DNA from: Lama guanicoe | Lineage: Eukaryota | Direction: 5' to 3' | NCBI GenBank assembly: GCA_013239625.1 | Contig: MU055269.1 | Span: forward strand, 2,968,441 to 3,032,440 | Length of the DNA: 64,000 nucleotides | Shown: piece after piece, positions 1-64,000 of the stretch | Layout of the letters: every line of letters begins with the position of its first letter | Numbering within the stretch: the stretch's first letter is position 1 | Position numbers and translations under genes: made by a program | The notes under the pieces: generated by a model | Databases searched by the model: none | The model's input: the letters and a program-made list of their open reading frames with translations, nothing else | Told to the model about the DNA's origin: nothing

Positions 1-134
1 TTCCAAACAGGCAGCCCCTCCCTGGAGACCAAGCCCATCTCTCGGCACATCCGTGTCTAGGCTCTGGGTCGGGGTCAGCGGCAGCCCCACGGGCAGGGTC
101 TCCTGCGTGGCTCCAGGATGCTGAAATGGCACCA

Positions 135-266
135 NNNNNNNNNNNNNNNNNNNNNNNNNNNNNNNNNNNNNNNNNNNNNNNNNNNNNNNNNNNNNNNNNN
201 NNNNNNNNNNNNNNNNNNNNNNNNNNNNNNNNNNNNNNNNNNNNNNNNNNNNNNNNNNNNNNNNNN
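135..266. other. N-run, 132 bp (masked or unknown sequence)
   Basis: Counted directly; right flank is CNE-like sequence. Confidence 0.98.
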
Positions 267-700
267 AAATTAAATCGGGGCAGCCAACGACCTGCGAGTT
301 CCCAATACCACGGATAATTTACCCGGAGATCCGCCACGCTGGGCAAGGTGTCCTCACAAGCAATTCGCATTATTTCACATTAAGTACCAACTGAAGACCC
401 CTGAAGAAAATGAATGAATCAGATCTTGATATTTTCCTGTGGTGACTTGACACAGGAACTTTCAGAAAAACCAGGGGGCCGGGCAGCAACTGATGTTGCC
501 GCTCCAGTGACAACTTAGTGTCTGAGCGCAGAAAGCCGACCGGTCGAAAGCAGCGTCTTAGCCGTGAGGCGCCTCCCGGTTCTGCCCTGATTTCAGGTGG
601 TTCCTGTGCCTCCAGGTCTGCGCTGAGCCGATACAATGGAGAAAGTGAAGTGAGCGTCGGTGTTTAAGGCCAATCCATTCAAAACTGGATACATGTATTT
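267..700. promoter_or_regulatory. Candidate conserved non-coding element (enhancer-like)
   Basis: No recognisable repeat; homeodomain/TALE-like words (aaattaa, gataattt, cattatt, cattaag, tgaca); abuts N-run. Confidence 0.55.
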
Positions 701-704
701 TAAA

Positions 705-935
705 CACCGCTGAGTATGCACCCAGTCACCCCGCAGAGCGCTGCAGAGCCCGGCGTCACCCCCTCGTGGAAGGAGAGTGCCCGAGCCGGCGCGGGCCACC
801 TCCTCCCACAGCGGAGCTGAAGCTCAGGTGGCCCCTGAGCCCGGCCTCGGCCGCCGCCCCTCCCTCCCGGCAGCCGCACCAGCGGGAGCCCCCGCCCAGC
901 TGGGGTCCGCCCGGTGACCGCCCAGCCACCACGCA
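705..935. promoter_or_regulatory. Small CpG-rich patch
   Basis: Dense CpG (gagccggcgcgggcc, cggcctcggccgccgcc). Confidence 0.5.
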
Positions 936-1639
936 CGTTCAGCAGGTGGCCCCATTTTCGCTAGAGCTGGACTGCAGTGTCTCTCTATCCTCTCAAGTGA
1001 AAAGAAAACCCAGGAAAAATATATGTTGACAATAAGGGTGGATTTTTCCCCAGTGTGTACACATAATTCAGTAGTTTAATGCAACAGGTGAACGCTGGTT
1101 TAGGTGTGCTGATGTCCAAGTTACTTGACGTTCTGTGGCCCAGTTTCCACACTGGGGAAACCCTCTCTGATGCCCGTCCAGGGGACGGCTGACCTGTGGG
1201 GAGAGGGCAGGGGTGGTCTGGGACCCAGGACTACCTCTCCTGCCGGGAGCTGTCAGTCGTCCATCCCCACTGCCACTGTCCTCTGGAAGACAGTCAGCCT
1301 CAAGTGAGGAAACACATGCAGAGTTCCCAGCTTTGCTCCACTGTTTGACAAATGCTAGGTCTCTCCCCTCAATGCCCCATCTCCTTCCAAATGTGAAATT
1401 CAAGTCCAAGGTGAGCCCACACAGCGGTCTGAAGGCAGGGGAAGCCGTCGCTGCTACGTCTGGCTCCGTTCTACCGTCAGGAAGCTGAGCTTATCCCAGC
1501 TGAACACTTAGATACTTAAAAATTATCCATAGATCTGATTTTTAAAGTTTTATTTAAAATCTAACACATTTACAAAATCAGTTTCTCAAGGTTAGTGTAA
1601 AATATGTGAAAGTTGCCAAATGGTCATCGACTTAAATGC

Positions 1640-1860
1640 CCCCAAGCTGGCCAGTGACAGAGCTATTGAATGGTATTCGTTCTCAAAAACAATGGTTATG
1701 AAGGCTACGTAGTAATATGGGGAACAGTTACGTGACATTACTTGAAAAAGTATATTTAGTGTCAAATGTTGTGTGTTTGCAAAGTGTTGAGATTGCAACA
1801 ATGTGCAGAAGTTGCCCATAAAAAAGTGAAACACACACACACCTGAGACGTGATGTAAAC
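1640..1860 (+). mobile_element. Possible old L1M 3' fragment
   Basis: Weak resemblance to L1ME 3' UTR (gaatggtattcg...atggggaacagttacgtgacattacttgaaaaag). Confidence 0.3.
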
Positions 1861-2064
1861 GTGGTGCTTCAGCCGCCTTTGGACTTTCACGTCTGATCTG
1901 AAATTCAATACGTTTTAAGCTCCCCTTCCAAAATGGAAACCGAATATTCCCCCTAAACTTTACTCCTCTTAAAACCTACTTGTGCTTAATTTGGAACAAA
2001 ATCCTTTACAATAAATGGCTTTTCATTTTTTCAGACCCTGTAAAGCATTGCAGGGTCTGAAGCA

Positions 2065-2125
2065 AGAGGCAGAACAGGTGAGTGCAGACGCCCTGGGTTC
2101 GAGTCCCAGCTCCGCCCCACTGGGT
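2065..2125 (+). mobile_element. MIR SINE fragment
   Basis: cctgggttcgagtcccagctccgcc matches MIR head GGGTTCGAATCCCGGCTCTGCC. Confidence 0.4.
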
Positions 2126-3023
2126 TTTGTAAAACCAGGTGAGAGTCAACATTCTCCAAAGCTCTCCCCGCAGGGCCCGACGGTGACAAGCAATAGCGTC
2201 TGCAACTGCGTCTGACGGAGTGCATGGCATGGAGGCTTAGCAGGGTGTAGCCGGTAAAGTTCTGTTAACATTGTGCTTAGAGCCTCATCCAAAGGCAGGA
2301 GCCACTGTTCGTTGCACAGGTGAGAGGCGTGAAGGTCCTGGAACCTAAACTTCTCCAAGGTCAGGCGTTTGATGAGCCACAGAGCGGCCACCAGCGCTGG
2401 TGCCGGAGGAGCCAACGCCCGTCTCCGAGGCCGCCCCAGAGGCGCCAGTGGAACCCACGGTAGACACGACCAGAACACGTGTCCATCACAAGAGGCGGTG
2501 GAAGCCAGTCCAGGGCAGTGAAGGCCCAGGGCTAACACGCGTCCGCGCAGCCTAGAGCCGGGCGGCCCTTCCCGGGGAAAGGTGCTGGCAGAAGCGTTTC
2601 AGTTTCACACGCTCGGAAACGAACAGCCGTTCTGAGTCCCAGCTAGAGTTTACGCAGGGCGTACCCCACGTCACTCTAGGTCCTGACTCCTCCGTCTCTC
2701 TGCCTCGCTCTCCTTCCAGATCCCCTCCGTGTGTCTGGGTCCTGTGGCCGGCCCGCAGAGGCCGGGTCCCATGCTATGCGTGAGCCGTGTCCTCTGCGGC
2801 GGGTGGTGGGGGAGCCTGAGTGTGTCCAGTGCTGGGAGGGGCAGCTGTCACCGTAGCCCCGTTAGGGGCCAGATTTGCAAGAGCAGCATCAAACATGACT
2901 GGGGTTCCTCCACCCCCTGGCTCTGTAATGTGGATGGAGCGTGGGGTTAAGCGGAGAAAGGAAGGAGACAGTGAAGGGGAGGCAAGGCCACGGGAACATA
3001 AATCAAGAGAAGGAATTACGAGG

Positions 3024-3122
3024 TGAGGAGTGTATAGCTCGTTGGTGGAGCACATGCTCAGCTGCATGAGGTCCTGAGTTCCAGCCTCGGTACCTCCATT
3101 TAAAAAGAAAAAAGAAACAGGA
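3024..3122 (+). mobile_element. Vic-1-type camelid tRNA-derived SINE with TSD
   Basis: A-box-like tatagctcgttgg, B-box-like gagttccagc, A-rich tail; TSD aaggaattacgagg (3010-3023) / aagggattacgagg (3123-3136). Confidence 0.9.
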
Positions 3123-4059
3123 AAGGGATTACGAGGCTGAACACGGAAGACTCAAAGGAGAGCCTTCATCCGGCAAGAGTGTAAGAGGAGCCTGGCTCCG
3201 GGAGCGCCAGCCTGCCCCTGACCCGCACCCTGGGAAGCGGCTTGACCCAGGAGCCCCAGCCCACCCCGCGTCGCTTCCCTGGAGTGGGACTCTCGGCATC
3301 TGAAAAGAACCAGAAGTCCCAGCTATCAGCCCCGGTCTCACCTCGTCCACTGGCCCTTCCTTAGGTCTGTTTGGTCAGACGCTGTTGCTGAAATTCCAAT
3401 AGCACAAGGGGCACGTGGGCGCAAGTACCTCGGTCTTACCCAGTTCCGTCCCCACCAGCAGCTCAGCAATTACACACACTCCCTGCAATTTCTGCAGGGG
3501 GTGTTTGATCCAGGGAGGAAATGCCACCTTCATATTTTCACTCCAATGTTTGCTGTCTTGTCCCTTTCTGTCAAATCCAAAACGTTTTAGCAATTTGGAG
3601 TCTAGCTGGCTTTTCTCGGTTGCAGATTTGCAGACAACAGAACCAGGTCCAGGCTGCTGGCTGTGAAGGTGGGACACCACCCCCAGCCGCGCTGAGGCAG
3701 AGCGGCCGAAGCCCCGTTCCTTCCTCCAGTGCCTCCACTCGCTGGGGCGCGGACTTCCCTGTCCACACAGGCTGTTTAAACGCAAACACTGTTAAGCACT
3801 GTCTGTTTCTTCCTGTTATTCCAAAAACTGGGGAAGACATTAAACATAAAAACTTGTTAAAGCAAAGATTACAAATTTAAGCGCAGCACCGTCAGTAAAG
3901 CAAATGCCAACGTTCCAGTGGTGACGTTAACTGAAACACTCTTCACGTCCTGGTGACATTGACTCTCTGTTTAAAGGTCTAATTTGAAACTTCCACTATT
4001 TGGGGTGAGAAGGATGAATACTTTTATTATGAGTACACGTATTTCTTACAGCTTTGCAC

Positions 4060-4190
4060 CTTTAAGTAGGAAGCTCCTTGAAAGCAGGAATTTTCCTTTA
4101 ATTCATTGTGTGTGTGGCATCAGCTCAGTGGTGTAGGTCCAACAAAACAGAAACAGCTCTAGGAACATGCTCAGTTCAGTCAGATGGGTG
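4060..4190 (+). mobile_element. L2 LINE 3' fragment
   Basis: aagctccttgaaagcaggaa...ttcattgtgt resembles L2 3' end. Confidence 0.4.
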
Positions 4191-4499
4191 CTGTTACAGG
4201 ACCCGAGTGGCATGTGTGGTACCACACAGTTGCCCCATCACGTACTGACAGATACAACTCGAAAATGTCTACACTTCAACATGCACTTCATGGACCAGCT
4301 TCTAGAATTTAAAAAATCTTTTCCAAAATAATTTTAATTTCAGTTTTACTCCTTTTTTGTTTGTGAGTTACTTTTTATTCATATTTTGTTGGAGAAAGAC
4401 ATTGAGAGCACTAGTAGTGGAATTAGAAGAAAAGAAGGAGTTAGAACGCATACGCCTATATTCTCATACCTAGAAAATCGCCCGTCTCTCTAGTGTCAT

Positions 4500-5260
4500 T
4501 TTCCCTGCCTGCCTTCATTTATATAATGCATACATTTGCACAGTTGAAAAATTATAGTACAAATATGTAGGCTATATATTTATTTTGATAGTGTAATACA
4601 CATCCATTTTGGTGTCTCATTATTGCTCTACCTTTGGACCTTTGAAAAATATTTAAATAGCGCTGCAGTGGGCATCCCTTGCATTACTAGTTTGTGACAT
4701 ATTTTTCCTAGTTTTTTTTTTTTATCTAATATAATCCTCAAAACTCCTCCTGAGCGTTCCATATTTCTTCAAAATAACTTAGATAAATTGAAAGCACATT
4801 TCTAGCACAGCGATCATTTATTACAGTAAGTTATCCATTTGACCAAAGTTTCATAAAAAGCACGTGCACAGCTGTCATCACTTTTTCAGGCAGAACTAGA
4901 ACATTCTTTATTTTTATGATTGGTATTAACTAATCTACTAAAAATGTCATAAAACATTTATAGGCCAAAAAATGAAAAGAGACTAAGGAACACACTTATT
5001 GTAAACATGACAAATGATTCATAAATGAAAACACTTGACATCATAATTCCAAAGGCAGGAACAGATAATTCAATAAAGTGAAAAGCTAACAGCATAAAAC
5101 ATCTAAAACATGTTCATTCTCACAAAGAGTGAAAGAAATGACAGCTAAAGGACGAGAAAGCACTTTCCAATTATTAGAGGAAAAATCATCTAATATTTCG
5201 TCAATAAGGCTTAGGGAAAAACAGGCAGTCTAGGGAATTGAAGAAGAGTTTTAAACTAGA
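4500..5260. mobile_element. Degraded L1M fragments (minus about 4500-4720, plus about 4930-5260)
   Basis: aaatagcgctgcagtgggcatccctt (L1 minus); A-rich aaacatgttcattctcac...aaagaaatgacagctaaag (L1 ORF2 3' region, plus). Confidence 0.5.
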
Positions 5261-5361
5261 GTCACACTCTAGGTAGCTAGCTGTGCTGAGGGGCAGACAG
5301 ACGGATACAGAGAGAGAGGAAGGGTGGATGACGCACAGGGAGGCAGGTCATGTTCTCTCCA

Positions 5362-5730
5362 CCCATGTTTACCCTGCTGGAAATTAAAATGCATACATTG
5401 CCAACATTTACTAACTCATTTCAAAATAACAATAAAGCCACTGCATGTTACCATAATCACCATTTTTATAAAAATGAGTATTTTTCAAAAACAAAGACTT
5501 GATGGTGACAAGAGTGGTCGTGTTTTATATTTTTGCAAATGTCCCTAACGTCTGGCTTAACAGGAGGTGCGTCTGGGCCTCTGCTTTTAATGCCTTTTGG
5601 CTGAAGCATGTGAAGAACGCGCCATCTCACCCAGACATGCAGTCGGCAAGGAGGAAGCATTTTAACAGTTCTGCAGATAAGTGTGCCTATTCTTCTTTGA
5701 ACGTGCACTGAAATCCAGTGAGTGTTCATC
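5362..5730 (-). mobile_element. hAT-Charlie (Charlie1-like) DNA transposon fragment, transposase C-terminus
   Basis: aagagtggtcgtgttttatatttttgcaaatgtccctaacgtctggcttaa matches Charlie1; ORF 5466-5729(-) has VKPDVRDICKNIKHDH, like Charlie IKPDIKEICKNVKQCH. Confidence 0.8.
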
Positions 5731-6099
5731 TCTCAAAGACGGGCTGGGAGGTGGGATCGGAAACCACAGCCACGGGCGTCTTACAGGTGGGAGCCCGCTG
5801 GTGCCTCTTGCCCTCGGGCCGGGTTTTCTACCCATGACTGTGTTACCTTCCAAGCACTGACCCCCATACCACAGAAAACATCGTGTTTACCGGTATCACT
5901 ACCAATCTCATCAGAAAAATAAGTCCCTGAACTACATCCTCCCGCACGTGTGAGAGCAAGACTGACAAGTCCAAGGACGTCTTGGTGTGACTGAAGGTAT
6001 TTCGACCTGTGGGCCCCACATGGCCTCCGAGACCCTCAGGCGTCCCCAGGCTTCTCCTGGAGACCTGCAGCTTCCCCGGAGCGATTCGCGTGAGATCAG

Positions 6100-6760
6100 G
6101 CGCCTCCACGTGCCGAAGGCCAAGGGCAGGTTCCTGGTCTCTTTTCGGTGACTTTCCCCCCCTGTTGAAACACTCTCTTCTCTTAGCTTCTGACTCAGAC
6201 CCTCCGCAGGAGCCCCCGGGCCGCCTGGGCCTTTCTTTTCTCGCTTGTAAGTGTGAGTCTTCCTCTTCCCAGCCACTGGATTCTGGGGACCTTGTGGCCT
6301 CAGCCTTGGGCTGTCCACCCCTCTCACTGCACCGTGTCCCCCAGGTGACCACAGGACACAGCTCCTGTCCGAGGAAAGAGGAGAGCCCCTCATCTCCCTC
6401 CCAGGCTCTGCTCCGCACCAGCTCCGGGCGTCTGTGGGGGGGGCTCTCTCAAGCGGGGGCTGCGTCCTCCTCCACTCCCGGGCGCGTTCACTTCAGCCAA
6501 GCACACTCCCTGCCCACCTCAGGTGTGTCCCCTGGTCCTGTCCTCTTCTGGTGTCCAGCTTACTCCTGAACCCTTCTGCTTGTCCGCGCCTCTGCTGGGT
6601 CCTCCCCGGTCTGAGCTGCTCCTCCCGGGTGACCGAGTCGCCTGCCCGGGTCTCCCCCGGTGTGGTCTGCCCCCGCCCTTCAGAGCAGCTCTGGACACAG
6701 CACACACTCACTCTTTCAAGAACACGGCGGGCTTGTGCCACACCCCCACGTTGCTTGCTT
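6100..6760 (+). mobile_element. L2 LINE fragment (RT/3' region)
   Basis: ttgaaacactctcttctcttagcttc...ggcctcagccttgggc...ccaggtgacc follows L2 consensus order. Confidence 0.5.
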
Positions 6761-7139
6761 CTGCTGAAAAAATTGTCACAGTTGTGGAACCGTGTCATTT
6801 ACCAAGAAGCTAAGATAATAAACAATGAGTTGTGTGTGCACATGTGTAGTAACGGTGAACGCACGACCGTGGGCGTAATACACACACGGACAGAGACATG
6901 CACGCTCACACGGCTTCCATCAGAGCACACACACGACCACAGGCACGCGTCTGCGTGTGTGCCTGCTGTGTGCGTGTCTCCCCAGTGGGGCGGCTGGCCT
7001 GGCTTCACAAGCACCAGAACCTGCTGGCTCGTGGACCAACTCCTTGTGTGATGGTGTCTCCATGTAAAATGGTAAGAAGAGCAAAGAGTGAAAAAGAAGG
7101 AATTGGGTTTATCAAGGGAGAGACAAGAGGCCTGCAGTC

Positions 7140-7320
7140 TAAACGCAGCGTGCCGCCAGACGGGCAGCCGCGCCGGCCGGCCGCGCACGCTGCGTAAGGA
7201 CCCACGTCTGTTGCCTCCCTGTCCGCCCGGCTCCGGGCGGCGGGGAAGGGCGGCCGCGGGGGCCGCGTGCGCACCTGCGCGGGGCGCGAGTGAGCTGCAG
7301 CGCTTCGGCTGTGGGGTCGT
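7140..7320. promoter_or_regulatory. Small orphan CpG island
   Basis: gccgcgccggccggccgcgcacgc...gggcggccgcgggggccgcgtgcgc. Confidence 0.6.
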
Positions 7321-8470
7321 GTTCAATCACCAAGCCTGCTTATGGCGGATCAATGAACAGAAACTCATTAAATCCTGACCAAAACCAGCCACAGGAAGGG
7401 GAAGTCCACTCAGGGGCACGAGGCTTAAATTATATATCGGTTTTTTCCTCTGTTGTTTCATTTCACAAAACTGCAAAAGTCCAGGCAACATTTTGTCAGT
7501 AAAAAAACAATAAAGAATATGGAAAGCCCATCTTCACAGAACACTGGACGTCGCAAAACAACCTGCAGCTATTATGGGATATATCAAAACTGGCAGGTGA
7601 AACTTGGCCGGGGACGGAGCCGTATCTCACAGGGACAGCACGCCCTCCCGGGCGGGGCTGCGAGCCCGGAGGAACCGGGCGCAGGGAGTTCACGGGCTTC
7701 ATTGAACTGGTGGCATCTGGAGGGTGGAAAAAAATTGGTGACACTGCAAAACTGGTCATTAGGTTTTTCAGGCGCGGAGGGACGCACTCCTCGGGGACCT
7801 GGAGGAACGGCCTGGATGATGGGGGACGCTCATTGCTCACGTGCCTTTTACAGAAACCAGCAGCTTCATGAATCCACCATTAGTGCTTTTGCTTTTCATG
7901 GTCTCTTACCTGTGAAAAGAACACCTAATGGATTGATACACACATTGTTTCTAATGTCGTCAAAAAGGCAAATATTTCTTGAAAACAGGGTAGTGGCTCC
8001 GCATCTCCTCCCTCACTTATCACCCATATGGTGTAAATTCTGTGTGTTTTAATATCACTTTGTGGCTTTCTAGTGCTGCACCGAGAACTCGTGTGTGTGT
8101 AAAAACTGTAGCCAAATTAAATCAGGAAGAAGTCATTTGGAACATTGTTTTTCCTGTGCTGCTTTCAAATAGGAGGAAAATAAATGCACGAGAAGCCAAA
8201 TAGGGGTCAGATCCTAAGCCACAGATGCGCCGAAAAGCCCCATTATGCACAACTGACACCCCGGAATTCCCACCGGCACACCTAGCTAGGATCGGATCGG
8301 CGTCTTCACGTGTGTTATACTGCCGAGCATCTGTTCCCTGGGCTTCTGAGAGACTGCATGTGGCGCGTAAAGGTTTGGTATTAAGGGAAATAATTAACAT
8401 GTTTCCTGGCACCCGGCCAGCGGGGACAGCACGTCACCTGAAAATGACAAACTCTCTCAATACCCCACAC
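7320..8470. promoter_or_regulatory. Candidate CNE cluster (about 7320-7500 and 7850-8470)
   Basis: Non-repetitive AT-rich blocks with tcaatca, atcaatg, cattaaatcc, ctaatggattgat, aaattaaatca, taattaac. Confidence 0.5.
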
Positions 8471-8906
8471 CTTCGTGAGCGCTTCCTGGAGTAATTCGGA
8501 AGAACGGCTGTCATAATAGGCCCTTCCTCTCGGAAGACAGAGAGGTGCGTTTGCGGGAGGGTGGTGGCGGGGTGTGGCAGGCTGGGCTGCGGGAACTGGC
8601 CGCAAGGGCGCTGGGGGTCAGCAGGGACTCCGGCCACGAACTAGCCACCACTTGGCGCTCTCTTAGTTCTTAAAAACTGTCTCCTGGTGCGTGAATAGGA
8701 AATCGAAGTTTCTCAGTGATTTCTGAACGCTGAAAAGATGTCCGTTTCGAAATACACATGGAGACACACCTCAGATCCTTTCATTAAGGACTGACGAACG
8801 CGGTCCTGAAGTTCACTTCCACTGCTCTGACCACATCGTTTCCCCAAGTCTTCTCAACGGAAAGGAGTCTAGATGGTTCAGGTACCTTTAGGTCTTCATT
8901 TTCTTT

Positions 8907-9065
8907 TCTTATCTTTGTTTTCTTTTTTTTTTTTTTTTAGTAATTTTTGTAAAATTTTAACTTTATTTCATTTTTTTCCCTTAACAGAGGCACTGGGGAT
9001 TGAACCCAGGATCTCACGCAGGCCAAGCACACACGCTACCCCTGAGCCATCCTCTCCGCCTCCCT
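8907..9065 (-). mobile_element. Vic-1-type camelid SINE with TSD
   Basis: gaggcactggggattgaacccaggatctc...ctgagccatcctctcc with T-rich tail; TSD ggtcttcattttcttt (8891-8906) / ggtcttcgttttcttt (9066-9081). Confidence 0.9.
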
Positions 9066-12000
9066 GGTCTTCGTTTTCTTTGATTATACAAAGAAACATC
9101 CTCACAGGGCGTAAAAGCTCTCAAAGTGGAGCCGGAGTGGAGGGGCTGCGGCACAGACCCCGGCTTTCCCTTCCTCTTCCCCCGCTGTGACGACCGAAAC
9201 ACACACGCGATGTGGCCGTGCACCAGCGCCATCTGCCCCCGGATACGACCGCTGTGCAACTGAGATAAGATGCATTTCTCCTTATTTTGTTTCTAGGTTT
9301 ATGAAGCATTTTTGTTTTGTTTTGTTTTTAAATTTAGGGAAAACTCAGGGAAATGCTCACAGGGTAGTAATTCATTCAACCCAGAAACAGATTCCCTGTT
9401 TAAACGTTTCCGAGACGCGCCGCGTGGCAGTAAACATGCGCTCAGGAAACAGCATAATCGTTCCCCAGCAGAACATATCTGGAGACTGTGAGTAAATGAA
9501 AAGTGCGCCTCCCCCCATGCACCACCACTCTGGATGTTTTTATCTCCAACTCCTGAATTCTGCCAGGTGGAACCTGCCTCCTCTTTGCCCCCACGTGTGG
9601 CTCGCACTCGGCTCCGTTCTGCTGGTATTTGGGCATTTCTGCTGCTTGGGCGTCCCGGGCCAGGCGGGAGTGTGACCGGGAGCTGCGGGCGCTGCCGGAG
9701 AGCAGCCCGGCCGCGGAAAGTGATTGAATGGCCTCATTTCAGGCTTTTTGTCAGATAACAGGCAGCGCTCTATGAAGATTGATTCACAAGTCCTGGGCTT
9801 CCTGGGCCGGGCCGTCGGGTGGATTGATGCTGTGCCGCGGCGGCGGATGAAGACGGAGTAAGCCTTCCCACGCTCAATCCGCCGGCTCGTCAGGAGCGGA
9901 AAATCACCCCGTGTCACTGGTCATGGGAGCGTTTCACGACTGGCACGCGGATTTAGTGGTGCAGCGTCACGGGCAGGCAGCTGGGCCAAAAATTCTTTAT
10001 TTGTAAGGACAGTAAAGGCTGCCTGCAAAGCCAGCGCGGAGCCCCGGATAAAGGGGCAGAGAACCAGGCGAGCGATGTGCCATGCGCAGTCAGCCTTCCG
10101 CGCATCTGCGCCTTGTTGGCAGAGCAAGTGCACCAGCCCTCGGGGCGGGGCTCCTGCGGGCTCAGTCCTCTGACTCACGCTTGCTGGGTGAGAGGGACTT
10201 GAGCACCGACGACTGTCTGGGGCCAGGGGCGGGGACGGCGCGCATTTTGAAAGATGGCTGTGATGTGTTAGGACCAGGCACGTGATGATGACGAGCCTTC
10301 GGGGACCTCGGGGTGTGTGGGGGGCAGAGGAGCAGCTAGACGTGTCTCCGAGTTCTCTGCAGGGGCGGAGGGCGGCGCGGACGATGAAGTCCCGGCTGCA
10401 AAGGTGGGGTGTCGAGGTGAGGCAGGGAGTGACCCTGTGACCCACAAGCAGCGCGGGGTCAGCCCCCAGTAGAGGTCGCAGTGACAGAAACGAGCACACA
10501 GGACAGGGACACCCGTGGTTCACAGGGGGCGCGGTGCGATGGTGGGTGCGCTCAAGCACGGGCTGGACCCAGAGGGCGGGTCCCCAGCCACGTGCTGGCC
10601 TCGGCACTCTCCGGGTGGCCACATTCTTCCCCAGCGCGAGACCTCGTCCTCCTGAATCAGCTTCCTTCCGCGACCCCTCCAGGCCTGTCCCCGCTCCCTG
10701 GGCCAGGGGCCCACGTCCGCAGGCTCCCGGGGCAGAGACGAGTCAGCTGCCTGCCGTCTCTCCCATCAAGGTCATAGCATCACACTTCTTTTTCCTCAAA
10801 ACCTTCCCATTTCGTTCAAGAGCTTACTTTGAAAGTTTAAGGAAAAAATAAACTAGCAGTTCATCTTCCTTGATCTTCGCCCTCCTTATAATAATTCTCT
10901 GGCTGAGTCAGGGAAGGGCAGGAGTCAGGGAGCTTTGACAGGCACACCAGGTTTGGGCGTCTAACCCTGAACCTGTCTCATTATGCCCAGAGGGACATCT
11001 AACCGCCCCTTTAAGCCCCTATTTACAGGAGGCGATTTGTGTCCTGAGAAAGTTGCCCCAAGGGGAGAGGGGCGATTTTAACAATGCGCCAAGCCTGAGG
11101 CGGGGTTTGGGGGGCTGTGTTTTAGGGAAAGGAAGGCGTCTGGGTCCCCCAGCCAGCCCCAGGTGCCCAAGCCCTAAAGAAACCCTGGCGAGCTTTCCCA
11201 CAGTGAAGAAGGAGGCACAGGAGGGCGGGTGCTTCCAGGTTTGGGGAATCCGGCGCCAGTAGGCCCGGGGACGTGGGGGCCCTGAGCGACCCCGCAGCAG
11301 GGACTGCGGGCTGGTCTGGGTGGGCCCTGCTGGCAGCCCGAGGCCAGCGCCCTCCAACAGGACGGCCCAGAGCACAGGGCAGGGGGCTCCGCTGCTGCGG
11401 GGCTGGTGGGACTCTCGGGACCTCGGGGAGGCCCCCAGGACAGTGACCGAGGGCAGGATTTCACAGGCAGGAAACCAGAGGAGCATCACCCCTCAGTGAA
11501 TCAGGATCGCAATTTCTGGTGCGGTCGGCCCAGCCCAGGATGCAGGGCCTGTGAGGGGGGCCATGTCGAGAGGCTCCAAGGCTCCACCCGCAGCTGCAGC
11601 CCAGCCCCACCCCCACCCCCACCCCAGCGCTGGGCCCCGGCACCCCTCGTGTCCCTAGGTGATGGGCTGGCTCCCGTGAGGCGTGGAGGGTCCGTGGGGG
11701 CTCCCCTTCCTGAGTCTGAGCGGGAAATACCTGGTGAAAGGACAAAACAGATGAGAGCAGTGATTCGTGGTGGTCGGCTGCCCGGGGACAGAGGACTCTG
11801 GAAGAAATCGGGACTTTTGGGGAACCGTCTTTGCTAATCCCAGGGAGGTCTCACGAGGTGAAGGAGCCCGCGTCCACTTACCTAGGGCCCGTTCACTTAC
11901 TGCGTGTGGCACTCAGAACCGGGCACGAGGCCCTGGGAGGCAGGCGTCCACATGCACGGGCGCAGCAGAGGAGGCGCTGGGGCACGAGGCAAGGGCTGGA

Positions 12001-12779
12001 GGCTGCGCGTCTACATGGACCTGGCGGCACGTTGGTCACCACCTCTGCTCGGAGCCGCACCGCCCGGCCCCTGGACGCCCATCTCCTCGCGGTCGGGCAC
12101 GTGGGACCAGGTCAGGTCACAGGGACGCTCACAGGCCCAGGATGGTCTCGCACAGACACAGTGTCCACGCCGGGCGGTGCTTCCGAGCAGACTGAGCCGC
12201 CCAGCTCCCAAAGGGCTGTTCCCCGACACGGTGACGGGTGCCCGGCAGCCAGCCAGCTGGGAGCCTTGGCTGCAGGTGCCTTCACCTGACTTGCGCTGTA
12301 GAAAGACTGTCTGAGGCAGAGACAGAGTCCGCTCCCTGGGAACTGGGTCTTGGAGTTTTGTGTCTTCTTGCCCCTCTCAGAGCTGGGCAGGGCTTTGGAC
12401 ACAGGCACACCGTGGGGCTGGACTTGCAGACCCCAGGCCTGCAGTGTAAGCCCCGGCTTTGTTGCGGGCAGCTGTGTGCACTGACTCCTGGTTCTCCTGA
12501 GCTGCCAGGATGGACATCACTGCCGGCTGGCAGTGTCAAGGACACAGGACAGGGACCCTGCCCTGCCGACTAACCTGCCGTGCACACCGGGACAGGAGAT
12601 TCTCAGTGGGCTGCTCCGCTTCTTGTCCTCAGACCAGGGGTCTCGGCACCCGCGGTGGAACGAGGCTAAGGACACTGCCGGGCTGTAAACACCGACCCCC
12701 CCCCAGCCCTCTCAGTGACACCTGCCACCACGGGGGCTCTCAAGTAATACAGGCCGTTGCTCCATTCCCCTTTAAAATA

Positions 12780-12845
12780 GAAAAATGAAAGAAAGAAAGA
12801 GGGAAAGGAAGAAAGAAAGAAAAAAAGAAGGAGAAAGAAACAGAA
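12780..12845 (+). repeat. (GAAA)n-like polypurine tract
   Basis: gaaagaaagaaagagggaaaggaagaaagaaagaaaaaaagaaggagaaagaaa. Confidence 0.85.
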
Positions 12846-13259
12846 GCGATCTGGTACCAAGGGGACTTGCTGGGAGCGAATTTCGTGGCGCTAGCTGACC
12901 GTCCATCTTGCCTCTAAGGGGTGTCGGGGCTGCTTGGCTTGATGATGGCTGATGCTCCAGTGGCTCCCGTGCCCCCTGGAGATGAGTGATGGCGGGGACA
13001 GCCGTCACACACGGGCCGAGGCCCCGCGCAGGAGCATGGCTGGCCTGGCCCTTCAAATAAAAATGGAAAAAAACCCCCACTATTTTTAAAATAATGGAGC
13101 TCCCTGGGAAAAATACAGTTTAAGTTTCACTTTGTGGGAATATTTATTCCTCTCTGTTTGTGAAAGGGGTTTATCATGCTGAGTGCATTTCTCTCCACTA
13201 AAACGAAAACCTCAAAATCTATACAGAGAAAAAAACCCACAGCTGAAATACAGGTGCAT

Positions 13260-13490
13260 CCGTGTGTGTGTTTACAAACAGACATATATGTACACACACG
13301 TGTGTGTGCACACCTATTTGCATATTTGATATGGACACATACATACAGCCATGCATAAATGCACACGTAGACACACACATGCACACACATATGTACATTC
13401 ACACATACACGCATGTATACACGTGCATGTACATGCACACAGGTAAGTACACATGCGTGTACCTGCACACACATCCATGCACCTTCGTAC
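13260..13490. repeat. Degenerate (CA/TG)n alternating purine-pyrimidine tract
   Basis: acacacacatgcacacacatatgtacattcacacatacacgcatgtatacacgtgc; explains the VCVHM-rich ORFs. Confidence 0.85.
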
Positions 13491-14169
13491 AGCTACAGGC
13501 CCCTCTCCCCGCCCCTCCCTGTGCCATGTGGACTGGCCACGGGCACCCACAGTGCGGGCGGCCAGGAGCCCTGAACACACTCCCCACCCCGGCCTATTCG
13601 AGCAGCAGCAGGGTTAGCAGGACCAGGGTCGCCCTCTGCTCCTAAGCCTCCCGCATGCATGTGACCAGGAGGGCAGCAGGACTGACCTGAGCCGGGGGGC
13701 CAGGGGAGGCTCGGCCAGGGGCTGGGGGGGCCACCTCGGAACCTTGGGAGCACAGGTGTCCCCAAGTGGGGGGGTTCTAGTTTGCTGGTTGGCGACTGGA
13801 CAGGGTCATTGTCCCTCTTCTGAATGTGACGAGTCAGAGGCACCCGAGGGTAGGATGCTGCCTGAGGCCGGCCCCAGGGTTGCAGCGTGAGGACAGCAGA
13901 CCAGCAGCCAGACCCTGGTTGTCCCTGGGATGAACAGTAGGGGAGCGTGGCTGGTCACCACGTGGCCCGAGACAGGCCAGGAGCTCCAGTTTTCCCCAGG
14001 GTGGGCACTGCCAGCATCACTTTCCAGCGGGCACGGAGGCGACACTAACTCCCCACTCTCAGGACTGTCACAGGAAGTGACAAAGTGTGTTTGCTTCAGC
14101 AGCGCAGATGCCAGCTCTGTCCCCACCTCACCAGACTGCCGTCACCACGAAGAAAGGGCTGGGGCCTAC

Positions 14170-14263
14170 GACACTTTCACAAGTGTGTGTGCACGCGCGT
14201 GTGTGCACGCATGTGTGTGTGCGTGCACGCATGTGTACGAGAGAGAGACAGAGGGCTTACACC
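14170..14263 (+). repeat. Arm 1 of inverted repeat (partner 15963-16030)
   Basis: 29-bp perfect core catgtgtacgagagagagacagagggctt plus gacact.tcacaagtgtgtg. Confidence 0.92.
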
Positions 14264-14769
14264 TGGGGTGCAGGTGGGGCCGGCCTCCCTGCCTCCCCTG
14301 GAGACGGTCTTACCAGGTTGGAGTCTCCCCCACCACCCCAGGGCCCAGAGAGGAGGGGAGGGGGCCTGAGGGGACACCGGCCGACCTGCTCTAACAGCCT
14401 GTCCTGTGTTGGAGAGACAGGAGTGTCACCCCAGCCCACGCGCAGCTCCTGTGACATCAGCTCTGCGCGACGGAGGAATTAATGCCACGGCCTGGTGTCG
14501 TCCCAACGCTGATCCAAGGAATTAACAGGCGTCTTCGGCACCTGGGCCCCCAAAGGCAGAACAGGACGGACAGAGACCCAGCCTGTCCCCTCACTGGGCA
14601 GTCATGGGGGACAGAGTGAAGCTGACCTCCCAGACATGGGTTTTCTGCGACTCATTCTGCTGATGTCAGTGCAAATAATTCCCCACAGAGCGCCGTGGAC
14701 TGAATCTACATGCCGCACGCACAGCAGCAAACCTGAGCCAGTCCCCGGGCTGGGGGTGGGGCCCCCTCC

Positions 14770-15085
14770 TTATGGTATAGGCAGTTGAGACACATCTATA
14801 AGTGATGAGATGGGAACTGACAAAGACAGAGGTCACACAGGGTCACAAAGGGCGTGCTATCACCACACGGGAGCGTCATCACAGAAAAGCCACCCACAGC
14901 GTAGAAAGGGGCAGAGCGACATGGAATTCTGCATACTGTACGTTACAATCTTAGCGTCAGGGTCAAAGTGGCTCCTCTGGAGCCGGCGGAGTCTGGGCGG
15001 GAACTGGGGGCTCTGGTTTCTTCTCATTACGAGTCTTCCTTTATTTTTTAATTGACCAAACCATGAACAAATATTGCTTTGACTT
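14770..15085 (+). mobile_element. Old L1 (L1ME-like) 3' end fragment
   Basis: aaagtggctcctctggagccggcggagtctgg...ttcttctcattacgagtcttcc...aaaccatgaacaaatattgctttg. Confidence 0.5.
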
Positions 15086-15339
15086 GATTAAACTGTATAT
15101 GCATTTTTAAATGCATGAAACTTTTATTGTGAATCCACATTCATTTTTAAAACAGAAGTAAGCCAGCAAGTTGTTTTAAGTTGGAAGCCACTTTTAATCC
15201 TATCTTCAAAGTCTAAATTATTTAAACAAATCAAAAATAGGAAACACCACTTTATTCTTTTTTTTTTCGGTGCAGGTGGAAATTCATTCTCTTGCTCTCT
15301 CAAAACACACACACAGACACACACACGCGCACACAGGAT

Positions 15340-15800
15340 TTTTTTTAATAAAAATAATCAGTAGTCATTATCCACATGAATTCAATGAGAAAATGTAACA
15401 CTGACAGCTCTCATTATCACTGAGGGCGAAATGATGCAGACCTGCATTTGTAGATCTGCTTAACTTAACATGTCAAATATTAGCGTCAAATGGGAATAAG
15501 GGCAGATGATTCTAGAGAGCTGTTATTACATGACATTCAAAGTCATACGCTATGTTCTGCAACACTCGAAGAAAGATAAAAATGAAAAATGAAGTTAATG
15601 AAAAGTTATTGCTTTACTGAAGACTGCAGAATCAGGCACTTCACATTAAAATAAAATCTTTGTAGAACACTAAAGCTCACAGAAAATAATAATTTGAGAG
15701 TGAATTGCCCTGATGGGGTCCTCTCCATCTCATGTCCGCAAATAGTCTCCCAGCTGAATCAGAAGGCGTTATTTTTGTCAGCGCGATGACTGACACACAC
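15340..15800. promoter_or_regulatory. Candidate CNE/enhancer
   Basis: About 460 bp AT-rich and repeat-free; TALE-type sites (tgacagct, tgtcaaat, tgacatt, ttgtcag) and ATTA cores (gtcatta, ctcatta, cacattaa). Confidence 0.7.
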
Positions 15801-15819
15801 AGATTTCTGGAAGAGCTAC

Positions 15820-16330
15820 CGTGGCGGCTGCTGTAGGGGGACGTGGGCACCGCCCACCAGCCGGACTCCAATTTCCACTCAAACGCCCGCGGGCCCGGCC
15901 GCCGCGCCGCCTCGCACGCGGGTCCGGGGTCCGACAGCCGCGCGCGGCCTCTTCCTGCAGAGGGTGGAAGCCCTCTGTCTCTCTCTCGTACACATGTGTG
16001 CACGCGCGCGCACACACTTGTGACAGTGTCTCCGCCGCTGTCCGGCGCTCTCGCCACAGCCGAGATTCAGTTCGCCCGCCCCGTGGGGGTCCCCGCGCCG
16101 CTCCGCTTGCAGGTGGGGGGCCTTGCGCGAAGCCCAAGCACCCGTTTCACCCTCCGCTGAAACGCAACGCGCGGCGCTGCTCCCCGTGGCGCGAGCGCGC
16201 GCCGCTCCTGGGCGCCCGCGACGCCGCGCACCTGCTGGTGCGGCGGCGCCTGTCTGGAGCCTTCTGCCGCGGGCGTTTCGTAGCCCCTCGGTCGGCTTCT
16301 CCATCGGTCCTGAACTAGCACCCGGCTTCT
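15820..16330. promoter_or_regulatory. Orphan CpG island (strongest in window)
   Basis: About 500 bp of very dense CpG (cgcgggcccggccgccgcgccgcctcgcacgcggg; gcgcgagcgcgcgccg); no exon recognised. Confidence 0.8.
15963..16030 (-). repeat. Arm 2 of inverted repeat (partner 14170-14263)
   Basis: Reverse complement reads gacactgtcacaagtgtgtgcgcgcgcgtgcacacatgtgtacgagagagagacagagggcttccacc. Confidence 0.92.
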
Positions 16331-17229
16331 GAAAGGAAGCCCCTGTACTGCCGAGGCCTCGCTTTCAGAGCCCGTCTCCCTGGGAGGCAGTTCCGTGGCC
16401 CTTGGCCTCCTGTTCACCCGCTGACCCCGTCTCACTCAGAACGTGGTCGGGTGACGCAGGGGGGCGTCTGGTCTTCTGCACGCAGACCCTGTGAGGCCCG
16501 ACTGTGATTCTCACCCTCTGTGACCACGAAATGAGGTCCCATTTTAAGTGCACGCGTCCGGTGGATGCGACCCCTTCCGGCCCCGCCGTCCTCATCCCCA
16601 GAGCTTAGGCCACCGCGTCACAGTGCCGGCAGGTCCTCCTGAACTCAGGGGCACATCTTGCCCCCACTCAGCCGCACCTGCCGCAGCCTCCTGGTCACGG
16701 CAGCTGCGCGCATCTCCTGAGGCCCAGGCCCTGGTGGAAGCGGCTCTCCGTGGGACAGAGGTGTCCCCGGCTGGTGTGACTTCAGCTGCTTCCACTGGAG
16801 CCTTAGAGAGTGGAGGTCACTCCCCCCAACCCCATAGCCACCATCTTGCAGAACTCAGCAGGCCCTGTCTTGTCAGGGGGCAGTGCAGTGATGGACACGG
16901 CTGGGAGGAGACCACGTGGACTACGGTGTGCAGGTGGCTGGGGGAGGAAGGACCGTAAACAGGAGGTGAGACTGTGAGTCAAGCGAGGCATACGAGGACT
17001 GGAAGGGCAGGCGGGCGTGGACATGGCCGGGGGTCACCAGGCTTAGAGCCATAGACGCCTCGCTCCATGCACACACACACGCGCACACACAGCTCCCAGG
17101 TGCGCCTCCCCCAGCTGCCCTCCGGTGTGTCTCACTCACGCTCAGACCCCTAAAGGGGCCTGTCGACACCCCCCTTCTCGCTTTCATTCCGGCCCCTCTG
17201 GACTTGGTGCACCTCCTCTCTGGTCAGCT

Positions 17230-19310
17230 TCATGGGGTATACTTTGCGTGCAATCAAAGCCACTGATTTAAAGTGTAAAATCGGATGACTTTTGACAAAT
17301 GGACACAGCTGTTCCACACCCCCGCCCCGTCACATACAGAATATGTCCTCCCCCCACGTCTCCTTGTTTCCAGTGTCCTCCATCCCCAGGGTCCTCCCTC
17401 TGCGCAGTAGCTCTGTCTTCACTGGAATTTCAGAAAAGGCCTCTTTCATTGAACATGATGCACCTTGTTGCATTCATCAGGGTTTTTTCTGCTTTACTGA
17501 CAAATGGTGCCCATTGCATAGGTGTTTTATCCATGTTCTAGTTGACGGACACTTTGATGACTATTCTGGCCAAAAGCTTTTATTTATCTTGGGTAAATAC
17601 CCAAGAATGGCATGTCTGTGTCATGTGAAAATACATATTTCAATGAATGACAAACTGCCCAACCATTTTCCCAAATGGCGGCACCATGCTGCACCCTCAC
17701 CCACAGCATGTGAGCGCTCCGGTCGCCCCCATCCTCACCGGCACCTGGCACGGTCAGACTTCTCCACTCACCATTGGAGAGGCGTGTGGTGCTGTCCTGG
17801 TGGCGTAGGTTCGCATCTCCTGCCCTCTGTGGTGCTAAACATCCCATCATGTGATTGTGTGATGTGGGTGAGCGTCTGCTATGCTGTTACTCGTTCTTTC
17901 ACTGGATTTTGGTTCTTTTTCTTTTATATTTCTGGATACAATTGCTTTTACAGATACATGTTTTGCAAACACTTTCTCCTAGACTTCAAATTGCCTTTTC
18001 ATCTTCTTAACTGTGTTTTTAGAAAAGTTTTTAATTCTGTTAAAATCCAGTGTCTTTTTTTCTTTCATAATTTGTGAATTTTCTGTCTTATTTAAGAAAC
18101 CTGGGTCTAATCTTTGCTTAAAGTTTTTAGGGATTTTCTCCTATATTTTTCTAAAAATGTACAGCTTTAGCTTTTATATTAGGTTTATGAGCATTTTGAG
18201 TACATTTTGTACAATGTGAGGTGAGGATCAAATACATGTCGTATATATCACACATGTTATATATAAATAACACGTATCACGTGGATGTTACGCATAATGC
18301 ATGTATACCTGTTATTACACATTTTTATAAAGGTATCCAATTGTTACAGCTCCACTTGCCCAAAAAGATCATCCTTTTCTCATTAAATTGAGCTGGTACT
18401 TGGAGCAAAGCTCAGCTGCTCCCACGTGTGTCAGTTTCTGCTGAACCGTTCTGTTCAGTGATCTGAATTCCTGTCTCTGTGCCCTCAAAGCTGTCTTGAC
18501 TATGGCAGCTTTACAACAAGTCTTGAAATCAAGTAGTATCCACGTGTTCCCACTTTGTTATTCTTTTTTTTTTTAATTGGTTTGGTTATTCTAGGTCCTC
18601 TGCATTGTCATATAAATTTAAGAATCAGATTTTCAATTTTTAGAAAAAAACAGATGATGATTATTTTGATTGAGATTGTATTCAGTCTGCAGATTGACTG
18701 GGGAAGAACTGGCATCTTTAATACTATTCAACCATCTTGATGACATTTTCTCGCTGTATTGAGGTTTTTCTTGATTTCTCTCACAGTGTTTACAGTTTTC
18801 AATGTATAGGTCTTACACATATTTTGTTAGATTTACCCTTTAGTATCTCACACTTTTTGATGTCATTGAAAATGGAATTTTAAGTTCAGTTTCTGATTGT
18901 TTATTGCAATATTTTAGAACTATGACTTGCTTTTCTACACTGTCCTCATATCCTGCACACTGGTTGAACTCATCTACTAGTCCTGATCGGTTTTTAGCAG
19001 TCTTTGGATTTTCAACATAGATTCTCATGTCATCTTCAAATGAAGACAGTGTTATTCCTGACTCACCAAATGCATGCCTTTTATTTCGTTTTCTTGCCCT
19101 ATTGCTCTGGTTACAACCTGTAGTGTGATGTGTAGCAGAAGTGGTAAGAATGGACATCATGGTCTTTTTCTTAATCTTAGAAAGCATAATTAAGCATAAA
19201 GTTAGCTGTAGTGTTTTGTGGATGCTGTTAGCAGGTTAAGCTATCTTATTCTTAGCAGGTGGAAATTTTTTATCCTGAACAACCAGTGTTGAATTTTATA
19301 TGATTTTTTT
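17230..19310 (-). mobile_element. L1M LINE relic, ORF2 RT through 3' end
   Basis: ORF 18840-19187(-) LSSFEDDMRIYVENPK...LVDEFNQCAGY...IPFSMTSKSVRY matches L1 RT LSLFADDMIVYLENPK...INEFSKVAGY; L1M 3' end near 17240-17350. Confidence 0.93.
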
Positions 19311-20480
19311 CAAAACTGCCTGGTCCATTGTGGCAGCCTCTTATCTCTGCTTCTTTTAGTACCAATTTTTCTTTCTTTTAAAGACACCAAATGCACTCAC
19401 ACTACATTCCGTATTTGTTAATTCCAATATCTGCTTTCTTGGTGGGTCTTCCCAGGTACGGTTCTGCTGGCTGTGGCCTGTGGTGCAGAGTTCTAAACCA
19501 CAGAGCGAAGCTCAGCTGGTCCCACATGTGTCAGTGACTTTGGTTTTGGATTCATGTCTCTAGAATGACTTCTGTACAAAGTTATGGAAGCCTGGGTCCG
19601 AGTGTATTCCCCAGAGAAATTTTCCATTTTCTTCTTGTGAGAGCACCGCCAAACTGGGACAATTAAAGGCAAAAATTTCAGCTTGCAGTTTTTCCCACCA
19701 AGTCAGTGTGAGTTTTTGTCCCAGACCCCGGTGTGTCATTACCATATGTTTGAACTTTCACAGCAGAATGTGGCTTCTCCCCCGAGCACCCACCCAGTCC
19801 TGCTGCTAATATGCTTGCTTTTCTGACTCGTCCAAACAGTAAGGAGTCTCTGAGGGTCTACACATTTATGCTGATAAAACATGGACTTCATTTGTTTGTG
19901 ATATTCTGGTTTTCTGTAAGGCTTTGTGAAAAGAAAGTTTTAGCCCTTAATGGAAGATTTTCAAACAGTCGCCCTCCTGTGGAACAGCCTGCCTCCAAAT
20001 GTGTTTGAGGATGTGTTGGATGACTTCATGAGGTCATCGCTAGTCCTCTTTCTGCACAGAGAGGATAATTTTGCTTTAAAAAAATTCCTGTGACGCCCAT
20101 GCATGAATAAAAGATTCAAGTTAATATTGAAAACCTTCTGTTTGGTTGGACATATGGTTCTAGCAAGGCACAATTTAGCCTGCAGATTCTATAACAAATC
20201 TGATCATCGAAATCTAAAAATCGTTCTTTTTTGGTGTTCTGCTGGAAAAACGCTTCACAGTGAGGGAAAACAGGAGCTCCGTGACCCGTGGGGAGGAAGT
20301 GCAATTTTCCCAGTGATAATGTCTGCACCTGAGTACTTCCTTGGCATGTAGTATGTTTGGAAACACGCACTGAGGAAGTGTCACTTTGTGGAAGGACCCC
20401 AGATGGGTGCGGGCTGCAAGGGCAGCCTGGCTGAGGCAGTGGGAGATGGCCCCGGAACCTGGGACAGAGGAGGAACCTCT

Positions 20481-20615
20481 AAGGTGACCAGCTAATTTCA
20501 GTGTAAAGGGAACATGTCTCTAAATTAATTTAATTAACCAAGCCTCAACAGAGAGAAACAATTTGGGCACAGCCAGGACAAGACCGTCCCCTGTCCAAGT
20601 ATGACAGGTGCAGTG
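20481..20615. mobile_element. MER81-like hAT MITE
   Basis: Begins taaggtgaccagctaattt, like the MER81 terminus; internal gccaggacaagaccgtcccc. Confidence 0.4.
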
Positions 20616-20946
20616 AGACTTTATATTTACCCTCCTGGTTTCTGAGTGATGACATCTGAGAATTAATTACACAAGTAAACAGTGACATTTTGTAATTATC
20701 CAGATTCAAAGACTATGACTATTGCTTGGTGGATTGTCATGAGGGTTTTTGGTTTATTTGTGGCTTTTTCTTGCTTGTTTGTTTGCTCATTTCTTCTCTA
20801 ATTAGCTGAATCTTGTTACTTGTGGGTATTTTTGTGATAGAAGTTTACATTTGAATTTAAGGCATAAACATCCCCATTTTTGATTTGCAACACCTCTCAG
20901 CCTCTTTGATTCATTTACAGCAAATGAGTAATAACTAGTCACCCCT

Positions 20947-21006
20947 CTGAAACATGATGCTGTGCACACACTGTAACTGCCTATACTTCAATAAATAAAA
21001 AAAAAA
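20947..21006 (+). mobile_element. Very short 5'-truncated younger L1 3' terminus with poly(A)
   Basis: tgctgtgcacacactgtaactgcctatacttcaataaataaaaaaaaaa; degenerate TSD aactagtcacccct / aattagtcatgcct. Confidence 0.6.
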
Positions 21007-21639
21007 TTAGTCATGCCTAACAGGAGCAAAATGTATTAATTGAGAGTGATTCATCTAGTTAAGAATTTAGAGGGAAATAAAAGTATGTGACAGTTGCATT
21101 CTCATCATAAAAGGAGGGCAGATTTAACTGTTTCAAGGTCAGACTCAAAGTTGGTCTGACTTCCTTTTTATTTGTGACAATTTATGTATTTCCAGCCTAG
21201 GGATGGGGCACTGTTGGGGGAACAAAGAATTCCTGAAGTCTTGGATATAAAGTATCTTAGAGATGAATGGGCATTGTTTTAGCTTGTTTATTTTTATTAT
21301 GTATTTTGGGAAGAAAATTATGAAGACAGGTCTGACCCCGTGCTGTGTGTGGATTTCTGTGTTTCCCTCTGAAGATCTCCAGTGTTCCACCCGTAGCATC
21401 TCAGGGCCCAGCAGTTTCCGTGGTGCTATTCAACATCTGGGTGATGAAAGGGTGGGAGGGCGGAAGCCTGATTTTGGCACGGAGAGAGCACGGCTAGATT
21501 CCACACCAGCTGATTGAAGTGTAACGCTGCCAGAATCTCGGCCAACGGCATCCTTGTGCCAGTGAGGTCAGTGCAAAGCAGCGCGGAGGATTAGCGGGCC
21601 CTCTGGAACAGGAGCGGTCTGGCACAGTGCTTATTAAAA

Positions 21640-22380
21640 TGTAGGAACCGAATTAGCTGTACCTACGTGGCGCTCACCCATCATATAACTCACTTCAGTT
21701 CTCTGTGATGTTAATGAGATATGAAAAGCCTTTTCTCTGCTTACAAGGTGCCAGCACCCCAACATTAATGACACAGAAGCAGCTCCAGTGAATGGGAGAG
21801 AAAGGGTTCACCTACGCTGTAATTCATAATTGGCCGACTCAGGGGACCTGAGTCTTTTTGCAAGAAAACTGAAGCAGTTCAAGCTCTCAAATATGTTCCT
21901 TTCAAGCTCCCATTGTCACCGAGAAGGTCTGAAAGAATCCGTTTGCATCTAATTCGGATGGCAGTATTCCAGCCTGAAAAGACTCAGAGAAGAAAAGAAA
22001 GGAGAAGGGAAAAAAACCCTCCTGCCTCTGTGAGGCCCGCGTGTGACACTGGGATTTGTTGGCATAAAAACGCCCCTGTGACAGACATCATTATATCATT
22101 GCAGGAAGGGGAAGCATGAATAGGTCCCCCAAATATTTCTGGCAAAGGGCCAGATGTCTGCAGTTCAGACATGCTCCTCTGAGGGGCTCCCTGCCTCCTG
22201 GGGTGATGCGAGGCCGACGCGGGGGCCCACTGGGCGACACTTTATTTTAAGCTTCCATCAATGGGCACTTAACTACCACTAATTCAGAACAGTGGCTTGG
22301 GGACTATGTTTGCGAGTCACACACATATCAAATGATTCCGCTGTGATCGGTTTTATTGCGGTGACGCTGGGCGACGGCGC
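21640..22380. promoter_or_regulatory. Candidate CNE cluster
   Basis: aattagc, cattaatgac, gtaattcataattggcc, ctaattcgg, ggcataaaa, tgtgacag, ttttattg. Confidence 0.5.
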
Positions 22381-22699
22381 TTTATGGAGGGGGCTGTGTT
22401 GAGTGGGGCAGGGGCTCTGGGAGCGAAGGGGTGCCCAGGAGTCGTGTGCGCCAGGGAAGCCAGGCCCAGACAGCACGGACTGAAATGTTGACATTTATCG
22501 GTGAACTCCCCTTTTCCTACTAATTTTAGTTCCTGTGAATCCAAGTGAGCGAGGGCCCTGGGGGGTTCAGATCTGGTGTCTTCACTCCAGGTTTTCTGCC
22601 TGGAGTCCCAGCCGGAAGGAACCCATCACCTCCCCCGGGCCATCTCCAGTGCAGAACCACTGTGCTGGGCACCCGGTCTCCATCCCCTCCACACGTCCA

Positions 22700-23200
22700 C
22701 CCCACAAGAGCACCGAACTTGGCCGAACAACTTCTGTGCCTCCTTGCCCGCCTGGTCCCTGGTGAGGCAAGGGCGTCTCCACCGCCCCGCTCCACAGGCC
22801 AGGGTCCCTCCCTGACTCCCTCTCCTCGCACAAAACCTCTCCTGGGTCCTGTCCGTGTTCGCTCCGGGGTACAGGCTGAGACGGCCCTCTCTTCTTTCCA
22901 CCCGCTCCAGGCACCGTCACACCCTGTGGTCTCACCCCGGCTCCCGCATCCTCTCTACTGTTGTCCATTCCTGCCCCTCACGTCCAATCCAGGACCCTCA
23001 AGGTCACACAGCGTCCAGCTTCTCCTGCTCAAAACCATTCTTATTTACAGAAGCACAATCACCAATCCCCAGGGCAGCCTTTGGTCCTGCGGGGCCCCTG
23101 CCTCGACCCCTGCCCCCTCAGCCTGACCCCTTCACCTCCTCTGACCTCTGTGCTCCCAGTCCTGGGCCTCCAGGTGCCACCTCTCACCCCTCCTGGCTCA
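22700..23200 (+). mobile_element. L2 LINE fragment
   Basis: C-rich tract with ctcctgctcaaaacc, like L2 ctcctctgctcaaaaccctcc. Confidence 0.4.
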
Positions 23201-24698
23201 CCTAAATATCGCTGTCCGCAGGCGCGTCCCGAGCAGCGGAGGGAGGCGCAGACCCCCTTTTACGCACGTTCACCGCACACGTACGTTTCCACCCAAGCGC
23301 CCGCACCACCTGTCTGGTCTCCTCCTGTGCCCCCTCCTCACACAAGCCGCCCAGAGCCCTGGTGGGCACGTGGTAAGGTGTTTGCAAGGACGGGCACTCA
23401 TGAGCAGGCTGAGCAGGCTGCATAATGGTGAAGGATTCAATGCAAGAGTCTTGGTAAAATGATAGCCTGGGCCCCTTCAAATGTTGGGGTGAAGCCGTCT
23501 CGTCTTTGCTTCCCTTGACAGCGGGCTGTGGAGTGTACTGGGCGCAGGTGGAGGGGGCGGGACCCTCTCCCGTGCTCCGGCCCAGTCAGATTGGCCCCAG
23601 CGGGGGTGGGGCTGGCAGGGCACCAGGCTGTCGTCTACGAGGCTCAGGCCCGCACCCCGCGAGGAGCTGCAGAATGTTGTGGAAGAAAACCATTTGGGAG
23701 CACACACATCCTGCTCGTGACAGCATGACTTAAATTCAAAGTCACTATGGTATAAAATGCAGGGACGGAAATTCACCAAGCAAAAGCTTAAATGCTCAAA
23801 GTGAATTTGAGGATGTCTTGCAAAAATACACTGCTGTAAGAATTCCAAAGCGAAGGAAATTGCAGGAGCGTTTCTCAGACGCTGGCTGTGGTCACCTCCC
23901 AGAGCTGGGGGCCCATGTAGAGGCCGCTGATTAGGACGGACTCTGGCCCTACAGGTAGAAGACCGAGGCCCGTGGCTACCCGCAGGGGGGGAGCTGAGAG
24001 CTCGCATTGGCCGCATTCCCCTTCCTTGCTGTGTCACCTAACGTCTCGGAAACCCTTGCTTTTTTTTTTTTTTTTAATCACCTTTCCTAAACCAGGGGGT
24101 TTAATGTAGTGCCAGTGTTACAGAAAATTAGGGAATTGTCACCTTGCTTTTTGAAGCGCTCCACCTCCTCTGTGAATTTGTTGGTGACAATGAGAAATCT
24201 ACGTAATTGGTTTCAAGACAAAATCGCCTTTATTTCTACTGTGCGTCACCGCCTGCCTGGCCGGAGAGCTGCTGCGGAAGTAAATACAGCTTTTCGTTTG
24301 GAAGGTAGGAGCTCTTCGCAGACTCCTGAGAACGTTCAGGAGCCAAGATGGACAAGCTTGTGTTTCCAGGAGTTTCTACTAAATCTCTCTGAAGGGCTGC
24401 AGGCAGATGCACGGAAACCCCTCAGGGAGTCCTCGCCGAGCCTCTGCCCACAGAGAACTCAGCTTTCTGCATCTGAGTGTCGTCTGCCCAGCGAAATTCA
24501 GGAGAGGAAGCTGGAATCTGATTGCTAAATATATAGATGTTCGGGGGGGAAAAATGAACTTGGGTTTCAGTTTTATAGCCCAAATAATTTTTAGCTGAAG
24601 AAAATAATAGAAATGAACAACAGACATAAAACTTTAGCCTGTGTAAATTAAAAGGTTCTGCGGCATTAACTTCATAAAGCCGTAATCCTCTCCTCCAT

Positions 24699-24838
24699 NN
24701 NNNNNNNNNNNNNNNNNNNNNNNNNNNNNNNNNNNNNNNNNNNNNNNNNNNNNNNNNNNNNNNNNNNNNNNNNNNNNNNNNNNNNNNNNNNNNNNNNNNN
24801 NNNNNNNNNNNNNNNNNNNNNNNNNNNNNNNNNNNNNN
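24699..24838. other. N-run, 140 bp
   Basis: Counted directly. Confidence 0.98.
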
Positions 24839-24950
24839 ATTAATGGGCCCTACCTCTCTGCGGCTGCAGCCGGGAAAGAGTCTTTAATATGACAATTAAG
24901 TATCTGTCTTTAGGTTTTATGTGGCCCCCCACCCCCACCCCAGCCACTTC

Positions 24951-25114
24951 NNNNNNNNNNNNNNNNNNNNNNNNNNNNNNNNNNNNNNNNNNNNNNNNNN
25001 NNNNNNNNNNNNNNNNNNNNNNNNNNNNNNNNNNNNNNNNNNNNNNNNNNNNNNNNNNNNNNNNNNNNNNNNNNNNNNNNNNNNNNNNNNNNNNNNNNNN
25101 NNNNNNNNNNNNNN
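24951..25114. other. N-run, 164 bp
   Basis: Counted directly. Confidence 0.98.
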
Positions 25115-25565
25115 CCTCTTCCCTTCCTCCCCGAGCGCTTGATCTACGGCCACCGAGGAATTTCCAGTGCTTCCCGAGACTTCCACGGGCTTTGCCAGTT
25201 CATCCGTTTTTACAACAGCAGAATTGACCAACGCAGCCTGGAATTCTATCAAAACTTATACATTGTTTTAAGGAGACGAGGGCTGGGAGTCTTTGGGATT
25301 CTTTTTTTTTTTTTTCCTTTTCTTCCTCCAACAACACAACAAAAAGAAAAACACCCTCAAGGTTACTTCATTTCCCGGTAAGTCCTGGCACGAGCTCCTC
25401 TATAATATTCCCTAAATTTTTTGAGCAGAAGCTGAAGCCGTAATTTTTCTAACATCCTTGAAGTCTAATTAATACAGCAATAGAGGAAGAGTCTGTTTCC
25501 TCGCTCGCAGGGAAAGGGCATTATCTGCAAGGTGCAATAACTCCTCTGAGACGCCTGGGGACAGC

Positions 25566-25713
25566 NNNNNNNNNNNNNNNNNNNNNNNNNNNNNNNNNNN
25601 NNNNNNNNNNNNNNNNNNNNNNNNNNNNNNNNNNNNNNNNNNNNNNNNNNNNNNNNNNNNNNNNNNNNNNNNNNNNNNNNNNNNNNNNNNNNNNNNNNNN
25701 NNNNNNNNNNNNN
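25566..25713. other. N-run, 148 bp
   Basis: Counted directly. Confidence 0.98.
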
Positions 25714-28019
25714 ATTACACATGAAGAAAAACAGCCAGCAGTGCAGGCTGCTCTGAAGGTCCCACATTTATTTGGGGATTCAACTGCTTGTCTTTGAAAA
25801 TAGAATCCCACTTAACCGCAGTGCCTGTTGTCTTCACGTGTGACTGAAGGGCGCACAGATGAGGGCGGCCGTCACACTGCGTGCACATGATTAACATGCT
25901 TTATGTGTTTTATTCAAAAAGCTGAATAGCGAGGCCAACACAGCACGTTCTGCTTTTCTACCTACAAAAACATACTATATAAATAGTAAAGACTGCAACA
26001 AAATCTTGAAAAAAAATGGAAAATAAAACTTGTGAATCCAAGTGATGTAGAAACCAAGTGCTTGCTTTTGGCACCTTTATACAACGAAGTGTTGGCTTTC
26101 CTATGAACTTTGGAGGGAAGAGGGAATGAAAGAACGCAGAGCCCAGGAAATGCGTTTTTTTTTAATTCGTTGGGTTCTTCTGTTGTTCCACCTTAAAGTA
26201 TTCTCAAGAATATGACTGAAACATACTATAAAATGCTCTGATTAATTTTAGGTCAGCGAGCCCGGGTGACGTTCATTAATACATTGGTTTAAAAAAGAGC
26301 ACTGTTGAAACACCCCCCAGGAGCACCCCACGGCAGCTCCATGCTAGGTGTGTAGACACCTGGAGATGCTCTCAGGCTGAAACACACTGGACGTTTGAGT
26401 ACCGGCAGCTTGTCCTGCAGGGCCCTGTGGCTGGTGGCCAGCTGGGTGCGGGGGCTGGGGGGGACAGGTTGCCTCGCTAGGCAGCAGGTGGAGCAGCCGG
26501 GCAGGATGCTGGGCACTCCCAGCCGCCCCCACAGGCGCCCTTGTGGAAGGTGAGTTTCAGGAGCACTGTGTCAGCATTCTTGGTCTTCCAGATGCTGCCT
26601 GGGCGTTTGGGCTCCGCTTCCTCCTGAGTTGGGGGTCATCAGTCAGAACCTTCCCTGCAGTTCGTCCATCTGTCTGTCTGTCTGTCGTCATGAGAAAGCT
26701 CTCCAGCGAGCAGGGCCCCTTGGAGAGGGTCACACCGGGCAGGGGGTGGGGGGCAGCACAAACCAAATAGGACACAGGGCTGCCCCCCTCCCTTCCCACG
26801 TGAGAGCACGGACCAGAAAATACAAATCACAGAAGGAAAATTCTGAGGAACAGGGATTATGAAAAGATACCTTAAAGACTGGAAGTCTGTTCCAGGTTTC
26901 CCGGGAGCACCTGGGTGGGCTCCATGTCTCCCGGGCCTTTTCTCTTCTGATCGTCAGGCCCGCCCACCGGGGCACCATCGACGGCTGGGGGGCTGCTGCC
27001 TTGCACACTGTGGTGTCCAGCAGGGTCCCCGACCTCCACTCCCAGATGCAGAAGCACACCGCTCCCAAGCGGTAAAGACCAAAATTCTCCAGCAACCGCG
27101 AACATCCCCTGGGGGCCAAATCAGCCCGGGGCCTCTGCCGTGCAGCCAGCCCTCTGGGTGGCAGCGTCCGGCAGGTCTCCTCTCTGTAAACCCCCAGCCC
27201 GGGCAAGAACTGCGGCCCATGGTCTGTAAAGGGGGAGCCTGCGGTTACGCAGTGCTTTCCTAGCATTCTCGCTAAGTCTGCGTTCATGATTCCGCTTGCA
27301 TTTTATAAACTTCGCGTAAAGCCCCACGGAGCGCTGCGGGCTTGCTCGCAGCTCTGATCCGTCCAGGGTGCCTGCAACGGAGCTTCCAAGAGGAGCCCCC
27401 CTTGCCCTTTCAGTTGTCATGAACTTGCTGTAGCAGCTTCAGGACGCACTCCTCGTGGTGCACCTCAGTGACAGGGCCCTCAGTTTAAGAAATGCCTCCG
27501 CCCATTATCCACCTGCAGCCCCAGCACTTCGTGGAAGAGCCAGGCCTCCGTTGACCTCACTTCTGACTGAAGGCGGCGGCCAGGGGTCGGGCTTAGGGCG
27601 AAGGGTGTGTGCACTTCGCAATCAGGTGGGTCGCTAGTCAGTGCTGGGGGGAGAAAAACTCAGGGGCGTCAGCCCCTGGAACCGGCGCGGGTCCCGCCCC
27701 ACGCCCTCAGGACGGCTGACCGGGCTCCCCAGCCCCAGGCCCTGAGTCTGGAATCACAGATTCCATCCCTCGTCCGTGGGTGCCCCCAACCCCTCCGCTC
27801 CCCAGTTCTACGGACGAGCTCAGTGAAGAGCTAGGGGACCGTTACTCCTGTTCCGTCAGGTTTACATGGTGGTGAGTTTAACAGAACTACAGTCAGAGTG
27901 ATTTGGGGGGTTATTTAGCAATTGAAAAATCTGCCACCAGGCCGAGTATTCATGGTGTCAAACAAAACACAAAGGTCATGCTAAGCAAACAGTAGGCACT
28001 TAAAAGTAAAGGGTCAGAA

Positions 28020-28240
28020 TCCATTCTTCAAACATTCTTTGAACGTCTATAGCTCAGTAACAAAAAACAGGCAGAAATTCCTGTCTTCATTGCTGCTTAA
28101 GTTCTGGTAAAAAGACACAACTGATAAAGAAGGAAGATATTTACAATATTACATGGTGACCACACTGCTCTGAGAAATCTTCAGCAGGAAAGAGGGTTAG
28201 AGATTGTGCACGTTGGTTGTAACATGAGGTTTTCATTAAA
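28020..28240 (-). mobile_element. L2 LINE 3' fragment
   Basis: cattcttcaaacattctttgaacgtcta...aacaggcagaaattcctgtcttcat...gcttaagttctggt. Confidence 0.55.
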
Positions 28241-29429
28241 GGAATTAAACACTGAAATGCTCTAATGTAAAGAATATTTTCTGTTAAAGAAATGAACAGC
28301 ACTGAAAATACTTTAGAATGAGCACTCACTTCTAATTGCACGTAACTAAAACTGATCTGAATAATCAAGCTGATCGTGGAACAGAGCCAGGAAGCAGATA
28401 CGGTCTCCAACCAACAAGCTCCCTTTCAAAAATCCCCAACTTCACGCCAGCCAGTTTGTTCTCCACCTTCTCCGTAGCACCAATCAAAGGCCTGATTTGG
28501 GTGGGATGACTGTGTTCTTTTCGAATGAATGAGATCATGGCTGCTCAGGACACAGAGCAAAATGCGGGTGTGCATCAGATTGGGGGGAAAACCTGATGGA
28601 GGACACGGGGAGGCTGCCCGGGCAGGCAGTCCTCCATGGCATCTCTCAGAGCCCCGCCCAGGATCTCACAGAGGGCGCAGGGACCCCTGCTCACTGGCAG
28701 ACCGGCTGCCTCTTGGGAGCCTTGGGGAGCAGGCAGCCCCCTTCACTGCCATCACTTGCCTCTGCTGCCCTGGCCCCGGGGGTCCTCTCCCCTCCTCGCC
28801 ATCCCCCTCCCTCGGCCCCAGCTGGTCCCTCTTCCCCACCCCTGCAGTACCCACTCCTCTGGGTCTGGAATCAAGTCTGTCTGCAGGCAGTGAGTGTCCT
28901 GATCAGGGAGGAAGCCCCAGCCCGGCTGGTTCCCCAGCAGGATGGCTCTGGCCCCTTGCGAGGACACCTTCCCATGGGCGTTGGCTATCTCCTGGCCACT
29001 TAAACATGGAACGTTGAAATCAGCCCCGGCCCCCACTGCCCAGCGTTGGCTGGCAGGGCACTTCCCGACGTGGTTTCCCAGGTGTGGCGGAGCGCGGTGG
29101 ACACCCTTGCAGGGCGGGCGGCGTCCAGAAGGGAGACTGGCCCTGGGCCAGGTGAGCGCAGCCACCCGGGCCTCCTCCGCCGGCTCTCCTGGCCCCCAGG
29201 GAGGGCGGGACGGCCAGCAAGGAACCTGACCAGGGCCCTGGCGCCAGCAGAGCACCCGCCTCCGTGGCTGGGAGCTGCGGCGCAGAGAAAACACCTTAAC
29301 TCAGCGCGGGACCACCTTCCGAGTGCAGCTGGAGTGGGAAGCTGTCTGCCTCAGCCGTTAGAAAGGCGCGGGGAAATTACCTCGCGTTCCCTGTAGAGGC
29401 ACGCACCAGCCCGCCCGGCCCAGCCTCTC

Positions 29430-29790
29430 AGCGCCGCGGTAATGCGGCCCTATCAGGTTTAATGGCCCCGCGCTGGATTCAGGAGGTATTATGGATTGTA
29501 CAGCAAGCATATTGTCATTAAATTAAATTTTCAGAACATCCCCCAGCTCATCACAAATACCACAGAGAGTCATCATAATCGGCTCTCAACACATGTGTAA
29601 TTGCCTTCAGCTGGCGTTTTTTACAGTTGACATTGCTCAGCAGTGATAAGGTGATTGGCGATTTGAATACACAGCTTGTTTCATAGCCGCCGTAATTGAA
29701 ATATGGTGTGTGTGAATGGAAGATTGCATTAAGACCCAGGATAATCACCTGACACGCGAGTAATTGAGTCTACAATCTGCCACTGGGTCT
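29430..29790. promoter_or_regulatory. Candidate CNE/enhancer
   Basis: ttaatggcc, tgtcattaaaattaaa, three gtaattg, ttgacatt, gataag, tgattggc in 360 bp of non-repetitive sequence. Confidence 0.75.
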
Positions 29791-30010
29791 CTGAGGGAGG
29801 CCGGGAACGGCGAGAAGCCCATTAGCGGATCACACCACGGCCGCCTGGCTCCGCGCGCCCGTGCCAGGCTGGCGTTCCGCGCCGCGGGCGCCCAGCCGCG
29901 CCGTCGAGGGCCGGAACCGGGGCGGGGCGGGCCTCCTCCGGGAGAGCCGGCGGGTTCTAGAGCAGCAGCGCGCTGCTTTCCATGTTCTCCTCCGCTGGGT
30001 GCTGGCGGCC
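29790..30010. promoter_or_regulatory. Orphan CpG island abutting CNE
   Basis: ccgcgccgcgggcgcccagccgcgccgtcg; GC box ggggcggggcggg. Confidence 0.65.
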
Positions 30011-31774
30011 AGAGCCAGCGAGCCAAGAGAGAGGACTAAAGCTGGCTCCCGCCGTCTTCCCACCCCTGCATCTCTCCCTCCCTCTCTCCTCCTCCTCCTC
30101 AAGCCTCCTTCCTTCTGTCCCAGGGGTCCTGCTGCCTCCCTTGCGGTGTGCTCAGGTTAACTGGGTTCAGGGGTCACCTCGGGAGAACTGACCAGAAGAA
30201 CTTAAAAAGCCCCCCTGCCTTGGGGTCCCGGGACCCACGGACATGAGCGCACGCACACGTGCACTGGAGCGCCAAGGTCCAACATGACCGCGATCCAGGC
30301 CCCGGAGGCAAAAACCTCCTTTTGTCCGTGGACTGCGCCTGGTGGCACCGTGCTGGGCAAGATCACCTTCTGGTGGAGGTACCCTTGCCAACCTGACTCC
30401 CCCGGTCCCGAGCGGAGCAATGGCGTGTGAACAACACAGCGCGGCGCCCCCTCCTCCTCCAAGCCTGCGTTGCGCATCCTGCGCCCCGAGCTGCGCTGGA
30501 TCAGACACCTGCAGACATTCGCGGGGGCAGCTTCTGCACTGCCACGTGTTAAATCTGGACAGCCGTTTAGACATTACTGACAGTGGCATGCAGCAGGCAG
30601 CACCTCTGCCCCTGTTTTGTTTTTTGGAGTTTAAAAAAAATCCTGGACTTTCTGTATTGCAAAATCTCCTTGAAACCCACATGTAACTTTTTAAGGGTGG
30701 AAATACCATTTTATCTAAAAAGCTGACTTCACCATTTAAATGCACTAAAACACAGGAAGTTAAAAAAAGAAAACTAAAATGAGCCTGGGTACAGCGTTCT
30801 GGCAGCCCCTTTCCCACACGCGGGACAAGGGACGACGAAGACAGGCAGTGAGGAGACAGAGGCGGGAGGGTCTGACACGGGCACCGTGCACCTCCAGGGC
30901 TCCCCAGCGTGCTGGCTGGCTGGGAGGGAACACAGATCACCTGGGCACAGAGCCTTAATCAGATGTGGGCGGCAGGACGGCTTCCTGAAAAGGCTTCCGG
31001 GGGAGACGCTGCGGCGAAGTCCTCCTCTGAACAAGGACTCCGCGCCAGCCAGGAGGAGCAGCCACCCTCGGCCCCCGAGGACCCCGGCCGGAGCGTGGCT
31101 AGGGGCTCCCAGCATCCCCTCTGCCCGCCCTACGTCCCCGTCCACACGCACAGGTGCGCTGGGGCCTGCGGCTGTCCCCCTGCGGGCACACACGGGTCAG
31201 CATGTGCTCACCTGCGGTTTATTTAGATTCTGTGTCCTGCTGCGTCTCCTCCCACAGTTCCTGCTCTGCACGTCTGTACCTGCTACATACGTTTTGTGAA
31301 ATCAATAAATGGATGACAGGGGAGGAGTGGAAACTCCGATCCTACACAAATTCATAGAAAAATAAATTTGGACTATTCCTTACCAGACAGACTTACTCTA
31401 ACCCTCGTGAACGGGAAATTCATGGCAGAGGAGAATCAGTTTAAAGATTATCTACTGACTTTGGAGAACAGTAGCTGCTGACTGTCACTGAGCTCTAATT
31501 ACCTGCCAGACACGGTTCCAGACACACCGCTGAGATCAGCTCCCGCATCCTGACCGAGTCCCGCCCCCTCCCGGAGGCGGCACTGTCGCAGCCCCGACGC
31601 ACAGGTGGGCAGACTCAGCGACACAGGTGTTCCGTGCCTCCCCCAGATGCTCCAGTGCCTGTGGAAGGGCTAGGTGCGAACCCAAGTCTGCGCCTCTGCA
31701 CACCTGCTGTATGTGCCAGCTGTATACAACCTCAGTGGGCCCTCCGGGACAGGAAGGGGTCACCTTGTTTCACC

Positions 31775-31865
31775 CTAGTCTGGATTTTACACACATCATT
31801 TCATTTAATCCTCTTCGGAAACATGCGAGTCACGTGTTTCCATAAAACTCCTGTGGAAACTAGCA
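31775..31865 (-). mobile_element. MIR fragment
   Basis: tttacacacatcatttcatttaatcctc matches MIR. Confidence 0.55.
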
Positions 31866-34059
31866 GCAGGAGGCGCAGCTGGGGTTTGAGGGTGGGGGCC
31901 GGTCAGTTCCCGTAACTGTGGGGTCTCAGTGGGCCCTGCTCCGGGCGCTAGGGCTGGTGACACATTCACACGCACTGTGCTGCCAGCCAGCACAATGCCC
32001 TCCTCAGTAGAGGGAGCAGCTTGGTAAGAAGCCGCGGCCAACCTCTCGTCCTTCCTGGGTAGAAGCCACAGCACTGGTTCTGGGTAAGTTTCCTTCCAGA
32101 AGAAAATTCGGTCAAACTCTGACGGCATACATTCTGAGAAATTTGAAGGCAGGAGGGGTTCAAAACTCTGCAACCCCCAGAGGCTTCCATGATTTTGAAG
32201 ACTTTGTCTACCCAAGCAACCAGACTTATTCAGCAAAAACTCACTCGTTCCTCCATTCTGCCCAGCACAGGCGTGTACTTGTGAATGCAAGAGACGGGGG
32301 CTGGCATTTGGAGCGACAATTACAGCTAAAACCAAGGTATTACTATCTCAGTGAGCTTTCCAAGACTACGAATGCAAATTTCTGTTCCTTTTCTGAAAAT
32401 AGTCAAGTGTCTTTTGGGGGCACATCTGGGTCTTTGGGGGCCCTCTCGGGACTTCGGGTGCTGGACCAGGTATTTCACAGCTGAACCGTCAGAGCAAGCG
32501 GTGGTTCTGCCTGGGGAGCCCTGGCCCTTTGGAAGGACACCACCAAGGCCACCCTCACGAGAGGCATAGCTTTCTTGGGGAGCTTCAGAGACAAACAATC
32601 CGGGGTCAGACAGAACCAGTTCCTGCCTAGAAAGACCACGCATGCTCGCATCTCCAGGAGGGAAGGGCAAGCCGGCAGCCACGAGGCCAGCGCGCCAAAC
32701 ATCCGCGGTCAGTTTGCAGAGATGTCGGTCTTCCCTGGAGCCCTGCAACCCCCTCCCCAAACCACAGAGCTTCTCCCGAGTCAGGCCGCCAAGCGCCAGC
32801 CCTGACTCGGTCACTAGCTTTCTCCGGGTCTGTTTCCTCCGCAGCAAAATGGGTCTCTTAATGGTAACAGCCTTGTGGGGTTGGGGGGCACCACGTGCAG
32901 GGGTGGGCTGCTGTCCTGCACATGCAGGATGTGCAGACATCGGTTATTGCTGCAATTTCCAGTCGCCCTCAGAATTTAGACAGTGTGAGGTTTATTGGCT
33001 CAGAGAAGTCAGCTCGCCCACCTCAATTATTCCAAAGATGAAAGAAAAACGGTGCCTGCTTGTTTCCCAGGTCCACGCATTACTGAGAATTCACCTGCAG
33101 GTTTGAGGTTAGAGGGACGCCAGTCAAAGCACCCAGGGCGGTTTGTTTCCACGTCCACGTGCCTTCCGTGCCTCAGAGACCAGGCAGGCTCCTCCGACTG
33201 TCCCCACCGCTCAGGTTTCGCTGTCCCTCGGGCTCCAGCCACCTCCCTGGCAGCCAGGACGCACCTGGAGTCAGGCTGGGCTCCCTGGCCTCCGCCCTGC
33301 TCCCCTCCCCACGTGATCTGAGGATGTCCCGTGACCTTCGTCAGGCCGATCCTCAACTAAAAAGTGGAGATGAGCACCCTCCCCACCTTCCCCCCAAATC
33401 CATGGTGAAGGTTTAAAGTAGAAGTGTGGTTATCTGAAGCCCCGTGAAAACCGCTACCTGCAGTGTGCTGCAAGCCGCTGCCCTGTGTCCCTGGTCCTCT
33501 CTCTGCGTCACATCAGTCCAGGAAACTGTGAAAAGGCACAAACAGCACGAAGCCATGTCTGATCTAAGGGGCTCCTTGTGTTGAACAGACCCAAGTCTGC
33601 CCCACAGGAGACCCTCCGATGAGCATGAGCTCCATCACGAGCTGTTCTCGCCCTTGGGGGGCCCTGGGGGCACCCGTGAACCCCAACTAAAGTATTGATG
33701 GGAAAGCCCCAGGGGGGCTTAAAACGCTATGTCTCCTCCTTGGATCAGAAGTCACAGGGTTTTCAGGATCCTCTGTCTGACCATCCAGGCAGACTGAGAA
33801 ACTCTTTGATGCAGACCCCACGCCAAGGCAGAGCACGGAGGACTGAGAGCACAGACAGCCCTGATCTGAGAGCAGGAGAGGAAGCTCGGGGTGACCCTGG
33901 GTGCTCATCGCTCAGAGCACGGCATACGACCCAAAACCAAGTCTGCATCCAGCAGGAAACGTAAAAATAAAAGCTTGGGTTCCTCTTTTTATGGAATTTC
34001 CTCCCCCATAAATGGGTTCTTCGGAGCTGGAGAGACCCCGGTACTTTTTTTCTGAGAAG

Positions 34060-34400
34060 CTGACAGTCACAACTTCACTTTGTTTGCCCATAAAGTAGCA
34101 AAGTTTTACAACATACGAAAAATGCAGGAGTCCTGTGTGACACTGTCAGCATCATTTACGGCACAATTTTACCCCGAGGGAGAAGTGTCATAAAAGAGAA
34201 ATAACTCGTATCAACAGCCCCAACATGACTTGTGTCATAAATACGTCAGATTTCTGAAAGGGAACCAATAAAGTCCCAGCAAATACAATTTTTTCCACTA
34301 AATAATCACCCTGACCTTTTCCAGCCACATCAACCTGCAAAAAAAAACTGAAACACTGGTCTTGAGGAAACAGTAAAAATGAGTCCATTCTCAAAGGTGA
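34060..34400. promoter_or_regulatory. Candidate posterior-HOX/CDX plus MEIS enhancer
   Basis: cccataaa 34087, tgacactgtca 34138, tttacg 34155, gtcataaa 34187 and 34234, ccaataaa 34265. Confidence 0.65.
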
Positions 34401-35985
34401 AGGTGGCCGCTGGCTCGGACGGGCTGGAAAGAGCTGCGTGGACGTGGACTGGCTGTGGTCCTGCCTGGGAGACGAGGTGCCGAGGCAGCTCAGTGTGACG
34501 GGGGATCGCTCATTCTTCTCCTAACGAGGAGTCCACCAGGACATCACATCCGACACGTTCTCATCTACTCTCCACGGGCGGATTCAGGGCCATCACACTC
34601 ACACTGCTGCGCTCCTGTGCCCTCTGGTCCTCCTTCACAGACACACGTGCCCACGTGCACACACACACACACCCACGTGCACACACAGGCACACAGAAGG
34701 CACAGCCCCCACCTTCTGACCCCTTGTTTGATGCTCAGCGGTCGGCTGGGTGATGAGCTGTCATGAAGCTGGGTTCCTCCTGAAACCCCTGAGGTGTCTG
34801 CTTTCAAAAAGGAACCCTATATGCACCTGGGCTCTGACAGTGCTCAGATGTGGGCAGCCCATCACTGACGGACGGCCTGTGCCCGCGTGGATTCAGGGAT
34901 GAAATGTGTGGAAAATCATGCCTGGACCTTCACCCCAGACCTCCTGAATCAGCCGGGCAGCCTGCGATTTCTGGGATTCCGGTGTGCGGATGGAGCACAG
35001 GGATGTGTCAGAGCTATGCACACGCACACGTTGCACACATACACGTGTATGTGGGTGTGTATATAGGACATGAAGTATTCGACACATCTGAAAATTCAGT
35101 GGCTGTTAGAAGAACTGCCGTGAAATTCCAGATTCAGCGAGTGAAGTGTCTTTCCTTATGAGAGGAAACTCCGGCCCCTCAGTCTCTGAATTCCGGGAAT
35201 GGGACTTCCCGGCTCAGGAAGGAGACGCTCACAGCCCCGTTGCCCATCTGCACGAGGTTGGGGGGAAGAGGCTGGCAGAGAGCGTCAGCTTGTTTCCAAG
35301 CAGAGAATCAACTTTCCAAGCAAGTTGTACTTTGTATTTTGTCAGTTTTTTTAGTTTTATTTACTTTATATTTTGTGTTTGATGTTGTCTGAGCACAACT
35401 GCCTTGATAAAAACAAAATCTGATTTGGAGCCATGGACACGCGCCCGCAGCCTTACAACCTCCCTCAGACTTGCTGGATTTCGTCTGTAGTGCACAAAAA
35501 CAAAAGCAATAAAAGGTTCATACAGATCAGTGCAGGCAAGAGGTAGAAGTGTCGAGCTTTGTTTTTGCCAAATAGTTCACAGTCTCCACACACAGGCATC
35601 AGGCGCGTCACGAGGAAATCCACAGAGTGAAATCAGCAGGCTCGACAACTGAAAGAATTACACCCTCTTCCCCCCAAACTCCAGAAAACTGAATGATCCA
35701 GCAGAAATGGAAGAGACTCAAATAGAAGAACACAAATATGACGGCAACAGGGAGGCAGAGTGACCCCAACAGAGGAGCCAGCGCATGGCTGGCACTTGCA
35801 GGGGGAGCCCCAGGGGCAGCCCCACTCTCAGGGCTGGGGCAAGGGGGGGTTACCAGAGCGGAGGAGGCGGACGAAGGACTGTGAGCCACTGCTGGGACCT
35901 GGACGAGAGAGAGAGCTGCCCACGGCCACAGGTCCTGCTGGGAAGGGCAGTGAGGCTGGTCCCCGGAGGCCGAGAGAAGCTGCCG

Positions 35986-36026
35986 GCTGGACCAGATGCT
36001 GGCCTGGATGCTGGCCCGGATGCTGG
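35986..36026 (+). repeat. 12-bp tandem repeat, about 3.4 copies
   Basis: gctggaccagat gctggcctggat gctggcccggat gctgg. Confidence 0.8.
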
Positions 36027-36169
36027 AGGAAACAGCTCACACACAGGGAGGCACAGGTCCACTCTCCCCTCCCGCTCCTTTCAGCCCCAGGCTCTCGGAG
36101 CAGATGCGGAACTGAGAGGAACACAGAATGTGGGAGGGAGAGCTGAGATACAGCAGGTGAATGGCACCT

Positions 36170-37860
36170 GCCTTTGGAACAAGACATTAAGAAACATGGA
36201 GGGACGAATGAGAAAGTCTGATAAACAAATACTATGCTTTCTAGAAAAGGAGGAGAGACTAACGTGGGGAGAGACATCACTGACAGAGATGAAGGGAAGG
36301 CTTTCCTAGAAACGGCGAAGGACAGCAAGTCCCTGCACCACACGCAGAATGCACAAGCGGCCGGCACCGAGGCCTGCCACGGGTGTCACAGGACACTGAG
36401 GCCGGGAGACCGCCTCAACAGCAGCGCGAGGACGACTTCCTGCAAAGGTACAGTATTGACGGAGGGCTGAATCCTCAACAGCAACAGTAGAAGCAGAAGA
36501 CGCATGAACAGTGTTCAAAATGCTGGGGGAATTCCCCACGCACCTGCGGCGGTTTGCCCAGCTGAGTCATCATTCGTAAGCAAGGGTGACCCGTGACAAC
36601 ATTAATATTTACAGCATTTACAACATGCTCTGAGGGTGCAGACAGCGCCGAGCGTTCACACATACGAAATCTTGTAACCTCCACGAAGAGCCCCTGTTGG
36701 AACGGCACTACTCATGGCCCCACTTTGCGGACGACAAAATTTAAGTACAGAAGCCTTAAATCATTGCCCAAAATGTGCGCGTCTGGTAGGACTAAGATGG
36801 CTTCCTGACGACATGGTCCCAAAGGAGGAAACTCCCGGAGGTTGTGTTTTGTGGATCCCAGAGAAATACATAGGGCGTTTCTAAAAAATGGATTGTGACC
36901 AAAAGATATTCATAAACGTATGGGTTCATGTTGGTAAGCCCTAAGCGCATAAAACAACATGAGCACAAGGAAGATTAACTGGAGAGGATAAGAACCAGAT
37001 GAGGTACCAGGTGATACCAGGTGGCCACACGAGGCAGCGCTAAGCTGTGGCACCGGGGCGATGGCCAGAATGAGAGGCTTCTGAGGGTTCACACTGAGGG
37101 GAGGAGGCAGAGAATCTGCTTCCATGTCTAGTCAAGAATGCTTAATTATTCACAGCACGCCCCTGAACTAATAAAAATACGACGTCTAACCACATTACAT
37201 TGGAAAGATAATAATGGGAAAATATAATAGATAAGAAACTCCAGTTGCTTAAAAAATCTGGTGGACTGTTAATAGACGACAGACATTAATAGTTAAGCAT
37301 TATACATGGCTCAGTATAACGATAATGAAACACTTCACCAGGAAGATGACAATTCTGAAGTTTCAATTACTTAATAACAACTTTAAAATATAAAGAAAAA
37401 CAGTAGAATTACAAGAAAACATTGAAAATCTATAATCACAGCGGTATAATGTAACACTTTTTTGTTGACAGCTGACAGGGGCAATAGGCCAAAAAGCAGT
37501 GTTTACAGAGAGACATAAAATGTGTCTCAAGCCCGGTGTGACGGACGTCTCTAGGCAGAGCACTGTCCTCGGCACCTGGGGAGACGCACGTTCGGGCGCG
37601 TAGGCGGCTCACGAGACTGAGCACGTGCCGGACAAAGAAGGAAAGCGCAGGAAGTCCCGGGGCCTGGCGGGACAAGCGCACGTTCCAGCGAACAGCTTAG
37701 CGGAGATAACAAGAGATGACGCCGTTGGTTTGGAACCATGAGAACCAAACAACTTAGGAGTCAGAGATCATGACCGAAATTAGAAAACATGTAGAAAGGA
37801 GCGACGATAAATATACGTCAAAATGTGACCTGAAGCCACGCTTGCGGGAAGACACACGAC
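36170..37860 (+). mobile_element. Ancient L1 relic, ORF1 through ORF2 endonuclease region
   Basis: LRNMEGRMRKSDKQILCFLEKEER resembles L1 ORF1p LRDMEDRMRRSNIRLIGVPEGEER; caacagcaacagtagaagcagaagac; ttcaccaggaagatgacaattctgaa; gaaattagaaaaca. Confidence 0.8.
36595..36795 (-). mobile_element. MIR nested in the L1 relic
   Basis: ccccactttgcggacgacaaaatttaagtacagaagccttaaatcattgcccaaa matches MIR core. Confidence 0.65.
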
Positions 37861-37919
37861 CATGAAAGGTCAGATTCAGGATGCGGATTGTGAAAATGGA
37901 CACAGTTGCCCTTAGAGAC

Positions 37920-38460
37920 TGAGGAAGGACAGATGTCCCTCACTCACCTGACACAGTGCAACCTTCATACCAAGCTTGGGCAGCGGCAGTCCAGGAAAGG
38001 AGGGTTACAGGCCAACCCCTGAGCCTCTCAGAGGGGTGGCTGGGTGGTGGGCGGGCAGGAGAGGCCTGTCCAGGAGCCGGTACTCGGCCAGGACCCTGCG
38101 GAGAAGACTTGGCAGGAGGGCTTCCCGGGGCAGGGGGTCAGGCAAACACGAAGAGATCCCGAGCCAAGGACGACAGGGCATCACAGAGGCCAGGGTGGTC
38201 CAGCCCCTGGGCAGAGAAGGGCAGGGAGGAGGTACCCCACGGGGCTGGGACGCAGGTGACGGAGGCCCCGGGGGCAGCTGAAAGGAGGCTGGATTCTGGC
38301 CCCAGTCGGCAGCCGTGGAGGCTTCAACAGCTGCAGAGGGCTGGTCAGCAGAGTCAGGAGGGAAGGGCGGCCAGAGTGAGCTGGCAGGAGCCCCGGCAGC
38401 GGGCCGCCCAGGCCCCGTGCGGTCAGAGCACGGGCCGCCAGTGGAAACGCAGCAGAAAGG
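37920..38460 (-). mobile_element. L2 LINE fragment
   Basis: gagggcttcccggggcagggggtcagg...gaggccagggtggtccag...ggctggattctgg...gccgtggagg follows L2 reverse consensus. Confidence 0.55.
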
Positions 38461-38604
38461 CATTAGTGAGACAGACGGGGTCCAGCAATCACCTTCCAGG
38501 CACCTTCCAGTAATACGTGATACAGAAATGGGACTAAATTGTAATTAGGTAGATTCACTGAATATTTGTTTTAGAATCTCAGAAAATTTTAAATCTGCGG
38601 GGCG

Positions 38605-38715
38605 CTACCATCTACCCCATCTTTCAGGTGGAGAAACTGGGGCATAGAGAGACTATGTGCTTCACAAAATGAGAAAATGTGGGAGCAAGAATGAGATTCC
38701 AGACCCACAGACTTA
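38605..38715 (-). mobile_element. MIR fragment
   Basis: ccccatctttcaggtggagaaactggggcatagagag. Confidence 0.6.
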
Positions 38716-40519
38716 CCACGTACACAGCGCTCGGTCTCCGGGCACCGTGCGGCCTTCATGTTCACTCCCCAGCTTAGCTCTCAGCTCACGCTGCTCCTCG
38801 TCGCAGAGCAGGAAAGTCCAAGACGTCTCTGCGAGCAGGAAAGCTGGGGTGCGGCTCCAGCGAGACGGGGCATAATCATCCACCAGCCTTTTCACGCTAT
38901 GGGTATTTCCTTTTCTCCTCATGGAAATAAAAACCCTGGAATATATTTTGATGAAAAGATACCGTGAGTTGACAGGACCCAAGTGATATTTATCTGACCA
39001 GTTCAACAAACAGCTCAATTAAGTTGAAGAGTCAAACATTTTTTGGCATTGCACCAATTTAAAAAAAAAAAAAAAGCTGTAACTGGTTGTGGCAGCGACG
39101 TCTGCCCAGCCTGGAACGCGCACAGGGAAGTGTTCACGTGGAATTTATCCTCAGCGCCATCTGGAAGACCTCCGCGAGATTTATTTCGGAGTTATAAAAA
39201 GAGGTGAGGCGCGTAACTCAGAAAGATGAGCTGTGCGTGTAGCTTCTCCCCCGCTGGGCGCTTTCCCTGCAAAGGACACGCTCTTCATTCTGGGGGAACT
39301 GCCAGTAGCTGGAAACAGCTGCTGGGCAAAGAGCTCCCTGTTCCCGAGGAGCATGGCTTCCTAGGGAGACCGCAGCAGGCGGCCGGCTGACCGCAGCGAG
39401 GCCCTTCCCCCCCCCCCCACCCCGTGCCCACAGCCGCCCTCAGGCCGCGCTGGCCGCGGGCGGCTCTCCTGACCCCGTCCCTACCGGCTAGCACCCGGGC
39501 AGCGCGGGGCAGCACGTGGGTGCGACTCCGATTTTACAGAAGGGGTGCCGATTCTCCCCGCTTCCCATCTGGCTGACGTCTGCGCCTTGCTGGGTGACTT
39601 CTGATCTGGGGACAGCCGATGATGTCAGATGTACTCTCCCACCGTGCAGGTGGCCGTGTAGCCGCGGGGGGGATGGGCGAGCTGGACGTGTGACACTCGC
39701 AGACACGGACAGACGCAAACACTGCTTCTCTCTCCTGATGACCTGTTAGCAGCAGCCACACGGTGCTAATAACCACGACCTATCATCCAGGGAGCAAGCG
39801 CTTCTCCAGCCACCTGAGAGACGGGGTGTCACACATGAGTTGTTTGCCCGGGGACGGGGGTGACAACGACTGTGAGAGGAAGGGTTCCCACACAGGGAGT
39901 GAGGACCCTGGCAGCAGGAAGGCGGGCGCCCCGCACGGGGTCCACATGCATCTGCTGCTGGGGACGCTACCACCTCGGAGCTTTGTCCCCAGAAGAGGGG
40001 CAGCTTCCAGCCACCGGCCAATGACAACGTCCCCTGCCTCCGCCCTCCCCGTGGACTCTGGATTCCTGCCACCCTGGTGCAGCCACAGTCACTCCCAGCC
40101 CCGCCCACCTGGGGCAGCAGGCGGAGAGCCACCCTCGACCTCCTGCCCTCAGCTCTCCTGCCGGTGCCCCCTCCCAGCAGACCCTAAAAAGGAGCCAAGT
40201 CGCAGAAACCAGGAGACGGACTTTGCCCAGCTCCAGCCAGCAGGGGGGGCAGGCCGGGGGTGGACACAGCCGACAAGTGAACTCGCACATGTTAAGCAAA
40301 CCTGGACCAGCCCCGCAGGTGATAGCGGCACAGATTCGATCTCCTTCCAGACTCAGAGCAGCCTACAAGCTGGCGCCACCACCATTCATTCTGAGTCGCC
40401 AAGGAACCAGCCCAGGGTCAGTGCGAGAGGCAGCGGTCAACGCTCCACGGCCAAAGCACACACCGGCTGCCTCGCCCCCATGGTTGTTCCTGTGTTTTTC
40501 AATTGAAACAGAACTTTCC

Positions 40520-40925
40520 ACTCACCACCCAGATCTTGGTTTCTCATAGTGTTCTCCAAGGGCTCCTGGGAGAAGCGGCCAAGCATAGGATGAGCTGGAG
40601 TGTCAGAAAACAGAGAAGTTCTGAAAAAACGCCAAGGTCTCGATGGCGGGGCAGTCAACGGGACAGGGGGGTCAAGCCAAAGAGCTGGAAGCGTTTGAGT
40701 AACAAAGTAAACAATGTATTGGATTGTAGCCTAAAATATATAGTAAGTATCCATGGCTCCATCCTGATAAAAATAAACGACTGACAGTAAACGGGTGGGA
40801 GAGGACAGGCAGGTCTGTGCGGAAGAGTCCCGGATAGTTTACGGAGGTGCTCCGCCCTCTGCGAGGTGGAGGACGGCTTCCTCACCCCGCACTCGAGTGG
40901 GGAGACTTGAGCAGTAGTGGCCATC
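40520..40925 (+). mobile_element. L1MC/L1MD-type 3' UTR fragment
   Basis: cacccagatcttggtttct; gtattggattgtagcctaaa...tatccatggctccatcctgata; ctccgccctctgcgaggtggag. Confidence 0.7.
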
Positions 40926-41559
40926 TGATGAAAAGGCACAAAAAGGGAGAGTTTTAGGAAGGTGAACAGCCGTCAGATGGGCACCGTGGGCGCTGCACCT
41001 GTCATGGGGAGCAGTCACTTTGGTCCAAGTGTTCTCAGTGAACAAGACTGAGGAATAGAAAGGCATTACCAAAGCTTCTGAAATGTGGAAATTTATGTTT
41101 CAAACTTAAGAAGGTTTTAAGAAGGAGGATGAGAAGGAGATGGAACAATGTAGCTGTTCTCTGCATGAGCGAAGCGTCGGAAAAGTGAAAATCAGGCACA
41201 GAGCTGAGTCTGTAATAGTTTCCTTTTAATCATTTTTTACAACAACAGACAGTCTCTTTGACTGGTTTTCCTTCCTCTTGCAATTGGTGGACTTTCCGGT
41301 GTAATGGGCACATGACTGACACGTTCCCCCAGCCATTTCCTCGTCCTGAGCTTCCAAATACGCTGATCTCCTAGCAGCCCCGTTACCCTGTGCGCGTGGA
41401 GCGAATTACTCATCGTTACAGAACTGACGGGAGGCAGAGCTCAGGAGGACACCCCTGAGCTTGAGACCTTCCTAGGGTGTGGGTTTTCCGCAAGTGAGTA
41501 CCTTGCTCCTGCCATTCTGATCAGTTCACACAGCATGGGATCGGGTGCCGTTACTCTGC

Positions 41560-42310
41560 CCGGCGTGAGCGCGGACACTCACCATTAAACAGGGTGAGCT
41601 AACTCTGCCCGAACATCAGCTTCATCGCATCCCCTCAAATAACAAGAGACTAAAGGTCCCAAAATGCCCCAAAGTTATTCTCCAAAGACCAGGTAGCCAA
41701 TGACTTAGCCCAGATCAATCACCATTGAAGGTCGCCTGTCCTGTTCGGCAATATTTGCTCGGTAACTAATAAAGATCAGCCTCCAGTTATTTATATTAGG
41801 TTCTCATCTCTCCAGGGTGAAGCTTAATCCATTTTGCAATGTTTTTCCCAACAAGACAACATGAGTTTCTCCGTCTGAAAATGAATTNNNNNNNNNNNNN
41901 NNNNNNNNNNNNNNNNNNNNNNNNNNNNNNNNNNNNNNNNNNNNNNNNNNNNNNNNNNNNNNNNNNNNNNNNNNNNNNNNNNNNNNNNNNNNNNNNNNNN
42001 NNNNNNNNNNNNNNNNNNNNNNNNNNNNNNNNNNNNNNNNNNNNNNNNNNNNNNNNNNNNNNNNNNNNNNNNNNNTTCAACATCTTATAGGTTTCCAATT
42101 CCGCAGCACAGAGAAAGCAAATTTATTGTAATACATTTAGCCGCTCTGGAAACGGGAGTATCCAGCCTGCTTCCTCCAAGACTATGGAAGGTATCAAATC
42201 GCATCTTAAAGGGATATTTATGAAGTGCTAGGTACTAATGATCACAATTGCAGATAGAGCTTCAAGTGTCTACCTATGAACAGGCCCATATAAGAGAGGG
42301 CGGGTGGCTG
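41560..42310. promoter_or_regulatory. Candidate CNE around N-run
   Basis: PBX consensus atcaatca 41714-41721, K50 site taatcc 41825-41830, ctaataaa, tttattg, tttatga, ctaatga. Confidence 0.7.
41888..42075. other. N-run, 188 bp
   Basis: Counted directly. Confidence 0.98.
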
Positions 42311-43067
42311 GGGAACACTCTGCTCAACGTATGAAAATTACGGAGCCATGAAAACAACCCCAGCATCTCCCCAGAGATAATCTACAGACTCGTGTTTTCC
42401 TAAGAGGGAAGAGGGGAAAAACCCTCCGTTCTTCTGTTGCGCCAGCAGATAAAGGGAAACCACGCCGTTCATATTTCCTCTCTGACATTAAAGAGAAGCG
42501 GTTGGACTGTCTGTGAAGGAGCGTGTGGTAGAGAGAAATCACGCCCTGACGCTCAGGAAAAGTGTCTGTGTTCCTGGCTGCAACCCGAACAAGATGTTCT
42601 GTGACTGGATAACAAGGACAGAATGTTCCGCTTTAAGTATTTGTGTTGCATCTTCTCAGCCACCAAACAAAACTTTCAAAACTGAAGAAATTGACTTGTC
42701 TCCGGCCAGGAGGTAAGAGTAATGGTAAGAAATCACAGAGGTGGCAGGACAGAGGCCATGAGCTCAGGAGCGTCCCAGCCGCAGAGCTGGTGTCTTCCCC
42801 AGGGTCCGATGTCAGGGCTGGGCAGCAGCCCGGGCGAGCGCCAGGCCTCCGCTCAGCCTGTGGGGGCCCAGCGCCACCTTCCAAACACGGGGGACCCGGG
42901 GCGCCTGGCCCCAAAGGCAGGTAGAGTCTAATTTCTCCCCAGGCAACAGGCATGGGGCCCCACTTTTAGGATTCTCCTGTGTTTGATGCTGAGCGATGCG
43001 GGGGTCCTAGCGGCTACAGAGAGTGAAAGGGCGGGGAGCAAGGAGGAGCGAGCCAGGCGTGGGCCGC

Positions 43068-43742
43068 GGGCGGGGGTGGGGGTCATGCCAGGCCCCTGGG
43101 CTGGGCAGGGATCCTCGTTGCCAGGGCGTGGGCCGCGGGTCCTTCTGACGGCCAGGCAGCAGCTCCCTTCCGGGGAAGCGGGACAGAGGCGGCGTGACCC
43201 CGGCCTGCAGACTTGGGGGGGGCCAGCAGGGCAGGGACAGAGGGAGACGCCTCGGGAATGAGCCAAGTGTGACAACCGCTACCAGGTCTGGATGCAGCAT
43301 CGGGGGCCTCGTGCCAAATGGAAGTGGCGCCCCGTGTTCAGAACTAGTGAGAGTTCAGAAACTTGGACAGCAGTGCTGGGTCTTCGTAAGCCCAGGACCC
43401 GACAGCCCGGCTTCAGGGCGGCAGTGCCTCCCCCTCGCAGATTGCCTTCCTGTGCGTCTGCTCCCGAGCACCCCGTCTGCAGGAGCGCAGTCCTGGATCA
43501 GGGCCACCCAAACCAGCAGGGACTCACTCTTTCACTCGCTCACACCTACAAAGACCCTGCTTCCAAACAAGACCGCAGTCCCAGGCGCTGGGATCAGGGC
43601 GTGGACAGACATCTGTGAGTGCAGGCCTACCAGGCAGGGGCCCTGGGGGGCGTCAGGGACAGCACGATCGTGCGCCAGTCCACCTGGGGGCAGGGGTGGG
43701 GGTCATGCCAGGCCCCTGGGCTGGGCAGGGATCCTCGTTGCC
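43068..43742 (+). repeat. 55-bp direct repeat pair (43068-43122 and 43688-43742)
   Basis: One mismatch; first copy flanked by 15-bp duplication ggcgtgggccgcggg. Confidence 0.95.
43490..43630 (-). mobile_element. MLT1 (MaLR) LTR fragment
   Basis: ggatcagggccaccc...acctacaaagaccctgcttccaaacaagaccgcagtcccaggcgctgggatcagg. Confidence 0.7.
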
Positions 43743-44044
43743 CTGAAGGCTGGTGCCAGGTCTGCAACGAGCTGCGCAGCAAAGCAAGTACGTTGCCAAC
43801 CCCCAGGAGCCAGCAGCGCCGGCACCCGGACGCTGCTAGACATGACCCGGTGTGGGGGCTCCAGGCAGGGACGGCCTCCCCCGACAGGTTCTGACACCAG
43901 CAGAGCTTCTGCTTTCGATGAGCACTGTGTGCTCTGCTTTGCCTGCTCCGCCCGAGCATGTGAGTCTAACTCCTCCCCAAGCACATCGCTTCGTGGCGGG
44001 AACCCACCCACTTTACATCTTCTCTTCCGTTCAAACGAGCGGTG

Positions 44045-44235
44045 CCGGCCAGCCACAAGCACCGAGGATGGCCAGCTCGGCTCCAGAAGCTGGACTGAGG
44101 TGGGGAAGGGCTCCTCTGCAGGCTCTGCGAGCACCTTGACTCTGACCCTGGCCTCCAGGACTGTGCGAAGCACATTCCTGTTGGTCCAAGCCCCTGCGCT
44201 GGCGGTGCTTTGTTTCGGCAGCTGTAAGGGCCCGA
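44045..44235 (+). mobile_element. MLT1 (MaLR) LTR fragment
   Basis: cagccacaagc...ccagaagctgga...caccttgactctgaccctggcctccaggactgtg...ctttgtttcggcagc. Confidence 0.75.
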
Positions 44236-45989
44236 CACGGCCACCCCCTTCCAGCACAGGCGTCGACAGCGAACCGCAGCTCGGCACGCTCAGAAAAGGG
44301 CGGCTGGCTGTGACTACACATCTCGGCGTCAGCTTGGCCCCGACCCGGGAGAAGCAGGTCCCGCTTCCGCCCCGAGGGGTTAGCTCTCAGTGGAGGGGAG
44401 ACACCCGCAGATGAAGGCGTGCCGAGTCACGTGGACGCACGGCGTGAGTTGATCCGATGGGGGGACCTCCTTGTGGAGTGCAGACAGACCCAGGCGCGTG
44501 CCCCTAAGCGACCAGTCCCGCAATGACACCATCACAGGTGACTGACGCACCCACTCCCACCACCGCCTCCCACGGTCTCCTCCACGTCTGCTCGCCACTG
44601 AGAGGCAGCACGTAAACGCAGGTGTTTTCCAGACTCGCGCTGAGAAGCCGCGGCTGTCATGTCTGAGGCCACCGGTTCCCGTGCAGCCGGAACCCAGCGG
44701 CCTGGGAGGGAGCTGCGGCGCTGCTGGCCCGCGACCCTTCCCCCGCGCCCGGCCCGCCTAGAGGAGCTGCGAGGCGCTGCGGCGGGGCAGCGACAGCCAA
44801 GCCAGGAGCGGCCCGTGACAGCCCGTGCTTCTTATCCAAACGCCAGCGGGTCTGAAACTGCTTGCAAGCCGCCGCGAGGTCTGCGTAAGTTTGGAGTACC
44901 CGCTGGTCGCCCCTGAGCGTGCGCTTGCACTCTTCCAGGCCGCAGGGACAAGGCCGCTTTGGGCTGACGCATCCCGGCAAAGAGTGAAACAGTGGAAGCG
45001 GTCCTCGCTCGGAAGGTCGCAGACAGCGCCCTTTGGGCCTGCAGCTCCCTCCGCCCTCTCCGCGGAAACCCCGAATCGCAGGTGCTGTCTGAGGCTTTAC
45101 CTTAATTAATACCTTATGTCACCGTCTCCATGAAAACAGTCACAGTGTAGCTCACGAGGTTTTTTTTCTTGCAACACTTACAAGGACCACATCCTTAACG
45201 GCCGCTCTGGCCCTGGGGGGCACGCGTACTGGCCGCAGTCGCTGTCGTTTTGAACACTTCGAACCGTGCCTCTTGCTCTCTCTCTGTCCTCACGGCAGAG
45301 CAGGCCGAGGGGGAAGCGGGCGGCGTCTCACACGGCGGCTGCGGGAGCCGCCTTTGTTCTCCTGACTAACGCGCAGCCTAATTCGTTCTCCCCTCCCTTC
45401 CCTGCTGGTGATTAGCACTAGAGGAGGTGGGCTGGCTTAGCTATTAATAGTCCAGGAGTAAACCTGAATCTCAGGAAAAACAACACACTGTGAGACGCAG
45501 TAAGACCCTGAGTCCTGTGCTCACTGTAAGAACGTACCGACGGACGGAAACGTCCCACTGTGTCGGACGGCGAGCAAGTGTGCTCCCCCAGCTGACGTTC
45601 ATGTGCGCCGCGCGCTGCGCGTACCCGCGCTGGAGTCTAACGGAGCTCATTTCTCCCAACCACACGGCGCACAGGAGAAGAGCTTCCCGTGACGTCCCCG
45701 AGCCATCCGGCGACAGTCTGCGTTCACACAAGTTGTTTTCGAGCTGCTCTCATTAACCGAAGAGCTGCCACCCAACCGTGGGGCTCAGCGCAAAGGAAAC
45801 CAATCTGCGCACCGGGAAGAGCCCGCCCTCGCCACGTCAACCAGCCCGCCAGGACGGCTTCCAGGAATCAAGGACGGGGACTGGCGGGACTTCGGCAGGT
45901 AGAGCATCGCGGGCGCAGCGCCTGGCCCGGGGGGCGTGTGACCCCTCCCCCCCGCACCCCGGGCGCCACAGCACACGGCACGTTGGCCG

Positions 45990-46165
45990 AGCCCGCCACG
46001 CTTTACTGTATTTCATCGCGGCGAACACTCACCCAGGCGACAATGAACCCCGTTTCCTCGATGTGCAAACTTAACCTCAGAGAGATGAAGTGACTCTTCA
46101 AGGTCACAGGATTAGGAACTGGTGGAATCGGAGTGAATCCAGGTCAGACCGCAAACCCGATGCCT
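45990..46165 (-). mobile_element. MIR fragment
   Basis: aaacttaacctcagagagatgaagtgactcttcaaggtcacag. Confidence 0.6.
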
Positions 46166-46594
46166 GTCACTTTCCTGAGCGTCCTGTGTGACAGCAGTCC
46201 TCACCTCAGACCCTGCTCATCTCCCTTCTCTCCATTTATTCTTCCTTAAAACGATGTAGAAACACGTACAGCTGAGACAGAATGAGAAGCTTCTGAGGTT
46301 AAGGACCGCGAGCCCGTGTGAACGGGCAGGGGCTCCAGCCCCATCTCGTCCCGCAGGGCAGCGTCTGCTGATCCGGCCACACCCTCCCTCTGCTGGTGAA
46401 GAGAACTTGCCTCGCACCCGCCATCACCACCTGGTCCTCCCCACCCCCACCAGCCCTGGCCGCTAGCCTGAGCTGTGCGCCCTGAAGTCCTGGGGGCTCC
46501 ATCAGGCCTGGGGGGCTGGGCGGGCCCAGGGCCCCTTTCTCACCTGACACTAGAGGCATGGCCTCTCTCCTGCGTCCGCTTTCAGCCCCTGTGT

Positions 46595-46800
46595 GGCCGG
46601 GCAATTCACAGCCTGCCACCTATGCCCCTTCTAAGCGCCCAGGTCAATGGTTTTGACTAAACTGACGTTGGAATTCAGTCACTGCCACACCTGAGCTAAG
46701 GACATACTCATCACCCCAAAAAGACACTTTGTGCCCATTCACCATCACTCCCCAGCCCGGCTGCTGCCCTAGACACTCGGTCACTGTGAAGAGCACACGG
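46595..46800 (-). mobile_element. L1M 3' end fragment
   Basis: tcatcaccccaaaaagacactttgtgcccattcaccatcactcccc. Confidence 0.65.
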
Positions 46801-47079
46801 TCCAAGCCCGCTGGGAGCCCTGAGTCGTGGGTGGGGTTGGGTCCCAACAAGGTGGGCTCTGACACCTGAAGGAATTCCAGCTGGACCCGGTTCGGGGACC
46901 CGCCCTGACTGGCGGTGGGGGAGGGAGTTCTGAGCCATCTTGGAGAGCGAGGACCCCAAGAGGCACCAGGGTGGCCGACTCATAGAAGCTCCGTTAATCT
47001 GATCCTAGGGGCCAGAAGTTCTTCAAATTACTCCGATCGCAGGGTCCTGGAGTCAGCGCCGTGTGACTCAGTTCCTTTT

Positions 47080-48310
47080 CTGTGTTTCATATAGTGATTT
47101 GCATAAAGACGATGCTTTTTGATGTCAAATAAACTTGGCTTTATGAAGATTCAAACAAAGATCTTTCCCTCGACTCTTATTTTGTCTCAATGTGAGAACC
47201 TCTTTAGACCACGCTTTGTTTTTCATATAAAGTTCCCAAGTTTATTAATTTAAATCTAAATTACAATAAACCACCATGAGCACGACACCTCCCCAAACCA
47301 ACACATNNNNNNNNNNNNNNNNNNNNNNNNNNNNNNNNNNNNNNNNNNNNNNNNNNNNNNNNNNNNNNNNNNNNNNNNNNNNNNNNNNNNNNNNNNNNNN
47401 NNNNNNNNNNNNNNNNNNNNNNNNNNNNNNNNNNNNNNTTCTCTGCATATTACAGACTGAGCTAACGGTCTGCTTGGGACGATCAGTCTTCAGCAGGAAG
47501 TGCTTTTGCTAACAGTCTTTTAATGTATTTATTAGTACTTCAATAATATTGAAGTAGTGCGCTGGCAATTTAGCTTAAATATTCCATTTCAATTAAACAT
47601 TTGACCTCTTCGAACTCTCTGGAATTCTCAAGTTAGGGACTGGTTTGTAATTACGCCATTTGTGGGTACAGTATAATATAATAACTCCAGAGTTTCATTG
47701 TTTTAGTGCCTAATGGAGATGTTCTGTATAATGAAAAATTCCCAACATATGAGTGCCGATTCCCTGGAGGGTGAGGACCAGTCACAATGTCACTCAAGGT
47801 CATGAGAGAAAAAGTTGGCGATAGCTGACGCACAGGCAAGAACTCAAGCTCAGCAAACTCGGGTTCTACTCTCGAGCTGGCCGCTGACACGCAGGGTCTC
47901 CTTAGGAAAGCCTTTCTCTCCTCCCGAGCGTCTTCTCTTCTGTGCAATGAGGTACTATTGCTTGATGCGTTTTACTCCCCAAAGCTCCTATGAGAGCAGA
48001 GTCATCTAAATTTCTATGTAAATGACTCTCTGCTAATTGGTGATAAGATAACTTTAGTAAAAACGTGGGATTATGACAGAATCTTTTATGGGAAGAATTA
48101 TCATGATTCTCATTTTTATTCTGAAAACAAAATGAAACTTCATAAAGGTTGTCATGGCAGATTTGCATTTATATTGGCTTTTAAAAGCCACAGTGGCAAC
48201 TAGTACCTATAAATAAATAGCACCGCCGTGCGTTTAAGCGCAGCGCTGTGAACGAGTAAGCGTGCGACAAAGTCTGCTGAACAAAAATGGCGGTTCTTAA
48301 TCATATGTTC
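47080..48310. promoter_or_regulatory. Candidate CNE cluster around N-run (MIR-like insert near 47850-47960)
   Basis: tttatga, ttattaattt, caattaaac, gtaattac, ctaattgg, attatgacag, ttttatgg, ttcataaa. Confidence 0.65.
47307..47438. other. N-run, 132 bp
   Basis: Counted directly. Confidence 0.98.
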
Positions 48311-48729
48311 TGCTTTCTCTTTCTAAAATATTATGTCGGTTTTCCATTAATGCTCGTTTACATCAGGCATGGGTCCGAAGCTGGGTGTCCTGGGGCAACG
48401 TGTCTCCCTGCTTGTGAGCCTGTGAAACTGGAAAACAAGCCGTCCACTCAAAACGCAGCGATGCGATGAGCTCTGTGTGCCAAGCACACACGTTTGGGTT
48501 CGAAAGGGGGAAAACGAGGCGGGGGGAGGAGTCCCAGGTCCCGGCAATCTCGAGGCGCGTTAGGTCGCGAGGCCTGGGGTCAGCTCTCCGCCCTGGCGGC
48601 TCCGCCCTTTGAGTCGTTTTTTCTCTTCTCAGCGAGGAGCGCGCTTGCTCTCCGCTGAGTACTTTTATTACTATGTTTCCTGTCTGTCGAATTTTGGGGA
48701 CATGACAGCCTTCTTTCTTTTCACACACT

Positions 48730-49600
48730 GTGTTCCTTTTGGCCCAAGTCAGCAGTTTCTGCTGATATAAAATCCTTGAGACTCCAGTAGGTCTCCCGTG
48801 TATGTCACAGGACTCGCAGAGTTAGAGCAGAGGGTCATCCACGGATGTCCCTACGTAATCCCGGCTCCATCCTTGGCTTTTGCTGGAACAGTGAGGGGCA
48901 AGGCAGGGAGCTTCCTCGACACCCTTGGTGTGATTGAAGGGGTCTCCAGGCCACACCCTTAATCTCTTCCAAGATCCTTATAGGTGACTGACTGCCCTGA
49001 CGTACTGATCCTTCTGAGGTCTTGACAGCAGGTTGTGTGGTCACGCCCTCAGCTTCCCCCTTAGAGCACACTCTCCTGTCAGTGAGCCTTTTATGTCAGT
49101 GTGTTTTGTTATCTGGATAGGCTGAGAATTTCCCAAAGCATCCTTGCATCAAGCAGTTCTTCCCTCGACTTATTTTTTTCTTCTTGCATTTTACTATCAG
49201 CAAAAAGGAGAAGCCAGGCTATACGCTCAACACTTTGCTTGGAAATCTCTTCAGATAAATGCCAAGCTTTATGGTCTACAAGTTCTGCCTGCACAGACCT
49301 GCAGGACACGGTTCCACTGAGTCCAGCCCTGGATGGGAGGCCCGCCCTCCGGCTCGCGGAGCTGCGCCTCACTTCCCCCTGAGCCCCGGCTCACGGCGCC
49401 CTCCTGTTCAGCTTCCGCAAGCCACCTGTGAGCCCTTCCTGGCCGCATCCTTACAGTGCGTCTGTGTACAAATAGTCTGCTCAACACATCGAGGCTGTTT
49501 CTGTTGTGCCCCAACGTCCTCCCAGCCCCACCAGCGTCCCATTCCAAACCCACTTCGTGTTTCAGGTGTTTGTCACAGCAGCACCTCACTTGCAAGCAAA
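48730..49600 (-). mobile_element. MaLR (MLT1-int) internal region relic
   Basis: ORF 49109-49372(-) HLSEEISKQSVERIAWLLLFADSKMQEEKN resembles MLT1-int YLAEEISKQSVEGVAWFLLTAYSKMREERN; internal 5' end motif near 49540-49595. Confidence 0.85.
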
Positions 49601-49789
49601 GGTCTTGAGTTACCACGTGAGTCGTCGGGGGCATGCAGGCACCTGCCCCCGGTATATGTGCATATATGTGTAATACTGTCGGTTTGTTCTGTTTCTCTGG
49701 AACATGTATCTTGGGAATGTAAGTACATGAATATATAAGGGGTTGCATTTTATACACTCGGGTCCCGTATACAGTTATGTATGGAATAT

Positions 49790-50080
49790 ACACACATAAG
49801 GGCACATAAACATAAGGGACTGGCTTATGTGATTGTGGGGGTCGTCCAGTGGAGACTCAGGAACCCACACAGGGGTCCTGAGGAGACCCCTTCTCCTCCA
49901 GGAAAACTCAGCCTTTGCTCTTAAGGAATTCCGCTGGTTGGATGAGGCCGCCCACACTGCTGAGGGTGAGCCACTTTACTTGGAGTCTGTGGACTGGAGG
50001 CTTAGCCACATCTACTAACGCCTTCACAGCAGCCCCGAGACCAGCACTGGGCTGAGTGGGCGGGGACTGGACCTGACACC
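49790..50080 (-). mobile_element. MLT2 (ERVL) LTR fragment
   Basis: ctggttggatgaggccgcccacactgctgagggtgagccactttact...ccttcacagcagccccgaga. Confidence 0.8.
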
Positions 50081-50709
50081 AGGGCGTCCCTCCTCTCCGT
50101 CCTGACTCTTGACAAGGCTCTGCGTCTCCAAAGGTCCCCAGCCCACGTTCCAGGCTTCGTTATTATACTTCCCAGGAGAAAAAGGGTCCCCTTTTCTGCA
50201 GCTCGTCCCTGCCCTCCCAGTCCTCCCACCCACTCCCACAGCCTCCAAACCTGAACCTCGTCTGCAAAGGCGGGGAAAGCCCATCACGCGCCAGCCGTGC
50301 TCGAAGGGGGGTCGTGTTGCACTTCGTCTGGATGCAAGATTGCGCCGAGCTCTCAAGGTGACCTGAGAGCGTGAGACGCTGCGGGGTAGCTGGGGGCCGT
50401 TGCCCAGTCCTACTGCCCATCAGATGGCCAGCCCCGCTCGGGAGTCAGGCCGGGCCCGGAGATGTCGGGGCCGCCGGGCAGAGCCACAGTCTGTCATCAG
50501 GGACCCCTGCTTTTCCTCGTGCTGTCTTCTTTTACTCCGGGGCTCCGTTTGGGTGAAACATTCGTATGTGGTCCAGTTACAGCAGATGCCTCACTCTGGC
50601 AAAGGGCTGATTCCCGTAAAAGCCCCACTTTCAACGTGCTGCCTGGTCTTAGCTTCAGCAGGTGCAAAACCAAGACTCAGCAGCCGCGTGGTGACTGCTT
50701 CACCCAGGG

Positions 50710-51015
50710 GGGCCTGGCCCTTATCACGGCTCCTGGCAGGTCACCGCTGCACCCTTGGAGTTTCCTGAGTTACACGGGGGTCTTTGTAACTCATGGGGTG
50801 GGGGGCTGGGGCCACACCTGCCTCTGTGTTAGTGTGGTGACCTGTGTGGGCTGGTCATGCCAGAACTAACCCTGGGGTGGCGTGGGGCTCACATCAGGTG
50901 ATACCAGCCCTACCTCAGGGAGGGGAGAGGCTGGGGATGGGTCAGAGCAAGCGGGCATCACTCGTCATCACGGCTGCGTAATGAAACCCCAATAAAGTCT
51001 CTGGACAGTGACTCG
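50710..51015 (+). mobile_element. MER21-like LTR fragment
   Basis: acccttggagtttcctgagt...gggagggggagaggctgg...cgtaatgaaaccccaataaa. Confidence 0.7.
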
Positions 51016-52179
51016 GTCGGCGTAAGGGCGACTTTACACAAACACAGGTTTGATTTTACTTGAGTCCCTGCCTGCTGTGCAGGGTTAGAGGCTTGTGTCT
51101 GAGAATCTATGACTTAGATTTTCCAAGTAAGCTATTGAAAAATCAAAATAATATCCCAGAAGGCAGCAAGTCCAGCCTCAGCCTGGGGACCTCTCCCTGC
51201 CCTCTGCCCCGCCGCAGCTTCTCCTGCCTAACCCTGAGGCTGCAGGGCCGCCTGGCTGTCCCCCACTGCCAGGGTGGGGACTCGCAGGAGGGAAGGTGTC
51301 CAGGCTCGCAGGCCAGCGGGAGGGGCGCCCAGGAATCTGAACATGGGCGTCCATTTGGAAAATGAAACAGTTACAGGACAATGAAAACAACGTGTGGACG
51401 GTAGAATGTCCCAGACGCGGGAGCTGCGTCCAAGGCCAGGAAGATGGTCGGGTCTCTGAGACTAAAACTCAGGTCGGGCCCCCCGCTCAGCACCTCTGCC
51501 AGTGTGCGGAGTTGCCTGCGGGTCTTCTCTCCCCCTCCCCCAGACTGCCTCCTACCTGTGGCCCTGATCCCCGCCTGTCCTGGGCCCATCCGCCATCCTC
51601 TCCTCTGCACCTCCTCCCTGGGCCAGTCTCGCTGCCCCTCACGCTGTGCTCGGCCCCACTCAGGACGCCTTCATCCCAGACGTTCCCGTTGGGCCTGACA
51701 TTCTCCCCATTTCATCCTGCCATTGGTTGGTTTGCCACTAACAACCGAAGTTCTCAAGCATCCTCTCTCCCCAGCGTTACTTCCCCGCCACCATCTCACT
51801 ACTTAACCTTTACAACCTGCTTTTCATCTCATATTTCTATAAAAGCTGCCTCCTTCTCAGTCATTTCTGAGTGCCAGGTCTGATTAAATGTCTCGGTCTG
51901 CCCGGCCTTGACCTTCCTGCAGTGGTTAGCAGCCCTGAGCGATGCCCCCTGGAGCCTTCTGCACCCTGGTTCTGGGGAGCCCGCACAACCCTGGCTTCCC
52001 ACCCACCATGGTGTCTTCTCTGCGTTCTCAGTGGGCTCCATACGGGTTCCTCCTCCCACACCCGCCCTTGGTGATCTCAACAGCTCTCTCTTTCTACGAT
52101 GTTTCCATCTTTGATAAAAACGGCTCACACTCGGTGACGACTGACTGGGCGTCCGATGTGCACTCGGAACCTCACGCAC

Positions 52180-52330
52180 GCTCTCATACTGAGATCTCGT
52201 AACAGCGCTGAGTGGGCACTGTCTTCATCCCACTTCACAGATCCGGAAGCTGTGGCTTTCCTGAGGAGTAGATGCCAGTCAACCCCCAGCAGAACAAGCA
52301 TCCGACGGGGCTGTCCTGACCCAGAGACCT
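52180..52330 (-). mobile_element. MIR fragment
   Basis: catcccacttcacagatccggaagctgtggct. Confidence 0.45.
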
Positions 52331-52519
52331 GAGCCCCGGCCTCACGGAGGAGGGTCCCCGCCCCACCCATGGGGACTCCCTCCACCTTCGCCCACCTGGG
52401 GCTCCAGCTATGACTCTCAGTGTAGTCCTCACATAGCGTCATCTCCCAGAAGCCGCTCTTCTCCTTTGTCCCCTTCCCTCAGGAAGCTTTTGCTTTTTTT
52501 TCTGCTTCTCAAAATTGTA

Positions 52520-52775
52520 CATATTCTTCAAGATCTAGTTAAATGCTGCCTTCGTGAACACTTCCTGAATCTAAACCAGAAAATCCTGGCCGTGCTGCTA
52601 AATTTCTGAACGAGTCTGCACCTCTTCCAAGCACCGCAAATACAATTTTTTTTTACATTCCTCACCTTCTCTACTGTATTACAAACTTTTTTGAAAGCAC
52701 AATCTGTCTGCATCTTTAATATAGCACCCAGCATACAGAGGGGACTCACTATTTTTTAAATGAATGACTCAAGAC
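52520..52775 (+). mobile_element. L2 3' end fragment
   Basis: tcttcaagatctagttaaatgc...tagcacccagcatacagag...aaatgaatga. Confidence 0.55.
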
Positions 52776-54234
52776 AATAGAAGTCAGAATCCTTCACTCT
52801 TCTAAGACCCTCTCTGCTCTTGGAGAATCATAGATAATTTACTTTTATTACATTTTAAAGAGCATAAAATCAGCTTACACATAGATAAAACCAAGCTCAC
52901 CACATGCACAGAATAATTATGAAGTCAATAAAACATTCCGCAATCTTAAGAACACATGTCAATAACCCTGCCGAGAGAAGCCAGGATCCGTCACACGGTT
53001 CGTGGTCCCGGGAGGTAGTTAATATTCCAGGCAAATTTGAGCAGGTTGGTGATGTGATTTAGCTGTCTCAACCGTGCTGAGTGATCGCCTCCTCAGATCG
53101 AGGAGCGGGATGGCGAAGAAAACAAAATCACTGCTCTCACCTTCGATTTCCTCACCCCGTCCATGACAGTTGTGCGTTTCTGTGTGCGTTTTCCACGGCT
53201 CAGGATTAGCCGGTGTGACAGGGGGTTTTAATCTGTGGTTCCACCCATGAGCACATACAATACATGCAGCTCTCTCAGCACAAGCCCTGATTTTGGAAGA
53301 TTACAAATTACAGGACCACAGGCAATAGCCACACAGTTTAGGTCCGAGATGTCCGGTCATGACGCGGAAGTGGGAGGCGGATACAGCCGGTGTCGTCTGA
53401 CAGCTGTCCTGGGACACACGCGGCACCCTGAGCTCCGTCTCCAGGATGTGACTTCGCATGGGGATGGTCACACCCTCCTGTCAGGCGGCTGTGCGGGTGA
53501 AGGGGACGAGAGTGCTCAAAACGCCCAGCAGCCCACCTGCCAGAAACGCTGGTTTCCTCCCTCTGCTCTTCCTCCTTGTATTCAAACCTTTCAGTCTCTC
53601 TGTTAAAGGCAGGGCGTTTCAAGTCCCCGGTTTCCAGTCTCTCCATCTGCAAAGTGGAAGCAGTAGCATTATTTGTTACTTCCGTGCTGACCACTGCGTG
53701 CGAAGCCGCTTTCTCCATCACTGGCAGCTACACGGACGCTGCTCGCTGTCTGAGCCCCATTATGGGTGTCCTCTCTGCTCTTCTCTGAAATGCTGCTTGT
53801 GTGACCCGCATGTGTGTGACTGTGAGCTGAAACACCAGTTTAAACGTGGGTTTTGGTGTGCTCACCAAAGCTTGAAGCAAACACACAAAACATCCTGTCC
53901 AACTGCAGTTGGACAAACGCTCGGCGTTGGACGAGCCTACCTGCTAACGGTGGTGGCAGGACAGGACTGAGACCTTGGAGAGGCGGCGCTCTGGCTTCTT
54001 CCCTCTCTGAAACGTTCTGGAAACTAACGCACCAATGACTTCAGTGCCAACAGCCCAAGTCGTTCATTTTTCTCAAATATGTTTGAAAGTTGACTTTTAG
54101 AAATGCTTTCCGTCTGGATCAGTGAGTGCGCTGTGAGTGCTGAACTACCAAAAGATCTCTCATGAGAACAGCACTCGGCTTCCATACTGAAAGGGCTAAA
54201 ATGCCAAATTCGGCTTTTCAGGGATAAGATCGAT

Positions 54235-54350
54235 CGCTGCCCATCGGACTGAACAAGGAGCTCCCTTGAGGAAGCCGACCTCTTCCGTCCTCTTTCCAGG
54301 GCCCGGCAACAGTGGGAGCACAAAGTGTTGGTTGAATGAACGGGTGAACG
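54235..54350 (+). mobile_element. L2 3' terminus fragment
   Basis: gagctcccttgagg...ccagggcccggcaacagt...gttgaatgaac. Confidence 0.5.
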
Positions 54351-57130
54351 GTTGAGATTTCTCCTGGTCCCTGGAGAGAGGGTGCTCGGTTTCCCAGCCC
54401 CGCCATCTCTTCGCGTGGAGGTCACTGTCTCCTGACCCGTGAGACCGGGGACGGGCAGTCAGCCTGACCGAGTTCTCCCTCACAGCATCAGATTTTAATT
54501 TCAGAGTGGGAAAGAAGATGTTTTCAAACAAGCTATAAGTAGACAGTTGGAGAATTTGGTGGAAATAGGGGAAAAAACGTTAAATGTTAAAAGGATGTTA
54601 TTTGGGAGAACAATGAGTAATTGGATGCATTCAGCGAACCAAAAGGCTATATGAGTATTTTATTACTTAAATAATATAATTACATAAATCAAAGCGCTAA
54701 TTTGGTTGGGACAATGCACATTCAAAAGGGAATGGGAGATGGTTCTTTTCTCAGAACTGCTCTCAAAATACTGGTAGAAAAAATGAAAGAATATCTAGCC
54801 ATGCATCTGAGCCACCGTGGTAGCCCCCCTCCCAGCTCTAGTAGAAACTGTCTCATCAGTGTCAGCGTTTTCGTAATTTCTAATCTGTAGTTAACAAGTA
54901 CATAACGAGTCTATATGGAGCTTTTTGAAGCATACTCTTGTCTAGTTGCCTAATTTTTATAAAAATCCAACAGACATTAAAACAGGCAAACTTGAGGTGG
55001 TAACACCAATATTCAAACTTCTACCGCAGTCTTGAAGCCAGGCCATCATGTACATAGTCAAGGCTGTGTCTCTTGATTTGACTTCATAACAGAGCACGTG
55101 ATAAAACATAACTTTCATTGCAGACTATTATATGTGTCTTAAGAGAAAATCTATCCAAATGAATACTTCACTGTATTGCGATTCTTTTTTCTTTGAGAGG
55201 ATTCATTTGGACACAGATTTTTAAAGCTCGGAAATGAGGAGTTTAGGATAAAAGGAAAATCAGAAGAAAAGAACAGAAAGAAGCGGGGAAGGGAGGCAGG
55301 GGAGAAGGATAGAAAGGAAAAGCGAAGAAAGCAGACAGAACTGAATCTGTCCTGAGTGCAGCTGGGCGTGTCTGCTTGACTTAAATGACCTGAGAGGTCT
55401 CAAAAACAGATCGGAAAAGCTAATTACTTTTTTTTCTAAATCATATGAAGAAAAAGTGATTAAGCGGGTCAGATTTCCTTGTAGCCATTTCTGAGACAGT
55501 ATAAAAAAACTCTCAAAAGTTTGCAAACTTGCCAGGCGGCTTCACGAAGGCTGTCATCCTGGCAATGTCCTTTTCCGTAGTGTTCAGTCACTCAGATCAC
55601 CTTTTCCGTACTTGCCCGTTATTCTGGAAGAACATCACAGATAACAAAATATGTTAAACACAGAGTAAGAAGCCTGTGGCTTTGGGAAAAGATTTCTGTG
55701 CTTGATATCCTTAACTCAAGGGCTGAGTGAGATTCTGTCATCAAAACGGAGTCTGGGCCGTCACCTCCATGAACAGTGTCCCAGAGAAGTGGGGGCTTCT
55801 GCAGGTGACAGGTGGCCTATGAGACGGACCTAAGCCGTAATATGGTCCTCTGTGGAGCACGCGTCTGCAGTTGGTTCCTTGGGGATGGAGACAGATCAGT
55901 TATGTCATCCAGCTGGTGGGGGTGGAGACAGGCTGGGGCCAGAGGACACGGACCTTGGCCATCTACCTCTGTCTTCTGTGACCCAGGAAGCACTCAGGAC
56001 TGCACTACAGTGTCCGTCACTTCTTACCAAAGAGGGTGGATTATGACAGTTTGAGAAATACTCTCAGGAGAATCTCAGAGCTGGGGTGTCCTCCAGACTC
56101 CACAGACACTCTTGTTAACTCTCCCAGAGAAGTATCAGCTGAGTAAGTTATTTGTTACATTCGAGTGGTTATCAAATAACATGCGTTCCTGGAGCATAAA
56201 GATTGCTTCCTAGAAGAATGAGAAGTAATCCTTCCTTTTAACATTTTCACCTTTCTTCTGCTCATCCAATTCTCAGTCTAGTTTTGACTCATTTGGAATA
56301 ATGTGAAATACTTTAAAGTCACTGAAGCACTTAGAAAATACGCAATTGTATTTATGCAGTCAGATGTTTGCCATTCTGAGCAGAGGGGTGTGGGAGTGGG
56401 AAGACTTAAAAACTAGCCCAAAACAGACAGTATCAAGAAAAGTTCATCAGGACCTTCACGGACGTGGACACTGCCTGGTGGTGCTACCCATCAGCCTGTG
56501 CAGGTCATAGAAGGAAGAAAGAAGGCAGTGAAGTGCATTAGGATACAAGGGAGAGGAGCGAAGTCGGCCGAAACAAAGGCTGCTTCCAGGTCAGAGGGGT
56601 GAGGGTCGGTCCCTTTGCCTCTTTCCGTTTATACTGATGGGGGCGCGCAGGCCAAAGGCCCAGCGCGTTCTCAGGACCACCAGCCCGGGGAGGGGGGGCT
56701 CCGAGACCCCACGTCGGCGCCAGAGAGAAAGTGAACTGGAGCAGAATTTCACACCTGTGTTTCTCTGCCCCCGCAGCAGTGGTCGCTCTGCGCTGGCTCT
56801 GGCGGGCGGCTCCGCGCCTCCCAGGAGAACCCTCCTCCGGGCGCCCTGAGAGCTGACTTTCCTGCTCAGACCGCCTCTGCGAGATCTTCATCCTTCCCTT
56901 TGACACGCGTCCCCTCCGGTTCTCTCCCAGCCTTCTCCCAGTGAGCGCGAAGGAGCCGAATCACCCAGGGAGGCCCCGAGAGCCCCTCTGCTCCCATGCT
57001 CCTCCCAGGACGCCGCATCCCCGTCACGCGGGGAGTCTTCTCCTGATGTAAGTGGCCAAGCGGCCTTGGCAGAGGCCGCCCGAAGGGCCGGGCCTGCGGC
57101 TCCGAGTCTAGGTGGCCAGGCGCAGGTGCT

Positions 57131-57313
57131 TGGGGGTGTGGTCCCAGAGGAGGGGCGTGGCCACAGTGGAGGGTGTTGCCATAGTGGAGGGGTGTGGTCC
57201 CAGTGGAGGGGCGTGGCTGTGGGTGGGCGGGGCATGGTCACAGAGGAGGGGCGTGGCCATAATTAAGGGCGTGGTGATGGTGGGGGCACGGTCATGGCGG
57301 AGGGGCATGGCCA
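57131..57313 (+). repeat. G-rich minisatellite, about 10 copies of about 19 bp (consensus GGGGCGTGGCCACAGTGGA)
   Basis: Units ggggtgtggtcccagagga, ggggcgtggccacagtgga, gggtgttgccatagtgga and so on. Confidence 0.9.
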
Positions 57314-57439
57314 GAGAGCACCCACTGGTCTGAGCACCTCTGTGGCCACACTTGCCCGTGGGGTCTCAGCCAGTCCAGGCCACAAGCCACCGCGATGAGC
57401 CTTCCCGGCTTTATGTCCTCTTGGGAAAAACAAACCTGG

Positions 57440-58640
57440 ATTTGTGGTTTGAATTGTTTTGGTAGCATATTAATGAAGAATGCTCTGCTGGAAACAAGAT
57501 GAAAATATGCCTTTAATAAGGACATTTTCCAACACCACAGACCGAATTTGAGCCACTGAGTGATGACGCACTAGGAATTTCTCTTAAAAAATGAAGAAAG
57601 GGCAGAAAAAACCCTTTCCACGTTCGGTGTCCTCTTGATGTGTGTTCAACATATTTCTTTAAAGTTTTTTACTGTTCTTTCTTCAAAGACGACTCAGTTT
57701 AATAGAAATGTTTTACAATTGCTGAATGTATAATATTGTTTATAAGAGGGAATTACAAAGAATGGATATATACCAATAAAAATGGCATATTAGGGATTTT
57801 TTTAATTCTCAAAGAAGAAATAATAACAAAATAATGTCTTCATAATGGGGGTGGGTGGGGAAGAGGAGAAAGCAAAGTTAAAATAAAGAAAATAAAAATT
57901 CGACAATAACCAAATGTACTAAAATGTGTTTTTTCCCTNNNNNNNNNNNNNNNNNNNNNNNNNNNNNNNNNNNNNNNNNNNNNNNNNNNNNNNNNNNNNN
58001 NNNNNNNNNNNNNNNNNNNNNNNNNNNNNNNNNNNNNNNNNNNNNNNNNNNNNNNNNNNNNNNNNNNNNNNNNNNNNNNNNNNNNNNNNNNNNNNNNNNN
58101 NNNNNNNNNNNNNNNNNNNNNNNNNNNNNNNNNNNNNNNNNNNNNNNNNNNNNNNNNNNNNNNNNNNNNNNNNNNNNNNNNNNNNNNNNNNNNNNNNNNN
58201 NNNNNNNNNNNNNNNNNNNNNNNNNNNNNNNNNNNNNNNNNNNNNNNNNNNNNNNNNNNNNNNNNNNNNNNNNNNNNNNNNNNNNNCTCTGAAATAATGA
58301 CATGCTGCTTTTAGACAATTTCTTAGACTAATGGGTTGTGAGGAGGGAGGGGGCATGAACATGCATTTTACTTTATTTCTGTGACATACTTCGACTGATT
58401 ATAAATCTACACGGAAGGAAAGATTGCAAATATTTACCAGATCTTTTAGGATGATATCCATACAAAGCTACATTTCTTTTTCTCAGTCCTTAGAAGAGGT
58501 TAATGTAAACATTTCCTTTTTTGCCAAAATAGTCTTATTTTTTTAATGTTCCTTTTTGCAGCATACTTGACTCATAATTGGCCATAAGAGAAAAATATTT
58601 GTAGGAACAATTGCCTTTGATTTTCTATGAAATAACTCAA
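57440..58640. promoter_or_regulatory. Large candidate CNE around the longest N-run
   Basis: 1.2 kb AT-rich and repeat-free; attaatga, ccaataaaa, cttcataat, taatgaca, ctaatgg, cataattggcc. Confidence 0.7.
57939..58286. other. N-run, 348 bp
   Basis: Counted directly. Confidence 0.98.
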
Positions 58641-60239
58641 GAGAGTATAATAAGATATACTAATAGAATTTGAGAACAGGACGTGTGGGCCACTGCGAAT
58701 GCCTCAGGAAAGAGTCGGTACCTTGGAGGACAGGTGACTGTCCCCTTCCCAGGGGCCAGGAGCTCAAGGAAGGGGAGACAGTTCAGCCTTCGGAGTGCAC
58801 TTTGAGGAGAATTGGGCAAGCACCGAGGTCCCTGGGGATGCCCAGGTGAGGCAAAGAGGGCCATGCAGTCCACTTCCCAAGAGATGCCAAGACAAGGTCC
58901 TCACCCCGCCTGCCCAGTGCCAAGTTCAGGAGCCCAGGAGGGAGAAGGGAGGGCGGGAAGGGGCACAGGCCTGTCAGAGTGGCCTCGTGGACGCCAGTGG
59001 ATGAAGTGGCCTCTGTCCACGTGGTGCGAGAGGTCCCCGAGCACAGGACACAGCCCTTCCCGTCCCTCACCTGTCATGGCTCTGAACTCAGTAGTGCGCA
59101 GAGAGTGAGGGGGGAGGGTGTGCAGTGCCCTTGGCTGGAGGGAGAGCCACAGGAGCAGGTGCCCCGGGATGTGGCCTCCCCAACACGGGTCTGAACAAGG
59201 AAGACCATGAGGGAGGGCACCGGGCAGCCCTCCATGGCCACAAGCCTCCCGGGACCAGCGCCTTTCTCCGCGGGCCAAGAGCCTGGTGATGTTTCCCACG
59301 CAGCAGACACAGCACCGCCAAGCAAGCTGGGAGGTGAGCGTGACCTTGACGCCTGCTGAGCTCGGTCAGAGTGGACCAGTGACCGATGCGTAAGCTTTCG
59401 AAGCCCTCAGCTCGTCCAGTGGCCACTGTCACTCCATATCGATGAGAAAATCATGCTCACGGGCTGTCCACCAGCACTGACCTACTGCTCATCGCTGGTC
59501 ACTGCTTTGATAATTACAGAAAGTCTCATGTATCACACAGAAGCCGTTCTGGTTCCTGCCACAGCCGTCAGCTCACGGAGCGGCCATCCACCGTCCCCCC
59601 TGTGGGGGGGGGTTGCAGAAGGCTGACCCCTCGGCCCACCCTTCAGACCCTCAGCACGCTCAAGGTGAGCTGGGCAGAGCATCACCCTGGACTCGCAGAC
59701 CGATGGTCCTCCCTGGGGCCCCTGCCGGGGAGACATTGGGCCTGGAGACTCGGTGCCCGGCCAGCCTAGGCCAGTGGCTGAGGGCAGGGATCCCTGTCAG
59801 GTTGGGGTCAGCCAGGCCTAGCAGCGGACCGGCGAGCCCACAGCCGACCACGGGCTGGCCTCTCCCCAACTCCCCGCAGGCAGACTGCAGCCCTGCTGGT
59901 GCAAGGGGCCAGCAGAAGGTGGGGGCAGATCCTTCCCCGTCTCCAGAGACCAGAGAAGCACACCGTGGAGGGTGGACAGGGCCCGGCAAGGCCTCTGCTG
60001 GCTTCATGAGACAGAACAGGCTGCCAGGCGCAGGGAGGGCCTTGCCTGCGGTCAGGCTCACACTCTGGCCTCCCGCCCCTTCAGAGCACCGCCCTGGCCT
60101 CGCGGGGCCGCAGAGGACCTCATCTTCACGACCCCATCTTCCTGCAGTTCTGGTAATTCTGAGCTTTCTCTCCTCAGAGGCCTGGCCCAGCCCCCAGCCC
60201 CCTGTTTTATGAGATCTGCTGAGACCACATCTCGAGGGA

Positions 60240-60420
60240 GCATGTTTGAAGGTGTCAGTCAAATTGATGAAAGAAAGAGACAAATTCATTAATTAATTCC
60301 CTCCTGAGACGAGTTCTTGCTGCCAACCTTACGCTCAGAGTGGATTTTTATGGTTGAGTTATAAATCCCTCACAAGTGGGGCTTCGTACAGACAAGCTGT
60401 CAGAGGTTTAAATGCCACCC
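60240..60420. promoter_or_regulatory. Short candidate CNE
   Basis: tgtcagtcaaattgatg, cattaattaatt, tttttatgg, ctgtcag in a GC-rich background. Confidence 0.45.
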
Positions 60421-63400
60421 AGCCATGGGTGCCTGGGGCCGTCGTAAACAGGGCGTCCGCTCAGGGCCTCCTGGGTGAACTTGGAGCCAGATCTTTGGCA
60501 AATCTTCCAAAAGATCATAGTTTTAATCACCAGACTCTGCAGTGCTACCTGCAGTCCCCAGACACCCAGTGGGTCCCTCGTGGCTAAGAGGACGGAGTGG
60601 CCGTGGCCACCCCACGGGGTGGACGGTAGGGCCGCTCAGAACCGGGCCCATCCCAGAGCCCAGACATCTGGGCTGCAGCCCTGCACCCACCGCGGGCCAG
60701 CCTCCCGGGGGGCTGCGTGGGGAAGGCACCACAGACACCCAGGACAGGCCCTCTGCCCTCCCGGGGAGCACAGGACGTACTCAGCTGTCTCTTTTATGAG
60801 AGTTCTGTGTCTGCCGCCATCAAAGGGAGCGAGAGGCCGTCTGGAAGAAAGGCCAGGACCCCTGGCCAGACGGTTTCTGGGTGAAAATCTTGAACCCCTG
60901 GTCGCACCCACCCAAACCCTGCCTGACTGCTGTCTGTGAAGTCAGGAAAGCTCACACTCCCAGGAAGAAGACTGGTCCTGGGCCCGCGGGCAGAGCCCAC
61001 ACCTGGCCCCACTCTTCACGCCTCATCCTTGTGTGACTTGAAGGTCCATGAAGGTCCAACCGTCTCCCTGCAGAGCCCGGCGGCCCGACCTCCAGAGTCA
61101 CCTGACCTCTGTGAAACAAATGGACACAAGTTCAGTTTCAACAAAATATGTCCGAACACAGCACGGCCGTGCATGGACGACAGGTGGTGAATAGTTGACT
61201 TGATGTGGCCGCCCTCCACCTGGCTGGGACCGTGTCGGGATGGACAAACCACCGGCTGTTAGTCCAGGTGCGGAGAGGGTCCTGGGTCAGGAGCCATTGG
61301 ACGCATTGACCTGAACCCCACGGCGGGCTCCGCGCCAGGTGGGCACCCGCGTCCTCCCCAGCAAACACACACTGTACTCCAGTTCCTGGGGAGGCAGGCC
61401 GTGGGCGCGAGGAGGGAGCCTCTGCCCCGATGGGTAATGAAACTGATGCTGCTGCCCTCGATGGAGAGCGTATTGACCACGGCCAAGCCGGGCTGCTCAC
61501 GGCCTTCCTGTCATCGCACGGGAGAATCTTTATCTCTCGTTTAAAAAGGCCAATAGCGCCCCGCGCCATGGCAGTTATCAGCAGCCCCTCCAGACGGGTG
61601 AGTGAGCCGGCGCCTGGCAGGGCTGAGAGCGGTGGGGGTGGGCGGCTAGAGTTAAACCAGAGTAACAGGTTTGCAGCAACAGCCGCCTGCCTGCCGAGGA
61701 TCCCCTGGTGGGAGAGGGGCCGTGGGTGGGGCCGGGAGGAGCCGGGAAGAGGGGGCGCTGGCTGGGGGGACCCGATCTTGCCCCTGCCCTGCGTGCGAGG
61801 CTGAGGCCTTGCCCACCGCCCGAAGTAACACTAGGCCCCCTCCCTTCAGACGCCCAGAGGCCACGGTGATGGAAGCCCCGTCCAGTGTGGACCCCGTGGG
61901 ACGGTCTCTGCTCTCCCCTCCCCCACTGCCGCCCCCCGACCCCAGCCCTCCATCAGGGTCGCTTGCTGACAGCACCCCGGTCCTTGTGCCCTCAGGACCG
62001 GAGGGCGGTTTCTTTCTGTTCTGAGTGTGAGTTTTCAGTATGTTCTTTTTCTTTGCGTTTCTTTATTTTCCCAAATGAAATGTAATACAAACCGGAACCA
62101 TGCCCAGAATCTGCAGGATGGAGAATTTTCCTCTCCTCTGATTCCCAGTTTCTAGAATAATAGCATTTCACTCACACATCCCGTGGGGAACCATCAGTGT
62201 CTCCCCGTGTCTGGGGACGGATGGGGCACTGGGCTGGGCGGCGAGGGCAGAGCTGGGGGGAGCCGAGCCCCGTGAACCCCGGCCTCCGTTCCCAGCGCGT
62301 CCCTGCGGCTCATGGCCTCTGGGCCCCGTGTCTGGTCGCATCCCCATCTGCCGCTGCTCTCCGACAGCCTTCCTGAGACCCCAGCTCATGATACTCCTCC
62401 CGCCGGGTGTCAGCCCAGCACAAAGAGCCCCTACTCCTCCGCAGAAGCCGGGAGACAGCTCTGGCCCCGGCACCAGCAGCAGCTCCCCCTTGAAGCGCCT
62501 GGCATCTCCCCATGATTTCCTGGATGTAACTGCTGGGCAAAGAGCGTCATCTCTGTCTGAATTTACCGCACAAGATGAGCCATTTTCTCTAATGGCATCC
62601 CCTCGGTAACAGGGAGGTTGCGGGCAACAACGCCTACACAGCAGAGCTGTCAGTGGAGCGTGCGAGCCGCTGTAAGGCTGTCTTGTCCTGATCCCGCGCG
62701 CCCTTCGGCCCGTGCTCTCTCACATGCATGCGAGAAGTTTCTGCGCGGCTTTTCTCACACATCCCACTGTCCAGGTGGTTCTGAGACAAGCTGGGGCTTC
62801 TTTCACTCCTTCGTTCTTTTTCAACTGCAATCAGTAGACGTTGCTTCTCGAATCATCTTCCCTTGAGACCCAAAGCAAGCTGGACTCAGCGGCGCCCTCA
62901 CCTCCCGGGATGCGCTGGAACACACAGGCCGGCCGCGATGACCCGAACCCACGGTCCCGGCTGCGGAGGCTGGCGGGGTTGTTCCCCAGCCAAGACCCTG
63001 CCCAGCTGGCACCAGGCAGAGGCACATCCCTCCCCTGCCCCGCCATCCTTTCCCGCAGCTGCCCCAAAACAGTCGTCTCTCCTGTGACTCCGTGGAGCAG
63101 AAGCCACCACACCAAGGACAGGAGCGCCCTCCGAAGGGTGGATGTGCCAGACCCTCACGGAGATGGAGGCACAGGAGGGGAGGGAGGCGCCATCACAGGG
63201 GTCCTGAGAACACGGGTGGAAGGAGAAAGGCTCCCGAGATCCCTGGAGATGTTCACACCCTGCTTTCCCCCAAGAAATGCCTGCTTCTGCCGCGTCTCAC
63301 CTTCAACCTCCCCCTCCCACAGGGAACATCAACCCCTCCCTCCGGGCTGCAGGAGCCCCCAGCCCTCCCGCTCTGCTTTGCAGGACTGTGGGCGCACCCC

Positions 63401-63459
63401 AGCCCCTTGGCCTCACCACGTCTCCAGCCCGTTTGAGGCGGAAACCCTCAATCTCTTTA

Positions 63460-63577
63460 TACTTTTTTAAAAAAATTTTGGGGGGGAAGGTATTTATTTA
63501 TTTATTTGTGCTGGGGATTGAACCCAAGACCTCGTGCGCGCTAAGCACATGCTCCACTACCGAGCTGCCCCTCCCCC
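63460..63577 (-). mobile_element. Vic-1-type camelid SINE
   Basis: ggggggaaggtatttatttatttatttgtgctggggattgaacccaagacctcgtgcgcgctaagcacatgctccactaccgagctgcccctcccc, including the characteristic AATA/C-run tail. Confidence 0.92.
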
Positions 63578-64000
63578 AAGCCCACCAGCTTCTGAGGCAG
63601 AGAAAAAGCATCGTCTCAGATTCAAAGTCGGGCGTCGGTGGGACCACTTGCCCCTGCTCATCACGTGTGAGTGACCTTTGGGGACCTCAACAAGTGGGCC
63701 ATTTCCCATTCATATTAATGCCATCTGATAGGTAGAAGCCATCTCTTTTCAGCAGAAAATGAGCCAATCAGTCTATTAAAAAAGAAAGAAGAGCTTGGCT
63801 GGTGCAGAGCCGGACTTTGAGGGTGAGTAACACCGACGGGGAGAGCCTGGAAGTGGAGCTCGTCAGGACGGACCGCAATGGGGCCTGAGACGCCTCCCCT
63901 CCTGGCGGAGCCACATCCTCCGGGCCCACCTCCTTCTGACCACGCAGTGCCCCGTGACCTGCAGAAGCTGACCCATGCAGGTGCCACGGCGGGGACTCCC

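Follow-up and report, generated by a model that had tools for sequence, protein, structure and literature searches.

Seven runs of N with one shared length residue in the GALR1–SALL3 gene desert most likely reflect data preparation

A 64-kb stretch of guanaco (Lama guanicoe) DNA at positions 2,968,441–3,032,440 of contig MU055269.1, referred to here as the window, contains 1,252 N split over seven runs (Table 1), and it raises the question of whether these blanks mark the most conserved sequences of a regulatory landscape or the way in which the data were handled. Every one of the seven lengths leaves a remainder of 4 on division by 8, and the differences between the lengths have 8 as their greatest common divisor. 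The run starts, with residues of 7, 3, 7, 6, 0, 3, and 3 modulo 8, have no common phase. Both regularities had been described in the original prediction, which regarded the lengths as non-chance, and both were recovered on recounting. In 2,000,000 draws of seven random lengths between 100 and 400, a common divisor of at least 8 appeared with a frequency of 9.5e-6, a figure that accounts for the modulus having been picked post hoc; the simple product (1/8)^6 is 3.8e-6. The probability that chance produced the pattern is thus about 1e-5.

Table 1. N-runs of the window and sites of published HCNE primers. Window positions count from the first letter of the 64-kb stretch.
Feature	Window position	Contig position	Strand	Remarks
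N-run 1	135..266		.	132 bases; 100-bp flank GC 0.59, least AT-rich of the seven
N-run 2	24699..24838		.	140 bases; opens a trio spanning 1,015 bp
N-run 3	24951..25114		.	164 bases; 100-bp flank GC 0.54
N-run 4	25566..25713		.	148 bases
N-run 5	41888..42075		.	188 bases
N-run 6	47307..47438		.	132 bases
N-run 7	57939..58286		.	348 bases; flanks most AT-rich, GC 0.32 (200 bp each side)
HCNE6 primer site		2,752,260		0–1 mismatches
HCNE E primer site		2,758,024		0–1 mismatches
HCNE7 primer site		2,889,160		0–1 mismatches
HCNE8 primer site		2,933,856		0–1 mismatches; 35 kb before the window
HCNE9 primer site		2,997,985		exact; inside the window
HCNE10 primer site		3,184,295		0–1 mismatches; 152 kb after the window
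HCNE9 orthologue	29545..29798		+	bounded by two published ChIP primer sites (PMC2180198)

One source of N in the window is documented: ahead of the first reading, data preparation exchanged each letter of certain stretches for an N. Such N carry no information on the underlying letters and, within the window, look the same as an assembly gap. The runs were compared with those of 157 stretches comprising 1.57 Mb outside the window, in which ten N-runs were found, with lengths of 19, 124, 3576, 161, 306, 256, 116, 205, 1618, and 462 bases and no common residue. A remainder of 4 modulo 8 occurred in 7/7 window runs versus 2/10 outside runs (Fisher p = 0.002). The two outside runs with this residue, of 124 and 116 bases, have flanks that are GC-extreme or repetitive; part of the ten outside runs may be replaced stretches as well.

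The sequence surrounding the two sets of runs also differs. Flanks of the outside runs exceed those of the window runs in GC (p = 0.007) and in repetitiveness (p = 0.0004): their GC content is 0.69 or more in seven of the ten cases, their entropy is 2.8–4.2, and the sequence types represented are GGC tracts, CT tracts, TA repeats, and one tandem array. Flanks of the window runs have a GC content of 0.36–0.59 and a trinucleotide entropy of 4.0–4.7, and none of the seven tandem-repeat rows in the window touches an N-run, the nearest (57133–57256) lying about 680 bp before run 7. The earlier description of these flanks as unique sequence, free of repeats and GC extremes, is in agreement with these values, and the window runs do not lie in the GC-extreme or repetitive sequence that breaks assemblies. 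Nor do their sizes and density resemble those of gaps in the same assembly. The adjoining 770 kb of the desert, taken on both sides, contains three N-runs, equivalent to 0.25 expected per 64 kb, against the seven seen (Poisson 1e-8), and the expectation from outside density ranges from 0.25 to 0.41.

Because length residue, flanks, and density all differ from those of the outside runs, the seven window runs form a population apart, as replacement predicts. Short-read scaffold gaps are likewise N-runs of some hundred bases, but the outside runs vary widely in size and are bordered by GC-extreme or repetitive sequence, whereas the window runs share one residue and have unique flanks. This contrast bears out the original view of the runs as processing marks and not scaffold gaps. 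We are highly confident that the seven N-runs are preparation blanks whose lengths reflect that step, and that their surroundings are the known GALR1–SALL3 element cluster, which likely regulates SALL3. All seven runs presumably come from the replacement step, any single run being indistinguishable from a gap. A k-mer screen against a foreign genome with a stride of 8 fits the length arithmetic, as would many other rules.

The identity of the locus was established from its neighbouring genes. The first gene anchor came from a zf-H2C2_5 profile search of the genome. On one side of the window, an exon encoding a 7tm_1 domain at contig positions 2,405,019–2,406,704 matches galanin receptor 1 in the PDB (E = 1e-136) and represents GALR1. 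On the other side, a SALL-type C2H2 reading frame of 1,031 codons starts at contig position 3,283,137, and the best single-stretch PDB match of its last finger pair is SALL3, at 130 bits versus 106 for SALL4. An FCP1_C exon and a BTB_2 exon follow beyond the SALL3-like gene. The wider neighbourhood contains genes that we take to be ZNF516, ATP9B, NFATC1, CTDP1, and KCNG2, labels that follow the peptides and the human 18q23 gene order. The window lies between GALR1 and SALL3 in a desert of about 0.88 Mb, with the large SALL3 exon 251–315 kb downstream of it. Deserts of the IRX and EBF genes were considered as candidates and rejected, the Homeodomain, Homeobox_KN, and COE1_DBD profiles being absent from the contig of the window among the scored candidates.

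The window has the appearance of non-coding DNA. No coding exon was evident in it or in the 600 kb around it by a rough ORF score, which short exons could escape, and on reading, the 131 stop-to-stop frames of at least 120 amino acids in the window showed nothing coding-like. Rfam gave no matches in the window. In 300 kb of neighbouring DNA it gave eight tRNA-type matches, which are probably tRNA-derived SINEs.

At 18q23, the interval from GALR1 to SALL3 contains a described cluster of highly conserved non-coding elements (Rizzolio et al., 2008; PMC2180198). Each of its 11 elements shows 100% human–mouse identity over 100 bp and is at least 97% identical to chicken. Some of them have enhancer or silencer activity in cell lines, and many further elements with more than 90% identity among mammals lie within the same 700 kb (PMC2180198). 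Eleven human–fish elements have also been assigned to SALL3 (PMC1852409). One published primer each was placed on the contig for six of the 11 cluster elements (HCNE6, 7, 8, 9, 10, and E, with HCNE1–5 left out). All six mapped once each, none of their sites touches an N-run, and reversed controls produced no matches. HCNE6 to HCNE10 follow one another in numerical order towards SALL3, with E just after HCNE6; going by the numbering, HCNE1–5 would lie upstream of HCNE6. The gene order GALR1–desert–SALL3 and the six primer sites in place agree with the published cluster, and the desert differs in size, measuring 2 Mb in human (PMC2180198) versus about 0.88 Mb here.

HCNE9 is the element of the cluster that falls inside the window. 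Its forward primer matches exactly at the first base of the interval and its reverse primer site, read by eye with one mismatch, occupies 29777–29798. The resulting interval of 254 bp contains no N, is separated from the closest run by 3,832 bp, and has a GC content of 0.44 compared with 0.66 and 0.76 in the adjoining DNA. In reporter assays with human DNA, HCNE9 acted as an enhancer in COS and HeLa cells and as a silencer in P19 cells, and its link to SALL3 as a target was inferred by the same authors (PMC2180198). SALL3 is presumably the target of the other elements of the window as well.

The composition of the DNA next to the blanks resembles that of conserved elements, which are A+T-rich in vertebrates (PMC1852409). 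Runs 2–4 lie so close together that the flanks were tested as five independent sites. Mean GC of the 200-bp flanks was 0.40 versus 0.54 at random places, a value equally low in 11 of 10,000 draws, and TAAT/ATTA occurred 1.69 times per 100 bp versus 0.51, a density equally high in 4 of 10,000 draws. The original prediction that the flanks are mostly AT-rich and TAAT-rich is supported by this five-site test, with runs 1 and 3 as exceptions at 100 bp. Five of the seven runs have an AT/TAAT-rich island within 500 bp. The visible flanks are non-coding and non-repetitive as judged by Rfam, tandem repeats, and the rough ORF score; they are A+T-rich relative to their surroundings, run 1 excepted; and they are clustered upstream of a developmental regulator, the SALL3-like gene. 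On the basis of composition and locus, the AT/TAAT-rich flanks would represent the edges of conserved elements.

These features leave room for the blanks to cover conserved DNA of some kind, and the form of this idea that survives best is that some of them lie on middling conserved non-coding elements, SALL3 enhancers like their neighbours. We regard this as somewhat probable. The A+T-rich make-up of the flanks speaks for it, as does the abundance of additional mammalian elements in the same 700 kb (PMC2180198). The GC-rich flanks of run 1 speak against it, as does the fact that N carry no information on the sequence beneath them, and a comparison with a paralogous desert brought it no support. 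A SALL1-like gene with 61% identity is located on another contig (C2129); we take it to be SALL1 because of three IRX-type homeoboxes on that contig and synteny. The visible letters of the GALR1–SALL3 desert were compared with 600 kb upstream of this gene, which is part of its desert. Across the desert, 34 one-to-one matches were found versus 8 in the reversed control, and none of the 34 falls in the window. Several of them look like interspersed repeats. Outside the window, two AT-rich pairs in colinear order look like duplicated elements. Few elements are duplicated, with only four pairs common to SALL1 and SALL3 published (PMC3595034). For the visible sequence flanking the runs, 16 match rows were obtained against the 600 kb, mostly to one T-tract, versus 17 in the reversed control, so that no paralogous match of the flanks near the SALL1-like gene emerged. 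The presence of middling elements beneath some blanks is compatible with the explanation of the runs as preparation blanks and implies no new kind of biology.

A stronger version, put forward in the original prediction, saw the blanks as covering the best-conserved cores of the window and the 348-base run as a possible ultraconserved element in the strict sense, which would mean at least 200 identical bases. The AT/TAAT richness of the flanks beyond chance, the islands near five of the runs, and the position of the window in a desert known as a conserved-element cluster (PMC2180198; PMC1852409) all lend it some plausibility, but it is very unlikely in view of the elements themselves. HCNE9, which ranks among the 11 top elements, with 100% human–mouse identity over 100 bp (PMC2180198), is visible, and its neighbours HCNE8 and HCNE10 lie outside the window. 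Ten of the 15 AT/TAAT-rich islands have no N-run within 500 bp. PMC2180198 states that no element of the cluster reaches 200 bp at 100% human–mouse identity, the length that would make it ultraconserved. Moreover, the 348 bases of the blank do not give the extent of any match. Neither part of this claim was upheld.

A related suggestion appears more improbable still, namely that run 7 or the trio at 24.7–25.7 kb hides an ultraconserved-grade element overlooked by earlier catalogues of the SALL3 desert. Ultraconserved elements (UCEs) are defined as sequences of more than 200 bp that human, mouse, and rat share without a difference, and ultraconserved non-coding elements (UCNEs) by more than 200 bp with at least 95% human–chicken identity (PMC3531063). 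The window shares with them non-coding sequence, an AT-rich setting, and a location in a desert next to the gene of a developmental transcription factor. It differs in that six of the seven runs fall short of 200 bases, only run 7 being longer, and in that PMC2180198 reports no 200-bp element with 100% human–mouse identity in this desert. SALL3 is not mentioned in the main texts of PMC526512 and PMC3531063; their supplements, or databases such as UCNEbase or VISTA, may list elements of the desert.

The least probable alternative, that the runs are ordinary assembly gaps with a residue common by chance or through rounding by the scaffolder, can draw on the fragmentation of the assembly (2.05 Gb in 55,231 contigs), the short N-runs elsewhere on the contig, and the identical look of gap and replacement inside the window, but it is close to refuted by the scattered residues and the GC-extreme or repetitive flanks of the outside runs, by their far lower density, and by the replacements known to have been made in data preparation.

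If the runs are preparation blanks, the pattern of lengths modulo 8 would be a by-product of how the blanks were drawn and would involve no biological mechanism. The surrounding DNA would constitute a long-range regulatory block of SALL3 composed of enhancers and silencers, in which short A+T-rich islands, rich in homeodomain motifs and set in GC-rich spacer, would bind developmental factors and act across hundreds of kilobases.

The length pattern of the seven runs is thus most likely a processing artefact and not a feature of the genome, and the locus is an enhancer cluster that has already been described. Runs of N that share one length residue modulo 8 are best read as marks of preparation, neither as findings nor as a ranking of conservation; they provide no such ranking because the best-documented element of the window, HCNE9, is fully visible. 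For the biology of this desert the pattern is of little consequence, since it comes from data handling.

The GALR1-SALL3 desert spans about 0.88 Mb in guanaco (contig C4972, 2,405,019-3,283,137), as against the 2 Mb stated for its human counterpart in PMC2180198, and has a GC content of about 0.5 and a CpG observed/expected ratio of about 0.6. Within the window lies the orthologue of HCNE9, a conserved element of this desert which PMC2180198 describes as an enhancer/silencer upstream of SALL3; this orthologue had gone unremarked in the original prediction, made from the sequence alone.

Among the AT/TAAT-rich islands located away from N-runs (see table), some may be conserved elements and others may be repeat remnants. 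The direct repeat is either a stretch duplicated locally or an overlap left by the assembly, the inverted repeat starts within a TG/CA tract, and the related 55-bp pair resembles tRNA-derived SINE heads. Outside the window, a 161-base N-run with GC-rich flanks (L061:3655-3815, in another stretch of this genome) breaks the large exon of a gene that we take to be ZNF516-like, and is probably an assembly gap.

Features of the window and of two stretches outside it (L002, L009)
Feature	Location	Counterpart	Remarks
HCNE9 orthologue	29545-29798	published element upstream of SALL3	whole sequence visible, no N
AT-rich stretch	L002:245-524 (C4972 2,778,685)	upstream of SALL1-like gene, contig C2129	E 2e-10
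AT-rich stretch	L009:6733-6855 (C4972 2,855,173)	upstream of SALL1-like gene, contig C2129	E 6e-18
Direct repeat, 55 bp	43068-43122	43688-43742	98% identity, 620 bp apart
Inverted repeat, 52 bp	14212-14263	15963-16014	90% complementary, 1,699 bp between
GC-rich minisatellite	57133-57256		6.5 copies of 19-bp unit
Related 55-bp pair	8993-9047	63511-63565	75% identity
AT/TAAT-rich island	4500-5225		no N-run nearby
AT/TAAT-rich island	15025-15700		no N-run nearby
AT/TAAT-rich island	20475-20850		no N-run nearby
AT/TAAT-rich island	21625-21900		no N-run nearby
AT/TAAT-rich island	28175-28425		no N-run nearby
AT/TAAT-rich island	37050-37550		no N-run nearby
AT/TAAT-rich island	52825-53025		no N-run nearby
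AT/TAAT-rich island	54500-54850		no N-run nearby

The two AT-rich stretches match C2129 at 74-77% identity, on the same strand and with their order kept, and from these alignments they are candidates for conserved elements duplicated between SALL1 and SALL3, a kind of element that is already known.
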